This document shows, in pieces, positions 1 through 64,000 of a stretch of DNA of 64,000 nucleotides. The DNA lies in contig JANPJS010000034.1 of NCBI GenBank assembly GCA_031425655.1, positions 1 to 64,000 of the forward strand, written 5' to 3'. The notes under the pieces were generated by a model. That model made no database searches and was not told the DNA's origin. It was given only the letters and a program-made list of their open reading frames with translations. Source of the stretch: Abditibacteriaceae bacterium (lineage in GTDB: Bacteria; Armatimonadota; Abditibacteriia; Abditibacteriales; Abditibacteriaceae). A program made the position numbers and the translations under genes. The stretch's first letter is position 1. Each line of letters begins with the position of its first letter.

Positions 1-47
1 CGAAGGTGGACTTCGCCGCGTTGTTGCCGCGAATTTATTCGCCGGGC
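1..47. repeat. Right part of a REP-like palindromic element, same family as 6002-6126 and 18887-19004, cut by the window edge
   Basis: Contains ttgccgcgaatttattcgcc, identical to the right arms of the other two copies. Confidence 0.8.
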
Positions 48-124
48 CATTCCGTGAAACACCGAAGAATCCTAATGCGTTTGCCCTGCTGGATGGAGAG
101 ATAATCACAGCGCGTGCGGAAACG

Positions 125-164
125 AAACAGCGCGCCGATAGAGCATCTATCGGCGCGCTGTTTT
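125..164. terminator. Intrinsic terminator hairpin
   Basis: 18-bp perfect stem aaacagcgcgccgataga/tctatcggcgcgctgttt with A/T tails, downstream of the 190..657 gene. Confidence 0.75.
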
Positions 165-189
165 GTCGGATCATACTTTTAACGGAGCG

Positions 190-657
190 TCAACCTCCGC
201 CCAATTTCGTGAGCAGAAACAGCAGTCCGATGACGGCAGCGGCACCAATCGCGGCGAAGGCCACATAGTCGAAAGTCGTAATCGGCGCTCTGGAGTTGGC
301 CGCAGACACGGGCGCCCGCTTAGCCGGCGATGGCGTGTGCGCTACCGGAGCTTTCGCGGCTTCGACGCGCTTTTGTCGGACTTGCGCGCAGGAAAGACAC
401 AAAAAGAAACCGGGATTTTCATCGGCTTGAAACCACTTTGTGCATTCCGGGCACTGGCGTTGATAGTGCTCCGGGCACAAAGGCCGATGGTCTTCGGTGA
501 CGTAACGCTCGTCGTCGTAGGCCGCGAATGGCGGACGCAAAAACTTGTCGCAGACCGCGCAAGTGAACGGGAAAAACGTGCCGCACTTATCACAACGCGT
601 CTGCTTGGCTTCCGCCGGGATTTCGTGTCCGCATTCACGGCAATTCACGAAGGCCAT
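190..657 (-). CDS. Hypothetical multi-zinc-ribbon protein with C-terminal transmembrane helix
   Basis: MAFVNCREC...; six CxxC/CxxH pairs, Pro/Ala linker, hydrophobic C-terminal helix; start moved to ATG 657. Confidence 0.7.
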   Translation of the reverse strand: MAFVNCRECGHEIPAEAKQTRCDKCGTFFPFTCAVCDKFLRPPFAAYDDERYVTEDHRPLCPEHYQRQCPECTKWFQADENPGFFLCLSCAQVRQKRVEAAKAPVAHTPSPAKRAPVSAANSRAPITTFDYVAFAAIGAAAVIGLLFLLTKLGGG

Positions 658-779
658 CGAGCAATTATCCTCCCGCGCCGGGCACCGTTTTCGTCCATCG
701 TAACGGCAGGCTGAGCGCACGTTAACACGTCAAAACGGGACGCAGTTTAGCAGAAACCCCGGTCGGTGAACCGCAGGTT

Positions 780-1577
780 TTAAGCGCGCACCGCGTTAAC
801 AATAGCGGCCAGCGAATCGGCTTTCAGACTCGCACCGCCCACAAGGGCGCCATCAATGTGTTCGCGGCCCAGCAGGTCGGCGGCGTTGTCCGGCTTCACG
901 CTGCCGCCGTATTGCACGCGCACACGCATTCCCGCGTCGTCGCCCAAAACTTCGGCGACCGTAGTGCGAATTACGCCGCACACACGGTTGGCTTCCTCGG
1001 CTGCGCAGGTTTCCCCGGTGCCGATGGCCCACACCGGCTCGTAAGCGAAAACCAGTTCGGCATCAGCCTCGACGCCTTCCAGAGCGGCGCGCGTTTGCTC
1101 TTGCACCGTAGCGTCGGTTTCTCCGGCTTTGCGTTCACTCAGCGTTTCGCCGACGCAAATGATGGGCAGCAGGCCGTTTTCCAGCGCCGCGAGCGTTTTT
1201 TTGTTAACCGTCACGTCGTTATCGCCGAAAACGCGGCCCGCCTCGCCTTCGAGTTCGGGTTCGGGCACGCCGAAACGGCCCCGGCGCTCGCTGTGGCCAA
1301 TAATGACGTGCGTGCAGCCCGCATCTTTGAGAAAATCCGCCGAAACTTCGCCGGTGTAAGCGCCCGACGCTTTCCAGAAAATGTCCTGCGCGCCGACTGC
1401 GATGCTGCTGCCTTCAGCGGCCTGCGCCGTCGCCGCTAAGGCCGTAAAAACCGGGCAGAGCAGCACTTCGACGCCGTTTGCGCCTTCAATCAGCGGACGC
1501 AGTTCGTTGACGAAAGCGGTCGCTTCGCCAATGGTTTTATTGAGTTTCCAGTTTCCGGCAATGAGTGGTGTTCGCAT
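780..1577 (-). CDS. tpiA: Triosephosphate isomerase
   Basis: AGNWK, HSERR, AYEPVWAIGTG, YGGSV and LVGGASL motifs; follows gap-pgk. Confidence 0.98.
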   Translation of the reverse strand: MRTPLIAGNWKLNKTIGEATAFVNELRPLIEGANGVEVLLCPVFTALAATAQAAEGSSIAVGAQDIFWKASGAYTGEVSADFLKDAGCTHVIIGHSERRGRFGVPEPELEGEAGRVFGDNDVTVNKKTLAALENGLLPIICVGETLSERKAGETDATVQEQTRAALEGVEADAELVFAYEPVWAIGTGETCAAEEANRVCGVIRTTVAEVLGDDAGMRVRVQYGGSVKPDNAADLLGREHIDGALVGGASLKADSLAAIVNAVRA

Positions 1578-1585
1578 GAAAATCT

Positions 1586-1688
1586 AAGGCGGAAGGATGA
1601 AGGATGAAGGATGAAAAAGCGCCTGCGGCGCAAGACCCAACGGCGCGTAGCGCCGTATTTCATCCCTCATCCCTCCGCCTTCATCCTT
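1586..1688. repeat. Tandem-heptamer inverted-repeat element (GGATGAA)n...(TTCATCC)n
   Basis: Arms aaggcggaaggatgaaggatgaaggatgaaa and tttcatccctcatccctccgccttcatcctt; abuts the pgk stop. Confidence 0.85.
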
Positions 1689-2905
1689 TATTTGTCGTCC
1701 AACGCCGCAACGCCGGGCAGTTCGATACCTTCGAGAAATTCCAGACTGGCGCCGCCGCCGGTGGAAACGTGCGTCATCTGCTCGGCGAGGCCCATTTGCT
1801 TGGCCGCTGCTGCCGAATCGCCGCCGCCAATTACAGTCGTGGCACCCTTCGCGGTTGCCCGCGCGGCGGCTTCGGCGATGGCTCTGGTGCCGCCCGCAAA
1901 AGGAGTCACCTCGAAACGTCCCATCGGGCCGTTCCACAACACCGTGCGAGCGCTTTCAACGACGCGCGAATATTCGGCGATAGTTTCGGGGCCGATGTCC
2001 ATGCCCATCATATCGGGCGGAATCGAACCGGCGGGGACAACGGCGGTTTGGGCGTCCTCGGCATCGCGGTCGGCGACTATGAAGTCTTTGGGCAAACGAA
2101 AATCTTTGCCGCTTTCGCGCGCTAATTGCAAAAGCTCGGCGGCAATGGGCGCGTCTTCGCTTTTGAAATACGAGGTGCCGACTTCGCGGCCTTGCGCGCT
2201 TTCAAAAGCGTAGCTCATGGCGCCGCCGATGAGTAACGTGTCCACTTTTTCGAGCAAACTGCGAATCACGCCGATTTTGTCGCTGACTTTCACGCCGCCC
2301 AAAATTGCCACGAAAGGACGCTGCGGATTGGTCACGACGCGGCCCAAAAAGTCCAGTTCGCGCGCCATTAAAAGTCCGGCCACGCACGGCTTGCCTTGCT
2401 CGCGCATGGCGTGTGCTACGCCTTCGGTCGAAGCGTGGGCGCGGTGCGCGGCGCCAAAAGCATCGTTGACGTAGACATCGGCTAAATTAGCTAATTCGCG
2501 CGCGAAATTCGCGTCGTTGGCTTCTTCTTCGGAATGGAAGCGCACGTTTTCGAGCATCAAAATGTCGTTTTCGTCGAGACTTGCTGCGGCTTGTTTCGCT
2601 TCGGAGCCAATCGTATCGGAAACGGTTTTGATCTGACGCCGGTTTTGATCGAGCAACTCGCTGAGGCGCCGCGCGACGGGCGCCAGACGCATGGATTCGA
2701 CGACCTGACCTTTGGGCCGGCCAAAATGCGCCATCAAAATAATCGCCGCGCCTTGACTGAGCAAAAAATTGAGCGTCGGCAGCGTTTCGCGGATGCGCGC
2801 GTCATCGGTGATTTCGCCGTTTTCGTCCATCGGCACGTTGTAATCCACGCGCATCAGAACTTTTTTGCCCAGCAAATTCACATCTGAGATGGTTTTCTTG
2901 TTCAT
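1688..2905 (-). CDS. pgk: Phosphoglycerate kinase
   Basis: RVDYNVP, HFGRP, LENVRF, DAFGAAHRAHAS, GGGDS and STGGGASLE motifs; start set to MNKKT at 2905. Confidence 0.98.
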   Translation of the reverse strand: MNKKTISDVNLLGKKVLMRVDYNVPMDENGEITDDARIRETLPTLNFLLSQGAAIILMAHFGRPKGQVVESMRLAPVARRLSELLDQNRRQIKTVSDTIGSEAKQAAASLDENDILMLENVRFHSEEEANDANFARELANLADVYVNDAFGAAHRAHASTEGVAHAMREQGKPCVAGLLMARELDFLGRVVTNPQRPFVAILGGVKVSDKIGVIRSLLEKVDTLLIGGAMSYAFESAQGREVGTSYFKSEDAPIAAELLQLARESGKDFRLPKDFIVADRDAEDAQTAVVPAGSIPPDMMGMDIGPETIAEYSRVVESARTVLWNGPMGRFEVTPFAGGTRAIAEAAARATAKGATTVIGGGDSAAAAKQMGLAEQMTHVSTGGGASLEFLEGIELPGVAALDDK

Positions 2906-2924
2906 GATTAGCTCCGAAAACAAA

Positions 2925-3012
2925 TTAACCGCCAAGACGCCAAGAGCGCCAAGAAAAAAATAGGAAATCACATCTCTTTTTTTCTTGGCGTTCTTGGCGT
3001 CTTGGCGGTTAA
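2925..3012. repeat. Tandem (CGCCAAGA)-type inverted-repeat element
   Basis: ttaaccgccaagacgccaagagcgccaagaaaaaaa pairs with tttttttcttggcgttcttggcgtcttggcggttaa, between gap and pgk. Confidence 0.88.
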
Positions 3013-3016
3013 AGAT

Positions 3017-4033
3017 TTACAGGCCCCGGCTGACCATGTAGTTGATGAGGTCGGCGACGCGGCAGGAATAGCCCCACTCGTTGTCATACCAGCTCAAAAC
3101 TTTGAGCATTTTGTCGCCCATGACCATTGTCGTCGGCCCGTCCACGATGGACGAATGCGGGTTGCCCTTGAAGTCCACGCTGACTAATTCTTCGTCGCAC
3201 ACAGACAAGATGCCTTTCATCGGCCCGGCGGCGGCGGCGCGAAACGCGGCGTTGGCGGCGTCGGCGGTGACGTTTTGCGTCGTGTTCACTACTAAGTCAA
3301 CGACCGAAACCGTCGGCGTCGGCACACGCATGGACATTCCGTGCATTTTGCCTTTGAGTTCAGGAATGACAAGTGCGATAGCTTTGGCCGCGCCGGTCGA
3401 AGTCGGAATCATCGAAACCGCACCGGCGCGTGCGCGGCGCAAATCTTCGTGAACTTGGTCGTTCATGCGCTGATCGTTGGTATACGAGTGAATCGTGTTC
3501 ATCAAGCCGCCCTCAATGCCGAAGGTGTCGAGAATGACTTTGGCCATCGGCGCCAGACAGTTGGTGGTGCAGCTTGCGTTCGAGATCACATGATGCGCCG
3601 CCGGGTCGTATTTTTCGTTGTTGACGCCCATCGCGATGGTGATGTCTTCGTTTTTGGCCGGGGCCGAAATGATGACTTTTTTGGCGCCGCCCGCATCAAT
3701 GTGCGCGCGGGCTTTGGTGGCGTCGGTGAAAAATCCAGTGGATTCGACAATGATGTCGGCGCCGACATCGCCCCAGCGCAGGTTGCCGGGATCGCGTTCT
3801 TTAAACACTTTGACGAACTCGCCGTTGACCACGAAACCATCGTCTTTGACTTCGACACTGCCGGGAAACGCACCGTAATTGCTGTCGTGTTTGAGCAGGT
3901 GCGCGTTGGTGTGCGGGTCGGACAGGTCATTGATGGCGACTACGTCAATCGTGTCGCCGTATTTTTCGGTAATCGCGCGAAATGTGATGCGTCCGATGCG
4001 CCCGAAACCGTTGATTCCAACTTTAATTGCCAT
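3017..4033 (-). CDS. gap: Glyceraldehyde-3-phosphate dehydrogenase (type I)
   Basis: [21 protein letters not shown] and WYDNEWGYS motifs. Confidence 0.98.
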
Positions 4034-4132
4034 GAGTAAGCGTTTCTCCAGGGGTTCTAATTTTCGCCGCGTAGTATAGCAGGATGCCTTGTAGTAACGG
4101 ACACTACAGGCTCAAAAACACCTTTTTCTATC

Positions 4133-5881
4133 ATGCTAAATCAAAATGTGAAGCGCCGTTTTAGCAGAGAGTTTTGCGGCGTTGCCATGCTGGGCGCCTT
4201 GATTGTTGCCGGTTGCCGTGAAGACAAAGTCGTCGTCTCAAATACCGCCACGGCGCCCTCTGACAACTTGAAAGCGTCTGCGCCTGCTCAAGTTATTGCC
4301 TTTGAGGAAAGAGCTGAGCGCAGCGGAATTAAGTTTCGCTGGGCACCGCAGAAGCGTCCCTTAAACATTGTAAGCACGCTTGGCTATGGTTGCGCTTTTT
4401 TTGATTATGACAACGACGGATGGCAAGACATTTTGTTAGTTGGGGCGCAAACTCCGGCATTATTCCGCAATACCAGGGATGGACAATTCGAGAACGTGAC
4501 AGTGCGTTTGGGGCTTGGGGCTTTTAAAGGCGCCTGGAATGGCTGCGCTATTGGTGATTATGACGGTGACGGCTTCGCCGATGTGCTGCTAACCGGCTTC
4601 CATTCTCTGGCGTTGTTGAAAAACCAAGCGGCCAAAGGTTGGACAAATGTAACCGTGAAAGTCGGTTTGCATCCGCAAAACCGCTTTCATACGGGCAGTA
4701 GCGCCGGGTTTATGGACTTGGACAGGAATGGCACTCTGGACTTGGTGATCGGCAATTATGTGAAATTTGGGCCGCAGGAAAAGCAAAACTGCGAAAGCGT
4801 CCCCGGCACATTGGATGCTTGCGGCCCGATTGAATATAAGCCGGAGTTTGCCGAGTTGTGGCGAAATGATGGTCAGGGCCGGTTTTTTGATGTTTCGCGG
4901 AAGTCTGGTTTTTCGGCTACGCACGGCAAAGCGTTGGCTGTGGCGTTTGCCGATTTTAATAATGATAATCTCACTGATATTTATGTGGGAAACGATGGCG
5001 TGCCGGCTGATCTGATGCTGAATCAGGGCAACCTGCGTTTTCGCAACGTAGGAAAGTCCAGCGGCACGGCTTATGGTATGGTTGGGGGCCGTCCCGTTGC
5101 GGCAATGGGTGCCGACTGGAGCGATTTCGACCGCGATGGGCGTCTTGATCTGGTGGTCAGCGCTTTTTCCGATGAGCCGGCCTCGTTGTTTCGTAATTTG
5201 GGCAGCGGAGCATTCGAGAACGCTTCCGAAGCCACTCAATTGGCCGGAGTATCCATGAATAGTTTGGAATTTGGTGCCAAATGGCTGGATTTCGACAATG
5301 ATTCCTGGCCGGATTTAGCTATGGCCTGCGGACACGTTTTTGACCAGGCTGAGCAACTTAATCCGTTATCGCCCTGGCGACAGCCAATTCTTTTAGCGCA
5401 CAACCAAAAAGACGCTTTATCGAATACCCGCCAATTCGTCAATATAGCGCCTCGACTGGAAAAGTCGCTGTTGAAACCGATTGTTGGGCGCGGATTGGCT
5501 ACCGGCGATTATGACAACGATGGCCGTATGGATTTACTGGTTGTGGATGCCGAAGGCTCGCCGCTGCTGTTACATAATTTATCTGTAAAAAAGCACCATT
5601 GGATAACATTTGACGTGAAGGATCAGAATGGAAATCCGGCGCTTGGGGCGCAAGTCGTAGCTCGTGCCGGCAACAAAGTCTGGGTCGGGCAGGTTTCTCC
5701 GTCCAGTAGTTATCTTTCGTCCAGTGATCCTCGCGTTCATTTTGGTCTGGGCGATACCGAAATCTTAGATTCGGTCGTTATCGAGTGGCCTTCAGGCCGG
5801 AAAAGGACTCTCAATCAAGCGCGCAGCGACCAGATTATCACCGTGCGGAGCGACAAAGCTGCTTTGACGGCGACTGAATAA
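4133..5881 (+). CDS. CRTAC1-family FG-GAP repeat protein with C-terminal ASPIC/UnbV domain; possible lipoprotein
   Basis: Repeated DYDNDG/DFDRDG motifs, GRGLATGDYDNDG, SYLSSSDPRVHFGLG...WPSG; lipobox-like VAGC. Confidence 0.9.
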   Translation: MLNQNVKRRFSREFCGVAMLGALIVAGCREDKVVVSNTATAPSDNLKASAPAQVIAFEERAERSGIKFRWAPQKRPLNIVSTLGYGCAFFDYDNDGWQDILLVGAQTPALFRNTRDGQFENVTVRLGLGAFKGAWNGCAIGDYDGDGFADVLLTGFHSLALLKNQAAKGWTNVTVKVGLHPQNRFHTGSSAGFMDLDRNGTLDLVIGNYVKFGPQEKQNCESVPGTLDACGPIEYKPEFAELWRNDGQGRFFDVSRKSGFSATHGKALAVAFADFNNDNLTDIYVGNDGVPADLMLNQGNLRFRNVGKSSGTAYGMVGGRPVAAMGADWSDFDRDGRLDLVVSAFSDEPASLFRNLGSGAFENASEATQLAGVSMNSLEFGAKWLDFDNDSWPDLAMACGHVFDQAEQLNPLSPWRQPILLAHNQKDALSNTRQFVNIAPRLEKSLLKPIVGRGLATGDYDNDGRMDLLVVDAEGSPLLLHNLSVKKHHWITFDVKDQNGNPALGAQVVARAGNKVWVGQVSPSSSYLSSSDPRVHFGLGDTEILDSVVIEWPSGRKRTLNQARSDQIITVRSDKAALTATE

Positions 5882-5962
5882 CCGGCGCTAACAGTCTCAA
5901 ATTATCCCAAGTTGCTACCTATCACATCTGAAGTAATGGAGTCGCATTCAGCCCCCATCCAA

Positions 5963-6146
5963 CAGGGCAATCGCATGAGGATTTTTCGGAGGCTTGCCTG
6001 AGTGCCGGGCGAATAAATTCGCGGCAACCACGCGGCAAAGTCCGCCTTCGCGGACTCTTTTCTGAGTTTTTAGTCGCCGCAGGGCGACTTTGCCGAGTTT
6101 TTGCCGCGAATTTATTCGCCCGGCACGTTCTCATGCGATTGCCCTG
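5963..6146. mobile_element. Inner MITE with 17-bp TIR CAGGGCAATCGCATGAG and 10-bp target-site duplication; ISAs1-like ends
   Basis: TIRs 5963-5979 and 6130-6146; direct repeat ccccatccaa at 5953-5962 and 6147-6156. Confidence 0.8.
6002..6126. repeat. REP-like palindrome with 26-bp arms and two internal hairpins
   Basis: gtgccgggcgaataaattcgcggcaa / ttgccgcgaatttattcgcccggcac, enclosing agtccgccttcgcggact and agtcgccgcagggcgact. Confidence 0.85.
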
Positions 6147-6294
6147 CCCCATCCAACTTCCCCCGGTGGGGGAAGAGTGCGCTCTTCCGGGCAAAAATCC
6201 TTGAGAAAACGCGGCTCCTCCCCCTCCGGGGGAGGCTGGGTGGGGGCGGGAGCGACGAAGTCGCTCTTCGCACTCCCATAGGTAGCAACTTGGG

Positions 6295-7698
6295 TTAATT
6301 TAAGGCCGGCGGGGTTTTTAGCAGACGCTCGGCAGCGGCCAAGCGACTTTGGAGAACTTTGCTTCGTGGTTGCAAACGCAAGGCTTGAAGAAAGGTGTCG
6401 CGCGCCGGGGCTATCAGGCCGCGTTCGGCATACCAATCGCCTAAAGCAAGACGCAGCGAAGCGTCTTTTGGATAGGCCTTGACCAAACTTTCAACGTCGC
6501 GCAGTTGAGCTTCCTGCGCGTTGACTTGCGAGGACTGCTTCGCGTAATTCGTGGCCGCTTTTGTTTGTCCTATTTGATTGTTGATGGCTGCCAACTGCAA
6601 ATAAGGGACACGACTAAAACGGTTGAGCTTGAGAGCGTTCTCGAAAGCAACGCGCGCTTCCGGAATTTTTTTGAGGCGCAGGGCCGCTAATCCCAGAGTT
6701 TCTTGATATTCACTGTTATCAGGCGCCAGATTAACGGCCAGGCGAATGCAATCGTAGCTGCGTTGCAGGGCTTCCGGTTGTGACCTGCCGCGCCAGAGTT
6801 TCGCCATCATACTCTGGAGTTCGGCATCGGCAGGATAACGCTTTATAGAGGATGCGACGTGCTCAAAGGCCGCCTCCCGCTGTCCGGCGCGCATTAACGT
6901 GCGTCCCAGCAAAACATTGGGCGCAGCTTCATTGGGTAGTAATTGCACGGCGCGTCGCAAATGTATAATAGCCGCTCGCGTGTCTTTTAAGGCAAGACAG
7001 GCCGTGCCCAGTCTCAAATACAAATTTCCCGTGTCGGGCCACGTCTTGAGCGATTTCTCGAATAACCGTCGCGCTAAGGTCAGTTCAGCGACGTGGGTTT
7101 TTTGATGATACGGGAATTGCGCGGCAAAATCCAACGCGGTGGCGGCTAACAGGAGGTTTGTGCTGGGATTTTTCGGCGCAACCGCGACCGCTTTTCGCGC
7201 TGATTCCAAAGCCTCAAAGTGACGTTTTTGTTGATTCAAAGCCGAGGCCAAGCCCAGCCACGCTTGCGGCGATTTCGGAGATACGCGCAAGCATTGACGA
7301 TAGGCCGATTCTGCGGATGTGGCATGACCTTGCGCCAACGCGAGGTCGCCCAACGCTAAATGGCCTGCCAGTTTGTGTGGCTCAAGTGCGACTATGGCCC
7401 GTAACTGCTCTCCCGCTTTGACCAGATTTCCGGCTCTTTGGTAGGCGTCGGCCAATCTCCAGCGTTGCTGTGTGTCTTTAGGCTTTTGAGCAACAGCGTT
7501 TTCGATTTGCTTAAGTTCGGTTTCTCCGGCGTTTGAGAGCAAATTTGATGGGGGTAGGTCAGCGAAGTCACGAGTTGGCGAGCCGGTTATTGGCTCTCGC
7601 AGCGCCGGATGCGTGGTCAGATAATAATTCTGAAAGGCAATTGCGGCGACAAGAGATAAGATGCCCAGCGAAATGACTTTAATCTTGCGGGTTTTCAT
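6295..7698 (-). CDS. Tetratricopeptide-repeat protein with N-terminal signal/anchor
   Basis: Many ~34-aa Ala/Leu-rich helical repeats; likely start MKTRKIKVISLGILSL at 7698. Confidence 0.85.
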   Translation of the reverse strand: MKTRKIKVISLGILSLVAAIAFQNYYLTTHPALREPITGSPTRDFADLPPSNLLSNAGETELKQIENAVAQKPKDTQQRWRLADAYQRAGNLVKAGEQLRAIVALEPHKLAGHLALGDLALAQGHATSAESAYRQCLRVSPKSPQAWLGLASALNQQKRHFEALESARKAVAVAPKNPSTNLLLAATALDFAAQFPYHQKTHVAELTLARRLFEKSLKTWPDTGNLYLRLGTACLALKDTRAAIIHLRRAVQLLPNEAAPNVLLGRTLMRAGQREAAFEHVASSIKRYPADAELQSMMAKLWRGRSQPEALQRSYDCIRLAVNLAPDNSEYQETLGLAALRLKKIPEARVAFENALKLNRFSRVPYLQLAAINNQIGQTKAATNYAKQSSQVNAQEAQLRDVESLVKAYPKDASLRLALGDWYAERGLIAPARDTFLQALRLQPRSKVLQSRLAAAERLLKTPPALN

Positions 7699-7792
7699 TC
7701 TGGTGTAAAAGAAAGACGTGTTCGCATCAGTAATGAAAACAGCCCCACCGAATAAAGTGGAGCTGTTTTCATTACTGATGCGAATGCCGCAC

Positions 7793-8551
7793 TTAGTTGA
7801 TGTAATAAGTCGGCGCTTTGCCGGTGCGGGGGTTGTTGGCTGCAACTCCAAGGGGACGCAAGGTTTCCTCAGAAAACCATTTGACGTGCCCGTCGGCGAA
7901 AGCGTAATTGGCGCCACCTAAATGGCGGCCAAGCGATTGCCGGTTGAGCATCTCGTCATGCCCGTCTGTCCAGCCCCAGCCATCGGTCCAGTTGCTTTCG
8001 GCACCGATGCCGGCATACGTAGGAGCCTCACCAATCAAAATGGTTGCCGCAGAAAAGGACAAGTCCGAGGCATTCCTGGAATTGGTTGCACCATTGTAAG
8101 CACCGGAAACTTCGCGATTGATGTAATAGTGCATACCGACTTGCTGGGTGTTGTCGTTACCGGTGCCCTGGTTTTGGCCCCAAGAAGCGCTCGGACATTT
8201 AAAAATCTGCCCGCTTTTTGCGTATGGAACGAGGAGATGCTGCCAGCCTATCCGGCGCTTTTGTTGAACGCCAAGGGGGTTATCCGGCGTGTTGTAGCTT
8301 GCGTCAGTTGTCGGTAAATCATACATCGCCCACGGATACCGTTCGTCGTAGTCCTGAATGTATTGCAGGGCACCGATTCCGAGCTGTTTCATGTTATTGA
8401 GGCAGCTCGACTTGCGGGCGTTTTCGCGCGCTCGTGCGAAAACGGGGAAGAGGATGGCCGCGAGCAATGCGATGATCGCTATGACGACCAACAGTTCGAT
8501 GAGCGTAAACGCTTTGCGCGTTGTGCCCTTCGTGCGACGGATGCTAATCAT
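7793..8551 (-). CDS. DUF1559 / prepilin-type N-methylation protein with H-X9-DG motif (copy 1)
   Basis: [50 protein letters not shown]. Confidence 0.92.
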
Positions 8552-8680
8552 GGTTTTCTCCTGTGCTGAGTGGTCGTTAAGGGTAGCGACGGAAATAAGC
8601 CACTACGGTTAACTAAGCAACTGATAACCAATATTACCAGTTGCATAAATTTCAAAACACTTCACACGAAAAAAATTTTT

Positions 8681-8815
8681 AATCGGTTGACACAGAAGCA
8701 TTACTTTGTATCTTCTCTGCAAAAATGTTGGCGCTGCGCGATAATAAAGGCTTCGTGAAACCTTTACGCATTCTCGTGACCGGCGGCGGCAGCGCCGGCC
8801 ACATCAGCCCGGCGT
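8681..8815 (+). pseudogene. Duplicated murG upstream region and first ~20 codons (truncated)
   Basis: 131/135 identical to 12074-12208. Confidence 0.92.
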
Positions 8816-9005
8816 CGCGCGAAGCTGCGGTCTTCGCCGCGCAGTGATGCCTTTGCCTTCGGTCAGCGTGTAAAACGTGTTGGCGGACAGATTTTTCAGC
8901 GCCTCGCGTGTGCCGCTCGGCCATGCGACGGTCAGTTCGTCAATCTTCATGGCGCTTCCCAAGCCAAAATAAACGCGATGGTCACTGGATGTAAAGATAC
9001 TCGGT
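8804..9005 (-). pseudogene. 3' remnant of a third CRTAC1/ASPIC-UnbV gene
   Basis: SSDHRVYFGLG...VAWPSG...NLSAN..YTLTEG matches the C-termini of the two intact paralogues; rest of the gene absent. Confidence 0.8.
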
Positions 9006-9139
9006 TGCTGTTGTGCCGATGGGGTGCAGGGAGATCCAAGGTTTGGCATTTTGGATTTATTTGTGAAAAAGCTGCCAATTCGCGCTCTGGGCGAACGACA
9101 CTAACCAGAGCAAGGCAGACAATGTCGCGTTTTTGCTGT

Positions 9140-11053
9140 TTACGGTTTATGTAACTGGCGTTGAGTTTCTATACCCTTGCCTTCCCGGATGGTAAGAGTC
9201 TGATTGGCGGGTAGGTTCTTCAAATGCGTCATGAGTCCAGAAGGCCAATGAATGATGAGTTGTGACACCGTTTTTGCATTTCCCAAACCCAGCGTCAGCG
9301 GCAGTTCGCTTTGTGACAAATAACTGGAGCCGCTTTTTACGCGGCGGCGCACAACCGTTTTTCCAAAAGTGACTTTGACCTCAGCACCAATAGCACTTCG
9401 GTTGCTTTTGCTGCCCTTCAGCGTGAGTCTCAAAAAATTGTTTTTATTGCCGCCATCGTTGCGCAACAGCATAGGCGCGGCGTTGAGCGTGGTCATCAGC
9501 ACATCCAAGTCGCCATCTAAGTCAATGTCGGCACAGGCTAAGCCGCGCCCCACGACCTCAGGTTGAGTGGCGCTGGTGCCGAATCCTATATCCTGAAACG
9601 GCTGACCCGGCCCGCGATTCCACAAGAGTAAAGGGCGCTCTTTATAAGTGAGAAAGGTGTCGCCGGTTGATGGGTTGTTTTCTATGTTGTCCTGCACATG
9701 GCCATTAGCCGTGAAAATATCGGGACGACCCTCATTATCTATGTCCACGAAAACGCAGCCGAATGTTGTGAAATAATCGCTGGGTTGAGTAATGCCCCAG
9801 TTTTTGGCTTTGTCTTCATAAAGCGTCGCTCCGGTGATTGGGTCAGAGCCTATCACTTGATAAAGCCCCAAATATTCGCGTGAAAAATTGCCGATAAGGA
9901 TGCTTTCATGGCCCGATTGATCGAAGTCCGCCGTGTCAATTCCCATACCCGCGCGCACTTTCCCTATGGGGTCGTAAACAACGCCCGATTGGGCGCCTTT
10001 CTCGGAAAAAGTGCCGTTGCGCTGATTCAGAAACAGAAAATTCGGCATTAGGTCATTAGCCACCAGCAAGTCAGGCCAGCCGTCTCGGTTTGAATCGCAC
10101 ACGGCGATGCCTAATCCATGTCCGGTTAAAGCCGTGGATTTCCCATTTTTCACAGTAGGCAATGTTGCAGAGATACCGGCTTTCTGTGAAACGTCGGCGA
10201 AGCGTCCCTGACCCAGATTTCGGTAGAGAAGGTTAGTTGCCGCCTCGTAAGAATTGGGGCCGTCATATACTTTGCCCAAGTCGGAAGTGGTGAACTGGAT
10301 TTCGCTTTCAGGCTTCCATTTCAAGTAGCGACAGACAAAAAGGTCGAGCCTGCCATCTTTATCGTAGTCAACCCATGCGGCGCTGCTGGTCCAGCCATTC
10401 CCTCGCACGCCCGCCGAAGTCGCTACTTCGCGGAAGACGGGCTGCTGCCCAGATTTGGATTCGTTATGAAACAAGTAGGCTCGTCCGAGCGAAGTGACAA
10501 ATAGATCAACACGCCCATCATTGTCGTAATCGCCTGCGGCACCGCCAAAGCCATACATTTCAACGGCTAAGCCGCTGTTATGCGTCACATCGCGGAAAGT
10601 GCCGTCGCGGTTGTTATGATAAAGAGCGCCCGTCGTGCGGCGGGCCGGCTTATTTGGCGGAAGATCGAAATTAAACTTTTCTTTATGGATTTTGCCCGGC
10701 CCATTTTTGTATTGCGCGATTTCCTGTTCCGTCCAATTCCGCGCATTGGCAAAGAAAATATCTTGGTAACCATCGTTATCGTAATCCAAGAAGACAGCGC
10801 CGCTGCCCAAGTTTTCAGGAATCCATTTCGCGCCAAAAGCCCCATTGTTGTGGACGAAGTTCAAGCCGCTCGTTTGAGTAACATCGAGAAATTTCACTGG
10901 CCCCGGCGGCACAAAAACCGGAGGGCTGCGCGTAGGTATGGGACGCGGCTCCAAAGCCAACTGGCGATCCTGCCACGAAAGAATCGTAAAAACGATTCCC
11001 GTAGCTATTCCGACAAGTCCGAGAAATTTTAAAAGGTTTTTGTAACGTGACAA
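9140..11053 (-). CDS. CRTAC1-family FG-GAP / ASPIC-UnbV protein
   Basis: DYDNDG repeats, SGSSYLSQSELPLTLGLG, WPSG; N-terminal TM segment; TTG 11053 preferred because 11092 lies inside a terminator stem. Confidence 0.88.
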   Translation of the reverse strand: MSRYKNLLKFLGLVGIATGIVFTILSWQDRQLALEPRPIPTRSPPVFVPPGPVKFLDVTQTSGLNFVHNNGAFGAKWIPENLGSGAVFLDYDNDGYQDIFFANARNWTEQEIAQYKNGPGKIHKEKFNFDLPPNKPARRTTGALYHNNRDGTFRDVTHNSGLAVEMYGFGGAAGDYDNDGRVDLFVTSLGRAYLFHNESKSGQQPVFREVATSAGVRGNGWTSSAAWVDYDKDGRLDLFVCRYLKWKPESEIQFTTSDLGKVYDGPNSYEAATNLLYRNLGQGRFADVSQKAGISATLPTVKNGKSTALTGHGLGIAVCDSNRDGWPDLLVANDLMPNFLFLNQRNGTFSEKGAQSGVVYDPIGKVRAGMGIDTADFDQSGHESILIGNFSREYLGLYQVIGSDPITGATLYEDKAKNWGITQPSDYFTTFGCVFVDIDNEGRPDIFTANGHVQDNIENNPSTGDTFLTYKERPLLLWNRGPGQPFQDIGFGTSATQPEVVGRGLACADIDLDGDLDVLMTTLNAAPMLLRNDGGNKNNFLRLTLKGSKSNRSAIGAEVKVTFGKTVVRRRVKSGSSYLSQSELPLTLGLGNAKTVSQLIIHWPSGLMTHLKNLPANQTLTIREGKGIETQRQLHKP

Positions 11054-11078
11054 TGTGATTTTGCTTTCTTCCAATAAC

Positions 11079-11113
11079 AAAAGAGCAGGCAAGTAAAACT
11101 TGCCTGCTCTTTT
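11079..11113. terminator. Intrinsic terminator-like hairpin
   Basis: aaaagagcaggcaagt / acttgcctgctctttt. Confidence 0.7.
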
Positions 11114-11155
11114 GCTTTTACCGTGAACTGCGCTGTTTTTAGGCGGTGTCAGGAG

Positions 11156-11947
11156 TTAGTTATACTTTTTGTCAACCGCGTCCATGCAATCCGTCAGGTT
11201 GGTTTCGGGCAAGTCGCAGTTGATGCGGTTGGCGCCATCGAAGGCGGCGCCACAGGCATTGCCATTGGCCTTGCCCCACTGGTTGAAGGGGCCGGCTGTT
11301 ACCGAAGCGCGCTGCGATTTGACGTGACCGTCAATGTAAAGCAGGTTCATCTGACCCAGATGCCCGGCCCATACGCGGTTTACCGCAGTGCCAGCATTCC
11401 ATTCGGGCTTGTGGAAGGTTCGGTCCTTATCGGTGTATTCGAGGACGATTATCTTCTGGGAAGGCTTTTGCACGTCGGCAATGCTCATCGACACAACATA
11501 GTCGCCGATTAGATTCTGGTTGTTGACGTAGGACGTGTTAATGGCCGGCGTATCGGGCGTCGCGTTGTCCGAGAGGACATTTTTCGACGGATTGGAAGGG
11601 CAGACAAACAACTGTGCACTCTTTATATACGGGTGGAGTTTTTGCCTCCACGATTTACGCGTTTCAAGTTCCGCAGGCGTGGTGCCATTGTTACGCTCTT
11701 CTCCATTCCACTGCGAGCCACCTCGCGCCGGGAACGATTCGTCGTAATCCTGCGTGTATTGGGCGAAGCCAAGACCGATTTGCTTCAGGTTGTTGGCGCA
11801 AGACGATTTGCGCGCGTTTTCGCGCGCTCGTGCGAAAACGGGGAAGAGAATGGCAGCGAGCAATGCGATAATCGCTATAACGACCAAGAGTTCAATCAGG
11901 GTAAAGGCTTTGCGCGTGCTTCCCTGCGTGCGACGGATGCTAATCAT
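11156..11947 (-). CDS. DUF1559 / prepilin-type N-methylation protein (copy 2)
   Basis: Near-identical N-terminus to 7793..8551; [15 protein letters not shown]. Confidence 0.92.
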
Positions 11948-12147
11948 GAATTTGTCCTGTGCTTCGTGGCGTTTTCGCCGACGGCTGAAATAGCCTGCGG
12001 CGGCCTAAATAACTGTCTAAGTATGAGTATGGTTAATAATACAAAGTTTCAAACGCGAGGCACCATAATTTTAAATCGGTTGATACAGAGGCATTACTTT
12101 GTATCTTCTCTGCAAAAATGTTGGCGCTGCGCGATAATAAAGGCTTC

Positions 12148-13335
12148 GTGAAACCTTTACGCATTCTCGTGACGGGCGGCGGCAGCGCCGGACACATCAG
12201 CCCGGCGTTGGCCATCATTCAGACACTTCAGGAAATTTCCGAAACACCGCCGCAGTTTCTTTATTTAGGCGGTCGGCACGGCTTGGAAGAAGAGCAGGCG
12301 AAGCGCGCCGGACTGGCTTTCGTCGGCGTGGAAACCGGGAAGCTGCGCCGCTATTTTAGCTGGCAGAATTTCACTGACCTGGCGCGAGTTCCCGTTGGCG
12401 TGTGGCAATCGCTGCGCGCGGTGCGCCGCTTTCGGCCCGATGTCGTGGTGTCAACGGGCGGCTATGTCAGCGTGCCGCCGGTCGTGGCGGCGCGTTTGTT
12501 GGGCATTCCTATTCTGATTCACGAGCAAACCGTGCAAGTCGGGCTGGCCAATCGCATTGCGGCGCGCTGCGCGACGAAAATCGCACTCAGTTGGGAAAGC
12601 GCAATGGCGGATCTAAGTCCTGCGCTGCAAAGCAAAGCCTTTGTGGCTGGGAATCCAATTCGCTCGGCGGTATTTGGCGGCTCGCGCGAAGACGCGGCGC
12701 GGATTTTCAACTTCGATGCGCGCGATGCCCATTTGCCGGCGCTTTACATTACCGGCGGCAGTCAGGGCGCACGAGTTATCAATCGCGCCGTCGAAGCGGC
12801 GCTGCCCGAACTGTTGAAAATGTGCCGCGTGATTCATCAGTGCGGCCAGCAGCCGGACGGGCAGGAGCAGGATTTCGAGCGGCTCGAAGCGGCAGCAAAG
12901 GCTTTGTCGCCCGAATTAGCGCGCCGTTATCGCTGCGAACGCTTCATTCGTGAAGAAATCAATCACGTTTTCGCGTGGGCCGATTTGGTTCTCAGCCGCG
13001 CCGGAGCGGGCACGGTTTCGGAATTATGCGCGCTTGGCAAACCTGCGCTTTATGTTCCCCTCGTGCCGACCGGCGGCGACGAGCAAACGCGCAACGCGCA
13101 AATGTGCGAAGCCATCGGCGCCGCGAAAATCATCCGCCAAAGCGAACTAAGCGCCGAAAAATTGCTTCAAGAAGTGCCGCTGCTGTTGAATAACGGCCCC
13201 CAATTAGCGAAGATGAGCGCCGCCGCGCTGACTTTAGCCAAACCCAACGCGGCGCACGTGTTGGCGCAGAATATTTTAGAACTGGCCTCTCGCAAAGACG
13301 CAAAGTCGCAAAGAAGCCCGCCAACCGCAAAGTGA
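12148..13335 (+). CDS. murG: Lipid II N-acetylglucosamine transferase MurG
   Basis: TGGGSAGHISPA, GGYVSVP, HEQ, GNPIR, GGSQGA and RAGAGT motifs; GTG start at 12148. Confidence 0.93.
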   Translation: MKPLRILVTGGGSAGHISPALAIIQTLQEISETPPQFLYLGGRHGLEEEQAKRAGLAFVGVETGKLRRYFSWQNFTDLARVPVGVWQSLRAVRRFRPDVVVSTGGYVSVPPVVAARLLGIPILIHEQTVQVGLANRIAARCATKIALSWESAMADLSPALQSKAFVAGNPIRSAVFGGSREDAARIFNFDARDAHLPALYITGGSQGARVINRAVEAALPELLKMCRVIHQCGQQPDGQEQDFERLEAAAKALSPELARRYRCERFIREEINHVFAWADLVLSRAGAGTVSELCALGKPALYVPLVPTGGDEQTRNAQMCEAIGAAKIIRQSELSAEKLLQEVPLLLNNGPQLAKMSAAALTLAKPNAAHVLAQNILELASRKDAKSQRSPPTAK

Positions 13336-13399
13336 TTTTCTGCCGACAATCGGTCAGGTTTTCTCAGCGGCTTCTTTGCGACTTTGCGTCTTTGCGAGA
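13288..13399. repeat. Tandem (CGCAAAGA)-type inverted-repeat element
   Basis: 31-bp perfect IR tctcgcaaagacgcaaagtcgcaaagaagcc / ggcttctttgcgactttgcgtctttgcgaga; left arm lies inside the murG 3' end. Confidence 0.9.
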
Positions 13400-13415
13400 G
13401 ATTAAAAAGGAAACT

Positions 13416-14534
13416 ATGCAAGACCCACGAATCGAAAAATTAGCGCATCTGCTGGCGACGCACTCGTGCCAACTGACCAAAGGCGACAACGTCCTCATCG
13501 AAGCCTTCGACGTGCCCGAAGCGATGACCGTCGCCCTGATTCGCGCCGTGCAGGACGCGGGCGCCACGCCGATGGTCAATCTGCGTCAAGGGCCGGTTTC
13601 GCGCGCATTAATGATGGGCATGACCGAAAAAGGCGCCAAGCTCGCCACTAAAATTGCGATGGAGCAAACCAAAAAGGCCGACGCTTACATCGCGGTGCGC
13701 GGCGCCAACAACACGGCGGAAATGGCTGACGTGCCCGCCGAAAAACTGAAAATCTTTTCCGCTAACGGTGGCCATGATGTGTTGATGCATCGCGTCAATC
13801 ATACGCGTTGGGTGGTGCTTCGCTATCCGTCGCCTTCGATGGCCCAGGACGCGCAAATGTCCACCGAAGCCTTCGAGGAGTTCTTTTTTCAGGTTTGCAC
13901 CATGGATTACGACAAAATGCGCCGCGCCTGCGAGCCATTGGTCGAATTGATGGAGAAAACCAACAAAGTTCACATCACCGGGCCGGGCACCGACTTGAAG
14001 TTTTCGATCAAAGGCATTCCCGCGATTCCTTGTTTTGGCGAGCGCAACATTCCCGACGGCGAATGCTTTACGGCTCCGGTGCGCGATAGCGTGCAAGGCC
14101 AGATTACTTTCACGGCACCGACGTTGGAACATGGGATCACGCACGAAAACGTCTGCCTGAAATTCAAAAAGGGCAAGATTATCGAGGCGACTTCGAGCAA
14201 CACGGAAAAGCTCAACGAAACTCTAAACCGCGATGAAGGCGCGCGTTATATCGGCGAGTTCTCACTCGGTTTCAATCCGTATATCGTCAAGCCGATGAAA
14301 GACATTTTGTTCGATGAAAAGATCGCCGGCTCTTTCCACTTCACGCCCGGTCAGGCTTACGAAGTGGCTGATAACGGCAATCGCAGCGAAGTGCACTGGG
14401 ACATGGTGTGCATCCAACGCCCCGATTTCGGCGGCGGCGAAATTTACTTCGACGGCAAGCTGATTCGCAAAGACGGCCTCTTCGTCGTGCCCGAACTCGA
14501 AGCCTTGAACCCGGAGAAATTGAAGGGTGCGTAA
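13416..14534 (+). CDS. Aminopeptidase, M29 (AmpS/PepS-like) family
   Basis: MQDPRIEKLA, NIPDGECFTAP, GEFSLG, LFDEKI, HFTPG and SEVHWDMV motifs; AAGGA RBS. Confidence 0.92.
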   Translation: MQDPRIEKLAHLLATHSCQLTKGDNVLIEAFDVPEAMTVALIRAVQDAGATPMVNLRQGPVSRALMMGMTEKGAKLATKIAMEQTKKADAYIAVRGANNTAEMADVPAEKLKIFSANGGHDVLMHRVNHTRWVVLRYPSPSMAQDAQMSTEAFEEFFFQVCTMDYDKMRRACEPLVELMEKTNKVHITGPGTDLKFSIKGIPAIPCFGERNIPDGECFTAPVRDSVQGQITFTAPTLEHGITHENVCLKFKKGKIIEATSSNTEKLNETLNRDEGARYIGEFSLGFNPYIVKPMKDILFDEKIAGSFHFTPGQAYEVADNGNRSEVHWDMVCIQRPDFGGGEIYFDGKLIRKDGLFVVPELEALNPEKLKGA

Positions 14535-14539
14535 ACACC

Positions 14540-15598
14540 ATGAACAAGCTGCCGTCGTTCGAGCAAATCGAAATTGTCATTCCCGATGCAGAAGCGAGGT
14601 GCGCTCCTCGGTCGCTGATGTGGCATGGCGATACGTTAATAGATCGGGCAGGAGGCGGCACTTTCGGACTCGACGGCAAAATCGGACGCACAATTAACGA
14701 GTTTGGACACACGGTGAGTGGCTATGGGTATCGCTTTAATAGCGCCGTGTCGTCGCCATCCGGCAGATATGCGGTCATTTATGAGAGAAGGGGCACCAAA
14801 GGGATAATACTGCGCGATGGGGAATTCCTCCGCGAGATTAACCGCAGTTATTATCATTCCGATGTTTACGATTTTCCTGTCCTGCTGATTACGTTGCCGG
14901 ACGGACGTGAGGTCATCGTTCACTGTCCCGAAGCATACTGCGAACTGCAAATTGAGGAATTGGAAACCGGCCATCGTCTGACAGAGCGCAGGAACAAGCC
15001 GCAGGATTTCTTTTATTCTCGTCTTGCGGCGAATCCATCCGGCACGCGCTTTCTCAGCGCCGGGTGGATATGGCACCCGTTTGATGCGGTCTTACTTTTC
15101 GAAACTGAAGTTGTTTTGCGCGAACCGGCGTTGCTGGATAATGAGCAGCATTGGCAGTTTCGTGATTGCAGCAGCAGTATTAACAGCGCCTGTTTTCTGG
15201 ATGACGACCGCGTTATTCTCTACAGCGATGCCGAGGCCGACGACTTTCACGATGATGATTTAGAGGAAGAGCGTGCCCGCCGTATAACTCCCGGCACGAT
15301 TAGCGTTTTCAATTTGCAAACCCAAAAATACGAATCCATTGTGCCTGTTACCGAAACCATCGGCACGCTCATGCCGGTCGGAAAGACCCACGCAGTTGGC
15401 TTTTATGGGCATCCGAAATTGATTGATTTAGCCACCGGAACTATCGTGCATCGCTGGCCTGATTTGGCAACCGGGAAGCAAAACAGCAGCATCCACCGTG
15501 AGGAATTGCCACCGTTGGCTATTGATGCTACTCATGCGCGTTTTGCGGTCGCCGGAGCATCCGGCATTAGCGTCGTTACGTTGCAGATTTCAGCTTGA
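14540..15598 (+). CDS. Hypothetical protein, possibly beta-propeller-like
   Basis: 352-codon ORF starting 5 bp after the aminopeptidase stop; SPSGRYAV and NPSGTRFLSAGW repeats. Confidence 0.7.
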   Translation: MNKLPSFEQIEIVIPDAEARCAPRSLMWHGDTLIDRAGGGTFGLDGKIGRTINEFGHTVSGYGYRFNSAVSSPSGRYAVIYERRGTKGIILRDGEFLREINRSYYHSDVYDFPVLLITLPDGREVIVHCPEAYCELQIEELETGHRLTERRNKPQDFFYSRLAANPSGTRFLSAGWIWHPFDAVLLFETEVVLREPALLDNEQHWQFRDCSSSINSACFLDDDRVILYSDAEADDFHDDDLEEERARRITPGTISVFNLQTQKYESIVPVTETIGTLMPVGKTHAVGFYGHPKLIDLATGTIVHRWPDLATGKQNSSIHREELPPLAIDATHARFAVAGASGISVVTLQISA

Positions 15599-15618
15599 AC
15601 ACACTCGAATGAGAAATC

Positions 15619-15788
15619 TTAGAAGCAGTCTAAAAGTGCCAATCGCGGCTAAAAATGGGAGGAGAGTCATTCTGAGCTTGCGAAGAATCTCGGCGTTTTC
15701 GCACTTATAAGCGCCGAGATTCTTCGCAAGCTCAGAATGACAACGCCCTTTGCTGGACTCCGTGCATGACTTTTCAGACTGCTTCTAA
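15619..15788. mobile_element. MITE-like shell (TTAGAAGCAGTCT..AAAAGT ends) enclosing a 30-bp perfect REP-like palindrome
   Basis: Outer IR 15619-15637 / 15769-15788; inner IR gtcattctgagcttgcgaagaatctcggcg at 15666-15695 / 15712-15741. Confidence 0.75.
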
Positions 15789-15825
15789 AACGAAAAGGAC
15801 GAGCCGCAGGCTCGTCCTTTTCGTT
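15789..15825. terminator. Bidirectional intrinsic terminator
   Basis: aacgaaaaggacgagcc-gca-ggctcgtccttttcgtt between convergent genes. Confidence 0.8.
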
Positions 15826-15837
15826 GGCGCGACCGCG

Positions 15838-18717
15838 TTAATTTGGTTCGGATTTTAGCGGTTTGCCTTCGTCGTCCAACAGCGTCAGCGTGGTGCCGAG
15901 GCTTTCGAGCGAACGCAAGCCGGGTTCGATGGTTTTGCGGTCGCCGACGATGAGAACCGCCATCTTCGACGGATCGAGATATTTGTCGGCGACACGTCTC
16001 ACGTCGTCCGCAGTTACGGCGCGCACCTTTTGAATCACGGTGTTGAAATAATCGTCGGGCAGGCCGTAAATCACCACGTCTTGAAGGCGCCCGGCGATTT
16101 GCCCCGGCGTCTCAAAACCCGACGGATAAGCGCGGATGATGTATTGTTTGGCGAATTCGACCTCGTTTTCCGTCAGGGGAATCGCGCCGCGAATGCCGCC
16201 CAATTCTTTGAGAGTCTCAACGAGGGCTTCTTTCGTGACGGCAGTTTGCACGCCCGCACTGGCCGCGAACGGCCCGGCGCCGCGCCGCATATCGAAATAA
16301 GTGAAGGCGCCGTAGCTGTAGCCTTTGGCCTCGCGCAGGTTCATGTTCAATCTCGACGTGAATTGCCCGCCTAAAATCGCATTCATCACGCGCAGCGGGA
16401 AATAATCGGGGTTGGAACGCGGCACGCCGACTTGACCGACGGTTATCACCGACTGCGCCGCGCCGGGCTTGTCCACCAAATAAAGCGTGCTTTGCGTGCG
16501 TGCCCCCGGCGTGGAAACCTCGGTTGGCGACACGTCGGCGCGTTGCCATGCGCCGAAAGCGCGTTCCAGAGCCGGAAGCAGCGTGTCCGGCTGCACGTCG
16601 CCGACCACGATCAGCGTTGCGTTGTTCGGACGATAATTCGTCTCGTAGAAGCGGCGCACGTCGGCGATTTGCAGGGCTTTTGTCGAGGCTTCGTCGCCGA
16701 TAGTCGAGTGGCCATACGGATGATCGTTGCCGTAAAGCAGTCGCGCGTAAACGTCTTCGGCGATGGATTCGGCATCATCTTTCTGTTGTTCCAACGAGGC
16801 CAGACGGCGGGCGCGCAAGCGTTCCAGTTCGGCAGTTGCAAAGGCAGGATTCAAAATTACGTCCGCGAAAACACCAAGTGCTTGATCCATGTGGCGTGTG
16901 AGCGTCGTCATGGTCGCGCTGCTGCTGTCCCAACCGGCGCCCACGCCAAGACGCGAGCCGATGGACGACATTTCGTTGGAAATATCCAGCGACGAGCGCG
17001 TTTTTGTGCCTTCATCGAGCATATCGGCGGTTAAAGTCGCCAATCCGGTGCGCTCTTTCGGGTCGGCACTGGCGCCGCTTTTGACCACTAAATCCATGCT
17101 GACAACCGGCAATTCGTGATGCTCGACAATCAGCACTTCCAAGCCGTTGGCCAAACGCCGCCGCTGAATCTGCGGTAGTTTCAAACTGGGGTCGGGCTGC
17201 GGTTTGGGCATTTCGTAAAGCCCTCCGGTTTTGCCTGCGCTGCTGGAAACCTCCAATGCCGGCTTGGCCGCGACGGCGGGAGGCGGCGCCTGCGGCTGCG
17301 TTACAGTCGGCGACGCAAGAGGCGGTTGAGCCGGCGCGGGATTGGCCGCCGGCTTCGCGGTTTTCGACAATGGCAGCACGCTGAGAGCTAACTTTTTGTC
17401 GGTTAAATACGCCTTCGCCACGCGCTGCACATCGGCGGGCGTGACGCGACGATAACGCGCCAAATCCTGCTCGGCGTAGCCGGGATTATTGAGAAATGTG
17501 GCGTAGGAATTGAGTTGGTCGGCCTTGCCGCGCACAGTTTGCAGGCCGTAAATAAACGACGATTCGATGGTGTTGTAAGCGCGCTCCATTTCGTCGGCGT
17601 TCGGAGGAGCGGTTTTCAGCTTTGCCAGTTCTTCGTTGATGGCGCTTTCCAGTTCAGCGATGGTTTTTCCGGGTTTGGCCGTGGCGATGATTGTGAATTC
17701 TCCGGCCAATTCGCGCGAACCGTTGAAAGCCGACACGTCCTGCGCGATTTGCCGGTCATAGACCAGCGATTTGTAAAGGCGCGAACCTTTGCCGTTGACC
17801 ATGACGTAAGCCAACATATCGAGCGCGGCGTCGTCGGGCGCGAATTGCGGGACGGTGTGCCAGTCGAGATACAGTCGTGGCAGTGACACGCGGTCTTCCA
17901 TTGTCTGGCGGATTTCGCGGTCAAGCTTTGGCCGCGGCGCTTTAACCGGCTTGATTTTTGGCCCGCCGGGCAAGGGCGCGAAATATTTTTCAACCCACTG
18001 GCGAGCCTGCGCCGGTTGGAAGTCGCCCGCGATGACGAGGCTGGCATTATTCGGCGTGTAATAACGGCGGAAAAAGTCTTTGACTTCGCCCATCGAAGCG
18101 CCGGTTACGTCGTCGAGCGAGCCGATAGTGAGCCAGTGATACGGATGTGTTTTCGGATACATCGTCTCGGCGATTTTGGCCCAGACTTGTCCGTAAGGCT
18201 GATTATCGTAGTTTTGGCGCTTCTCGTTTTTCACGACTTCGCGCTGGTTGTTGAGCTTGGTTTCGGTCATCGCGTCGGGCAAATAGCCCATGCGGTCGCT
18301 TTCGAGCCATAAGGCCAGTTCGAGAAAATTGGCCGGGACGGTTTCAAAATAGTTGGTGCGGTCGGTGTTGGTAGTGCCGTTAATCGAGCCGCCCGCTTGC
18401 TGCAAAGGCTTGAAAAAATCGTCGTCGTGGTGCTTCGAGCCTTGAAACATCAAATGCTCAAACAAGTGCGCGAAGCCTGTGCGTCCCGGCACTTCATTTT
18501 TGGAGCCGACATGATACCATATGTTGGTCGTCACGAGCGGCGCCGAATGGTCTTCGTGCAAAATGACGCGCAGGCCATTTTTGAGGCGATATTGCTCGAA
18601 GCGCAACGGCGGCAGCGGCGCGCTTGGCGGCGTTTTGGCTTGGACAGTGTTGGGAAGCGTTATCAGAACTGTGAGAGCAAGCGGCCACAGGCCTTTTCGA
18701 GGTCGTTGAATGTTCAT
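15838..18717 (-). CDS. Secreted M16-family (pitrilysin/PqqL-like) zinc peptidase
   Basis: GFAHLFEHLMF (HxxEH) motif, two M16 halves, signal peptide; start MNIQR at 18717. Confidence 0.92.
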   Translation of the reverse strand: MNIQRPRKGLWPLALTVLITLPNTVQAKTPPSAPLPPLRFEQYRLKNGLRVILHEDHSAPLVTTNIWYHVGSKNEVPGRTGFAHLFEHLMFQGSKHHDDDFFKPLQQAGGSINGTTNTDRTNYFETVPANFLELALWLESDRMGYLPDAMTETKLNNQREVVKNEKRQNYDNQPYGQVWAKIAETMYPKTHPYHWLTIGSLDDVTGASMGEVKDFFRRYYTPNNASLVIAGDFQPAQARQWVEKYFAPLPGGPKIKPVKAPRPKLDREIRQTMEDRVSLPRLYLDWHTVPQFAPDDAALDMLAYVMVNGKGSRLYKSLVYDRQIAQDVSAFNGSRELAGEFTIIATAKPGKTIAELESAINEELAKLKTAPPNADEMERAYNTIESSFIYGLQTVRGKADQLNSYATFLNNPGYAEQDLARYRRVTPADVQRVAKAYLTDKKLALSVLPLSKTAKPAANPAPAQPPLASPTVTQPQAPPPAVAAKPALEVSSSAGKTGGLYEMPKPQPDPSLKLPQIQRRRLANGLEVLIVEHHELPVVSMDLVVKSGASADPKERTGLATLTADMLDEGTKTRSSLDISNEMSSIGSRLGVGAGWDSSSATMTTLTRHMDQALGVFADVILNPAFATAELERLRARRLASLEQQKDDAESIAEDVYARLLYGNDHPYGHSTIGDEASTKALQIADVRRFYETNYRPNNATLIVVGDVQPDTLLPALERAFGAWQRADVSPTEVSTPGARTQSTLYLVDKPGAAQSVITVGQVGVPRSNPDYFPLRVMNAILGGQFTSRLNMNLREAKGYSYGAFTYFDMRRGAGPFAASAGVQTAVTKEALVETLKELGGIRGAIPLTENEVEFAKQYIIRAYPSGFETPGQIAGRLQDVVIYGLPDDYFNTVIQKVRAVTADDVRRVADKYLDPSKMAVLIVGDRKTIEPGLRSLESLGTTLTLLDDEGKPLKSEPN

Positions 18718-18867
18718 ATAAATCTCCGGGTTGGAATGGGAATCGGGTTGCCAATTGAAGCCCGCCGCAATTCTGCGACCGGCGTCGCACCGACGCGCGA
18801 GCAAAATCGCGGTTGCCGATGCGTTGTGCGGCTTCGCGCTCACGTCGCAGGTCGCCTTAATACCTAA

Positions 18868-19028
18868 CCCAAGTTGCTACCTATTAGCCCGGCGATTGAA
18901 ATCGCGGCCAACTAAGCAGCGAAGTCCGCCTTCGCGGACTAAAAACAAAGATTTTAGTCGCCGTAGGGCGACTTTGCCGCTTGGTTGCCGCGAATTTATT
19001 CGCCAGACTTGATAGGTAGCAACTTGGG
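18868..19028. mobile_element. MITE with 17-bp TIR CCCAAGTTGCTACCTAT, 11-bp target-site duplication and a REP-like interior
   Basis: Direct repeat ttaatacctaa at 18857-18867 and 19029-19039; interior homologous to 6002-6126. Confidence 0.88.
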
Positions 19029-19035
19029 TTAATAC

Positions 19036-20124
19036 CTAAGTGTCGAGTCCCAATGCCTTGCGCACCGCTTCAACCGGCACGTCGGCGAATTTTTCGACGT
19101 GGCCCATGCGCGTCGGCAAGATGAAATTCAAACTTTTGCCGCGCGATTTTTTATCCAACGCCATCGCCGCGAAAATTTCGGCTTCTTCCGCGCCCGGCGG
19201 CACTTGTGTCGGCAACCCGGCGCGCTGGAAAAGCCGCGTTTGGCGCGTGATTAGATTATCGGCTTCGTTTGCGGGCATCGCAGTAAGAATCTTCGCCAAG
19301 CGCGCCGCGACGGTCATGCCGATGGCAATCGCTTCGCCGTGCAGCAGTTCTCCGTAACTGGTAATCGCCTCAAAAGCGTGGCCTGCGGTGTGCCCGTAAT
19401 TGAGAATCGCGCGCCGTCCGATAGAATCGCTTTCACGCTCGTCCTCGCCCACGACTTCGGCTTTGATTTCACAGCTTCGCGCGATGATTTTTTCCAAAAC
19501 CGTCATGTCTAAGGCCAGCGCGGCGTCGAGATTGTCTTCCAGCCACGCGAAAAAATCGGCGTCGGCGATGACGCCATATTTAATCACTTCAGCCAGCCCC
19601 GCACGCAATTCTCGCGGCGACAAAGTTTGCAAGCAAAGCGGGTCAATAATCACTTCGTGGGGTTGATGAAAGGCGCCGATGAGGTTTTTGGCGCGCAGAT
19701 GGTTGACGCCGGTTTTGCCGCCGACGCTGGAATCTACCATCGCCAAAAGCGTAGTCGGCACTTGATAGAAGGGCACGCCGCGCATCCACGTCGCCGCCAC
19801 GAATCCGGCCCAGTCGCCGACAACTCCGCCGCCCACAGCGACAACCGCGCCGCGCCGCGTGAAGCCGTTTTCGGCTAAAGCGTCGTAAGCGCGGCTCGTC
19901 CAATCGAGGCTTTTGGAGGCTTCTCCCGCAGGCGCGTTGAACTGCAAAATGCGCCGATTGGTTTTCAAGCGCGCCGCCAAAGCGTCGGCGTAAAGCGGCG
20001 CGACACTTTCGTTGGATAAAACGGCCAGTTCGTCCGGCCAAAGCTCGCCGCAAGTTTGCAGAATGCCGGCTTCGATGCGAATTGAATAAGAGCGCTCGCC
20101 CAGCGGCACATGGATGATGGTCAC
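19036..20124 (-). CDS. aroB: 3-dehydroquinate synthase
   Basis: GGGVVGD, PTTLLAMVDSSVGGKTGVN, KNLIGAF and LNYGHT motifs. Confidence 0.97.
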   Translation of the reverse strand: MTIIHVPLGERSYSIRIEAGILQTCGELWPDELAVLSNESVAPLYADALAARLKTNRRILQFNAPAGEASKSLDWTSRAYDALAENGFTRRGAVVAVGGGVVGDWAGFVAATWMRGVPFYQVPTTLLAMVDSSVGGKTGVNHLRAKNLIGAFHQPHEVIIDPLCLQTLSPRELRAGLAEVIKYGVIADADFFAWLEDNLDAALALDMTVLEKIIARSCEIKAEVVGEDERESDSIGRRAILNYGHTAGHAFEAITSYGELLHGEAIAIGMTVAARLAKILTAMPANEADNLITRQTRLFQRAGLPTQVPPGAEEAEIFAAMALDKKSRGKSLNFILPTRMGHVEKFADVPVEAVRKALGLDT

Positions 20125-20184
20125 AGGGGAATTTTAGCCGAAAACTGCGCCCATTCGCGCCGATGAAGGTGTCAAAGCGCAACT

Positions 20185-23175
20185 ATGCGTAAATTTCTCC
20201 TCGGATTCGTGCTGCTTTTTTGCGCGCCATTGTGCGCTCAAGACACGAAATTAAGCGAAGGTGCCGACTTGCAAATCTTCGGACGCGGCGCGGCTTCCGG
20301 GCAATTTGAACTGCTGCGCGACATCACTTTCGATGCGCCGGGCAATCTTTATGTGCTTGACGGCGGCGAATTTCAAAAAGACGCGAAGCAGGGCAATTTT
20401 CGCGTGCAAAAATTCGACGCGGCGGGCAAATTCGCTGCGGAGTTTTCCGTTTGGAACGAAGCTCTCGGCGTCAAAAACAACCCGCAGCGGTTGGCGGTTG
20501 ACGCGGCGGGAAATATCTACGTCACGCAGCCAAGCGCCGACATCGTGCAGCAATTTTCGCCCGACGGAAAGCTGCTGCAAAACATCGCTTTACCGCGCGC
20601 GATGGGCATTGCGCGAGTCGGAAATAATGTCGCCGCCATCGCCAGCCGCAACGACGTGGTCAATGGGAAATGGACGTGGCAAGGTGGCGAATCCATCGTT
20701 TTGCTGCCGGAAAATAAAGCGGTCTCATTGGAAAAGCGCCTGAATAATGTGCAGGATTTGGACGTTGACAAGCTTGGCAATTTTTACGTTTTAGCGGCGA
20801 TAAATCAGATTTATAAATTCAGTCCCGACGGAAAATTATTGGGCGTCATCGGGGCGGGAGCCAACACGCGCAACGCCGACGGCAGCGAGCCGCTGCACAG
20901 CGTTGCGGTCAACGCAAAAGGCGAAGTTTTCACAATGACGTGGGGCAATCCCGGCCTGCTGACGCGCTACGATTCGCAGCTTAAAACCGTAACGCAGCGC
21001 GAAGGCCAATTCAAATGGGGTGATCCGTGGAGCACACATTCGGGCTATGTGCCGCTTGCGGTTGACTCGCAAGATCGCGTCTGGGTAGCGTCCACGCAGC
21101 GCCACGATCCCAAAGGCCCAAACTTCCCAAAATACCACGTCAGCCCGGCCATTTCGCGCCTGACAACCGATTATCTCGATACCGATAAAAGCGGCACCAC
21201 GCGCCGTTCGATGCTGCTTTTGGGCTTCAAGCCGCAACTGCAAATCAAGCTGCCTTACAACATTGCTTACGAGCCAAAACAGCCGATCAATTGCGAATTT
21301 ATCGTGGCGCCCGCCAATCGACGCGTTAAGGAAGTTCAGGTCGCGTGGCACGTTTACGACGTTTATAAAAAAGAGTGGGGCAAAGGCGATTTCAAAGTTG
21401 CGCTCAAAGATGGCGAAGAAGCGCGCACTAATTTCACGTTCACGCCGCCGCGCTTTGGCTGGTTCACCGTCGAGGCCGAAATTAGCGCCAACGGCGAGCG
21501 TTTGCTGGGCATCGGCGCGCACGGCGGAGTTACGCCGCGCTACGCCAATATGCCGGTGCTTAATGAAGGCGATTCGCCCGGCGGATGGGAAGACGCGCCG
21601 CGCCAGATGTTTTCGGGCCTGCCAATGATGCGCCTGCATCCCGGCAAAAGTCTGGATAAGTTCGACAAAGATTTGCAGTTCGCCGACAAATGGGGCGCTT
21701 TTGTTTTCGCGCAACTCACCGACAACAAAAACAACTTCACCGTCGAATACGCGCGCCCGATTATCGAGCGTTTCAAGGGCCGCGTGAAATTTTGGGAGTT
21801 GATGAACGAGCCGAATTTTTCGATGTCGCCCGAAGAATACGTCAAAGGCGCGCAGCCGCTTTACGACATGATTCACCAGCTTGACCCGGCGGCGAAAGTG
21901 CTTGGCCCGGCGATTGTCAGCCTCGATTTGGGCTGGATGGAGCGTTTTTACAAAGCCGGCGGCAAAACGACGTGCGACATTCTTTCGATGCACGATTACG
22001 AAGGCCACGAAAGCATTGATCCGACGCACTGGCAGTGGAAAATCTCCGCGCTGCGCAAGCTGATGGCGCAATTCGGCGACGACAAAAAGGAAATCTGGCA
22101 AACCGAACGTGCGATTTGCGGCGTGCGCGGCGATAACTTTCTTGGCCCGGCCCAAGCCGTGCGCGTGACGCTGCACCGCAACCTCTTGGAAACCCTTGGC
22201 ATCCCACCGCTGCACAACAGCCACTATTATCTCAATGAAGGCGGCTATGGCCCTGTCCCGACCTATTTGTGGTCAAGCAGCGGCCCGCATCCCGGCGCGC
22301 TGGCGCTGCGAACGCGCGAAGCGATGACAAAGGGCAAAAAGTTCGTCGGCACGCTGGATTTCGGGCCAACCGGAAACAAAATGGTGCTGGGGTTGCGTTA
22401 TGATGGGCCGGATGGCTCGGTGTATGTAATTCAGAATCTGGGAACGGATGTAGTGCTGCCGCTTGTTTTTCAAATTGGCGCCAACGTGAAAATGAAGGTA
22501 AGCGATAGTTTTGGCAACGAAGCTCAATTCAAATTCGATAGGGCTTTTCCGATGATTACCCTCGAACAATTGCCGCAATATGTTTTCATTGAGCCGGGCC
22601 AGAAGTTGCAGATGGCCGAAATGGATTGGATGGATATGGGACAGAACCTCGCGTCGCAGGCCAAGTTTTCCTATTCCGGCAAGACCGAAAGCGATTTCGC
22701 GCTGCTGAACAACGGCGTGATGGAAACCATTCACGCCGGCAACCCGAACGGCGGCACCGACGGCAAAAAAATCTGGCAGGGCGAGCTAAACGGCGCGCCG
22801 CAAACGCTGGGAATCTCATTCGATGCGCCGAAAAAAATCCAATACGTCGTGCTTTTTGGTGTGCGCCCGGACAACGCCTTTTGCTCACTGCTTGATTACG
22901 ACTTGCAAGTTCGGCAAGGTTCGCAGTGGAAAACCATGCAACAGCCACGCAAAAAGGTGCCGCAGTCCGATGCGGTCAACACCTCCGGCAGCAAAGCGAG
23001 CATTTGGATGTTGGACGGCAATTTCTCCGTTTACTCCTTCGATGCGGTGACCACCGACAAAATTCGCCTCGTCGCGCGCCGCACCAGCTTCGGCTTTCTG
23101 CCGGACGAAACCGTCAAAGCGTGGGGCAACCAGATTCCCGCCAAACTGATGCTGCGCGAAATTGAGATTTATTGA
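20185..23175 (+). CDS. Secreted multidomain protein: NHL repeats, clan GH-A-like glycoside hydrolase, discoidin-like C-terminus
   Basis: Signal peptide; LAVDAAGNIYV-type NHL repeats; WELMNEP and IWQTE acid/base and nucleophile-like motifs. Confidence 0.75.
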   Translation: MRKFLLGFVLLFCAPLCAQDTKLSEGADLQIFGRGAASGQFELLRDITFDAPGNLYVLDGGEFQKDAKQGNFRVQKFDAAGKFAAEFSVWNEALGVKNNPQRLAVDAAGNIYVTQPSADIVQQFSPDGKLLQNIALPRAMGIARVGNNVAAIASRNDVVNGKWTWQGGESIVLLPENKAVSLEKRLNNVQDLDVDKLGNFYVLAAINQIYKFSPDGKLLGVIGAGANTRNADGSEPLHSVAVNAKGEVFTMTWGNPGLLTRYDSQLKTVTQREGQFKWGDPWSTHSGYVPLAVDSQDRVWVASTQRHDPKGPNFPKYHVSPAISRLTTDYLDTDKSGTTRRSMLLLGFKPQLQIKLPYNIAYEPKQPINCEFIVAPANRRVKEVQVAWHVYDVYKKEWGKGDFKVALKDGEEARTNFTFTPPRFGWFTVEAEISANGERLLGIGAHGGVTPRYANMPVLNEGDSPGGWEDAPRQMFSGLPMMRLHPGKSLDKFDKDLQFADKWGAFVFAQLTDNKNNFTVEYARPIIERFKGRVKFWELMNEPNFSMSPEEYVKGAQPLYDMIHQLDPAAKVLGPAIVSLDLGWMERFYKAGGKTTCDILSMHDYEGHESIDPTHWQWKISALRKLMAQFGDDKKEIWQTERAICGVRGDNFLGPAQAVRVTLHRNLLETLGIPPLHNSHYYLNEGGYGPVPTYLWSSSGPHPGALALRTREAMTKGKKFVGTLDFGPTGNKMVLGLRYDGPDGSVYVIQNLGTDVVLPLVFQIGANVKMKVSDSFGNEAQFKFDRAFPMITLEQLPQYVFIEPGQKLQMAEMDWMDMGQNLASQAKFSYSGKTESDFALLNNGVMETIHAGNPNGGTDGKKIWQGELNGAPQTLGISFDAPKKIQYVVLFGVRPDNAFCSLLDYDLQVRQGSQWKTMQQPRKKVPQSDAVNTSGSKASIWMLDGNFSVYSFDAVTTDKIRLVARRTSFGFLPDETVKAWGNQIPAKLMLREIEIY

Positions 23176-23196
23176 GCGCGGCACGGTGAGCAACCC

Positions 23197-24678
23197 ATGA
23201 CTACTGCGGAGAAATTAGAAGCGCGCAAACGGCAGGGAGAACTTGGTCAGTTCTTCACGCCGGCACCGCTTGCTGATTTCATGGCGTCGCTGTTTGGCCC
23301 GTTGCCCGCTGCGGTGCGGCTTTTGGATGCAGGAGCCGGGGCCAGCGCATTGACCAGAGCGTTCGTCGAGAGGTTGAGTCGGCAGAAAGACGGCGTCGTC
23401 ACCGTCGAAGCCACGCTTTACGAGATTGACCCGCTGCTTTTGGACGATCTCACGGCCACGATGCGCGATTGCGAGCGCATTTGCGACCGTGCCGGAATCG
23501 GCTTCACCTACGCCATCCATTCGGCCAACTTCATCGAGGCAACGTCGGCAAGTCTGGCGGGAAATCTGTTCGCTGCGCCGCCGCCCGCTTTCGATGCCGC
23601 CATCGTGAATCCGCCTTATCGCAAGATCAACTCCGCCTCCGCCGAACGGCGCGCTTTGCGCTCGGCGGGAGTCGAAACGAGCAATCTTTACACGGGATTC
23701 ATTGCCCTTATTCAGAGGTTGCTCGTTCCGGGCGGGCAACTCGTCGGCATTACGCCGCGCAGTTTTTGCAACGGTCGCTACTTTCGTCCCTTCCGCGAGG
23801 ATTTTCTGAGCAATCTCGAACTTCGCAGGCTGCACGTTTTCGAGTCGCGCTCAACCGCGTTCCGCAGCGACGACGTTTTGCAGGAAAACGTCATTTTTCA
23901 CGTTGCGAAGGGCAAAAATCAGCCACCCGAAGTGGTTGTTTCCAGCAGCAGCGGCGAAGGCGACGGCGCGGTGATCGAGACGGTCGTGCCCTTTGCCGAC
24001 GTGGTTCATCGGCATGAAAAGGAAAAATTCATCCATATTCCGTCGGCCTCAATGCAAACTGCGGCAAGGCAAACGATGAGCGGCTTGAGTTCGACTCTTG
24101 AATCTTTGGGGGTTTCGGTTTCGACCGGACGTGTCGTTGATTTTCGCCTGAAAAACGCTCTGCGTCAGGCGCCGGAGGGGGGAACGGCGCCTCTCGTCTA
24201 TCCCTGCCACTTCAACGGCGGCACGATTCACTGGCCCAAACTCGATGGCCGCAAGCCCAATGCCATTTTAGACACGCCGGAGACGCGGCCCTGGTTGGTG
24301 CCGTCCGGCGTTTATTTGCTGACCAAACGCTTTACCTCCAAAGAAGAGCGCCGCCGTCTGGTGGCCTGCCTCTTCGACCGGGACGACGTGCAGGCGGAAT
24401 GGCTTGGTTTCGAGAACCATTTGAACTACTTTCACGAGAGCGGGCATGGACTCGAACGCAGCCTCGCACTGGGACTCTTTGCATTTTTGAACTCAACTCT
24501 GGTTGACCAGTATTTTCGGCGTTTCAGTGGCAACACGCAGGTCAACGCCACCGACCTTCGCAGCCTGCCATACCCCGACCGCGCTTGCCTGCAGGCGATG
24601 GGAAATGCCATGATGGCGATTGACTTTACGCAAGGCGAGATTGACGCTCTGGTGGCGAAGCACATCCATACCAAGTGA
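23197..24678 (+). CDS. N6-adenine DNA methyltransferase, BsuBI/PstI-like
   Basis: GQFFTP, LLDAGAG, NPPY, TGRVVDFR and GNTQVNATDL motifs. Confidence 0.9.
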   Translation: MTTAEKLEARKRQGELGQFFTPAPLADFMASLFGPLPAAVRLLDAGAGASALTRAFVERLSRQKDGVVTVEATLYEIDPLLLDDLTATMRDCERICDRAGIGFTYAIHSANFIEATSASLAGNLFAAPPPAFDAAIVNPPYRKINSASAERRALRSAGVETSNLYTGFIALIQRLLVPGGQLVGITPRSFCNGRYFRPFREDFLSNLELRRLHVFESRSTAFRSDDVLQENVIFHVAKGKNQPPEVVVSSSSGEGDGAVIETVVPFADVVHRHEKEKFIHIPSASMQTAARQTMSGLSSTLESLGVSVSTGRVVDFRLKNALRQAPEGGTAPLVYPCHFNGGTIHWPKLDGRKPNAILDTPETRPWLVPSGVYLLTKRFTSKEERRRLVACLFDRDDVQAEWLGFENHLNYFHESGHGLERSLALGLFAFLNSTLVDQYFRRFSGNTQVNATDLRSLPYPDRACLQAMGNAMMAIDFTQGEIDALVAKHIHTK

Positions 24679-25666
24679 AAAGCCCCTCCGCAAGGACGCC
24701 ATCAGAAAGCGCCGCCTCGCTGAGGCCGTTGAGGTTCTGAGCGCCTTGCAGTTTGCTCCCAAGCAAAGGAACGAGACCGCCGCTTATACACTGCTGGCGC
24801 TGCTGGGTCTCCAATGTGATTCTTCGTTGTCAGCCGCGCAGGCGCCGCTCTGCGGCATCACCCCGATAATTGGCTTCATCGCCGGATCGTATGGCGTGCG
24901 CTATGCGCCCAACACCCGCGAGACGATCCGCGACGATGCCGTCAAATTCTTCGTGGAGTCCGGCTTGCTGCTTCGCAACCCTGACGACCCCGAACGTCCA
25001 ACCAACAGCGGCAAGACGGTCTATCATATCGAGCCTTCCGCTCTGGCTCTGCTTCGCAAATTCGGAAGCCCCGATTGGCCGGATGCTTTGCAGCAATACC
25101 TTGCCAGCCGTGAGGACATCAAAAACGAGATTGCGCGGAAGAGGAATTTGGCGCGTGTGCCCGTCACGCTGCCGGACGGCTCACAAGTCGCGCTTTCGCC
25201 CGGCGGCCAGAATCCTCTCATCAAGGCGATCATCGAGCAATTTTGCCCGGCCTTCGCACCCGGCGGCGTGGTGATTTACATCGGCGACACGGAAAACAAA
25301 TTCGTTCACCTCGAAACCGAGAATCTGGCCATGTTGGGCGTGACTTTGGATTCTGCGGCCAAAATTCCCGATGTCATCGTGCATTTTGCCGCGAAAAATT
25401 GGCTGCTGCTCATTGAAGCCGTCACCAGCGCCGGGCCGGTAGACGGCAAACGGCGCAAGGAACTCAAGGACTTATTCGCAGGCTGCAAAGCGGGCTTGGT
25501 CTTCGTGACCGCCTTCGAGACTCGGCGCACGATGCAGTCCTTTTTATCGCACATCGCATGGGAATCCGAAGTTTGGATTGCCGAAGACCCAGATCACATG
25601 CTCCATTTCGACGGAAAGCGCTTTCTGGGGCCGTATCCCGACGTTATGCCACCCGTTGCCAACTGA
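24641..25666 (+). CDS. BsuBI/PstI-family type II restriction endonuclease; start uncertain, possible 5' frameshift
   Basis: YAPNTRETIR, LSPGGQN, KIPDV, LIEAVTSAGP, IAWESEVW and FLGPY motifs; adjacent to the methyltransferase. Confidence 0.85.
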   Translation: MTLWWRSTSIPSEKPLRKDAIRKRRLAEAVEVLSALQFAPKQRNETAAYTLLALLGLQCDSSLSAAQAPLCGITPIIGFIAGSYGVRYAPNTRETIRDDAVKFFVESGLLLRNPDDPERPTNSGKTVYHIEPSALALLRKFGSPDWPDALQQYLASREDIKNEIARKRNLARVPVTLPDGSQVALSPGGQNPLIKAIIEQFCPAFAPGGVVIYIGDTENKFVHLETENLAMLGVTLDSAAKIPDVIVHFAAKNWLLLIEAVTSAGPVDGKRRKELKDLFAGCKAGLVFVTAFETRRTMQSFLSHIAWESEVWIAEDPDHMLHFDGKRFLGPYPDVMPPVAN

Positions 25667-25699
25667 AGCCCTTCTCAACAAATAAACTGACCCACCCAC

Positions 25700-28600
25700 A
25701 TGAAGAAACTGATTGCCGTTTTTGCCCTGATGTTAGCCGTCGCCCAATCAAGTCGTGCCGAACTGTCGCCCGCGAATCTGCGCTGCGAATACAAAGTCAA
25801 TCCTGTGGGCGTTGGCGATGCGCAGCCGCGTTTGAGCTGGATTGTCGAGTCGAAACAGCGCGCCGAAAAGCAGACGGCGTATCAAATTTTGGCGGCGTCC
25901 AGCCTCGAAAATCTCAAGGCCAAACGCGGCGATTTGTGGGACAGCGGCCAGATTAAATCGAACGCTACCGCGCAAATCGTATACGGCGGCAAGCCGCTCG
26001 GCAGCGCGCAAACCGCGTGGTGGCAGGTGCGCTCGTGGGACAAAAACGGCAAGTCGTCGCCGTTTAGCGCGCCCGCGCAGTGGACGATGGCGCTGCTCGA
26101 CCCGGCGACGGAGTGGAAAGCGTCGTGGATCAACCTCGAAGCGTTGCCGGATCAGCCGAAAAGCGACGGCGCCAGTCCCAAAGGCGCCAACTGGATTTGG
26201 TTTCCCGAAGACGATCCCGCCGTCAGGGCGCCGGTCGCCACGCGTTATTTTCGCCTCGTGGTCAACGTGCCCGCCGATATCGGCATCGCCGCCGCGAAGC
26301 TGTCGCTGACCGCCGATGATCGCTGGACGGTGTGGTTCAACGGCAAGGAACTCGGCAAAAGCGGCACCGATGAATTCGCATGGCGCGACTTTAAAACCTT
26401 CGACGTGGCGAAGCTGGTGAAAACCGGGCCGAACCTCATCGCTATCGAAGCGACCAACGCGACGGCCAGCCCCGCCGGTTTGCTGGCGAAGCTCACCATC
26501 GAATCGGCGCAGTGGGGCAAGCATGAATTCGTCAGCGACGCGACGTGGAAAAGCGCGCAAACCGCGCCCGACGGCTGGCAAAACGTCGCTGGCGACGCCG
26601 GTTGGCAGTCGGCCAAAGTGCTGGCGGCGTATGGCGGCGGGCCGTGGATGGACACGGTCGGCGCCGGTGGCGCTAAAACCGGCGCGCCGCCGCCCAGCGC
26701 GTTTCTGCGCCGCACTTTTCGGGTGACAAAGCCGCTGCGCCGCGCCACTGCCTACGCGACTGCGCTCGGACTTTACGAACTGCACGTCAATGGAGCGCGC
26801 GTCGGCGACGACGTGTTCACGCCCGGTTGGACGGATTACAAAAAGCGCGTTTATTATCAAACTTACGACGTGACGCCGCTGCTGAAACAAGGCGCCAATG
26901 CAGTCGGCGCGATTTTAGGCGACGGCTGGGCGACAGGCCACGACGGCAACGGCGGGCGCGACCGCTACGGCTTGCATCGCCCGCATTTTAGCGGGCAAAT
27001 CGTGCTGGATTACGCCGACGGCACGCGCGAAGTCGTCGGTTCCGACACCAATTGGAAAGCCGCTTATGGCCCGATTGTTGAGCAAGACTTGCTCGATGGC
27101 GAGTTCTACGACGCCACACAGGAACAAGCAGGCTGGGACACGCCGCAATTCGATGACGCCGCGTGGCAAAAGCCCGACATGATCGCCGCGCCGCAGATTA
27201 AAATCGAAGCGTATCCGGGCGTTCCGGTGCGCCGCCAACTTGAACTCAAGCCGAAAAAAATGACTCAGCCGAAGCCGGGCACTTACGTTTTCGATTTGGG
27301 ACAGAACATGGTCGGCTGGGCGCGGTTGAACAATATCACGGCGCCGCGCGGCACCAAAATTCGCCTTCGCTTTGCCGAAATGCTGAACGCAGACGGCACG
27401 ATTTACACCACCAATTTGCGCGGCGCGCGTTGCATTGACGAATACACTTGTCGCGGCGGCGCGCCTGAAACATGGGAGCCGCGCTTTACGTTTCACGGCT
27501 TCCGCTACGTTGAACTCACCGGCGTTCCAACCGCCACAGCCGACAGCGTGACCGGAATCGTGGTGCACTCCCAAATGCCGATGACAGGCGAATTTGCCTG
27601 CTCGAATCCCCTTGTCAACCAACTGCAAAGCAATATTCAATGGGGTCAGCGCGGCAATTTTCTCGAAGTGCCGACCGACTGCCCGCAACGCGACGAGCGC
27701 CTCGGCTGGATGGGTGACGCGCAGATTTTCGTGAAAACCTCAACTTACAACGCCGATGTCGCCGGCTTTTTCAGTAAATGGATGGTAGATGTCGAAGACG
27801 GAATGCGCGGCGACGCTTTCCCCGATGTGGCGCCCGACATTTGCTGCGGCGCGGGAACTCCGGCCTGGGCCGATGCCGGCGTGATCGTGCCGTGGACGAT
27901 TTATCAGGTTTACGGCGATACGCGCATTCTCGAAAAGCACTACGGCGCGATGGCGCGCTACATCGAATGGATTCGCAAAAGCAACCCGGATTTGATCTGG
28001 AAAAATCGCGGCTCGGATTACGGCGACTGGCTTTCCATCGCCGCCGACACGCCCAAAGACGTGCTGGGAACCGCTTATTTCGCGTATTCAACCAGCCTTT
28101 TAGCCAAAATCGCGCACGCTCTCGGCAAAAACGACGACGCGCAAAAATACGAGGCGCTTTTCAACGGCATTAAAGCCGCTTTCAACAAGAATTTCGTGAC
28201 CGCCGATGGACGCATCAAAGGCGACACGCAAACCGATTACGTCTTGGCGTTGCGCTTCAATTTGCTGCCCGACGACAAGCGCGCTCAGGCCGCGCAACAT
28301 CTGGTGGACGACATCGCCAAAAAGGGCAATCACCTTTCGACCGGCTTCGTTGGCGTCGGCTATTTGAATCCGGTTCTCACGCAAACCGGTCACGGCGATG
28401 TGGCCTATCAACTGCTGTTGCAGGACACTTTTCCCTCGTGGGGCTACTCGATTCGCCAAGGCGCAACCACGATTTGGGAGCGTTGGGACGGCTATCGCGC
28501 CGACAAAGGCTTTCAAGACCCCGGCATGAATTCGTTCAACCATTATTCACTCGGCTCGGTCGGGCAGTGGATGTTTGAAAGCGTGGCCGGAATTGACGCC

Positions 28601-28921
28601 GACCCAAACCAGCCGGCCTTTTCGCACGTCATTTTGCGACCGCAGCCGGGCGGCGGCCTGACTTTCGCGCGCGGCGGCTTCGATTCGATACGCGGGCGCA
28701 TCGAAAGCGGCTGGAAAATCGAAAACGGCGTCTTTTCCTACAACGTGACGATTCCCGCCAACGCGACGGCGACGCTGTATTTGCCCGCCGCGCTGACCGC
28801 GAAAATCACCGAAGGCGGCAAAGCAGCGGATAAAGCCGACGGCGTGCAGTTCGTCAAGCACGAAAACGGCTCCGCGATTTACGAACTCGGTTCGGGCAGC
28901 TACGCTTTCGCGGTGCGATGA
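25700..28921 (+). CDS. Secreted GH78-family alpha-L-rhamnosidase
   Basis: Signal peptide; DLGQNMVGW, FTFHGFRY, PTDCPQRDERLGWMGD, GATTIWERW and MNSFNHY motifs. Confidence 0.93.
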   Translation: MKKLIAVFALMLAVAQSSRAELSPANLRCEYKVNPVGVGDAQPRLSWIVESKQRAEKQTAYQILAASSLENLKAKRGDLWDSGQIKSNATAQIVYGGKPLGSAQTAWWQVRSWDKNGKSSPFSAPAQWTMALLDPATEWKASWINLEALPDQPKSDGASPKGANWIWFPEDDPAVRAPVATRYFRLVVNVPADIGIAAAKLSLTADDRWTVWFNGKELGKSGTDEFAWRDFKTFDVAKLVKTGPNLIAIEATNATASPAGLLAKLTIESAQWGKHEFVSDATWKSAQTAPDGWQNVAGDAGWQSAKVLAAYGGGPWMDTVGAGGAKTGAPPPSAFLRRTFRVTKPLRRATAYATALGLYELHVNGARVGDDVFTPGWTDYKKRVYYQTYDVTPLLKQGANAVGAILGDGWATGHDGNGGRDRYGLHRPHFSGQIVLDYADGTREVVGSDTNWKAAYGPIVEQDLLDGEFYDATQEQAGWDTPQFDDAAWQKPDMIAAPQIKIEAYPGVPVRRQLELKPKKMTQPKPGTYVFDLGQNMVGWARLNNITAPRGTKIRLRFAEMLNADGTIYTTNLRGARCIDEYTCRGGAPETWEPRFTFHGFRYVELTGVPTATADSVTGIVVHSQMPMTGEFACSNPLVNQLQSNIQWGQRGNFLEVPTDCPQRDERLGWMGDAQIFVKTSTYNADVAGFFSKWMVDVEDGMRGDAFPDVAPDICCGAGTPAWADAGVIVPWTIYQVYGDTRILEKHYGAMARYIEWIRKSNPDLIWKNRGSDYGDWLSIAADTPKDVLGTAYFAYSTSLLAKIAHALGKNDDAQKYEALFNGIKAAFNKNFVTADGRIKGDTQTDYVLALRFNLLPDDKRAQAAQHLVDDIAKKGNHLSTGFVGVGYLNPVLTQTGHGDVAYQLLLQDTFPSWGYSIRQGATTIWERWDGYRADKGFQDPGMNSFNHYSLGSVGQWMFESVAGIDADPNQPAFSHVILRPQPGGGLTFARGGFDSIRGRIESGWKIENGVFSYNVTIPANATATLYLPAALTAKITEGGKAADKADGVQFVKHENGSAIYELGSGSYAFAVR

Positions 28922-28928
28922 AAGGAAC

Positions 28929-29510
28929 ATGAGTGAACAAGGCGCCTTTGACCTCGCGCACGAGTGGACAGGCGATGCTTTAAGCGAATCGGAATCGGCG
29001 GCGTTTCAAGAGGGCAAAGCCAAAGCTCTGCAAAAGCTGTTGCCTTACGCGCATCCTTCTTCTAACCAAGAGGCGGCATCGGTTGTTTTGGAACTGAATG
29101 GTAGCGAATTCGATTTCCGTGTCGGCGAGAGATTTGAAGTGATGGTGTTGGTGCCTGCGAATCGTGCCGTAGCACACTTGCACACTCATCCGGATGCGGA
29201 GCCGCAGAGCTTGGAAGATTGGCAGGAATTTCTCCCAGTCCATGCCGTTCGCCAAGCGCACGTCATTGCGCCCAACGCGACGTATTCGCTCCATAAACCA
29301 CCGGCATGGGAAAATACGGTGCGTCCGATTCGTCGCAGAGAGATCGCCGTCGCCTATTTTGAGGTTTATCAAGCTGCTCAACTGGACGCGCTGCGGAGAG
29401 GCGAAAACGCGGAGAACTTGGAAGTGGACGAAGCAGCGGCGCGGAACATGGCCGCCCGTTTTGGCATACTTCATTGCGTTGGCATCCGACGAGGAGAGGA
29501 AAGGCCATGA
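28929..29510 (+). CDS. Hypothetical protein with JAB/MPN+-like metal-binding motif
   Basis: AAGGA RBS; QE...HTHPDAEPQSLED (E...HxH-x6-S-x2-D). Confidence 0.6.
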   Translation: MSEQGAFDLAHEWTGDALSESESAAFQEGKAKALQKLLPYAHPSSNQEAASVVLELNGSEFDFRVGERFEVMVLVPANRAVAHLHTHPDAEPQSLEDWQEFLPVHAVRQAHVIAPNATYSLHKPPAWENTVRPIRRREIAVAYFEVYQAAQLDALRRGENAENLEVDEAAARNMAARFGILHCVGIRRGEERP

Positions 29511-29677
29511 AAGAAAAGATCACAAATCTTCGCATGGATACTAAAGCGGGGCAAGAGAAGCAGCACAAAATCAAGAAGGCAGCTTTGGCATCAGCAAAAG
29601 CAAAATTCGCGGCGGAACAGAGAGACGGCGCCCTCCCCGCCACACACACTGCCACGCCGTTGAGAAAAGTCGCCTAA
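29507..29677 (+). CDS. Small basic hypothetical protein (56 aa)
   Basis: ATGA overlap with the upstream gene, GGAGAGGA RBS; ends TPLRKVA. Confidence 0.55.
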   Translation: MKEKITNLRMDTKAGQEKQHKIKKAALASAKAKFAAEQRDGALPATHTATPLRKVA

Positions 29678-29719
29678 GCGCGCATCTATGGTTGAAGCGA
29701 AGCCGGAAGAAGAACAACC

Positions 29720-29929
29720 ATGAGCGAAGAAGTCGTTCCTTACAACTGCGATGGGATGGAAAGCCGCAAGCGGCAGAAGGCGACGCCGCAAGCTATGCGC
29801 GCGCGCATTGACGCGGAAGAGAAGGCCGCCAAAGCCTATTCAACACAGAAAGCCTCATCGAGCCGCGTGAAAATCGAAGCTGGACAAATCGAAACCCCGT
29901 CGCAAAATCCCCATCGCAAGGCCGCATGA
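29720..29929 (+). CDS. Small hypothetical protein (69 aa)
   Basis: Purine-rich RBS; ATGA overlap with a mini-ORF at 29688-29723; ends NPHRKAA. Confidence 0.5.
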   Translation: MSEEVVPYNCDGMESRKRQKATPQAMRARIDAEEKAAKAYSTQKASSSRVKIEAGQIETPSQNPHRKAA

Positions 29930-30039
29930 GTCCATTGAAACGGCGCCTGCCAATCGTCGCAGAGCTGCTCCGCCTGCCGCCCGCCAAAGACAGATAATTT
30001 TGAGCGGGCGTTTTTCATGGTTCACGTTACCGACGCATT

Positions 30040-30279
30040 ATGCTGAAACACCTTCTCGCGCTTTTAATTTCGTTCGTTGTCGCGGCGCCTTCGATTCAAT
30101 CCGAGGCCACATCGAAAGCAGTTGGAAGCTCGAAAATGGTGCCTTTTCCTGCAACGTGACGATTCCCGCCAATACGACGGCGACGCTGCAAAATCCGACG
30201 GCGTGCAATTCGTAAAGCAGGAAAACGGCGCCGCGATTTATGAGCTTGGTTCGGGGACTTATTCGTTCGAGGTGCGATG
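30040..30279 (+). pseudogene. Collapsed remnant of a GH78 rhamnosidase allele or paralogue
   Basis: 30081-30279 aligns with 28670-28920 with a ~50-bp internal deletion; preceded by signal-peptide-like MLKHLLALLISFVVAA from ATG 30040. Confidence 0.85.
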
Positions 30280-30399
30280 CGGTCGTGTTTGGCCGGGGGA
30301 ACCAATGCTGAACCTGAAATCTAAGCTATCCCTCCGCCGGATTTGTTTGAACGATTGCGAGCCGCGTTGCAAAAGAACGTCTGAAAAGTCACCTTGCCA

Positions 30400-30434
30400 A
30401 TGGCCCGCAAAATCATTCAAACCGGCGTGTTGGT
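30400..30434 (+). pseudogene. 5' stub (MARKIIQTGVL) of an FAD-dependent oxidoreductase
   Basis: 31/35 identical to 31153-31187. Confidence 0.7.
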
Positions 30435-31099
30435 CAGTTGATAATCTCGTTCGGCCCGGAATAAGTTATGGGGCCTGGGGGAAAACACGGGAAGAGTTCC
30501 AGGCCAAAGCCGTCGTTCAACACTTCGTCGCTGTAAACATCCGCCATGACCAGTTCCCTGCGGCCAAAATAGTAAATCCACTCGAAATCGTAGCGCACCT
30601 GAATCCAAGGATAAAGTTCCTCATCGTCATCCTCCGAAGGAGGTGGGAGTTCTTTAATTTTGATTGTAAAGGGGCCAACCAGCTTCCAAATAATCGGACG
30701 TTCCGCGTCCGGAGGACTGAATCCTGCCAATTGTTGATACCAACCAGTTCCATCAGGATTGAATTGCCATACGACATCTACTCCGCGCCAGCCGCCCACA
30801 GGCCCCTCTCGAAACTTGATTCGATGACCTTTTATGGAACGCAGGGTGAACCCACTGATGAGCGTTGGAATAAGCTTTTGCAGTTCTGTTGGTGGTAGTT
30901 TGGCCCAAGGAAGCAACGCGCCACATTGGCACTGCTTAAAGTCATGGGGATATGGCTCTCCGCATTGGGCGCAATTGCCGCAAGATGGCTTCACCCAAGG
31001 CAGGATCGCGCCGCATTGGCACAATTTGGATGTGTAGGCGTTTTTCGCGCCGCATACATCGCAATTTCCGCCGATTGGATTCTTTTGCATTGACTCCAT
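30434..31099 (-). CDS. Hypothetical protein with tandem N-terminal zinc-ribbon repeats
   Basis: Two GNCxxCG-x8-CQCGAxLPWxK units; ATG at 31090 is an alternative start. Confidence 0.7.
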   Translation of the reverse strand: MESMQKNPIGGNCDVCGAKNAYTSKLCQCGAILPWVKPSCGNCAQCGEPYPHDFKQCQCGALLPWAKLPPTELQKLIPTLISGFTLRSIKGHRIKFREGPVGGWRGVDVVWQFNPDGTGWYQQLAGFSPPDAERPIIWKLVGPFTIKIKELPPPSEDDDEELYPWIQVRYDFEWIYYFGRRELVMADVYSDEVLNDGFGLELFPCFPPGPITYSGPNEIIN

Positions 31100-31152
31100 T
31101 GGTTGGCGCTTTCGTGTGGCTTAAGTTGTAGTAAAACGGAAATAGAGATTTT

Positions 31153-31212
31153 ATGGCACGAAAAATCATCCAAACCGACGTGTTGGTGTGTGGCGGTGGC
31201 GGCGCTGGGCGC
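31153..31212 (+). pseudogene. 5' stub of an FAD-dependent oxidoreductase
   Basis: MARKIIQTDVLVCGGGGAG is a Rossmann GxGxxG start; homology stops immediately afterwards. Confidence 0.75.
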
Positions 31213-31233
31213 GCGTGCTGGGAAAGGAAATCC

Positions 31234-31610
31234 ATGTTGAAATTGCGTTCCCTTTGTCTGTTGGCCTCGTTGTCCACGCCGCTCTGCGCGCAGGAACTGA
31301 CGATGAAGCAAATCGTGCCGCAAATCTCTGAGGCGCCGCTGAAAAATCCCGGCATGGGCCTCTATCTTGGCGGCACGCTGAACGAAAAAGAGCTTTCGCC
31401 CGATTTATGGCCCACACAAATCATTGACATCGGCTATTTCCGCGACGATTGGGCCAAAATTCAGCCGCATGGCCCCGGAACGGCGGATTTTGACGCGTAT
31501 TTAAGCCGATTTTCGACCTTTGGGTGAACAAACTGCACCGGCAAGTGGCTGACGAACGCGAACACCGACAAATACGACACGACGAAATTGGGCACATGGC
31601 AACGGCTCGA
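31234..31610 (+). pseudogene. Decayed gene for a secreted glycoside-hydrolase-like protein
   Basis: RBS, signal peptide, LKNPGMG...YFRDDWAKIQP; frame shifts near 31502 into KPIFDLWVNKLHRQVA, then breaks up. Confidence 0.6.
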
Positions 31611-31768
31611 AGCCTGAGTCTAAACCACGCCGCAAACCGCGCGTGGCGAGCTGGCCGTCGAAAAAGGCTCGCTCGAATCGCGCCCGCAAATCGCGCTGCG
31701 CTTGGACGAAGTGAAGCTCGAATTGGTCGAATCGCCGTGACGGTTAAACTCAGGGTGAGGTGAACGAA

Positions 31769-32029
31769 ATGGCAGTCGCAACGGTAGAAGAGATTTATGA
31801 GCAGGTGAAGGCTTTGCCGCTGGAAGCTCGATTGCGCCTGGTTGAACGAATCGCGCATGATGTGTCGCGGCAAGTGGGCGAGGAAGAACCGAAGATAAAG
31901 CGCCGTTGGCGCGATATTCGCGGCACAGCAGTCGGATTATTAGACGGCGAGGACGCGCAAGAATGGGTGTCGCGCACGCGGCGCGAAGGCGACGCGCATC
32001 GGGAAAAGCAATGGAAGCGTGAGCCGTGA
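31769..32029 (+). CDS. Putative antitoxin of a PIN-domain toxin-antitoxin pair
   Basis: 86 aa; VKALPLEARLRLVE and W.DIRG...EDAQEWV...R pattern; overlaps the start of the PIN gene. Confidence 0.75.
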   Translation: MAVATVEEIYEQVKALPLEARLRLVERIAHDVSRQVGEEEPKIKRRWRDIRGTAVGLLDGEDAQEWVSRTRREGDAHREKQWKREP

Positions 32030-32483
32030 ACATTGCCGACGCGCTGGCGCCCGGTAGCCGCTTGTTTCTTGATTCGGCTCCCGTCATTTATTACGTTGAA
32101 CGGCATCCCCATTATTTGTCACTGGTGGATGTGTTGTTCGATGCGCTTGACGACGAGACTATTGAAGCAGTAACTTCGCCCGTTACATTGGCGGAGTGCT
32201 TGATTCTTCCGCTGCGGGTTGGCAATACGCTTTGCGGCGAGAATATGTCGCAGTCATTACCAATGGCCCTGGCATCGAATTTTGGCCTCTGAATGATGTT
32301 GAGGCGCAACACGCCGCCGACCTCACAGCGCGCTACAATATCCCGTTGCCTGACGCCTTTCAAATTGCCGTTGCCATCGCGTCCGGCTGCGACGCATTTC
32401 TTACCAACGACCTCACGCTGAAACGAGTGCGGGAAATCACGATTTTGGTGCTGGACGAACTGGAACCGCCAACCTCTACATGA
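32026..32483 (+). pseudogene. VapC-like PIN-domain toxin, frameshifted near 32228
   Basis: FLDSAPVIYYVE...SPVTLAE in one frame; LPDAFQIAVA...FLTND in another. Confidence 0.82.
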
Positions 32484-33970
32484 CCCAACCGCTGATTCAA
32501 ATTGAAAGTCTGAGCAAATTTTATGGCGTGGTGCGGGCGCTCGAAGGCGTCAGCTTCGATATTCGCGCGGGCGAAATTCACGCGCTCGTCGGAGAAAACG
32601 GCGCCGGGAAAAGCACTTTAATCAAGGCGTTGGGCGGCGCGCACGCGCCGAGCGAAGGCCGCGTTTTGGTGAGTGGGCAGCCGCTTTCGTGCGGCGTGAC
32701 GGCTTCGGAAGCGGCGGGCATCGCCACGATTCACCAGGAAATCACGGCGTTTCCGCATCTCAGCGCCGAAGACAACATTTTCGTGGGCCGCGAGCCGCGT
32801 TTGGGCGGAATTTTCATCAATCGCGGCCAAATGCGGCGCGAAACGCGGGCGCTTTTGACACAACTTGGCGAAAATTTCGATTCGGCGCGGCCTGTTGGCG
32901 AACTCAGCGTGGCGCGGCGGCAGATGGTCGGCTTCGCCCGCGCGCTGTCGCAGAAAAGCAAATTGCTGATATTAGATGAGCCAACGGCTTCGCTGTCCGA
33001 GCGCGAATGCGTGGCGTTGTTCAAAGTGATTCGCGCGCTGCAAAGCGACGGCGTGGCGATTCTCTACGTTAGCCACCGTTTGGACGAAATTTTTGCTTTA
33101 GCCAACCGCGTCACGGTTTTTCGCGACGGGCGCCACGTCCAAACCTGCGACATCGGCGAAGTGGACAAAGCCGGTTTAATTCGCTTGATGGTCGGGCGCG
33201 AAGTCGTCGAAGAGCGCGATGAATCGGGGCGCGGCGTGCCGGGCGAAGCGGTTTTGCAGGTCGAAAACTTGTCGCGCGAAGGCGCTTTTCGTGACGTTTC
33301 GTTCCAAGTGCGTGCCGGAGAAATCGTCGGGTTGGCCGGCCTCGTTGGCGCCGGACGCAGCGAAGTGGCGCGGGCGATTTTCGGTGTAGACAAACCGACA
33401 GCGGGCGTCGTGAAAATCAGCGGCGCGATTTTGCCGTCCGGTTCGGTGGGAAAAGCGGTCGCGCGCGGTGTGGCTCTGGTGCCCGAAGACCGCCAGCATC
33501 AGGGGTTGGTTTTGGCGATGACGGTCGGCGAAAACCTTACGCTTTCGGTGCTGGAACGCCTGGCGCGCGGGCCGGGGCGCGACAAAAAAGCCGAGCGCAC
33601 AGAGATTGCGAAATTGATGAAAGACCTGTCGGTGCGCGCCGCCGGGCCGGATATTCCGGCGCAATCGCTGTCGGGCGGAAATCAGCAAAAGTTGGTGGTC
33701 GGTAAGTGGCTGGCTTCGCAGCCGAAAGTTTTGATTTTAGACGAGCCGACGCGCGGCGTGGATGTCGGCGCGCGGGCCGAGGTTTATCGCTTGATTCGTC
33801 AGTTGGCCGGGCAGGGCATGGCGGCGCTGGTGATCTCGTCCGACTTGACCGAAATCCTCGCCTTATGCGACCGCATTTTAGTCATGCGCGAGGGCGTCGT
33901 TTCCGGCGAGCTGCCGCGCGAAGGCGCCACGCAAGAGAAGATTTTAGAATTAGCTTTGCCGGAAAAATAA
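32480..33970 (+). CDS. Sugar ABC transporter ATP-binding protein (CUT2 family)
   Basis: GENGAGKSTL, two NBD halves, LSGGNQQK, DEPTRGVDVG. Confidence 0.95.
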   Translation: MTQPLIQIESLSKFYGVVRALEGVSFDIRAGEIHALVGENGAGKSTLIKALGGAHAPSEGRVLVSGQPLSCGVTASEAAGIATIHQEITAFPHLSAEDNIFVGREPRLGGIFINRGQMRRETRALLTQLGENFDSARPVGELSVARRQMVGFARALSQKSKLLILDEPTASLSERECVALFKVIRALQSDGVAILYVSHRLDEIFALANRVTVFRDGRHVQTCDIGEVDKAGLIRLMVGREVVEERDESGRGVPGEAVLQVENLSREGAFRDVSFQVRAGEIVGLAGLVGAGRSEVARAIFGVDKPTAGVVKISGAILPSGSVGKAVARGVALVPEDRQHQGLVLAMTVGENLTLSVLERLARGPGRDKKAERTEIAKLMKDLSVRAAGPDIPAQSLSGGNQQKLVVGKWLASQPKVLILDEPTRGVDVGARAEVYRLIRQLAGQGMAALVISSDLTEILALCDRILVMREGVVSGELPREGATQEKILELALPEK

Positions 33971-33977
33971 GACTTTC

Positions 33978-34081
33978 AATGGAACACGGGCCTTCGGCAC
34001 ACGGATTACACGGATTTTCACGGTTTAAATCGAAAAAACCGTGAAAATCCGTGGCCGTTTCCGTGAATTCCGTGTTCCATT
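33978..34081. repeat. Tandem (CACGGATT)-type inverted-repeat element
   Basis: aatggaacacgg...cacggattacacggattttcacgg / ccgtgaaaatccgtg...ccgtgttccatt. Confidence 0.82.
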
Positions 34082-34107
34082 AAAAACTTTGCGCTCGACC
34101 GCTTTTT

Positions 34108-35073
34108 ATGACTCTCGTTAAACGCATTTTTCTCCAGCGCGAATACGGCGTCGCGGCGCTTTTGCTGTTGATGATCGCTGTCGTGACGGCAGTAGATCAC
34201 AATTTTTTGTCGCGGCAGAATTTTCTCGATATTCTCATGGCGACGGTGCCGGTCGCTATCGTGGCGTGCGGGCTGACATTCGTGATCGTGCTGGGCGAAA
34301 TTGATATTTCCGTCGGCTCGCTGCTCGGCCTCACGGCAGTAGTTTTGGGGCTGCTGACTTCGCTCGATCATGCGAAACAGCCGGTTGTCGTCGGCGTCGC
34401 GGCGGTCTTGGTGCTGGGCACGTTTGTCGGCCTTGTCAACGGTGTATTAGTCGTGTTCGGGCGCGTGCCTTCGATTATCGTCACGCTGGGAATGCTGACG
34501 GCGCTCAAAGGCTTGATGGTGATTCTGATGAACGGCGAGAACATCCAGAATTTGCCGGACAGCGTGCGCTTTTTGGGCACCGGAACGCTGGTCGGTGTGC
34601 CGATTCCACTGCTTGTCGCGGCGGTCGTCATCGCTTTTTCTGCTGGATTAGCGGTTTATACGCCGCTTGGCCGAAGGCTTTACGCGGCGGGCAGCAATCC
34701 GCACGCGGCGGAGTTGGCCGGGCTTTCGGTGCGCGGATTGAAGCTCTTTGCTTTCACTTACACAGGCTTTCTCACAGCGGTAGCCGCTCTGGTGACGGCG
34801 CCGCGCTTGTCGGTCATTGAAGACAGCGCCGGCAAAGATTTGGAGTTGATGGTCGTGACAGCGGTCGTCGTCGGCGGCACGTCGCTGAGCGGCGGACGCG
34901 GCACCATCGCCGGCTCGCTGCTGGCGGCGATTCTTCTGGGTTCGGTCAGCACAGCGCTGATCTTTCTCAAGTTCAGCGCGGCCACTTATTGGGAGCGCGC
35001 GATTCAAGGCGGATTTATTTTGGCGGCGGTTTTGGTTGACCACCTGGCGCGGCGCGACGGAGAAACGCCATGA
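34108..35073 (+). CDS. Sugar ABC transporter permease
   Basis: GEIDISVGS, VPSIIVTLG, VVVGGTSLSGGRG motifs. Confidence 0.93.
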   Translation: MTLVKRIFLQREYGVAALLLLMIAVVTAVDHNFLSRQNFLDILMATVPVAIVACGLTFVIVLGEIDISVGSLLGLTAVVLGLLTSLDHAKQPVVVGVAAVLVLGTFVGLVNGVLVVFGRVPSIIVTLGMLTALKGLMVILMNGENIQNLPDSVRFLGTGTLVGVPIPLLVAAVVIAFSAGLAVYTPLGRRLYAAGSNPHAAELAGLSVRGLKLFAFTYTGFLTAVAALVTAPRLSVIEDSAGKDLELMVVTAVVVGGTSLSGGRGTIAGSLLAAILLGSVSTALIFLKFSAATYWERAIQGGFILAAVLVDHLARRDGETP

Positions 35074-35981
35074 AAAAGCGATTTGCCCACGAAACCGCGC
35101 TTTTAGCGTTACTTTTCGCGCTTTTGGCTTACGCGAAATTCACCGAGCCGAAATTTTTAGCTCTTGATACGCAGCGCAAGCTGCTCGAAGAATTGTGGGA
35201 ATTGGCCTTGATTTCCATCCCGATGACGCTGATTATCCTGACTGGCGGCATAGATTTATCGGTCGGTTCGGCGATGGGCTTGTGTGCCGTCGTCATGGGA
35301 ATGAGCTTTCAGCGCGGATATCCCCCGGCACTGTGCGCGCTGCTGGCTTTAGTCGCCGGATTGGCGGCGGGCGCGCTGAATGGATTTTTCATCACGCGCG
35401 TGAAAGTCCATCCACTTCTGGTGACTTTGGCGACTTTGGCCGCTTTTCGCGGCGTGGCCGAAGGCATGAGCGGCGGCGCGAGCGTTGAAGGCTTCGTCGA
35501 GACGTTTAAGCTGCTGCGCGACCCGGTTCCGGCGTTGATTTTCGTCGCTTTCGTGGCAATCGCCGCGTGGTTTCTGAACGCGGCGCCCGGCGGCGTGTGG
35601 CTGCGCGCAATTGGTTTCAACGAAACTTCGGCGCGCTTTTCCGGATTGCCGGTTGATCGTCTAAAACTGCGTCTTTACGCGCTGTCGGGCCTCGCGGCGG
35701 GCGTGGCGGCTGTGCTTTATGCAGCGCGGTTCAATACGGCCAAAGCTGACATCGGCGATGGCAAAGAATTGGAAGCCGTCACCGCTGTTGTGTTGGGCGG
35801 CACCAGCATTTTCGGCGGACGCGGCCACGTTTTCGGCACCGTTCTCGGCCTGTTACTTATCCACGAGACGCGCGAGTTCGTAAAATGGCATTGGAGCAAC
35901 GAATATATCGCCATCGTTCTCGGCGTGCTGTTGATTTTATCGGTCTTGATGAATCGCTTTTTGGGCGACGGCGAATCTTAA
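35070..35981 (+). CDS. Sugar ABC transporter permease
   Basis: GGIDLSVGS and VVLGGTSIFGGRG motifs. Confidence 0.93.
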   Translation: MKKRFAHETALLALLFALLAYAKFTEPKFLALDTQRKLLEELWELALISIPMTLIILTGGIDLSVGSAMGLCAVVMGMSFQRGYPPALCALLALVAGLAAGALNGFFITRVKVHPLLVTLATLAAFRGVAEGMSGGASVEGFVETFKLLRDPVPALIFVAFVAIAAWFLNAAPGGVWLRAIGFNETSARFSGLPVDRLKLRLYALSGLAAGVAAVLYAARFNTAKADIGDGKELEAVTAVVLGGTSIFGGRGHVFGTVLGLLLIHETREFVKWHWSNEYIAIVLGVLLILSVLMNRFLGDGES

Positions 35982-36006
35982 TTCCGGCCCCATTTTAGGA
36001 GAAATT

Positions 36007-37047
36007 ATGCGTTTACTTGAGCGAGTTGTTCCTGTTGTATTGCTGGGCTTAGCCATTGCGGGTTGCGGCAGCAATCCTCCGGCGGAGACCTCGAATTCGT
36101 CTGGCCCGGCGCCCGCTTCCACTTCGCCTGCCAGCGGTGAAAAAATCACCATCGCGCTGTTGCCCAAGCAAAAGGGCATCGCGTATTTCACTTCTTGCGC
36201 CAAAGGCGCCGAGGAAGCCGCCAAAGAACTCGGCGACGTGGAACTGATTTACGACGGCCCGACCGACGGCAAAGCGGAAAAAGCCGCGTCCATGATTGAC
36301 CAGTGGGTGCTGAAAGGCGTGAGCGCCATCGCGGTTTCGCCCAACGACCCGCAAGTCTTGGCGCCGGCCATGAAATCGGCCAAAGAAAAAGGTATCAAAG
36401 TGCTGACATGGGACGCCGACGGCGACAAAGCCGGGCGCGACTGGTTCGTCAATCAAGCGACGGCAGAGCAAATCGGCAACGCTCTGGTGGACACTCTGGC
36501 TAAGGACATCGGCGGCAAAGGCAAAGTCGCGATCATAACCGCCACGCTGACCGCAGCCAACCAGAACGAATGGATGAAATACATGAATATCCGCTTGAAA
36601 AAGTATCCCGGCATGACGTTGGTAGCGACTAAACCCTCGAACGAGAATCAGAAGATCGCTTTTACCGCCACGCAGGATTTGATGAAGGCGTATCCCGATT
36701 TGAAAGGCGTTTTCGCCATCAGTTCGGCGGCGTTTCCCGGCGCGGCGGAAGCGATTAAACAGTCCGGCAACAATGGCAAAGTCATGGTCACCGGCCTTTC
36801 GACGCCCAACGACATGAAAGCCTATGTCAAAGGCGGAACCGTGAAATCCGTCATTCTGTGGAACACCGTTGATCTCGGCTATCTCGCGGTTCAGGCGGCG
36901 CACGCGGCTGTCAAAGGCGACCTCAGAACGGGCGCCAAAACCTTCAAAGCCGGGCGTTTGGGCGAAAAGAAAATCGCCGGCGACAACGTGCTGCTCGGCG
37001 ATATTTTGGTCTTCACTAAAGACAACATTGACAAATATGATTTTTAA
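36007..37047 (+). CDS. Sugar ABC transporter substrate-binding lipoprotein (RhaS/LsrB-like)
   Basis: Lipobox IAGC; PK..G..YF, WDAD, NQNEW and LWNTVDLGY motifs. Confidence 0.88.
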   Translation: MRLLERVVPVVLLGLAIAGCGSNPPAETSNSSGPAPASTSPASGEKITIALLPKQKGIAYFTSCAKGAEEAAKELGDVELIYDGPTDGKAEKAASMIDQWVLKGVSAIAVSPNDPQVLAPAMKSAKEKGIKVLTWDADGDKAGRDWFVNQATAEQIGNALVDTLAKDIGGKGKVAIITATLTAANQNEWMKYMNIRLKKYPGMTLVATKPSNENQKIAFTATQDLMKAYPDLKGVFAISSAAFPGAAEAIKQSGNNGKVMVTGLSTPNDMKAYVKGGTVKSVILWNTVDLGYLAVQAAHAAVKGDLRTGAKTFKAGRLGEKKIAGDNVLLGDILVFTKDNIDKYDF

Positions 37048-38815
37048 ACGGTCGCCCCAATTTGGCGCAAAGCTCGCTTTCGCAGGCTCCTTTTTCAAAA
37101 GCCGATTCTTCGTTAGCAGGCTTTGCGCGGTTGTCGCCTTGTTTTTAGGCGCAGGTCAGGTGAAATGTGCCGAAATTCCGCGCCCGACGCTGGTGCGCGA
37201 TGTCGTCGGCGTAACGCACGTCGCCGGGAAATACAACTTTACCGACAGCGATTTTCTCAACGAAGGCGCCGATAAAATCCTCGAACTCGGCTCGCGCGTG
37301 ATTAAAGTCTGGTTTATGAAACCAGACACGTCATATCCCTTCAACTCGCAGTGGCCGCCAGCAAAAAACTTGGTTGAACTGGCGCAAACGCCTTATTTTA
37401 AAACGCTTTTTGCCAAGCCGTTTACAACTTTCGTGCTGGAAACTTACGTGCCGGGGCGCGGCGATCATTACTACAAAAACGGCATGACGGCGGCTCAGAT
37501 TCAAACCGAAAGCGACGACTTTTACACGCTGACAAAGCACCTTTTGCAAACCTACAAAGGCAGCGGCAAAACTTTTGTTTTGCAAAACTGGGAAGGCGAT
37601 TGGTCGCTGATTGGCGCCGGCTCCAATGATGAGCCGACGCAAACACAAATTGACGGCATGATTCAATGGCTGAACGCACGTCAGGACGGCGTGGACAAAG
37701 CGCGTCGTGAGTTGGGCGCAACCGGTGTGACCGTCGCGCACGCGGCGGAAGTTAATTTGATCAAGCGCGCGATGGACGGCAAAAAATCGGTCACCAACGA
37801 CGTTTTGCCCAAAACGCACTGCGATTTATATTCGACTTCGGCCTACGATATTCAAGACAATGCCAAAACGCTGATGGCCGGTTTGGATTATTTAGCTTCT
37901 AAAGCGCCGGACAGCGCGCTTTACGGCGCCAAAAACATCTTCGTCGGCGAGTTTGGCTTTCCCGAAAACGGCGCCGGAATCGGGCCGCAAAAACAACGCG
38001 ACAAAACGCGCGCGGCCTTGCAGACGGCTTTGCGCTGGGGCGTGCGCTATGCGCTTTACTGGGAACTATATTGCAACGAAAAAGCGCGCGAATTTGAAGG
38101 CAAACCGCGAAACGAAGATATGCGCGGCTTCTGGCTGATACGCCCCGATGGGTCGAAGGCGCCGCTGTGGGATTACTTGAAAAAGATTATGGATTGGAAC
38201 GTGGACGAGGCAGCACTGCCTTTTATCGAAGACATTCGCGCGTTTGAGGCGGCGGATGCGAAGGCGTTTCCCGCGCCCAATCAAATTGTCTTCGTCGGCA
38301 GTTCCAGCTTTACCAACTGGGCGAACATGGCGCGCGATTTAGCGCCGTTTCCTGTCGTGCGGCGCGGTTTTGGCGGCTCGCAAATGGACGACAGCTTGCG
38401 CTACGCCGGGCGCGTCGTGATTCCCTATAAACCCAAAATGGTCGTGGTTTACGCGGGCGATAACGACCTTGCGAATGGTCGCACGCCGCAGGCCATACTT
38501 GATGATTTCAAAGCGATGGTTGCCAATATTCACGCGGCGCTGCCCGACACCAAAATCGCTTATCTTTCCATTAAACCGAGCATCGCGCGCTGGCATTTAA
38601 TCGAGAAAATTCGCCAGGCCAATGGTCTAATCCAAAACTGGACGATTCAGGATGCGCGCCTTTCTTACATTGACATTTTCCCGGCCACGCTTGGCGCGGA
38701 TAATCAGCCAAACCCCGACATTTTTCTCGAAGATAATCTGCACATCAACCAAAAGGGCTACGATTTGTGGGCGCAGGTCATCAAAGCGCATTTAGCGCAG
38801 AACTTTCAACCTTAA
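37037..38815 (+). CDS. Secreted fusion: TIM-barrel glycoside-hydrolase-like domain plus SGNH/GDSL esterase
   Basis: QNWEGDW and GEFGFPE in the N-terminal half; FVGSSS, RGFGGS, YAGDND and DNLH in the C-terminal half. Confidence 0.75.
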   Translation: MIFKRSPQFGAKLAFAGSFFKSRFFVSRLCAVVALFLGAGQVKCAEIPRPTLVRDVVGVTHVAGKYNFTDSDFLNEGADKILELGSRVIKVWFMKPDTSYPFNSQWPPAKNLVELAQTPYFKTLFAKPFTTFVLETYVPGRGDHYYKNGMTAAQIQTESDDFYTLTKHLLQTYKGSGKTFVLQNWEGDWSLIGAGSNDEPTQTQIDGMIQWLNARQDGVDKARRELGATGVTVAHAAEVNLIKRAMDGKKSVTNDVLPKTHCDLYSTSAYDIQDNAKTLMAGLDYLASKAPDSALYGAKNIFVGEFGFPENGAGIGPQKQRDKTRAALQTALRWGVRYALYWELYCNEKAREFEGKPRNEDMRGFWLIRPDGSKAPLWDYLKKIMDWNVDEAALPFIEDIRAFEAADAKAFPAPNQIVFVGSSSFTNWANMARDLAPFPVVRRGFGGSQMDDSLRYAGRVVIPYKPKMVVVYAGDNDLANGRTPQAILDDFKAMVANIHAALPDTKIAYLSIKPSIARWHLIEKIRQANGLIQNWTIQDARLSYIDIFPATLGADNQPNPDIFLEDNLHINQKGYDLWAQVIKAHLAQNFQP

Positions 38816-38912
38816 GCCGCACCGTCGGGAACCGCATTTGCGCCCGCGTGTCGTTGAATGCGAACTTATTTGGGCAGCTTTCCCGCTGCCCTTTTTGCAT
38901 TTGGAGATTCTC

Positions 38913-40724
38913 ATGGCCCGAAAAAACGACCGCAATCGCGGCGGCGATAACAACGATTTCGACTCCTCCGACGACATCAATTTCAGCAACAGCCCGTTTC
39001 AAGGCTTGCCCGAAACGCATTTGCAATCGTCGGCTCTGCTCGACGAAATTCTGACGAATTATCCGCACCCCGACACGCGGGCGCGGCAGTATTTAATGCT
39101 GTTGCGTCATCAGTTGGCAACCGACGACAATCAACTCGAAGAAGCACGTCAGGCGCTTCAGGAATTCGAGGAGGTTTATAACAAGCTCACGCAACCGGCC
39201 AACCGCATCGGCGTTTACATCGCCAAATTAGATGGCGACAAGCCGAAAAGCAAAAAGCGTAAGCTGCCGTTTCAATCGCAGGAAGCGGCGCCCAAAGAAA
39301 ACCATCTCATTGCGGTTGGCGATCAGGAGTTCATCGTCGGCGCCGATCCGATGCTTGAAGACAGTGACTTCGCCGCCGGCACGCGCGTGACGGTCAACGA
39401 AGCCTACGTTATCGTCGGCGATTTAGGCCCGGCGACCAACGGCCCGGTCGTGAAAATCAGCGAAGTTTTGGACGATGGTCGTCTGCGCGTGGCGATGGAC
39501 TCTCAGGGAATGCAGTCGCGTCTTGTCTATCGCGGCGATTCGTTGAAAGAATTGGATTTAAAAGCCGGCGACGAAGTTCGCATGGAGCCGAATTTCAAAG
39601 TCGCGCTCGAACGCTTCGGGCAAAGCGAAAACAAAGAGTATTTTCTGGACACGGTGCCGGAGCTTCCCTGGGAGAAAATCGGCGGTCAGGAAGAAGCGAT
39701 TGAGCTTATCAAAGACACCATCGAATTGCCGCTGATTTACCCCGAACTGTTCGAGCGTTTCGGCAAAAAGCCGCTTAAAGGAATCCTGCTTTACGGCCCG
39801 CCGGGCTGCGGTAAAACGCTCATCGGTAAAGCGACGGCTTATAATGTCACGCGCGCCTTCAACGACCGCACCGGGCAAGAGCTGAAAGAGTATTTTATGC
39901 TCATCAACGGCCCGCAGATTCTCAATATGTGGCTGGGCGAAACCGAGCGGCAGATTCGGGAAATCTTTCAGGTCGCGCGCGAAAAAGCCAAGTCGGGCCA
40001 CTTGGTTTTCATCTTTATTGACGAAGCCGAAAGCATTTTACGCACGCGCAGCGCCGGGCGCGGCGGCTATATGCAAAACACCATCGTGCCGATGTTTTGC
40101 GCTGAAATGGATGGACTTGTCGCTTTAGAAAACGTTATCGTGATCCTGACCAGCAATCGCCCGGATTACATTGATCCGGCGATTTTGCGCCCCGAACGCA
40201 TTGATCGCAAAGTCAAAATCCGCCGCCCGGACAAAGCCAGCGCACGCCAGATTTTCGATATTTATCTGCGCAAAGACTTGCCGTATTCGCCGGATTTGTT
40301 GAAAGAGTTCGATGGCGATGTCGAAAAAGCGCGGCAGGGCTTGATAGATCACGCGATGGAAAAAGTGTTCCGCAAAGCGCCGGACACCGAATTTGTCGAG
40401 GTTTACACGCGCAGCGGCGGCGTCGAAACGCTGCACTTCAAAGACTTGCTCAGCGGCGCCTTAATCATGAGTTTGGTGGAGCGCGCCAAAGACTTCGCCA
40501 TCAAGCGCAGCATTGACGTGAAGAGTTCCAACGAAGGCATCAGCCGCGACGACATGGCGCGCAGCATCGAAAGCGAGTTCAAGGAAAACGAGATTTTCCC
40601 CAAGACCGATAATCTCGAAGATTGGCTGAAATTGCTCGATTACGAGCCGGAAAACGTGGTGACCATCAAGCCGATTCGTCCCGGCGCGAAGGAAAAATAC
40701 ACCGCGCGCAACGGCGTGATTTAA
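38913..40724 (+). CDS. arc: ARC/Mpa-like proteasome-associated AAA+ ATPase
   Basis: Coiled coil plus LTQPAN; VPELPWEKIGG, YGPPGCGKTLIGKA, GETERQIR, FIDEAE, SNRPDYIDPAILRP, SGALI and EN..P motifs. Confidence 0.8.
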   Translation: MARKNDRNRGGDNNDFDSSDDINFSNSPFQGLPETHLQSSALLDEILTNYPHPDTRARQYLMLLRHQLATDDNQLEEARQALQEFEEVYNKLTQPANRIGVYIAKLDGDKPKSKKRKLPFQSQEAAPKENHLIAVGDQEFIVGADPMLEDSDFAAGTRVTVNEAYVIVGDLGPATNGPVVKISEVLDDGRLRVAMDSQGMQSRLVYRGDSLKELDLKAGDEVRMEPNFKVALERFGQSENKEYFLDTVPELPWEKIGGQEEAIELIKDTIELPLIYPELFERFGKKPLKGILLYGPPGCGKTLIGKATAYNVTRAFNDRTGQELKEYFMLINGPQILNMWLGETERQIREIFQVAREKAKSGHLVFIFIDEAESILRTRSAGRGGYMQNTIVPMFCAEMDGLVALENVIVILTSNRPDYIDPAILRPERIDRKVKIRRPDKASARQIFDIYLRKDLPYSPDLLKEFDGDVEKARQGLIDHAMEKVFRKAPDTEFVEVYTRSGGVETLHFKDLLSGALIMSLVERAKDFAIKRSIDVKSSNEGISRDDMARSIESEFKENEIFPKTDNLEDWLKLLDYEPENVVTIKPIRPGAKEKYTARNGVI

Positions 40725-40725
40725 C

Positions 40726-40769
40726 AACAGAGCGGGCCAACGCATTATGCAGCGGCCCGCTCTGTTTTT
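40726..40769 (+). terminator. Intrinsic terminator
   Basis: aacagagcgggcc...ggcccgctctgtt followed by a T run. Confidence 0.72.
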
Positions 40770-40800
40770 GAAGGGCTATAATCAATAATGGTGATGCCAG

Positions 40801-41154
40801 ATGAAGCAAATTCTTTTCTCACTTTTGCGTTTTGCAAACCTTGCATACATGGGTTTTTCTGACCTTCGGCAATGGGAAAAAATCAGGGCACAGGGTTCGG
40901 CGCGTTTCATTTTTTCGCGCAGTATTGTGATGACCTGTTGGTGGAGCGCGCTTATCGGTTCTTCCTTTTACATTTGGGGAGACCCTATTTCCTTCAGCCC
41001 CAAAGGCATTTTGATTTTATTTGGGTGTTCCTATCCAATGGGTTTGATTTCGGCCTTCGGAGCATGGGGCGATTGTGAAACGTGGTATCTCAAAAAGCGG
41101 AATGAAGAATCCAAGCCTGCCACGGACAAAAACGGCAACTCCGCAAACGCCTGA
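40801..41154 (+). CDS. Small hypothetical membrane protein
   Basis: 117 aa with two hydrophobic helices; lower GC; TATAAT at 40777-40782. Confidence 0.65.
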   Translation: MKQILFSLLRFANLAYMGFSDLRQWEKIRAQGSARFIFSRSIVMTCWWSALIGSSFYIWGDPISFSPKGILILFGCSYPMGLISAFGAWGDCETWYLKKRNEESKPATDKNGNSANA

Positions 41155-41224
41155 CGTGGTGACCATCAAGCCGATTCGTCCCGGCGCGAAGGAAAAATAT
41201 ACCGCGCGCAGCGGCGTGATTTGA
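41154..41224 (+). repeat. Second copy of the last 71 bp of the arc-like gene
   Basis: 68/71 identical to 40654-40724, 500 bp downstream. Confidence 0.95.
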
Positions 41225-41240
41225 GGCTGCCGGAGCAAAA

Positions 41241-41280
41241 GCAAACGGGAACAGAAAAGTCTGTTCCCGTTTGCGTTTGT
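41241..41280. terminator. Bidirectional terminator hairpin
   Basis: gcaaacgggaacaga / tctgttcccgtttgc. Confidence 0.75.
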
Positions 41281-41286
41281 GTCATT

Positions 41287-41826
41287 TTAGCGCGCTTCAA
41301 CGAGATTGTTGAGCAGATTTTTAAGTGCAACGTCCGCGTGCGCATCGGGCGCGAGACCGCCGAAGCCGCGAAAAACGATGCGATCCTGAATATGGCTGGA
41401 AACCGTGTTGACTTCCATTTCTACGGGAAACAGCGCCAACAGCGATGCCTGAGAAAGCAATTTTCCCAAAAATCCGACCTGATCCGGCCCTTCGAGATGC
41501 ACTTCGATGCCCTCATCGCGTTTGCGGGCAAGGCGGAATGCGGTTAATTTAGGCATTCCGGTGCCGCTTAACAGCGATTTAGTCTGCGCCAGCGCCACGT
41601 AATCCATATATTCAGGCGTGGCATCGCTATGTTTGAAATCGAGACGAAAAGTCGCATCCCACCGCCGCGTGCTGTCTTGAATCGCCTTCCCGGATAGCAC
41701 GGAGACTTTGGAATCCGCCAGACCCGAAAACAGAAAAACCATCCAGTGAGGATGAGGAAAAAAACCGTAAATGCTCAGCTCGTAGGAGCCGTTGGCAAGA
41801 TGTGAAAGCGAGGAACGCGGCGTCAT
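41287..41826 (-). CDS. Hypothetical protein, likely tandem ACT-like domains
   Basis: VHLEGPDQVGFLGKL resembles the ACT signature; ACAGGAG RBS. Confidence 0.6.
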   Translation of the reverse strand: MTPRSSLSHLANGSYELSIYGFFPHPHWMVFLFSGLADSKVSVLSGKAIQDSTRRWDATFRLDFKHSDATPEYMDYVALAQTKSLLSGTGMPKLTAFRLARKRDEGIEVHLEGPDQVGFLGKLLSQASLLALFPVEMEVNTVSSHIQDRIVFRGFGGLAPDAHADVALKNLLNNLVEAR

Positions 41827-41935
41827 AAAAACTCCTGTGAGCGTTAATTTATCAGGCCTCTGTTTCCGGCAGATTAAAGATTTTCGTGAATTCTCTGGGT
41901 TTTTACTCGAAAAAGATGACAGGCATCGAAAAGCG

Positions 41936-41971
41936 ACAACGCCGGAGCAATTGCTCCGGCGTTGTTGTTTT
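41936..41971. terminator. Terminator-like palindrome downstream of the GH2 gene
   Basis: acaacgccggagcaa / ttgctccggcgttgt. Confidence 0.65.
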
Positions 41972-42005
41972 CTATCAACTCTGCGATTTCAGCAGCGCAG
42001 TTTCG

Positions 42006-43925
42006 TTACTTCTTTGGCGTGGCTTTCGTCGGCTTGGCGACCGGCGCTTTGGCGACCGGCGCTGCTTTAGCCGATTTGCCATCTAACTTTTCGATGGCGG
42101 CTTTGCGCGTTTGCGCTTTGCGAATGCGCTTCATGTCGAATTTCAGTGAGCGGTCGAAGTTGTAGATGCCGTTTTCTTCGAGAAACACGTCGGTGAGCTG
42201 CGTGTAGCAGTATCCGAACATATCGGGATTATCGAGCAGCACGCCGCACAAGCCCTCAAAGCGCGTGTAGAACTCCTCAATGGTGCGAGGCCGCTTGCCA
42301 TAACCCCACGACTGCTTGACATCGGTTTGCGGACGCCACCAGATGCCGCCGAATTCGGACACGAAGAACGGCTGGCCGCGATAATGAACGCTCCACGGCT
42401 TGTCGGGCGGGCCGTTGTAAAACGGCTTGCCTGCGGCTAAGCCTTCCTGGTTTTTGGCGAACTTTTTCGGGTCTTGCTCGTAGTCGTGGCAATCGTAAAT
42501 ATCGGTTTCAGGAATGCGGTGCGAATAACCGGACGCATCGAGAACCGGGCGCGTCTGGTCAATGGCTTTGGTGCCCCAGAACATGGCGTGCGTGGCGTCA
42601 TCGAGAAGGGAAATCTGCGAGCGAATCTCCTCGTAGGTTTCATTCAGCGGGCACCATCCGACAATGCTGGGATGCGAATAATCGCGCTCGACGCATTCCG
42701 TCCACTGCGCGGCGCAGGTAATGCCCGGCTTCAAAATATTATCGTCGTGGCCGCGCAAACCCCAATCGGGAAACTCACTCCACACGATGTAGCCCAGTTT
42801 GTCGCAGTGATAAAGAAAGCGTTCCTCGAAGACTTTCTGGTGCAATCGCGCGCCGTTGAAACCTGCCGCGATGGAGAGCTTGATGTCGTTGACGAGCGCG
42901 TCTTCAGTGGGCGCGGTCATAATGCCGTCGGCGTAATAACCCTGATCGAGAACAAGGCGTTGAAAGACGGATTTGCCGTTGATTTTCACGGCTTTGCCGA
43001 CGATAGTGACCGAGCGCAGGCCTGCATAGCTTTGCAGCGCGTCTTTAACTTGGCCGTTGGCATCCAATAATTCGATGAGCACATCATAAAGAAACGGGTC
43101 TTCGATAGACCACAAACGGCGGCGTTTTTCGGGAATTTCCAGCGCCAGATAGGGAATCATGTCGCTTTCGGCCTCGATTTGCTTTTGGATGACGACGCCT
43201 TGCTCGTCGCTGAGCGTGGCGCGCAGAAAAAGGCCGCCTCGCGGGCCGGTTAACGGCTGTTCAATGCGAATAATGCCGTGCGCGACGTTGGGCGTCAGGC
43301 GCGGGCGACGCAGATAGCATTTGGGCACCGGTTCCATCCACACGGTTTGCCAGATGCCCGTCGTGCGCGTGTAAAGGCACGAATGATTTTCGTAGCGTTG
43401 CGATTGCTTGCCGCGCGGCTGCACCGGTTGCGCGTAATCACGCGCCCGCACGATAATGGTCACGGTGTCGCCGCCTTTGGCGATGCCTTCGAGGTTGGCC
43501 GAAAACGGCGTAAAACCGCCGCGATGCCGCACCACTTCGCGGCAGGTGCCATCCGGCAAAGCAATCCAGACGGTTGTGTCGTAGTCACACGCTTGAAAGC
43601 GCAAAAGCACGTTTTGTGCGCCCCATTCGGCGGGAATCGTCACCTCGCGCCGATACCAAACCGCATTCAGAAAATCGGTGTCGCCGATGCCCGACAACTC
43701 CGATTCGGGGCAAAACGGCACGATGATTTTGCTTTCCAAGTCGCGCGCTTTGAGTCCGCGCTCTTCACCACTGTCGCCTTTATCAATTTCAAACTGCCAT
43801 TCGCCGTTCAAACACAGCCATTGGTCGCGCACAAATTGCGGGCGCGGATATTCGGGGCGCGGCACGTTGGGCGCCGCTGCGTCGGCGGATTGAACCGCTT
43901 GGTCACTCGTTTTCTTTGCAGCCAT
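42006..43925 (-). CDS. GH2-family glycoside hydrolase
   Basis: PRPEYPRPQF, LNGEWQF, GIWQTVW, RLHQKV, WCPLNE and SEFGG motifs; GAGGAG RBS before ATG 43925. Confidence 0.9.
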   Translation of the reverse strand: MAAKKTSDQAVQSADAAAPNVPRPEYPRPQFVRDQWLCLNGEWQFEIDKGDSGEERGLKARDLESKIIVPFCPESELSGIGDTDFLNAVWYRREVTIPAEWGAQNVLLRFQACDYDTTVWIALPDGTCREVVRHRGGFTPFSANLEGIAKGGDTVTIIVRARDYAQPVQPRGKQSQRYENHSCLYTRTTGIWQTVWMEPVPKCYLRRPRLTPNVAHGIIRIEQPLTGPRGGLFLRATLSDEQGVVIQKQIEAESDMIPYLALEIPEKRRRLWSIEDPFLYDVLIELLDANGQVKDALQSYAGLRSVTIVGKAVKINGKSVFQRLVLDQGYYADGIMTAPTEDALVNDIKLSIAAGFNGARLHQKVFEERFLYHCDKLGYIVWSEFPDWGLRGHDDNILKPGITCAAQWTECVERDYSHPSIVGWCPLNETYEEIRSQISLLDDATHAMFWGTKAIDQTRPVLDASGYSHRIPETDIYDCHDYEQDPKKFAKNQEGLAAGKPFYNGPPDKPWSVHYRGQPFFVSEFGGIWWRPQTDVKQSWGYGKRPRTIEEFYTRFEGLCGVLLDNPDMFGYCYTQLTDVFLEENGIYNFDRSLKFDMKRIRKAQTRKAAIEKLDGKSAKAAPVAKAPVAKPTKATPKK

Positions 43926-44039
43926 TGAGTTAAAAACTCTCCTCAAATTTGGGTCAATCCCTGCAATTTTAGATGCCTCGTCTGCGTTGGGCAACCCGCT
44001 TATTATCCAGCCGCCGGGATAATCGAATTGTTCTGGAAA

Positions 44040-47000
44040 TTATCGGCGTGGCCCCTCAATCGCGTCTCCGATTTTGTCACGCAGCTTTAAAAGCGCGGTC
44101 GGATCGCTCTGATTTTTGCTGGAATAACGGCCTCCGGCGTTGGGAATCGAGACTTGATTCTCCGTTTCGCGCAGCAGGGCCATCAGGAAGATTTCGCGGG
44201 CCAAAACGACGGTAATGCCGTTCTCATTCCATAACTTTTTGTGTAGCAACCGCAAATATTCGTAATCTTCGGCGCCGTCGCGCACGGCTTCGAGGCGAAT
44301 GCTGGAAATCGGGCCGTCTTTACTGGGATAAGCTAAATAGCCGTCGCCATTGGGATAGCGAATGTAATATCCGGCGCTTTTTTCGCTGTCGGACTGCGAA
44401 ATATAGCGGTGCCAGCCGAAACGGTGCGGGTCGAGAGTCCACCAATTGACGCCCCAGAATTCAAAGCCTTTGACGCCATATTTGAAGCAGGCCCACGACA
44501 GCAAACGCTCGGTGCCGAGATAGGGCGTGTCGAGGCATTGCTGGCCATCGGTGGTGAACCAGAACGAATCGCCCGCCTTCTTCCGCTCTTTAATATCCGC
44601 GACGGGAAACATTCCGACGTGCCCGGCGCCCCAGCGCGTGACGGCACCGTCGAGAGCTTTCATGTGCGTCCAAGTGCTGGAATAAATCGGCAGGCCGGGC
44701 ACAGTTTTTTGCACGAAACGGGAGAATTTCTGCAAATTCTCCGCGACTTCGGGCGTGTCGAACGGCTCGTCGCTGAGATAAAACGTGAATTTGCTCAGCC
44801 AGCCTTTAGCGCGGACGTGATCGGCCCACAGTTTCAGCGCGCCGCCGAAAGTTTTTTCCCATTCGGGCGTGAAAGCCGTCGTGCCGAGAAATTTGCGCGG
44901 CGCATAGGCCCAGCCAAGCGCGTAGAATTGGTCGGGCGTATACATCGTGCTCATGCCGAGTTCATCGAAGCACAGCGCGGCGGCCTTGTCATAGTCGGCG
45001 AAATCGGCTTTGACTTCACCGTTTTCGAGCGTGAATTTCGGCTCCGGCAGATAGCCCGGCGAAACGTGATGCTCGGCCAAAAAGCGATACCAACTGGCTT
45101 CGCTCGGCGCTTTTGGCCCGCGTAAATCGAAGGTGATTTGCAGCGACGGCGTTTTCGGCAGCATGAAGCTACGCAGATGCACCCGCAACGGGATTTTACG
45201 GCTGCCAATCGAAATCTCGCCTTTATAATCGCTCGTATATTCGCCATTATAAAGTCTCGGCACGGCGCTTTCCGGCGCGTGAACGATAAAATAAAGCGGC
45301 TGCGCTTCGCCGGCATTGAGTTGGACGCTGTCGCCGTTTTTCAATGGATAAAGCGGGTCGGGCCAGTCGCCGGCCCAGCCGTCAGAGCCGGGCGTGCCCG
45401 TTGGGATTTTGCGCTCCCACGCTTTGGCTTTGTCGAGACGATAATAGTTCGTTGGATAGTCCACCGGAACATAGCCGACGCGCGCAATTTCAACCGGCAG
45501 CGTCTCGCCCGCCGCGTTTTTCAGCGGGCTAACGGCGATTTTTACGCTGCTCGGTTTGGCGCTTCGCAGAACGAGTTGCAGCGACTCGCGCTCGTTGCGC
45601 GCGAGGGAAATTTCGCACGCTTTCACGTCCGGATGAACGGCGTCATCTTTGAAAATCTTCAACGCCGTAGACGCCTGCCAGACTCGTAATTCCGGCGCTG
45701 GATGGGGCGCAGGAGCGGACGACGCGCGCAACGGCCCGACGCTGGCGGTCAGCGTTTCCTTCAGTTGGCGCACCACGACGCCATCGTGCCAGAGCGTGCC
45801 CGTTGTGTTGGTCGTCAGGTGAATCTCTATGAATTTGGCATCCGGCGGCGCAGTCACGATATTTTGCCGCCACGTCCAGTCGTTCGTGCCCGAAAGCGCC
45901 AGGCCGGCGCCAGTGAAGGCGTTTTCCTTGACGAGTTTCTTACCGGCACCGCGCCAGTGCGCGTTGAGTTCTGCGCCGCCGGAATCTTTAGTTCTGAGCC
46001 ATGCGCCAATAAGATATTTGGCGCCCGCTTGCACCGGCGCGAATTGATGCCATCCGCTCCAATTCGCTTTGGCATCCGGCGGAATCGTCAGTTCGACGGC
46101 CCAGTTGCCGTCTTTGCCGCCGCGCACGCGCTTCGCACTTCCAACCGGCTTGCCGTCCGTCTTTTGCGCGGAGAGTGGCCAACTGTTCGGCAAGTCGCCG
46201 CCGCTTTCAAAACTGGCGTTTTGCAGACGATTAACCGGGCCTTCGGCGAGTGCGGCTTCGGCGAGCGTTGGGCTGGGGCGAAGATTTTTGTCCGATGATA
46301 GCAGAAGCTTGAAGGTTTCAACGCCGTTCAATGGAAAAAAGCTCGTTTGAAATGTAAGAATTCCTTTGTCGAGCCGGGCCGGATGTATCCAATTCCCTTC
46401 ACTGACAAGCTGCCAATAAACTGGCTGCCGTAATCGGGAAATGAACAACGCGCGTTGTAAATTGGCGGTGACTAAGGTGGGAATAGCTTTGGCCTGGATG
46501 TGATAAACGGTGATTGGCACAACAAGTAATGGATTGACACGGGGCAAAAAAGCTCGTTGGTGGGCGACCGGTCTCGGTTTTAATTTAACGGTTTCTACTG
46601 CTCCAACGTCCAACTTTGCCGCGCCGTTTTCGCCGCCGCTTATTTTCAGCGACACGTCGTCGAACCACGCTTTGCCGGTTCCGTAAAGCACGGTGCCGAT
46701 GTCCATCGTGGCGCCGGTTTCGGGCACGATGAAAGTCGCTATTGCTTCTTTCCAATCGAACGTGCCGTCGCCGGCTTTTATGACTTGATTGACAATCTGC
46801 GGCTTGGCGCCGTTGACATGAACGTAGAATCCGGCGCTGCCGACGACGTTTTCGCCCTTGACCCACGCGCGAAGCTCGATTTGCTGCCCCGGCGCGACGG
46901 GAAGGCCGGTTTGCGCCCATTTAAACCATTCGGACGACGCGCCGGGTTTGGCTTCGGCATAAAGCGCCTTTTTGCCCGAACGCGCGTCGCTTTCCCAGCG

Positions 47001-47495
47001 CAAAAGATGCGCGTCGTCGTTACCTTCGGGTTTCCAGGCGAGCGGGGCACCTTCGCCGCTTTCGATTGTGCCGTTGGCAAAGCCGCCGGGCAGAAAATCG
47101 GGCACTAATCCGGCTTTTTCGTTGCCCCAGTAAATCCAGAATGCGCGCGTTTGTCCTGCGGCGAGTTCGAGCGGCAGCGTTAATTTATCGCCGTTGGCGA
47201 TTTTGCCTTCGTGTCGCGGCGTGCCGTCAGCGCTCGTGAGGTTGAAAAGCAACTCTTGCTTTGCGTCGTCCAAAACGCGCACGCTGCGCGCTTCACTTCC
47301 GGCCAGAGCGAGGCTGTTTTGCCCAACAATGAGGGTTTGCGGTGCGCCGTCCAGTGGTGTCGGGCTGCTCGCCGTGATTTTCACGCGGTTGGGCCAATAG
47401 CCGCCGTTGTCGAGATAAAGCGGATGCTGCCACGGTGCTTGTTGCGCGAAAACGGGCAGGGTGAGGCAAACGAGGAGGGCACATATCTTCTTCAT
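44040..47495 (-). CDS. Large secreted protein with two CBM4-like modules and a DUF4091/GH123-like domain
   Basis: Signal peptide; NGTIE/NASFE...WFDDV modules; LARNERESLQ, DEP and SSIRLEAVRDGAEDYEY motifs. Confidence 0.8.
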   Translation of the reverse strand: MKKICALLVCLTLPVFAQQAPWQHPLYLDNGGYWPNRVKITASSPTPLDGAPQTLIVGQNSLALAGSEARSVRVLDDAKQELLFNLTSADGTPRHEGKIANGDKLTLPLELAAGQTRAFWIYWGNEKAGLVPDFLPGGFANGTIESGEGAPLAWKPEGNDDAHLLRWESDARSGKKALYAEAKPGASSEWFKWAQTGLPVAPGQQIELRAWVKGENVVGSAGFYVHVNGAKPQIVNQVIKAGDGTFDWKEAIATFIVPETGATMDIGTVLYGTGKAWFDDVSLKISGGENGAAKLDVGAVETVKLKPRPVAHQRAFLPRVNPLLVVPITVYHIQAKAIPTLVTANLQRALFISRLRQPVYWQLVSEGNWIHPARLDKGILTFQTSFFPLNGVETFKLLLSSDKNLRPSPTLAEAALAEGPVNRLQNASFESGGDLPNSWPLSAQKTDGKPVGSAKRVRGGKDGNWAVELTIPPDAKANWSGWHQFAPVQAGAKYLIGAWLRTKDSGGAELNAHWRGAGKKLVKENAFTGAGLALSGTNDWTWRQNIVTAPPDAKFIEIHLTTNTTGTLWHDGVVVRQLKETLTASVGPLRASSAPAPHPAPELRVWQASTALKIFKDDAVHPDVKACEISLARNERESLQLVLRSAKPSSVKIAVSPLKNAAGETLPVEIARVGYVPVDYPTNYYRLDKAKAWERKIPTGTPGSDGWAGDWPDPLYPLKNGDSVQLNAGEAQPLYFIVHAPESAVPRLYNGEYTSDYKGEISIGSRKIPLRVHLRSFMLPKTPSLQITFDLRGPKAPSEASWYRFLAEHHVSPGYLPEPKFTLENGEVKADFADYDKAAALCFDELGMSTMYTPDQFYALGWAYAPRKFLGTTAFTPEWEKTFGGALKLWADHVRAKGWLSKFTFYLSDEPFDTPEVAENLQKFSRFVQKTVPGLPIYSSTWTHMKALDGAVTRWGAGHVGMFPVADIKERKKAGDSFWFTTDGQQCLDTPYLGTERLLSWACFKYGVKGFEFWGVNWWTLDPHRFGWHRYISQSDSEKSAGYYIRYPNGDGYLAYPSKDGPISSIRLEAVRDGAEDYEYLRLLHKKLWNENGITVVLAREIFLMALLRETENQVSIPNAGGRYSSKNQSDPTALLKLRDKIGDAIEGPRR

Positions 47496-47520
47496 AATTC
47501 ACCGCAAAGTCAGACAAAGC

Positions 47521-47573
47521 AAAATGGAGAATTGAGCGTTTTCTCAATTCTCCATTCGCAATTCCAAATTCTA
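47521..47573. repeat. Tandem heptamer (GAGAATT/AATTCTC) inverted-repeat element
   Basis: aatggagaattgag / ctcaattctccatt plus further units; abuts the HD-GYP stop. Confidence 0.7.
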
Positions 47574-48179
47574 TTAAACCGGCACGAAATCCGACTGCGG
47601 AGCCGAAAGCTTACTCACCATATCTACAATTTCGACTTGCCACCAGCCTTTGCCGACTTCTTTTTGCAAGATTTGCATAGCGTCCTCATGTGCGAAAGCG
47701 GTGCGATAAGCGCGGTCGCAGCGCAGCGTGTCGTAAACGTCTACGACCGAAAGGATGCGCATGGCCGGCGTAATGGCATCGCCGCGCAGGCCGTCGGGAT
47801 AGCCGGAGCCGTTGAGTTTTTCATGGTGGCTGCGCATCAAGGGCAGAGCGCCGGCCAGTGACGCGAGTGGCTTGCAAATCTGCACGCTGATGAGCGGATG
47901 CATCTTGGTTTCCTCGAATTCCCATTCGCTCAGGCCCGCAGGCTTGAGCAAAATCGAGTCGGGAATGCCGATATTGCCGATGTCGTGCAAAAGCGCGCCG
48001 TATTTCAGATTAAATAGTTCCGTCTCATCCAGTCCGAGTTTCACGCCGATTTCGAGGCAATAACGAGCCACGCGCTCTGAATGCTGGCGAATGCGGAAGT
48101 CTTTGGCTTCCGCCGCTGTGAGAAGCGCTCGTGCGATGTGTTCTACGGGATCGTTTGAGGATAATTCTAAATTATTCAT
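47574..48179 (-). CDS. HD-GYP domain phosphodiesterase
   Basis: HSERVA, LLHDIG, HHEKLNGSGYP and R.YR motifs. Confidence 0.92.
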   Translation of the reverse strand: MNNLELSSNDPVEHIARALLTAAEAKDFRIRQHSERVARYCLEIGVKLGLDETELFNLKYGALLHDIGNIGIPDSILLKPAGLSEWEFEETKMHPLISVQICKPLASLAGALPLMRSHHEKLNGSGYPDGLRGDAITPAMRILSVVDVYDTLRCDRAYRTAFAHEDAMQILQKEVGKGWWQVEIVDMVSKLSAPQSDFVPV

Positions 48180-48307
48180 GCTGATCTTTTTATCTCATCT
48201 TACGCGGAGGAACCTTTGCGGGGCGCAAAAGCAACTGCGCTCAGAATGACAACGCTTCTTTAATTGCTTTGCCTCGAAACGTTGTCCTTGTAAGGTGAGT
48301 TTCTATT

Positions 48308-48991
48308 TCAATACGCACTTTGCCCGGCAGCGCCATCTCCGGAATCATGCGGTTCCGTTACGGCGGGTGCATCCGTGATTTGCTGCGGTGGCAGTGGCGC
48401 GAACGGTGGCCGCTTGCCGTCCATGTTCATTGGCCCGGACAGGCCCAGAGCCTCGTGCGCGGCGCGCGGCGCGTTCGGCCCGACGGCGGGCAAAAACGTC
48501 TGTTTGGGTTGCTTGCCGCCAAACGTCATCGCCACTTCGTCACACGCAACCATGAATTTCGGGCAGTTCGTGCATTCGCTCCACACGCGCTGCGGCAACA
48601 AGCGCATATCAATCGGCACGAAATCAAGTTTGGCGAAAAACTCCATTTTATTAGTCAGCGTGAACACGCATTCGATGCCCAGAGGCTCGGCTTCGGCCAG
48701 CGCCGCATCCACCAATTTGCGGCCCCAGCCGTGTCCCTGCACTGCATCGCAGACCGCCAGCGCTTTCAATTCCGCCAGCCCGTCCCACGCCGAATGCAGC
48801 GCGCAGCAGCCGGCGACTTTGTCCGCTTCGTCCGCCAGCACCGTGTAATCGCGGATGTTTTCGTAAAGCTCGGTCAAGCTGCGCGGCAGCATATGACCGT
48901 GCTTGTAATCTTTGTCGGTGCGCGCCGCCATTTCATTAATAAGCGCGCGAATTTGCGGCACGTCATCGTTGCGCGCCTTGCGGAGTTTCAT
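48308..48991 (-). CDS. argA: GNAT acetyltransferase, short ArgA-type N-acetylglutamate synthase
   Basis: MLPRS..ELYENIRD, AELKALAV, FTLT and LPQRVWSEC..C motifs. Confidence 0.75.
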   Translation of the reverse strand: MKLRKARNDDVPQIRALINEMAARTDKDYKHGHMLPRSLTELYENIRDYTVLADEADKVAGCCALHSAWDGLAELKALAVCDAVQGHGWGRKLVDAALAEAEPLGIECVFTLTNKMEFFAKLDFVPIDMRLLPQRVWSECTNCPKFMVACDEVAMTFGGKQPKQTFLPAVGPNAPRAAHEALGLSGPMNMDGKRPPFAPLPPQQITDAPAVTEPHDSGDGAAGQSAY

Positions 48992-49006
48992 GAGGTTCTA
49001 CCACAG

Positions 49007-49078
49007 ATTTCACCACAAAGACACGAAGACACAAAGAGCTTTCAGTTTCTTTGTGTCTTCGTGTCTTTGTGGTGAAAT
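49007..49078. repeat. Tandem (CACAAAGA/CACGAAGA) inverted-repeat element
   Basis: 30-bp perfect IR atttcaccacaaagacacgaagacacaaag; starts immediately after the Uma2 stop. Confidence 0.9.
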
Positions 49079-49645
49079 TCACTCGAAAATTTCTTTTATC
49101 GGCAACTCGAATCCCGGCAAAATTTCGCCGCCGGGCACGATGTCGCCTTCGATGTAAGTGACGGGCGCGCCGTCGGAGCGCCGAACGATCAGTGCGCGGC
49201 GTTGCGGTTCGACCAACCAAACGGCTTTGGTGCCCGCTTCCAAATACAATCGCACTTTGTCTTCAATCTCAAACCACAAATCGCCCGGCGAAACGACTTC
49301 GACGGCCAAAGTCGGCGGGCCATCAATAAAGCTTTCGGTGCGCTGACCAACCAACCGCGCCGATTCTAAAAAAGACACATCCGGCCCGCGCACTAAATCG
49401 GGATTATGAAACAAGCGATAACCCGCTTCTACACTGACTCGTCCCAAGCCGTGCTTGCGAACAAAGGCCAACAAATGCGAAAAAATAATGCCCGCGTATT
49501 CTCCGTGATCAAAGCCAACCGGCATAAGGTGCACCACTTTTCCTGCGATTAATTCCGTGTGTTTCGGTGGGCCGGAAGCGAAATACTCTTCGGCTGTCAG
49601 CAGTTTGTCCGCGATGTTTGGTGCCTCTAAAAGCGCGTTTGCCAT
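49079..49645 (-). CDS. Uma2-family (DUF820) endonuclease-fold protein
   Basis: ELIAG, RGPDVSF, PTLAVEVVSP, K...Y..AG...VWLV and LPGF motifs. Confidence 0.92.
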   Translation of the reverse strand: MANALLEAPNIADKLLTAEEYFASGPPKHTELIAGKVVHLMPVGFDHGEYAGIIFSHLLAFVRKHGLGRVSVEAGYRLFHNPDLVRGPDVSFLESARLVGQRTESFIDGPPTLAVEVVSPGDLWFEIEDKVRLYLEAGTKAVWLVEPQRRALIVRRSDGAPVTYIEGDIVPGGEILPGFELPIKEIFE

Positions 49646-49660
49646 GAGTCTTCACCTTGC

Positions 49661-50764
49661 TTAATCTTCAGCGTTCGCGGGTTCGTTAGCCAAATCGGCG
49701 TTGATAACGCTCATCAGCGCGTCCATTTGGTCGGCGGGTTTGGCCCGCGCGACGATTTCGCCCTTGCGGAAAATTAGGCTGATGCCGTTGCCGCCCGCGA
49801 TGCCATAATCGGCGCTTTTGGCTTCACCCGGCCCGTTGACCTCGCAGCCCATCACGGCCACGGAAATCGGCTTGCGAATCGTGCTAACCGCATCGGCGAC
49901 TTGCCCGGCCAAAGGCACCACGTCAATATCGCAGCGACCGCAACTGGGGCAGGAAATCACGTTCACGCCGCGCCGACGCAATTCAAGGCCCGCTAAAATG
50001 TCCCAGCCGACTTTCACTTCGTCGTCGCAAATTCCCGTCAGGCTGACGCGCAGCGTGTCGCCGATGCCGTCGTGCAAGAGCATTCCCATGCCCATCGCCG
50101 ATTTCACGGTGCCAACGCGCGTCAAACCGGCTTCGGTCACGCCCAAGTGCAGCGGATAATCGCCTAATTCTTCGTTGGCGAGGCGATAAGCGGCGACCGT
50201 CGTGCGCACATCGCTGGCTTTGAGCGAAATGATGACATCGCCGAAATCTTCTTTGTCGAAGTAACTGAGTTCGCGCTTGGCCGACTCGATCAGGGCGCGC
50301 GGCGTCATGCCCCATTTGGCCTTGATGTCGGGATCGAGCGAGCCGGCGTTGACGCCAATGCGAATCGGCACCCCCCGCTCTTTGGCGGCGCGCACGATGT
50401 CGCGGATTTTGCCTTCGTTGCGAATGTTGCCGGGATTCAAGCGCAGCTTGTCCACGCCTTGCTCCAGCGCGATCATGGCGAATTTGGCGTTGAAATGGAT
50501 GTCGGCGACGAGCGGAATCTGGATATTGAGGCGAATCCAGCCCAGCGATTTGGCGGAGGCTTCGTCCGGGACGGCCACGCGCACCAAATCGGCGCCGGCC
50601 TGCTGCGCTTGATGAATCTGCTCGATAGTGGCTTTGGTGTCGTCGGTTTTGGTTTTGGTCATCGTTTGCACGGCGATGGGAGCATCGCCGCCGATGAAAA
50701 TGTTGCCGACTTTGACTTTGCGCGTTTTGCGCCGTTGGATGGGAAGAACTTCGTCGAATTTCAT
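49661..50764 (-). CDS. ispG: 4-hydroxy-3-methylbut-2-en-1-yl diphosphate synthase
   Basis: PLVADIHF, RLNPGN, HLGVTEAG, GDTLRVSL, SCPSCGR and MGCEVNGPGEA motifs. Confidence 0.97.
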   Translation of the reverse strand: MKFDEVLPIQRRKTRKVKVGNIFIGGDAPIAVQTMTKTKTDDTKATIEQIHQAQQAGADLVRVAVPDEASAKSLGWIRLNIQIPLVADIHFNAKFAMIALEQGVDKLRLNPGNIRNEGKIRDIVRAAKERGVPIRIGVNAGSLDPDIKAKWGMTPRALIESAKRELSYFDKEDFGDVIISLKASDVRTTVAAYRLANEELGDYPLHLGVTEAGLTRVGTVKSAMGMGMLLHDGIGDTLRVSLTGICDDEVKVGWDILAGLELRRRGVNVISCPSCGRCDIDVVPLAGQVADAVSTIRKPISVAVMGCEVNGPGEAKSADYGIAGGNGISLIFRKGEIVARAKPADQMDALMSVINADLANEPANAED

Positions 50765-50775
50765 GGTAAGTCCAA

Positions 50776-50862
50776 AAGGAATTTTGAATGTCGAACAAGG
50801 AATTTTGAAGGCTGAACGATTCTTCGACCTTCAAAATTCCTTGCTCGACATTCGATATTTTA
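50776..50862. repeat. Tandem (GAATTTT/GAATGTC) inverted-repeat element
   Basis: gaatgtcgaacaaggaattttgaagg / ccttcaaaattccttgctcgacattc between rseP and ispG. Confidence 0.82.
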
Positions 50863-50865
50863 AGG

Positions 50866-52176
50866 CTATCCGCGAATCATGGGTAGCACGTCGTGGATGG
50901 TAATCAGCAGCATGAAAGTTAAAAGCAGCACGATGCCGACCATGTGAACCAGACCTTCTTTTCGCGGATCGAAAGGCCGGCGCATGACCAATTCGTAACC
51001 GAGAAACAAGATGCGCCCGCCGTCTAAGGCCGGCAGCGGCAGCAAGTTCATCAAGCCGAGGTTCACACTGAGGGCTGCGGCCAGCAAAATCGTTTCCTGC
51101 CATGATTTCTCCGCAGTGTGTCCGATGGTCTGCGCGATTTTCACCGGGCCGCCGATATTGCGCTTGTCGTCGGGCGTGAGACGCAGAGTTATCACACGGC
51201 GCAATAAGCCGAAAATGCGCTCCGCTAAACCGTAAGAACCGCGCAAACCGTAGCCGATGGCGCTGTCCCAAAAGCCTTCTTCGCCGCGCAATAGTCCGAC
51301 GCGATGATACTCGGTGACTCGCGTGAACATCACGCCGATGACCGGCGCTTTTTTGGTGGTTACACCGTCTGGTTGAAGTTCATCTTCAATGCGCGGGGTC
51401 AGCGAACTTTTAATTTCCTGTCCGTTGCGGTCAATGACAATATCAACAGGCTTTCCGTTGCCGGAGCGGATCATATCGCGCAATTTGCCGGTGTCGTTGC
51501 TGCGCACGCCGCCGACGGCTAACAAGCGGTCACCGGCTTGAATTCCGGCTTTAGCGGCGGGCATTCCGGGATAAACCATATCAACGCGGTTGTTCACGCT
51601 TTTGTCGTCGGGGACACCGATGAGCGTAAACACTAAGGCGAACACGGTGAGGGCGAAGATGAAATTCATCATTGGCCCGGCAAAAAGAGTCCAAAAACGC
51701 CAGCCCAGCGAAGCGTCCTGAAACTGCTTTTGACCAAACGGCGTATCGGGTCGGGCCGTGCGCGTGGCATCGGCAACCGTTTCGCCCCGGCCTGTGGCGA
51801 CCATTTCTTCCTCGCTGCCCAATCCGGCAATGTCTACCATGCCGCCAATCGGTAAAGCGCCGAGCGAGTAGTCAATGTTGTTGACGCGCTTGGTGTAAAT
51901 CCACGGCGGGAAGCCGAGGGCGAAGCGATTCACTTTCATGCCGCCCCAGCGCGCGAACTGATAATGGCCCCATTCGTGGACGAAAACCAAAATGCTCAGC
52001 GTGATGATGAAAATGACGCCAGCGCGCAGCACATGAGGCTGTTTGACGGCGAGAAACGCTAAAACCGCCACGCCGATGATGATTTGGAGTGCCGTCGTGC
52101 TTTTAGAAGCCGGGTCGGGTTGAACGCTTTGCGGAGCGCCGGGCGGATTGGGTGACAACTGTTGAGGATCGTTCAT
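50866..52176 (-). CDS. rseP: RIP metalloprotease RseP (M50, with PDZ domain)
   Basis: HEWGH, AGPMMN and NLLPLPALDGG motifs; lies between dxr and ispG. Confidence 0.93.
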   Translation of the reverse strand: MNDPQQLSPNPPGAPQSVQPDPASKSTTALQIIIGVAVLAFLAVKQPHVLRAGVIFIITLSILVFVHEWGHYQFARWGGMKVNRFALGFPPWIYTKRVNNIDYSLGALPIGGMVDIAGLGSEEEMVATGRGETVADATRTARPDTPFGQKQFQDASLGWRFWTLFAGPMMNFIFALTVFALVFTLIGVPDDKSVNNRVDMVYPGMPAAKAGIQAGDRLLAVGGVRSNDTGKLRDMIRSGNGKPVDIVIDRNGQEIKSSLTPRIEDELQPDGVTTKKAPVIGVMFTRVTEYHRVGLLRGEEGFWDSAIGYGLRGSYGLAERIFGLLRRVITLRLTPDDKRNIGGPVKIAQTIGHTAEKSWQETILLAAALSVNLGLMNLLPLPALDGGRILFLGYELVMRRPFDPRKEGLVHMVGIVLLLTFMLLITIHDVLPMIRG

Positions 52177-52200
52177 GGCAAAAAGGGCTGATTCACAATT

Positions 52201-53364
52201 TTATAAGGCAATTTGCAGAAATTCGCGGGAGGCTCGACGCGCCCACTCATCGGCGGCGAAAACGTCCGGCAGTGCGGGACGTGCGACGACTTGGTGTCGT
52301 TCCAGCACGCTCTCGATGCACGCCGTGATGCCGTAAAACGTGGTCGCGCCATCAAGGTAGGCTTGCACCGCGATTTCGTTGGCCCCGTTCAGCACTGCGG
52401 GAGCCGTGCCGCCTAAGCGCATGGCGGCGCGGGCCAACTCTAAGGCCGGAAAGCGCGCCAAGTCCGGCGCTTCAAAAGTTAACGGCCCCATCGTGGTTAA
52501 ATTGAGCGGCGGCGACCCGCCGGGCACGCGGTCGGGGAAAAGCAGCGCCCATTGAATCGGCAGGCGCATATCCGGCACGCCGAGTTGCGCTTTCACGCTG
52601 TTGTCGGCGAAAGTCACGAACGAATGCACGATGCTCTGGCGATGCACGACGACATCAATGTCGTCCATCGGCACATCGAAAAGCCAGTGCGCTTCGATCA
52701 TTTCGAGGCCTTTGTTCATCAAAGTGGCCGAGTCAATGGTGATTTTGCGGCCCATCTCCCACGTCGGATGCTTGAGCGCCGCCGTTACGGGCGCGGCTGC
52801 GATTTCCTCGCGCGATTTATCCACGAACGGCCCGCCGGAGGCCGTAATCGTGATGCGCGCGGCGCTGCTCTGCGCTTCTCCGAGCAGGCATTGGGCAATC
52901 GCCGAATGCTCGCTGTCCACGGGCAACAAGTCCACGCCGTGTTTGCGCGCCGCTGTCGTCACCATTTCGCCTGCCGCGACGAGAGTTTCTTTGTTGGCGA
53001 TGGCGATTTGTTTTCCCGATTCGATGGCCGTTAATGTTGGGCCAAGTCCCGCTGCACCGAGCATCGCACCGAGCATCAGCGTGGCTTCGGGATGCGCCGC
53101 GACTTCGGCCACGCCGCCGCTTCCGCCCACGATGCGCGTCGGGCCGCTTATCATTTCGCGCAGGCGTTGGGCCGCGTTTTCATCGGCTAACGCGGCGATT
53201 TTCGGTTGCCATTCCGCGACTTGCTGGGCGAACAGTTCGAGATTGGAGCCGGCGGCGAGTCCGACGACGCGCAGGCGATGCGGCAACGCCCGCGCCACTT
53301 CGAGCGCCTGACGCCCGATGCTGCCGGTGCTGCCGAGAATAACGATGGATTTTGGCTCGCTCAT
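52201..53364 (-). CDS. dxr: 1-deoxy-D-xylulose-5-phosphate reductoisomerase
   Basis: LGSTGSIG, ANKE, PVDSEH, TASGGPF and MGRKITIDSATLMNKGLE motifs. Confidence 0.98.
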   Translation of the reverse strand: MSEPKSIVILGSTGSIGRQALEVARALPHRLRVVGLAAGSNLELFAQQVAEWQPKIAALADENAAQRLREMISGPTRIVGGSGGVAEVAAHPEATLMLGAMLGAAGLGPTLTAIESGKQIAIANKETLVAAGEMVTTAARKHGVDLLPVDSEHSAIAQCLLGEAQSSAARITITASGGPFVDKSREEIAAAPVTAALKHPTWEMGRKITIDSATLMNKGLEMIEAHWLFDVPMDDIDVVVHRQSIVHSFVTFADNSVKAQLGVPDMRLPIQWALLFPDRVPGGSPPLNLTTMGPLTFEAPDLARFPALELARAAMRLGGTAPAVLNGANEIAVQAYLDGATTFYGITACIESVLERHQVVARPALPDVFAADEWARRASREFLQIAL

Positions 53365-53378
53365 GCGCGGAAATGGGC

Positions 53379-54158
53379 TTATTCGGGTGTAGCGTGGCTG
53401 TCAGCGGAGGCCGGAGGCGCCACGCTTTGTAACAGCGTGCCCGATTGGCGAGCGCCAAGAATCATCAGGCCGCCGATTATTAAAACTGGCAAAAAGCGGT
53501 CGAGCAGGGTGCCGCGTCGGGGTGTTAAGTGCCAGCCCTGAATAGAAACAGGCATTGGAAGTTCAGTAGAAGCAGCTTTGACGGGCGAATTGGAAAACGC
53601 GGATGGGCCTGCTTCGCCGGAGCCTGACATTACCGCTTGATGAGCAGGCGGCGCTAAGGCTTCGCGCAATTTCCACAGCGCGAAACTAATGGCTACGACG
53701 GCTAATTTGGCGACAACCGGCGCCTCAATCGTGATGATTCCGGCTAATGCGCCCATCGCGAAAGCCCCGGCAATGGTTGCCAGATAGCCGAGCAGTGGGG
53801 CCGGTGAAAGTTGCTTGAAAGCCGCGCCGAACGCGCTCATGGTGGCGATAGCAACCATCAGCGAGGCCATCATCAGGCCAATGGAAAGCACTAAAATCAC
53901 GAAATCCGATTCGTTGCGGAAGTTGAAATAAATAAAGCCGCCGCTGGAAAGCGCCACAGCCGTGGCAAGTGGTTCCTGTGTCCACAGGCCGCGCCGCGCC
54001 AGAGCCTCGCTCCATTCCTGCGCCGCCATGTAAACCGCCAAGCCGCACGCGAGCAAAAAAGCCGTGCCGTGCAACGCAGGAATGGCTGCGTCTAAGCCTA
54101 ATCCGAGCAGCAAAGCGCCGAATAACAAGGTGTCGAAAAGTCGGTTGGAAACTACCAT
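53379..54158 (-). CDS. Membrane protein in the cdsA position; degenerate CdsA-like
   Basis: Multiple TM helices; synteny uppS-X-dxr; relic motifs SPAPLLG and PRRGTLLDRF. Confidence 0.6.
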   Translation of the reverse strand: MVVSNRLFDTLLFGALLLGLGLDAAIPALHGTAFLLACGLAVYMAAQEWSEALARRGLWTQEPLATAVALSSGGFIYFNFRNESDFVILVLSIGLMMASLMVAIATMSAFGAAFKQLSPAPLLGYLATIAGAFAMGALAGIITIEAPVVAKLAVVAISFALWKLREALAPPAHQAVMSGSGEAGPSAFSNSPVKAASTELPMPVSIQGWHLTPRRGTLLDRFLPVLIIGGLMILGARQSGTLLQSVAPPASADSHATPE

Positions 54159-54180
54159 CGCGGAATTCAGGATAACAAAC

Positions 54181-54262
54181 TTGAGTTATGAATTTTGAGT
54201 TTTAAGTTTTGAGTTAGGCTGGCTCCTAATAACTCAAAACTCAAAATTCATAACTCAAAACT
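54181..54262. repeat. Tandem heptamer (TTTTGAG)n...(CTCAAAA)n inverted-repeat element
   Basis: ttgagttatgaattttgagttttaagttttgagtta / taactcaaaactcaaaattcataactcaaaact; touches the uppS stop. Confidence 0.88.
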
Positions 54263-55022
54263 AATCTTTCACGCCTCCGAAGCGGCGGTCGCGTTTACTG
54301 AAGTCGAGAATGGCGCGGTGCAGTTCGGCGGGCGAAAAGTCCGGCCAGAGCGTCGGCGTCACCCACAATTCGGCATAGGCGATTTGCCAGGGCAGGAAGT
54401 TGGAAATACGCATTTCGCCGCCGGTGCGAATCATCAAATCGGGTTCGGGCAAACCGGCGGTGTAAAGCGAATCGGTGATATGCGTTTCAGTGAGTTCGTC
54501 GGCGCTCAGGCGACCCGCCTGGATTTCGCTGAGCAGGTGGCGAAAGGCATCGGTGATTTCGGCGCGGCCTCCATAATTCAAGGCCAGACTTAGGACTAAG
54601 CCGGTGTTTTTTACGGTTGCGCTGATGCAGTCGTCAATTTGGCGCAAGAGATGGTTCGGCAAGCCTTCGCGCCGCCCGATGTGGCGCACTTGAATGTTAT
54701 TGGCGATCATGTCCGGCAATTCCTGCTTCAGATTGCGCGTAATCAGACGCAAAAGCGCCGTGACTTCGGACGATGGACGCTTCCAGTTTTCCGTGGAAAA
54801 GGTGTAAATCGTGAGCGCCGGAATTTTCAGGTTGACGCATTCCTGAATAATGTCGCGCGTGGAGCGGGCGCCGACCGAGTGGCCGCGAATGACCATCCAG
54901 CCGCGCGCTTTGGCCCAGCGCCGATTGCCGTCCATAATGATCGCGATATGCTGCGGCATTTTCTGAGGATCAAGCGGTTCAGACGACGCCGTGTCGGAAG
55001 AAGAGCGGGGTTGAGACAGCAT
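54261..55022 (-). CDS. uppS: Undecaprenyl diphosphate synthase
   Basis: HIAIIMDGNRRWA, FSTENWKR, NYGGR, RTGGEMRISNF and RRFGG motifs. Confidence 0.97.
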   Translation of the reverse strand: MLSQPRSSSDTASSEPLDPQKMPQHIAIIMDGNRRWAKARGWMVIRGHSVGARSTRDIIQECVNLKIPALTIYTFSTENWKRPSSEVTALLRLITRNLKQELPDMIANNIQVRHIGRREGLPNHLLRQIDDCISATVKNTGLVLSLALNYGGRAEITDAFRHLLSEIQAGRLSADELTETHITDSLYTAGLPEPDLMIRTGGEMRISNFLPWQIAYAELWVTPTLWPDFSPAELHRAILDFSKRDRRFGGVKD

Positions 55023-55027
55023 GATAG

Positions 55028-55288
55028 TTAAGAATCGGAACGTGGAGCGGCTGGTTCGGGCTTGGGTAATTGTTCGCGCGCGATGAGAATTTCACAACGC
55101 GTTTCGGAATTGGAGGAAACGCGGCAGCGAAGCACGCGCCAATCACCGAGCGGCCCGGAGGCGCGCGGCGGAACCGTCTCGACAATCGTCAATTCGTGTC
55201 CGATTAATGCCTTGCGCGCTTCTTCTAAGGGCCAGCCGGTGACATCGGGGACGATCATTTCGCGCGAATGGAAGAAAGTTGCTGACAT
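55028..55288 (-). CDS. Small single-PASTA-like-domain protein
   Basis: IVPDVTGWPLEEARKAL resembles a PASTA start; tightly packed between frr and uppS; start uncertain. Confidence 0.6.
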   Translation of the reverse strand: MSATFFHSREMIVPDVTGWPLEEARKALIGHELTIVETVPPRASGPLGDWRVLRCRVSSNSETRCEILIAREQLPKPEPAAPRSDS

Positions 55289-55296
55289 GAACGCGC

Positions 55297-55854
55297 TCAA
55301 ACTTCCATGATGTCGGCTTCTTTGGCAGCGCGCAGTTTGTCGGCGTCGGCGACAAGGCGGTCGGTGATTTTCTGCACTTCGCCTTCGTAGCGCTGCACGT
55401 CGTCTTTGGTCAGACCACCGTCTTTTTCCAGTTTTTTCAATTGATCGTTGGCGTCGCGGCGAATGTTCCGCAGCGCGACTTTGTGCGCTTCGGCCTTTTT
55501 TGCGGCCATTTTTACCATTTCTTTGCGGCGCTCTTCGTTAAGCGTCGGGACGGAAACGCGCACGTTATCGCCGTCGCGGATGGCTTGAATTCCCAGATCG
55601 CTTTTGGAAATCGCGTTGGCGATTTGCGGCGCGAGAGCTTTGTCCCACGGCGTCACGAGAATCTGGCGCGGATCGGGCGAAGTGACGTTGGCGACCTGTT
55701 TCAGCGGCGTCGGCGTGCCGTAATATTCGACCATGACGCGGTCGAGAAGCGCGGGATTGGCCCGCCCTGTGCGCAGCGTTCCAAGATCGGTTTCCAGATC
55801 GTGCAACGTCGCTTTCATTTTGCGCTCCATCTCGGCAATGACTTGTTTGGGCAT
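55297..55854 (-). CDS. frr: Ribosome recycling factor
   Basis: RTGRANP, YYGTPTPL, EERRKE and RNIRRDA motifs. Confidence 0.98.
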   Translation of the reverse strand: MPKQVIAEMERKMKATLHDLETDLGTLRTGRANPALLDRVMVEYYGTPTPLKQVANVTSPDPRQILVTPWDKALAPQIANAISKSDLGIQAIRDGDNVRVSVPTLNEERRKEMVKMAAKKAEAHKVALRNIRRDANDQLKKLEKDGGLTKDDVQRYEGEVQKITDRLVADADKLRAAKEADIMEV

Positions 55855-55915
55855 AGAGAAAATTCCTTTCGACAGGAATGAAATTCACGATTTCGGCGCG
55901 TTGAATCTTAGCACA

Positions 55916-56062
55916 GGCGGGATGAGGGAGAAAGGATGAAGAAGGGATGAGGGCGGAAGGATGAGGGATGAAGGATGAAAGAAGATGCTTCGCGCCGTTG
56001 AACTGAGCGCCGCAGGCGCATCTTCATCCCTCATCCTTCCGCCCTCATCCCTTCTTCATCCC
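55916..56062. repeat. Tandem heptamer (GGATGAG/GGATGAA) inverted-repeat element, same family as 1586-1688
   Basis: Long purine-rich arm, complementary arm and a shared spacer core; supplies the stop of 56045..57016. Confidence 0.88.
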
Positions 56063-57016
56063 CAGCCCTAAATCGCGGCAAAACGCGATGCTGCGCTCCA
56101 GTTCGGCGCGCTGATAATCCGCCTCGTTCATGCTTGCCGGAGCGAGTTCGTGTCCGCGAAAGCTCAAGTTCAAAAAGCGCATGAAATCGCCGGCGCGCAC
56201 GTCTTCGTAAGGTGCCCAAAACGCCGGGTCGAAACATGGGAAACCGCGCGCAAAGCCGGAAATAATCTCTAATTGACAAGGCACGCCGGGACAAAGCTGT
56301 GCGAAACGCTGAAAATAAGCGTTCCAATCCACAAGGCCTTCGCCCATCGCCGTCCATTGCACCAAAACGTCGTTATCTTCGCGCCAGACCATCGAATCGC
56401 GGATGCCGCTCGAAACCGCGTAGGAGCCTAAAATTTCGAGATTGCGAAGCGGTTCTTCAAGCGCCCACGTCGCGTTGCCGGAATCTAAGGTCGCGCCGAC
56501 GAAATCGGGGCCGGCTTCGTGGATAAGCTCGACCAATTCGCGCGCCTGCATATCGCCGGCGTGGTTTTCGATGGCGATTTTGACGCCCGCGTCCAACGCT
56601 TGCGAGCGCACTGCCTTGCAAGCCGCGGCGGTGTCACGCATCCGGGCGCGAATTCCGCCTTCCGAAGTGCGGTCGTCGGCGTTGCCCAAATAACAGCGCG
56701 CGACCGGCGAACCGAGCGCCTCGGCCACGCGAATCGTGAGCGATAAATGCTCTTCGGCGTTGCCCCATTTATCGTTGAAAGTGTTGGAAGTCGGGCAAAT
56801 GCTGCCCGTCCCGGCGTGGATTACGAGGCCCAAGTCGTCGGCTTGCGCTTTGATTTCACGCAGGTAATTTTCGTCGTGGCTTTCGTAGACATTGAGGTCG
56901 GAAAACAGCACGGCGTCTAAATTGAGCGAGGCGGCGTAGTCGAGAAGTTGAGGCGCTTTCCAGTTCAGCGCGCGGATCGAAAAGTTGTCAAAACCGAGAG
57001 GAATGTTGAATTTCAT
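56045..57016 (-). CDS. Sugar phosphate isomerase/epimerase (xylose-isomerase-like TIM barrel)
   Basis: IAIENH, LDSGN and GEGLVDW...LE motifs. Confidence 0.85.
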
Positions 57017-59297
57017 GTTGCCTTTTGTGGAGCAGAATTGTGGCGGCGCCGAAAAAGGCGCCCAAACCTAAAAGCGAAAGGAAAAGTCCGAGACGCAAGG
57101 TTTGCGGCTCATAAATCATCGTGACGTGACGGCTGCCCGGCGGCAAGGCCACGCCGCGAAAAAGATAATTCGCCGGCTCGACTTTGACTTCGTGAGCGCG
57201 TCCGCCGCGCCAGTGGAACGCGCGCCAGCCGGGATACCAGCATTCACTCGCCACCAAAACCGCCGGTGCGTCCGCTTTGACTTCGACATCGAGCCAATTT
57301 AAATCGCGCTTCGAGCCGACAACACGGCCCGGCATTCCGCCTTCGCGCACCGTCGGGAACGCTGTGAGCGCGGCGACGACAGGTTGGTTTTTCGCGTTGA
57401 AATCGCGCGTGGCCAAGCGTTTTAGCGCTGCCATCTGGCGTTCTTCGGGCAAGCGCAAAACGTGGCCGGTGAGATAAAAACGCGGCCACGCGCCTTCATA
57501 TCTATGAAGAGCGAACTTCTCGCGTTGATGAATCTGATGCGTTACGCTCGCCACGCGCAGCAGCGGGGCACGATGCATGACCTGATAGCTGAAGCTGAAA
57601 AAAGGCTGGCCTTCGAGCGCACTGGCGAAGCGGAAAAAGCGGCGCGGCGCGGCGGGATCGTAGCCGTTGAACAAGTCAATGCCGCTGGTCAACCCGCCGT
57701 TCGTTTGCGGAGCGCCATTTTCCAGATTGGTTTCCCAGCGTTGTCCGGCGCGATGCGCGGCCAAAATCGAAGAAGGCCAGGCGATGCTCCGGCTCGGCCT
57801 GGGAATATGCGCCGAGCGCCAAAACAAACAGAGCATTTCAGCCACGGCCACAACGACAAATGCACGACGAAAAAAATCACTGCGTGGTAAGCGGTGCGCT
57901 TCTGAGCGGTGCGCTTCGAACACGATTTTGGCGCCTAACACCGCTACGACCATGCCGATGAGCGCCGCTTCGACAACCATTTTTTGTAATTTGACCGCAT
58001 CCGCAAATCCCGCCCCCAGCGGCGAAATCGCCGCAGCGAGCGCCAACAAAGCCAGAATCATGGCAACTTCACACAACACCCAGCGAAAAAATGGCGGCGC
58101 CGAGCGGCGTGTAAACAATCCATCGCACGCAAAACCAGCCAGCAACGCGCCGGGCAACAGCCACAATTCGAGCCAACGCACCGGCACGCGCAGTGATGAA
58201 AAGCCGGGCAAATGCTCAAACGCGATCTGATAGATAGGCGTGTTATGCCCCAGCGCCAGCGTGAATGCGACGGGCAGCAGCAGCCACAACGGAAGCACGG
58301 CGCGCGGCAGGCGTCCCTGAACATCGCGCGCCAGAGACGGCGCGCCCACGGCGAGAAGTCCGGCTAAAAGCCCCAGCGACGCGGCTTCTTCGTGACCGTA
58401 ACCGGGCAGGCTCCACTGCGGTATAAGGTTGCCGCCGAAAAAGTCGGGAAGCAGCAGGCGCGCCAAAGATTGCCATGTGCCCGAACCGTGCATGGCCGTG
58501 TCAAAAGTAAGGTCGGCGCGGATGCTGAAGCGACCGCTTTCAAGCAGCGGCAGCCATGTCGAGGCGGTTGAAGCGACCATCAAAACCGTGGCGGCAAGGA
58601 GCAAAGGCAAGGCTGCTCGATTCGGCAGAAGCGAAAGGCCGCGCCCTCGGCGCGACAGCGAGCGAATCATCAGCAACCCGCCGCAGAAGGACAGGCTCAG
58701 CAGCGCCACCGGCGGATGCCCGGCGCTGAGTTGCAGCGCGCCGAAAAATGCCCACAACAAGATAGGGCGCGGACGCCCATTGCGCAGAAAACACAGCAGC
58801 GCCCAGAGCAGCCACGGCGTCCATGCCCGCGCGGCGTGCCACGTCAGGTGCCCGACATAAAGGCGCGCCGAAACCGCGCCCGCAAGCGCCAGCACGCCCG
58901 CTGCCAGTAAAGCAGCGCTGCGGCTTTGACCTAAAACGCGCGCTAACTTGTAGGTGCCCAGCGCGAGGACGAAATTATGCGCCCATGCATCGCCGAGCAG
59001 CGCAAAGTGCAGCGGCAGCAGATTATAAATCAGGTTCGGCGGGTAAAGCACCGCACTTTGTCCGTTCGCCATGAACGGCATCCCGCAAAAGACGTGCGGA
59101 TTCCACAGTGGCAGGATGCCGCGCCCCAGTGATTCGCTGGTGAATGCGTGCCACGGCCCGAACGCGGAGATAGCATCGCCACCAAAGGGCAAGCCGCCGC
59201 GCGCCACCGCAAAAATCGCCGGGATATAAGCCAAAATGCACAGCAGGGCCAACCCAAACCCGACGCGGCGGTCAGTTTTTGCGGGTAGGAAACTCAT
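56988..59297 (-). CDS. YfhO-like / GT-C-type polytopic membrane protein
   Basis: [13 protein letters not shown], many TM helices, WYPGWRA and ANYLFRGV motifs. Confidence 0.82.
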
Positions 59298-59420
59298 TGT
59301 AGAGGGGTCGAAAGCGCGCTGAGTTTATCAAACGCCCCGGCGAAAATTGCACGCGCGCCAGCCTTGATTTAGAATCAAATGCGGTCGGATTGCCCGCGAA
59401 ATGGGCAGAATCAACGCTGT

Positions 59421-59455
59421 TTCTCCATTCGTCATTCTCAATTCTTCATTCTCAT
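59421..59455. repeat. Single arm of (CATTCTC/AATTCTT) heptamer repeats
   Basis: ttctccattcgtcattctcaattcttcattctca upstream of ftsE. Confidence 0.65.
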
Positions 59456-59467
59456 ACAGGTGTTTCC

Positions 59468-60433
59468 TTGATCGAATTTCACGATGTTTCGGTTTGTTAT
59501 CGCGCCGGGCGCGGTCGCGCGGTGCAGGCACTCGACAACATCAATCTCACCATCGGCGCCGGCGAATGGGTGTTTTTCGTCGGCCCGACCGGCGCCGGAA
59601 AAAGCACGCTGCTGAAACTCATTTACGGCGGCGCGCAGCCGTCCGGCGGGCACATCATCGTAGACGGGCGCGACATCACCAAATTGCCCCCACACCAGAT
59701 TCCGTGGCTGCGCCGCAAACTCGGTGTGGTGTTTCAGGATTTTCAGTTGCTCGAAGAAAAATCGGTCTGGGAAAACGTCGCTTTCGCGTTGCAAGTGACG
59801 GGCACTCCGCAACACAAATTGTCTACAGCCGTCGCCCGCGCGCTCGATACCGTGGGCCTGACGCACCGCGCTTTGGCCCGTCCTCGTGAATTGTCGGGCG
59901 GCGAGCAACAGCGCGCGGCCATTGCGCGGGCTATCGTCAACGAGCCGCTGATTCTCTTGGCCGATGAGCCGACCGGGAACCTCGACCCGCAAACCGGCTC
60001 GGAAATCGCCGAAGTTTTGAATAAAGTCAACGAGCGCGGCACGACGGTCGTGATGGCCACGCACGACCGCGCTCTGGTGGACACGCTGCGCCGTCGCGTG
60101 GTGCGCTTCGCCGCCGGACAAGTCGTCGCCGACGAAGAGCACGGCGGCTATGCGCCCGATGAAGTCATATCGGAACTATCCAGCCGAATCGGCGGCGATT
60201 TGATGGATGCTTTGATGAAAGCGCCCCAGCCACAAGTTGAAATTAGGGCCGAGGAACAATCGTTAACTGTCCCTCAATCCGTAGAAATTGAACCGAAATT
60301 CGATGCCGCAAGGCCGTGGGCATCACGAGCCACAGGCCCGAACGCGCATCCGGGCTTGAAGAACAAAGCGCCGCTCGGCTCGGCGGAAAATCCCCTGATC
60401 GTAGGAGTCGAGAACGAAGAATTAAGAAATTGA
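59468..60433 (+). CDS. ftsE: Cell division ATP-binding protein FtsE with C-terminal extension
   Basis: GPTGAGKSTLLKL, GVVFQDF, LSGGEQQR, ADEPTGNLDP and ATHD motifs; upstream of ftsX; TTG start. Confidence 0.9.
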   Translation: MIEFHDVSVCYRAGRGRAVQALDNINLTIGAGEWVFFVGPTGAGKSTLLKLIYGGAQPSGGHIIVDGRDITKLPPHQIPWLRRKLGVVFQDFQLLEEKSVWENVAFALQVTGTPQHKLSTAVARALDTVGLTHRALARPRELSGGEQQRAAIARAIVNEPLILLADEPTGNLDPQTGSEIAEVLNKVNERGTTVVMATHDRALVDTLRRRVVRFAAGQVVADEEHGGYAPDEVISELSSRIGGDLMDALMKAPQPQVEIRAEEQSLTVPQSVEIEPKFDAARPWASRATGPNAHPGLKNKAPLGSAENPLIVGVENEELRN

Positions 60434-60508
60434 TACTGGATGCTGGTTACTTGATGCCGGATGAAATTCTCTGACTTGGCTCATCCAGCATCCAGTATCA
60501 AGCATCAA
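60430..60508. repeat. Tandem heptamer (GATGCTG)n...(CAGCATC)n inverted-repeat element
   Basis: ttgatactggatgctgg / ccagcatccagtatcaa; overlaps the ftsE stop. Confidence 0.82.
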
Positions 60509-60518
60509 AATTCCCATT

Positions 60519-61418
60519 ATGCCGTTAGAATTCATTGCTTTTTGGCTGCGCGAAACGCTGCGCAACATCGCGCGCAACCGCTTGATGAGCTTGCTCGCCA
60601 CCAGCACCGTCGCCATCGGTTTGTTTATTTTGGGCGGCTTTTATTTGTCGCTGGCCAACGTGCGCGCGATGGTGAACAACCAGACGCAAAAGCTCGAAAT
60701 CCGCGTGATTTTTGAGCCGAATATTTCGGTCAAACGCCGCAAGGAAATCTACGACGCCTGCCGCATCGCCCAAGTCGCCGATTTGGAATTCGTCGCCAAA
60801 GGTCAGGCTTTGCGCGAAATGCACCGCGATATGCCCGGCATTCCGATCAACGATTTGTTAGGCGGCGAGAATCCTTTGGGCGATGAGCTACGCATTCGCG
60901 TGAAAGACCCGGCGACGATTCCCGCCGTGCGCGCCTACATCAACACGCTGAAGGGAAAAGGCGTGGCGGAAACGCTCAGCGAAGTGGATTTCGTCAACAA
61001 ATTGCTGCAAATTAACCGGATGCTGACGCTGCTCGGCTCGGTTGCACTCGTGGTGCTGGGATTGGGGATTTTGGCGATTATTTACAACACGATTCGCCTC
61101 ACGGTTTACGCTCGCCGCCGCGAAATTCGCATCATGGAATTAGTCGGAGCAACGCGCGGTTTTATTCGCGTGCCGTTCGTGCTCGAAGGCATTTTATTGG
61201 GCCTGGCGGGTTCGATTTTGGCTGCTGTGCTGCTCGCTTCGTTCTACACCGCCGCCGAAAGCATGATTCCCGACTCGCTGCGCTTGCTGTTTCCCATCGC
61301 CAAAGTGGATGTCATGCGGCGCTGCGCCACAGGGTTGGTTTTATCCGGTCTGGTATTCGGTTTCGTCGGTTCGATTTTCTCGCTCGAACGCTCGATTTCC
61401 AAAGTCGCGCAAAGCTGA
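60519..61418 (+). CDS. ftsX: Cell division permease FtsX
   Basis: ENPL and NTIRLTVYARRREIRIMELVGAT..FIR.PF..EG motifs. Confidence 0.93.
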   Translation: MPLEFIAFWLRETLRNIARNRLMSLLATSTVAIGLFILGGFYLSLANVRAMVNNQTQKLEIRVIFEPNISVKRRKEIYDACRIAQVADLEFVAKGQALREMHRDMPGIPINDLLGGENPLGDELRIRVKDPATIPAVRAYINTLKGKGVAETLSEVDFVNKLLQINRMLTLLGSVALVVLGLGILAIIYNTIRLTVYARRREIRIMELVGATRGFIRVPFVLEGILLGLAGSILAAVLLASFYTAAESMIPDSLRLLFPIAKVDVMRRCATGLVLSGLVFGFVGSIFSLERSISKVAQS

Positions 61419-61521
61419 AACGTCAAAAGACCTCGCAAAAATTTTAACAGCGCCTTAACTTTATGCCATTGGGCTAACGCCCCGCCCCATCCGATGACAA
61501 GGCTCGCACGAGAACAAAACA

Positions 61522-61560
61522 AAACCGCCGCGAAGAATTTCTTCGCGGCGGTTTCGTTTT
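61522..61560. terminator. Bidirectional terminator between ftsX and the cold-shock gene
   Basis: aaaccgccgcgaagaa / ttcttcgcggcggttt. Confidence 0.75.
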
Positions 61561-61569
61561 GGGGTAAAT

Positions 61570-61776
61570 TTAGACGCTGTGCTTGACGTTGGCGGCGCGC
61601 AAACCTTTGTCGGCTTGAGCCAGTTCAAACTCGACGACCTGGCCTTCTTTGAGCGAACGATAGCCGTCCATTTCAATGGAAGAATGGTGGACGAATACGT
61701 CTTCGCCGCCGCCTTCCTGCTCGATGAAACCGAAGCCTTTGGTGTCGTTAAACCACTTCACGGTGCCTTTTGCCAT
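61570..61776 (-). CDS. Cold-shock protein (CspA family)
   Basis: [18 protein letters not shown]...DVFVH; CAGGAG RBS. Confidence 0.97.
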
Positions 61777-61892
61777 TGCGACAATTCTCCTGTGCTGGCG
61801 CCACGCCGGGAACTTGCTTGAGACTTTTACAGCCATCTGCATCGTCCGTCATTGGTCAGCTAAACAAAATTAGTTCTTGCGAACTTGCGGCA

Positions 61893-61921
61893 ATTATAAA
61901 TGGCGTCGATTTTGCTGTCAA
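61893..61921 (-). promoter_or_regulatory. Consensus sigma70 promoter of the cold-shock gene
   Basis: Minus strand reads TTGACA-17 bp-TATAAT, implying a ~110-nt 5' UTR typical of csp genes. Confidence 0.88.
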
Positions 61922-61956
61922 GAGTGCCCCCCGATTGGGCCGCACTTCGTAGTCTT

Positions 61957-62889
61957 TCAACAAGAGTCAAGCGCAGGGTTGTGCCACACCTGGCATCCAT
62001 CTCTGGACAGAAACATCTCATGCTGTTCCTGCCGATAGCGACAGCTTTCGTCGGCTTCTAAAATCCAGCCCTGTCCGGCCAGTTCCGCCAGTAATTTTTC
62101 CTCGATCAGACGGCTATGCGTGCCGATGACAAGGCGCCGCACTTTCCTCTTAAGCGCTTGGCGGGAGCAGCGCAGCACTTCGTATTCGTGACCTTGAATA
62201 TCAATATGCACCAAATCCACGCGCTCAAAAGGTTTCAGTAACGTGGGGATAGAATAGCTTGTGATGCGCTCAACCGGTGATGCGCCGGTCTTGCCGTGAC
62301 GCACGTAATGCGCCGCCGCTCGGACTGGCCGCAAAACACGTCGGGCTAAGCGTTCTGCGGGCGATTTGTGCAAATTAACGGCTGCCGCGCCCCAATCATG
62401 AGCGGGATCGAGAAGGGTGGGAAACTCGGCCACGCCATCTCGCTGCGCGACGATGCCCTGCAACAGCGTGTGTTGCCGCACATCGAGTCCGTTATCGGCA
62501 AAGTGTGATCTCATGTAATCGCAATGCTCCTCCGAAGCCTCCACACCTACCAGATGCACTTCAGCAACGCCGCGCAGTTGAGCGGCGCGGGCCACGGTCA
62601 CCAGCCACGGCGCCCAGCCAGCGCCCAGCTCGCAGGCCACGATTTTCGGCCCGGCAGTCAGCACGGCACGGAGCACACCGGCCCATTCCAGCGCGGTCGC
62701 ATGAAAATTCGTAGGAATTGGGTAATCTTCAATGCTGCTACCACCTCCGGCCAGCATCGAAATGTAAGCGATGCGCGTTTTAGTGCCTAGAAAGTCAATG
62801 ACGTGATCCGGGCTGGCCGCTCCCTGGTAGCGCGGAAAAGAACGGATAACTTCCTCGTCTGTGAGCGGGAACTCGGTGGAAATGGTCAT
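61957..62889 (-). CDS. FkbM-family SAM-dependent methyltransferase
   Basis: ELGAGWAPW, VGVEA and VHIDIQGHE motifs. Confidence 0.8.
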   Translation of the reverse strand: MTISTEFPLTDEEVIRSFPRYQGAASPDHVIDFLGTKTRIAYISMLAGGGSSIEDYPIPTNFHATALEWAGVLRAVLTAGPKIVACELGAGWAPWLVTVARAAQLRGVAEVHLVGVEASEEHCDYMRSHFADNGLDVRQHTLLQGIVAQRDGVAEFPTLLDPAHDWGAAAVNLHKSPAERLARRVLRPVRAAAHYVRHGKTGASPVERITSYSIPTLLKPFERVDLVHIDIQGHEYEVLRCSRQALKRKVRRLVIGTHSRLIEEKLLAELAGQGWILEADESCRYRQEQHEMFLSRDGCQVWHNPALDSC

Positions 62890-63067
62890 AAAATGGGCCA
62901 ATGTTTTTAATGTGCCGTTCGCACTTGCAAAATGTCGTGAAACAACGATTCCAACCGCGCGAGCCGACTGAGCCTATCTTTTCTTGAGACCCGGATTGCA
63001 AGGCGGCGATGTGTCTTTTGTGAGCCGGCCATTGCTTGACGCCGCGTGTCCCGCTACATTTTAAGCC

Positions 63068-64000
63068 ATGCTCACCACCAAATCGCCTCTTAAAATTGTC
63101 TTCATCGCCTCGGAATGCGCGCCGTATGCCAAAACCGGCGGCTTGGCCGACGCCGTGGCCGGTCTTGCCAAAGCCCTCGTCGGCGCCGGGCACGACGTGC
63201 GCGTGATTATTCCGCTTTACGCGGCCATTGACCGCATTCGTTACGAAATTCAGCCCGATGGCGATTCGTGCGCGCACATGGGCGAAGGCGAAGAACAGTG
63301 GGTCGGCGTTCACAAAGCGCTGCTCGACGGCGTGGTGCCCGTTTGGTTCGTGGACTGCGAACGCTATTTCGGCAGGCCCGGCTATTATGATTTCGGCGGC
63401 GGCGAATACTCGGATAACGCTTTTCGCTACGCTCTGTTTTCCAAAGCCGCGCTGCAAATCTGCAAAGATCGCGCGTGGACGCCGGACGTGGCGCACATTC
63501 ACGATTGGCCAACCGGACTTGTGCCGGTCTTTCTGAAAACGTGGGATCGCATTTTGTCGCCTCTCTCGAATACGGCCAGCGTATTGACGATTCACAATAT
63601 CGGCTATCAGGGCGTTTATCACGACTCGGTTTTTCGTTATATCGGCATCGGAGTCGAGCATTTTCGCTCCGACCGCCTTGAAGATCACGGACGCATGAAT
63701 TTGCTCAAAGCCGGCGTCAACTATGCCGACGCCATCACGACGGTTTCGCCGACGCACGCGCAGGAAATACTCACAACCGAAGGCGCGCACGGTTTGGCGC
63801 CGTATCTCAATTATCGCCGCCGCGACCTGTTTGGCATTCTCAACGGCGTGGATTACGATCACTGGGATCCGGCGACCGATAAATTGATTCCCGCGAACTT
63901 CACGCCCGCCGATTTATCGGGCAAAGCGACGTGCAAACGCGCTTTGCAAGAGCGTTTTGGCCTCGAACAGCGCGAAGATGTGCCGATTTTCGGCATCGTG
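63068..64000 (+). CDS. glgA: Glycogen synthase (partial, runs off the window)
   Basis: My translation from ATG 63068: IVFIASECAPYAKTGGLAD...HIHDW...TIHNIGYQG...TVSPT...GILNGVD; absent from the ORF track because there is no stop in the window. Confidence 0.95.
   Translation, partial: MLTTKSPLKIVFIASECAPYAKTGGLADAVAGLAKALVGAGHDVRVIIPLYAAIDRIRYEIQPDGDSCAHMGEGEEQWVGVHKALLDGVVPVWFVDCERYFGRPGYYDFGGGEYSDNAFRYALFSKAALQICKDRAWTPDVAHIHDWPTGLVPVFLKTWDRILSPLSNTASVLTIHNIGYQGVYHDSVFRYIGIGVEHFRSDRLEDHGRMNLLKAGVNYADAITTVSPTHAQEILTTEGAHGLAPYLNYRRRDLFGILNGVDYDHWDPATDKLIPANFTPADLSGKATCKRALQERFGLEQREDVPIFGIV

Follow-up and report, generated by a model that had tools for sequence, protein, structure and literature searches.

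The genome of an Abditibacteriaceae bacterium (hereafter G000) carries more than 40 loci at which diverged copies of a gene's end bracket accessory genes, and these are probably scars of integrase-free insertion-duplication with DNA from related strains or species. The geometry of the loci, the allelic divergence of the copies, the foreign look of the cargo and the missing att core are directly visible in the assembly. The window analysed here is the first 64 kb of contig C34, in an assembly of 5.98 Mb in 327 contigs that is 97% complete; among arc relatives named to family level, the closest belong to Abditibacteriaceae (85–86% protein identity). Genes were called with a hexamer model made for the present analysis (4507 genes in G000), and gene starts are therefore less certain than stops.

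Doubled gene ends in a 64-kb window

Self-BLASTN of the window recovers, far above chance, the four repeats that a sequence-only reading had proposed at murG, GH78, FAD and arc (E values 1e-114; 2e-28 and 3e-19; 4.5e-5; 3e-26), at the positions shown in Table 1. They are 35–250 nt long, and none belongs to a multi-copy family (median number of far copies 0). As that reading had it, integrases and transposases are absent (0 such families among 57 window ORFs by Pfam), and the stop codons of two insert ORFs share one base with the repeat, at 30434 and 41154. Three of the repeats (murG, GH78 and arc) double the end of an intact gene, and the two FAD copies are both fragments.

Table 1 Features of the four repeat loci (positions in the window)
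Feature	Position	Strand	Basis
Prepilin-like gene A (N_methyl + DUF1559), beside displaced murG start	7793..8551	-	Pfam; 44% identical to gene B
Stray copy of murG start region: upstream DNA plus 20 codons from GTG at 8755	8681..8815	+	self-BLASTN
ASPIC/UnbV gene 3′ fragment adjoining murG fragment (novel joint)	8816..9049	-	Pfam, blastx
Insert gene, FG-GAP plus ASPIC/UnbV protein	9140..11092	-	Pfam
Insert gene, prepilin-like gene B (N_methyl + DUF1559)	11156..11947	-	Pfam
Working murG (GT28), GTG start 12148, carries repeat copy 12074-12208	12074..13335	+	Pfam; orthologues in G001-G003
Intact GH78 rhamnosidase, repeat copy 28670-28920	25700..28921	+	Pfam
Insert ORFs, no Pfam family assigned: one of 193 aa (28929-29510), two short ones	28929..29929	+	
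Stray decayed GH78 3′ end, 52 nt gone, stop lost (TGA/TGC)	30081..30279	+	self-BLASTN, Pfam, blastx
First 5′ fragment, likely FAD oxidoreductase gene, 11 codons	30400..30434	+	self-BLASTN
Insert gene, 221 aa, full length, stop overlaps FAD repeat by one base	30434..31099	-	homologue P0001
Second 5′ fragment of same FAD gene, about 19 codons, then broken	31153..31209	+	
Intact arc (proteasomal ATPase), repeat copy 40654-40724	38913..40724	+	Pfam, self-BLASTN
Hairpin after working arc end, similar in congeners G002 and G003	40733..40763	+	
117-aa insert ORF lacking any identified family or homologue; TGA overlaps repeat by one base	40801..41154	+	
Stray arc 3′ end, 23 codons with stop; doubled depth on identical part	41154..41224	+	
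15-pair terminator-like hairpin behind stray arc end	41241..41274		

The murG copies differ at 4 of 135 nt, and both of the differences within the 20 coding codons are silent. Their similarity extends leftward to 8342/11738 at 80% because a prepilin-like DUF1559 gene, the 5′ part of which has about 34 copies elsewhere, sits on both sides. The arc copies differ at 3 of 71 nt, and a search among proteins of 60–193 aa returned no homologues of the ORF between them. The GH78 repeat comprises two blocks with 85% and 83% identity, with 15 silent and 14 replacement codon changes. The FAD repeat (35 nt; 3 silent changes and 1 replacement) had also been taken for the doubled end of an intact neighbour, which is not borne out: both copies are 5′ fragments and a full-length gene with this start was not found in the assembly, so neither belongs to an intact neighbour. 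We presume the likely FAD oxidoreductase identity of these fragments from a GxGxxG motif in the second copy. The protein encoded between them is 67% identical, end to end, to its homologue P0001 (226 aa). The further claim that coding differences are mostly synonymous holds for the pooled genome-wide set, but in the window there are 22 silent and 16 replacement codon changes, 14 of the latter in GH78, and the examples originally listed were selective; the silent-site excess is firm only in the genome-wide pool.

Chimeric assembly of two strains is extremely improbable as the source of the junctions, even with an assembly in 327 contigs and a comparison that rested on contigs. A single 6106-nt contig from run X1, probably the source sample, covers 27685–33790 with 2 differing letters at an even depth of 11.8, spanning both the GH78 and the FAD repeats. 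The arc repeat has 46 identical nucleotides, and their depth of 17.1 is double that of the pieces before, between and after (9.0, 8.8 and 8.5). A 208-nt contig from another study (run X2) also crosses the joint between cargo stop and arc end, with 9 differences at a depth of 2.3; the four listed differences in the stray arc end are silent third-position changes, and 49 bases past the stop appear not to match the window in this shallow contig. At the level of contigs, the junctions at GH78, FAD and arc are thus not chimeric. A mixed population, considered from a depth dip at the arc insert, was rejected, with depth equal on both flanks. Among four runs only X1 has the region, X2 holds a small share and X3 and X4 next to none, which is no proof of absence.

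Geometry, divergence and cargo across the genome

The arrangement seen in the window recurs across G000 with a marked sidedness. A census of 3626 genes, restricted to low-copy hits scoring 40 bits or more, no farther than 20 kb away and with a partner outside other long genes, gives 52 copies of 3′ ends downstream (45 genes) versus 4 upstream and 2 on the opposite strand. Copies of 5′ ends show the reverse, with 18 upstream, 5 downstream and 0 on the other strand, and internal pieces have no sidedness (13 versus 12). Nearby two-copy repeats as a whole number 226 direct and 15 inverted, many of which are paralogues or internal repeats. For later counts, 5 of the 55 3′ alignments were dropped (three likely paralogue pairs, the second GH78 block and one long nested case), leaving 50 pairs at 43 genes. 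Anchors identified by Pfam include glnA, pyruvate carboxylase, prfA, recG, carB, ahcY, argG, hflX, tgt and uvrC, and 5 of the 43 loci are stacked arrays. Inserts of this kind had been called a major integrase-free route of cassette gain; with 43 loci they are common, but the wording is too strong by amount of DNA, as the sequence between 3′ copies totals about 82 kb, or 1.4% of the genome.

The doubled stretch has a median length of 71 nt (range 20–217, 50 pairs) and a median identity of 91% between copies, with one identical pair among the 50; inserts are 0.2–6.2 kb long (median 1.2 kb). Similarity stops within 7 nt of the stop codon in 36 of 50 pairs. The other boundary, the joint, tends to follow a cargo gene closely: a same-strand ORF stop lies no more than 50 nt before it in 28 of 50 pairs, versus 6.8 for random points in the same inserts, and the joint is within 15 nt of a cargo stop in 16 of 50 (3.1 expected). 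Truncated cargo reading into the stray end was considered and rejected (7 crossing frames at 50 joints, 0 called genes). Stray copies begin GC-rich (0.68 over the first 6 nt versus 0.58), a difference that alignment-start bias may produce.

The divergence between copies bears the mark of selection, as the sequence-only reading had suggested. Pooled pN/pS is 0.23 (95% bootstrap 0.19–0.28; 79 alignments, 55 3′ and 24 5′), not near 1, and falls to 0.14 for pairs with at least 90% identity; in the 3′ set, differences by codon position number 114, 71 and 280. Because the copies differ mainly at silent sites, they are better read as alleles than as decayed local duplicates. Local duplication within one lineage, with the spare copy decaying neutrally, should give a pN/pS of about 0.5 or more, and deserves next to no credence: the observed values refute it unless imported alleles often replace working ends, the cargo has no second copy and the DNA behind the two stops differs. 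Some decay is nevertheless seen, in 8 new stops among 1767 codons and in the GH78 copy. At 61 differing sites, some congener carries the stray base in 26 cases and the working base in 46, where third-position matches easily arise by chance; the working copy alone matches a congener at 31 of the 61, so that part of the divergence reflects later decay. The divergence therefore appears to combine allelic differences with subsequent decay of the stray copy.

The genes between copies look foreign and the genes beyond look native. Called genes between copies have a GC3 of 0.585, and 0 of 58 match relatives' tiles, whereas the first gene beyond the stray copy has a GC3 of 0.670 with 6 of 40 matching; the genome reference is 0.672, with 687 of 4181. 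The low GC3 and lack of matches agree with the earlier description of the inserts as accessory. The insert ORFs of 20 regions plus those of the window number 70; 44 of them lack a family, and some of these will be spurious; the remainder include toxin–antitoxin genes, methylases, restriction genes, glycan enzymes and one DDE transposase. There are no integrases among the 70, and that transposase is the only one. Restriction–modification cargo amounts to 4 methylases and 2 restriction genes, all elsewhere than in the window.

Comparison with relatives bears on which copy is old. In congeners, arc, murG and prfA are single copies. At the four-copy array on contig C70 of G000, the DNA beyond the last copy sits 149 nt (G003) and 305 nt (G005) after the gene. 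Of 15 anchors for which an orthologue was available, 1 shows an ancestral neighbour and 13 have no conserved neighbour on either side. The congener alignment at arc and glnA runs 37–50 nt past the stop of the working copy. A same-species empty site was not seen, and the arc-end pattern had 0 matches in metagenome contigs, which does not prove its absence.

Proposed routes of insertion and competing explanations

We propose that a donor piece consisting of gene end, terminator and cargo would swap homologously with the resident gene, while its other end would be joined illegitimately to resident DNA about 30–130 nt before the stop codon, or after the start codon. The joint might be made directly on the linear molecule, or the donor might first close into a circle that enters by a single crossover; the data fit both routes. 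The gene would stay whole with the cargo behind it, its old end and terminator would be displaced outward, and repeated events would build stacked arrays. Long identical repeats loop out, and short diverged ones should persist; after insertion, long repeats would thus loop out and spare DNA would be trimmed until short diverged pairs remain. Such later trimming is needed by the circle route, because a 30–130 nt repeat with about 90% identity offers little length for a single crossover. The crowding of joints at cargo stops is not explained by one-step insertion alone. The name given earlier to the process, homology-facilitated illegitimate recombination (HFIR), is not supported in that wording. 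HFIR, as summarized in PMC3240628, couples insertion with a similar-sized deletion at 3–10 bp microhomology, and it does not usually leave the anchor end duplicated; the G000 loci would share with it one homologous anchor and one illegitimate joint, and likewise lack an integrase, but their visible product is a duplication.

Textbook HFIR could instead produce the loci in mirror image, with the donor anchored beyond the insert and the stray copy as the incoming piece; the donor's free end would lie in the last 30–130 nt of its own allele and be joined just behind a resident cargo gene that cannot be lost. No unusual joint is required, joints directly behind cargo stops are explained, and addictive cargo such as toxin–antitoxin and restriction genes fits. 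The congener-like hairpins stand behind the working, not the stray, ends of arc and glnA, and therefore fit this geometry equally. We nonetheless consider it unlikely, since the genes past the stray copy appear native, so that most events would bring no gene, and since the C70 array has an ancestral neighbour beyond its last copy. A large tandem duplication of two haplotypes, later cut back to cargo and a short gene end, is a rather improbable origin. Merodiploids arising via transformation have been described (PMC3784515), deletions are plain (52 nt gone in the GH78 copy, several gene fragments at 30280–31760) and the remainders left and right of the joints are both short; yet intermediates are few, with only a handful of longer pairs (372–496 nt) among the 3′ hits, and the sequence left of the joints holds no repeat of the gene beyond.

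Only a slim chance attaches to decayed integrase islands in gene ends, or to insertion at secondary sites by an integron integrase. An integron integrase is present on contig C103, and one joint is preceded by what we take to be attC-like DNA. AAC, one of four motifs tried, occurs at 10 of 50 joints (6.8 after permutation, p 0.03), but at only 4 of 50 target positions; as an integron crossover motif it was rejected as weak and absent from targets, and the position table holds no motif. The inserts lack an attC behind each ORF with GTT/AAC crossover points, and an identical att core with a cognate integrase was not found beside the scars. No 8-mer is shared by more than 4 of 43 repeats, and 0 of 6 tyrosine recombinases lie inside or less than 14 kb from a scar, as expected from the earlier claim that integrases play no part. 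With 43 unrelated genes, one identical pair in 50, no recombinase in any insert and a median insert of 1.2 kb, integrase or integron insertion is largely refuted.

For the preferred insertion-duplication, transformation is a possible route of DNA entry, judging from gene content: the uptake genes ComEC and DprA are present, and are also matched in 10 and 11 of 14 control genomes. RecT, Rad52-like annealing proteins, Ku and an ATP-dependent ligase were not found in G000 (97% complete). The stray end may also, tentatively, serve as a portable second homology arm. Ordinary recombination could then place a unit of gene end, cargo and stray end after any allele of the gene, in whichever relative, and spare the DNA beyond, which would amount to an integron-like polarised cassette system of host recombination on dozens of housekeeping genes, with roughly tenfold higher activity in this lineage. 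A weak hint comes from the X2 contig, in which the same arc joint is followed by a stray end with four silent changes and then by different DNA, together with the 5 arrays among 43 loci.

Frequency in relatives and relation to known systems

An ORF-based census run identically on tiles no longer than 20 kb, with about 1.3 Mb of tiles sampled from congeners, finds the signature at 43 of 2939 genes in G000 versus 2 of 779 in three congeners (Fisher p 0.003); one of the two congener cases is on a contig picked for it, and related genomes are not independent in these Fisher tests. The same 43 of 2939 compare with 1 of 474 genes in two other genera (p 0.025) and with 1 of 820 in other phyla, sampled at arc loci, which are core-biased (p 0.0004). 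Scar density in G000 is about sixfold above that in the sampled congeners. Repair genes were rejected as the cause of this excess, with RecJ, MutS and MutL present in G000 and all three congeners. In G001, stray glnA ends lie beside Calx-beta-like genes at the same site as in G000. Of the metagenome glnA loci, 59 extend 1 kb or more downstream; 5 of these have a same-strand hit and 0 an opposite-strand one; the five reduce to 3 distinct cases (one a paralogue, two the same sequence), and one joint lies one base behind a stop. The signature is general at a low rate, and dense in G000.

Insertion with long target duplication was reportedly described by Nobusato et al. in 2000. As set out by Furuta, Abe and Kobayashi (2010, PMC2853133), it comprises inserts below 20 kb between direct repeats above 30 bp, without a mobility gene, and the repeats often span a start or stop site while the target gene is kept intact. 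The scars in G000 resemble it in repeat length, both in the window and genome-wide, in insert size, in the lack of an integrase and in some restriction–modification cargo. The loci in PMC2853133 are a few restriction–modification loci per species, with repeats matching at 44–47 of 46–47 bases in rows of its table; in contrast, the 43 loci of G000 have a median identity of 91% and mostly carry other cargo, some are stacked in arrays, and their allelic signature has been measured. Restriction–modification cargo, which served as the search criterion of that study, is absent from the four window inserts (Pfam), and bracketing repeats were not found around a restriction system at 23197–25666.

Other systems share parts of the pattern. 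In E. coli conjugation, 56 of 60 clones had part of a gene duplicated by a recircularised, trimmed fragment that entered by single crossover (Amarir-Bouhram et al. 2011, PMC3240628); those duplications were 109–950 bp and identical, whereas those in G000 have a median of 71 nt and are diverged. In T6SS/Rhs arrays, new modules behind a conserved 5′ part shift old 3′ ends outward, for which an HFIR-like mechanism has been proposed (Kirchberger et al. 2017, PMC5361080). That pattern concerns only toxin–immunity loci and swaps the gene end itself; in G000, housekeeping genes keep an equivalent end and gain unrelated cargo. At hotspots without mobile elements, housekeeping recombination brings in genes next to core ones (Oliveira et al. 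2017, PMC5635113), but double homologous exchange is scarless and unable to make the first insertion, and the G000 scars would record that first additive step. Gain by transformation is discussed, without such scars in the available text, in PMC12359135 and PMC13344027. No genome-wide description of such scars was found in the literature searched, which held few subscription papers and no supplements. The scars are a quantitative extension of a known scar type; their scale, the stacked arrays, the mostly non-restriction cargo and the one weak hint of homology-arm use are new.

Many gene-gain hotspots lack mobile elements, and the means by which, in such places, a gene first comes to lie next to a core one is posed as an open question in the available text of PMC5635113. 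The scars are a countable, single-genome record of additive gains with a built-in test, the silent-site excess combined with one-sided geometry, that can be applied to any assembly. The several-fold difference in rate between close relatives offers a handle on the underlying genes or ecology.

Repeated stray ends in GH4 and glnA

Multiple stray copies of one gene end occur together on another contig of the source genome (G000:C70 21226-24205), where our analysis shows a GH4 gene with four stray ends, two of them with the same starting base. This GH4 gene is 88% identical to its counterpart in the congener G002, against a usual level of 77-85%. Stray glnA ends are found at two loci of the congener G001, one of them immediately preceded by a second, short remnant of the same stretch, and glnA ends are doubled over 24-64 nt in three unrelated metagenome contigs.

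Coordinates of gene ends, repeats and other features
Feature	Location	Position	Remark
Stray glnA end	L256 (G001)	1059-1190	adjoins Calx-beta-like gene
Stray glnA end	L264 (G001)	395-511	adjoins Calx-beta-like gene
Doubled glnA end	L266 (metagenome)	6240-6620
Doubled glnA end	L283 (metagenome)	5145-6529
Doubled glnA end	L301 (metagenome)	360-4400
Palindromic intergenic repeats	window	1-96, 5896-6304, 18865-19033; 1586-1692 and 55952-56056	both orientations
Eco57I-type methylase and BsuBI/PstI restriction gene	window	23197-25666
3' gene end	window		lies before 30385; fragment run
Two FAD pieces	window	30400-30434, 31153-31209	fragment run
Signal-peptide gene, broken	window	31234-31740	fragment run
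Antitoxin-like ORF and PIN gene with frameshift	window	32026-32483	fragment run

Other elements of the window and genome

Self-BLASTN of the window reveals palindromic intergenic repeats of approximately 100-120 nt. No flanking repeats were found in the window around the inserted restriction system. The stretch at 30280-32483 is a succession of gene fragments. Elsewhere in G000, an integron integrase matches TIGR02249 above cut-off (C103 4922-5521), and one joint, where a stray end abuts insert DNA, cuts what we take to be attC-like DNA (C24 14051). ATP-dependent DNA ligase was not found in G000, G002 or G003; it is present in 17 of 25 genomes from the family.

Joints and neighbouring genes

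Two genes on G000:C143 that are unlike elsewhere have their last 64 nt in common (47219-47282 versus 49025-49088, 89%), possibly an in-frame fusion of cargo to a displaced tail. Immediately left of the stray GH78 3' end (30081-30279), window 30041-30088 resembles the start of a signal-peptide gene, which suggests that this joint cuts inside the donor's next gene; a like picture is seen at G000:C140 41216.
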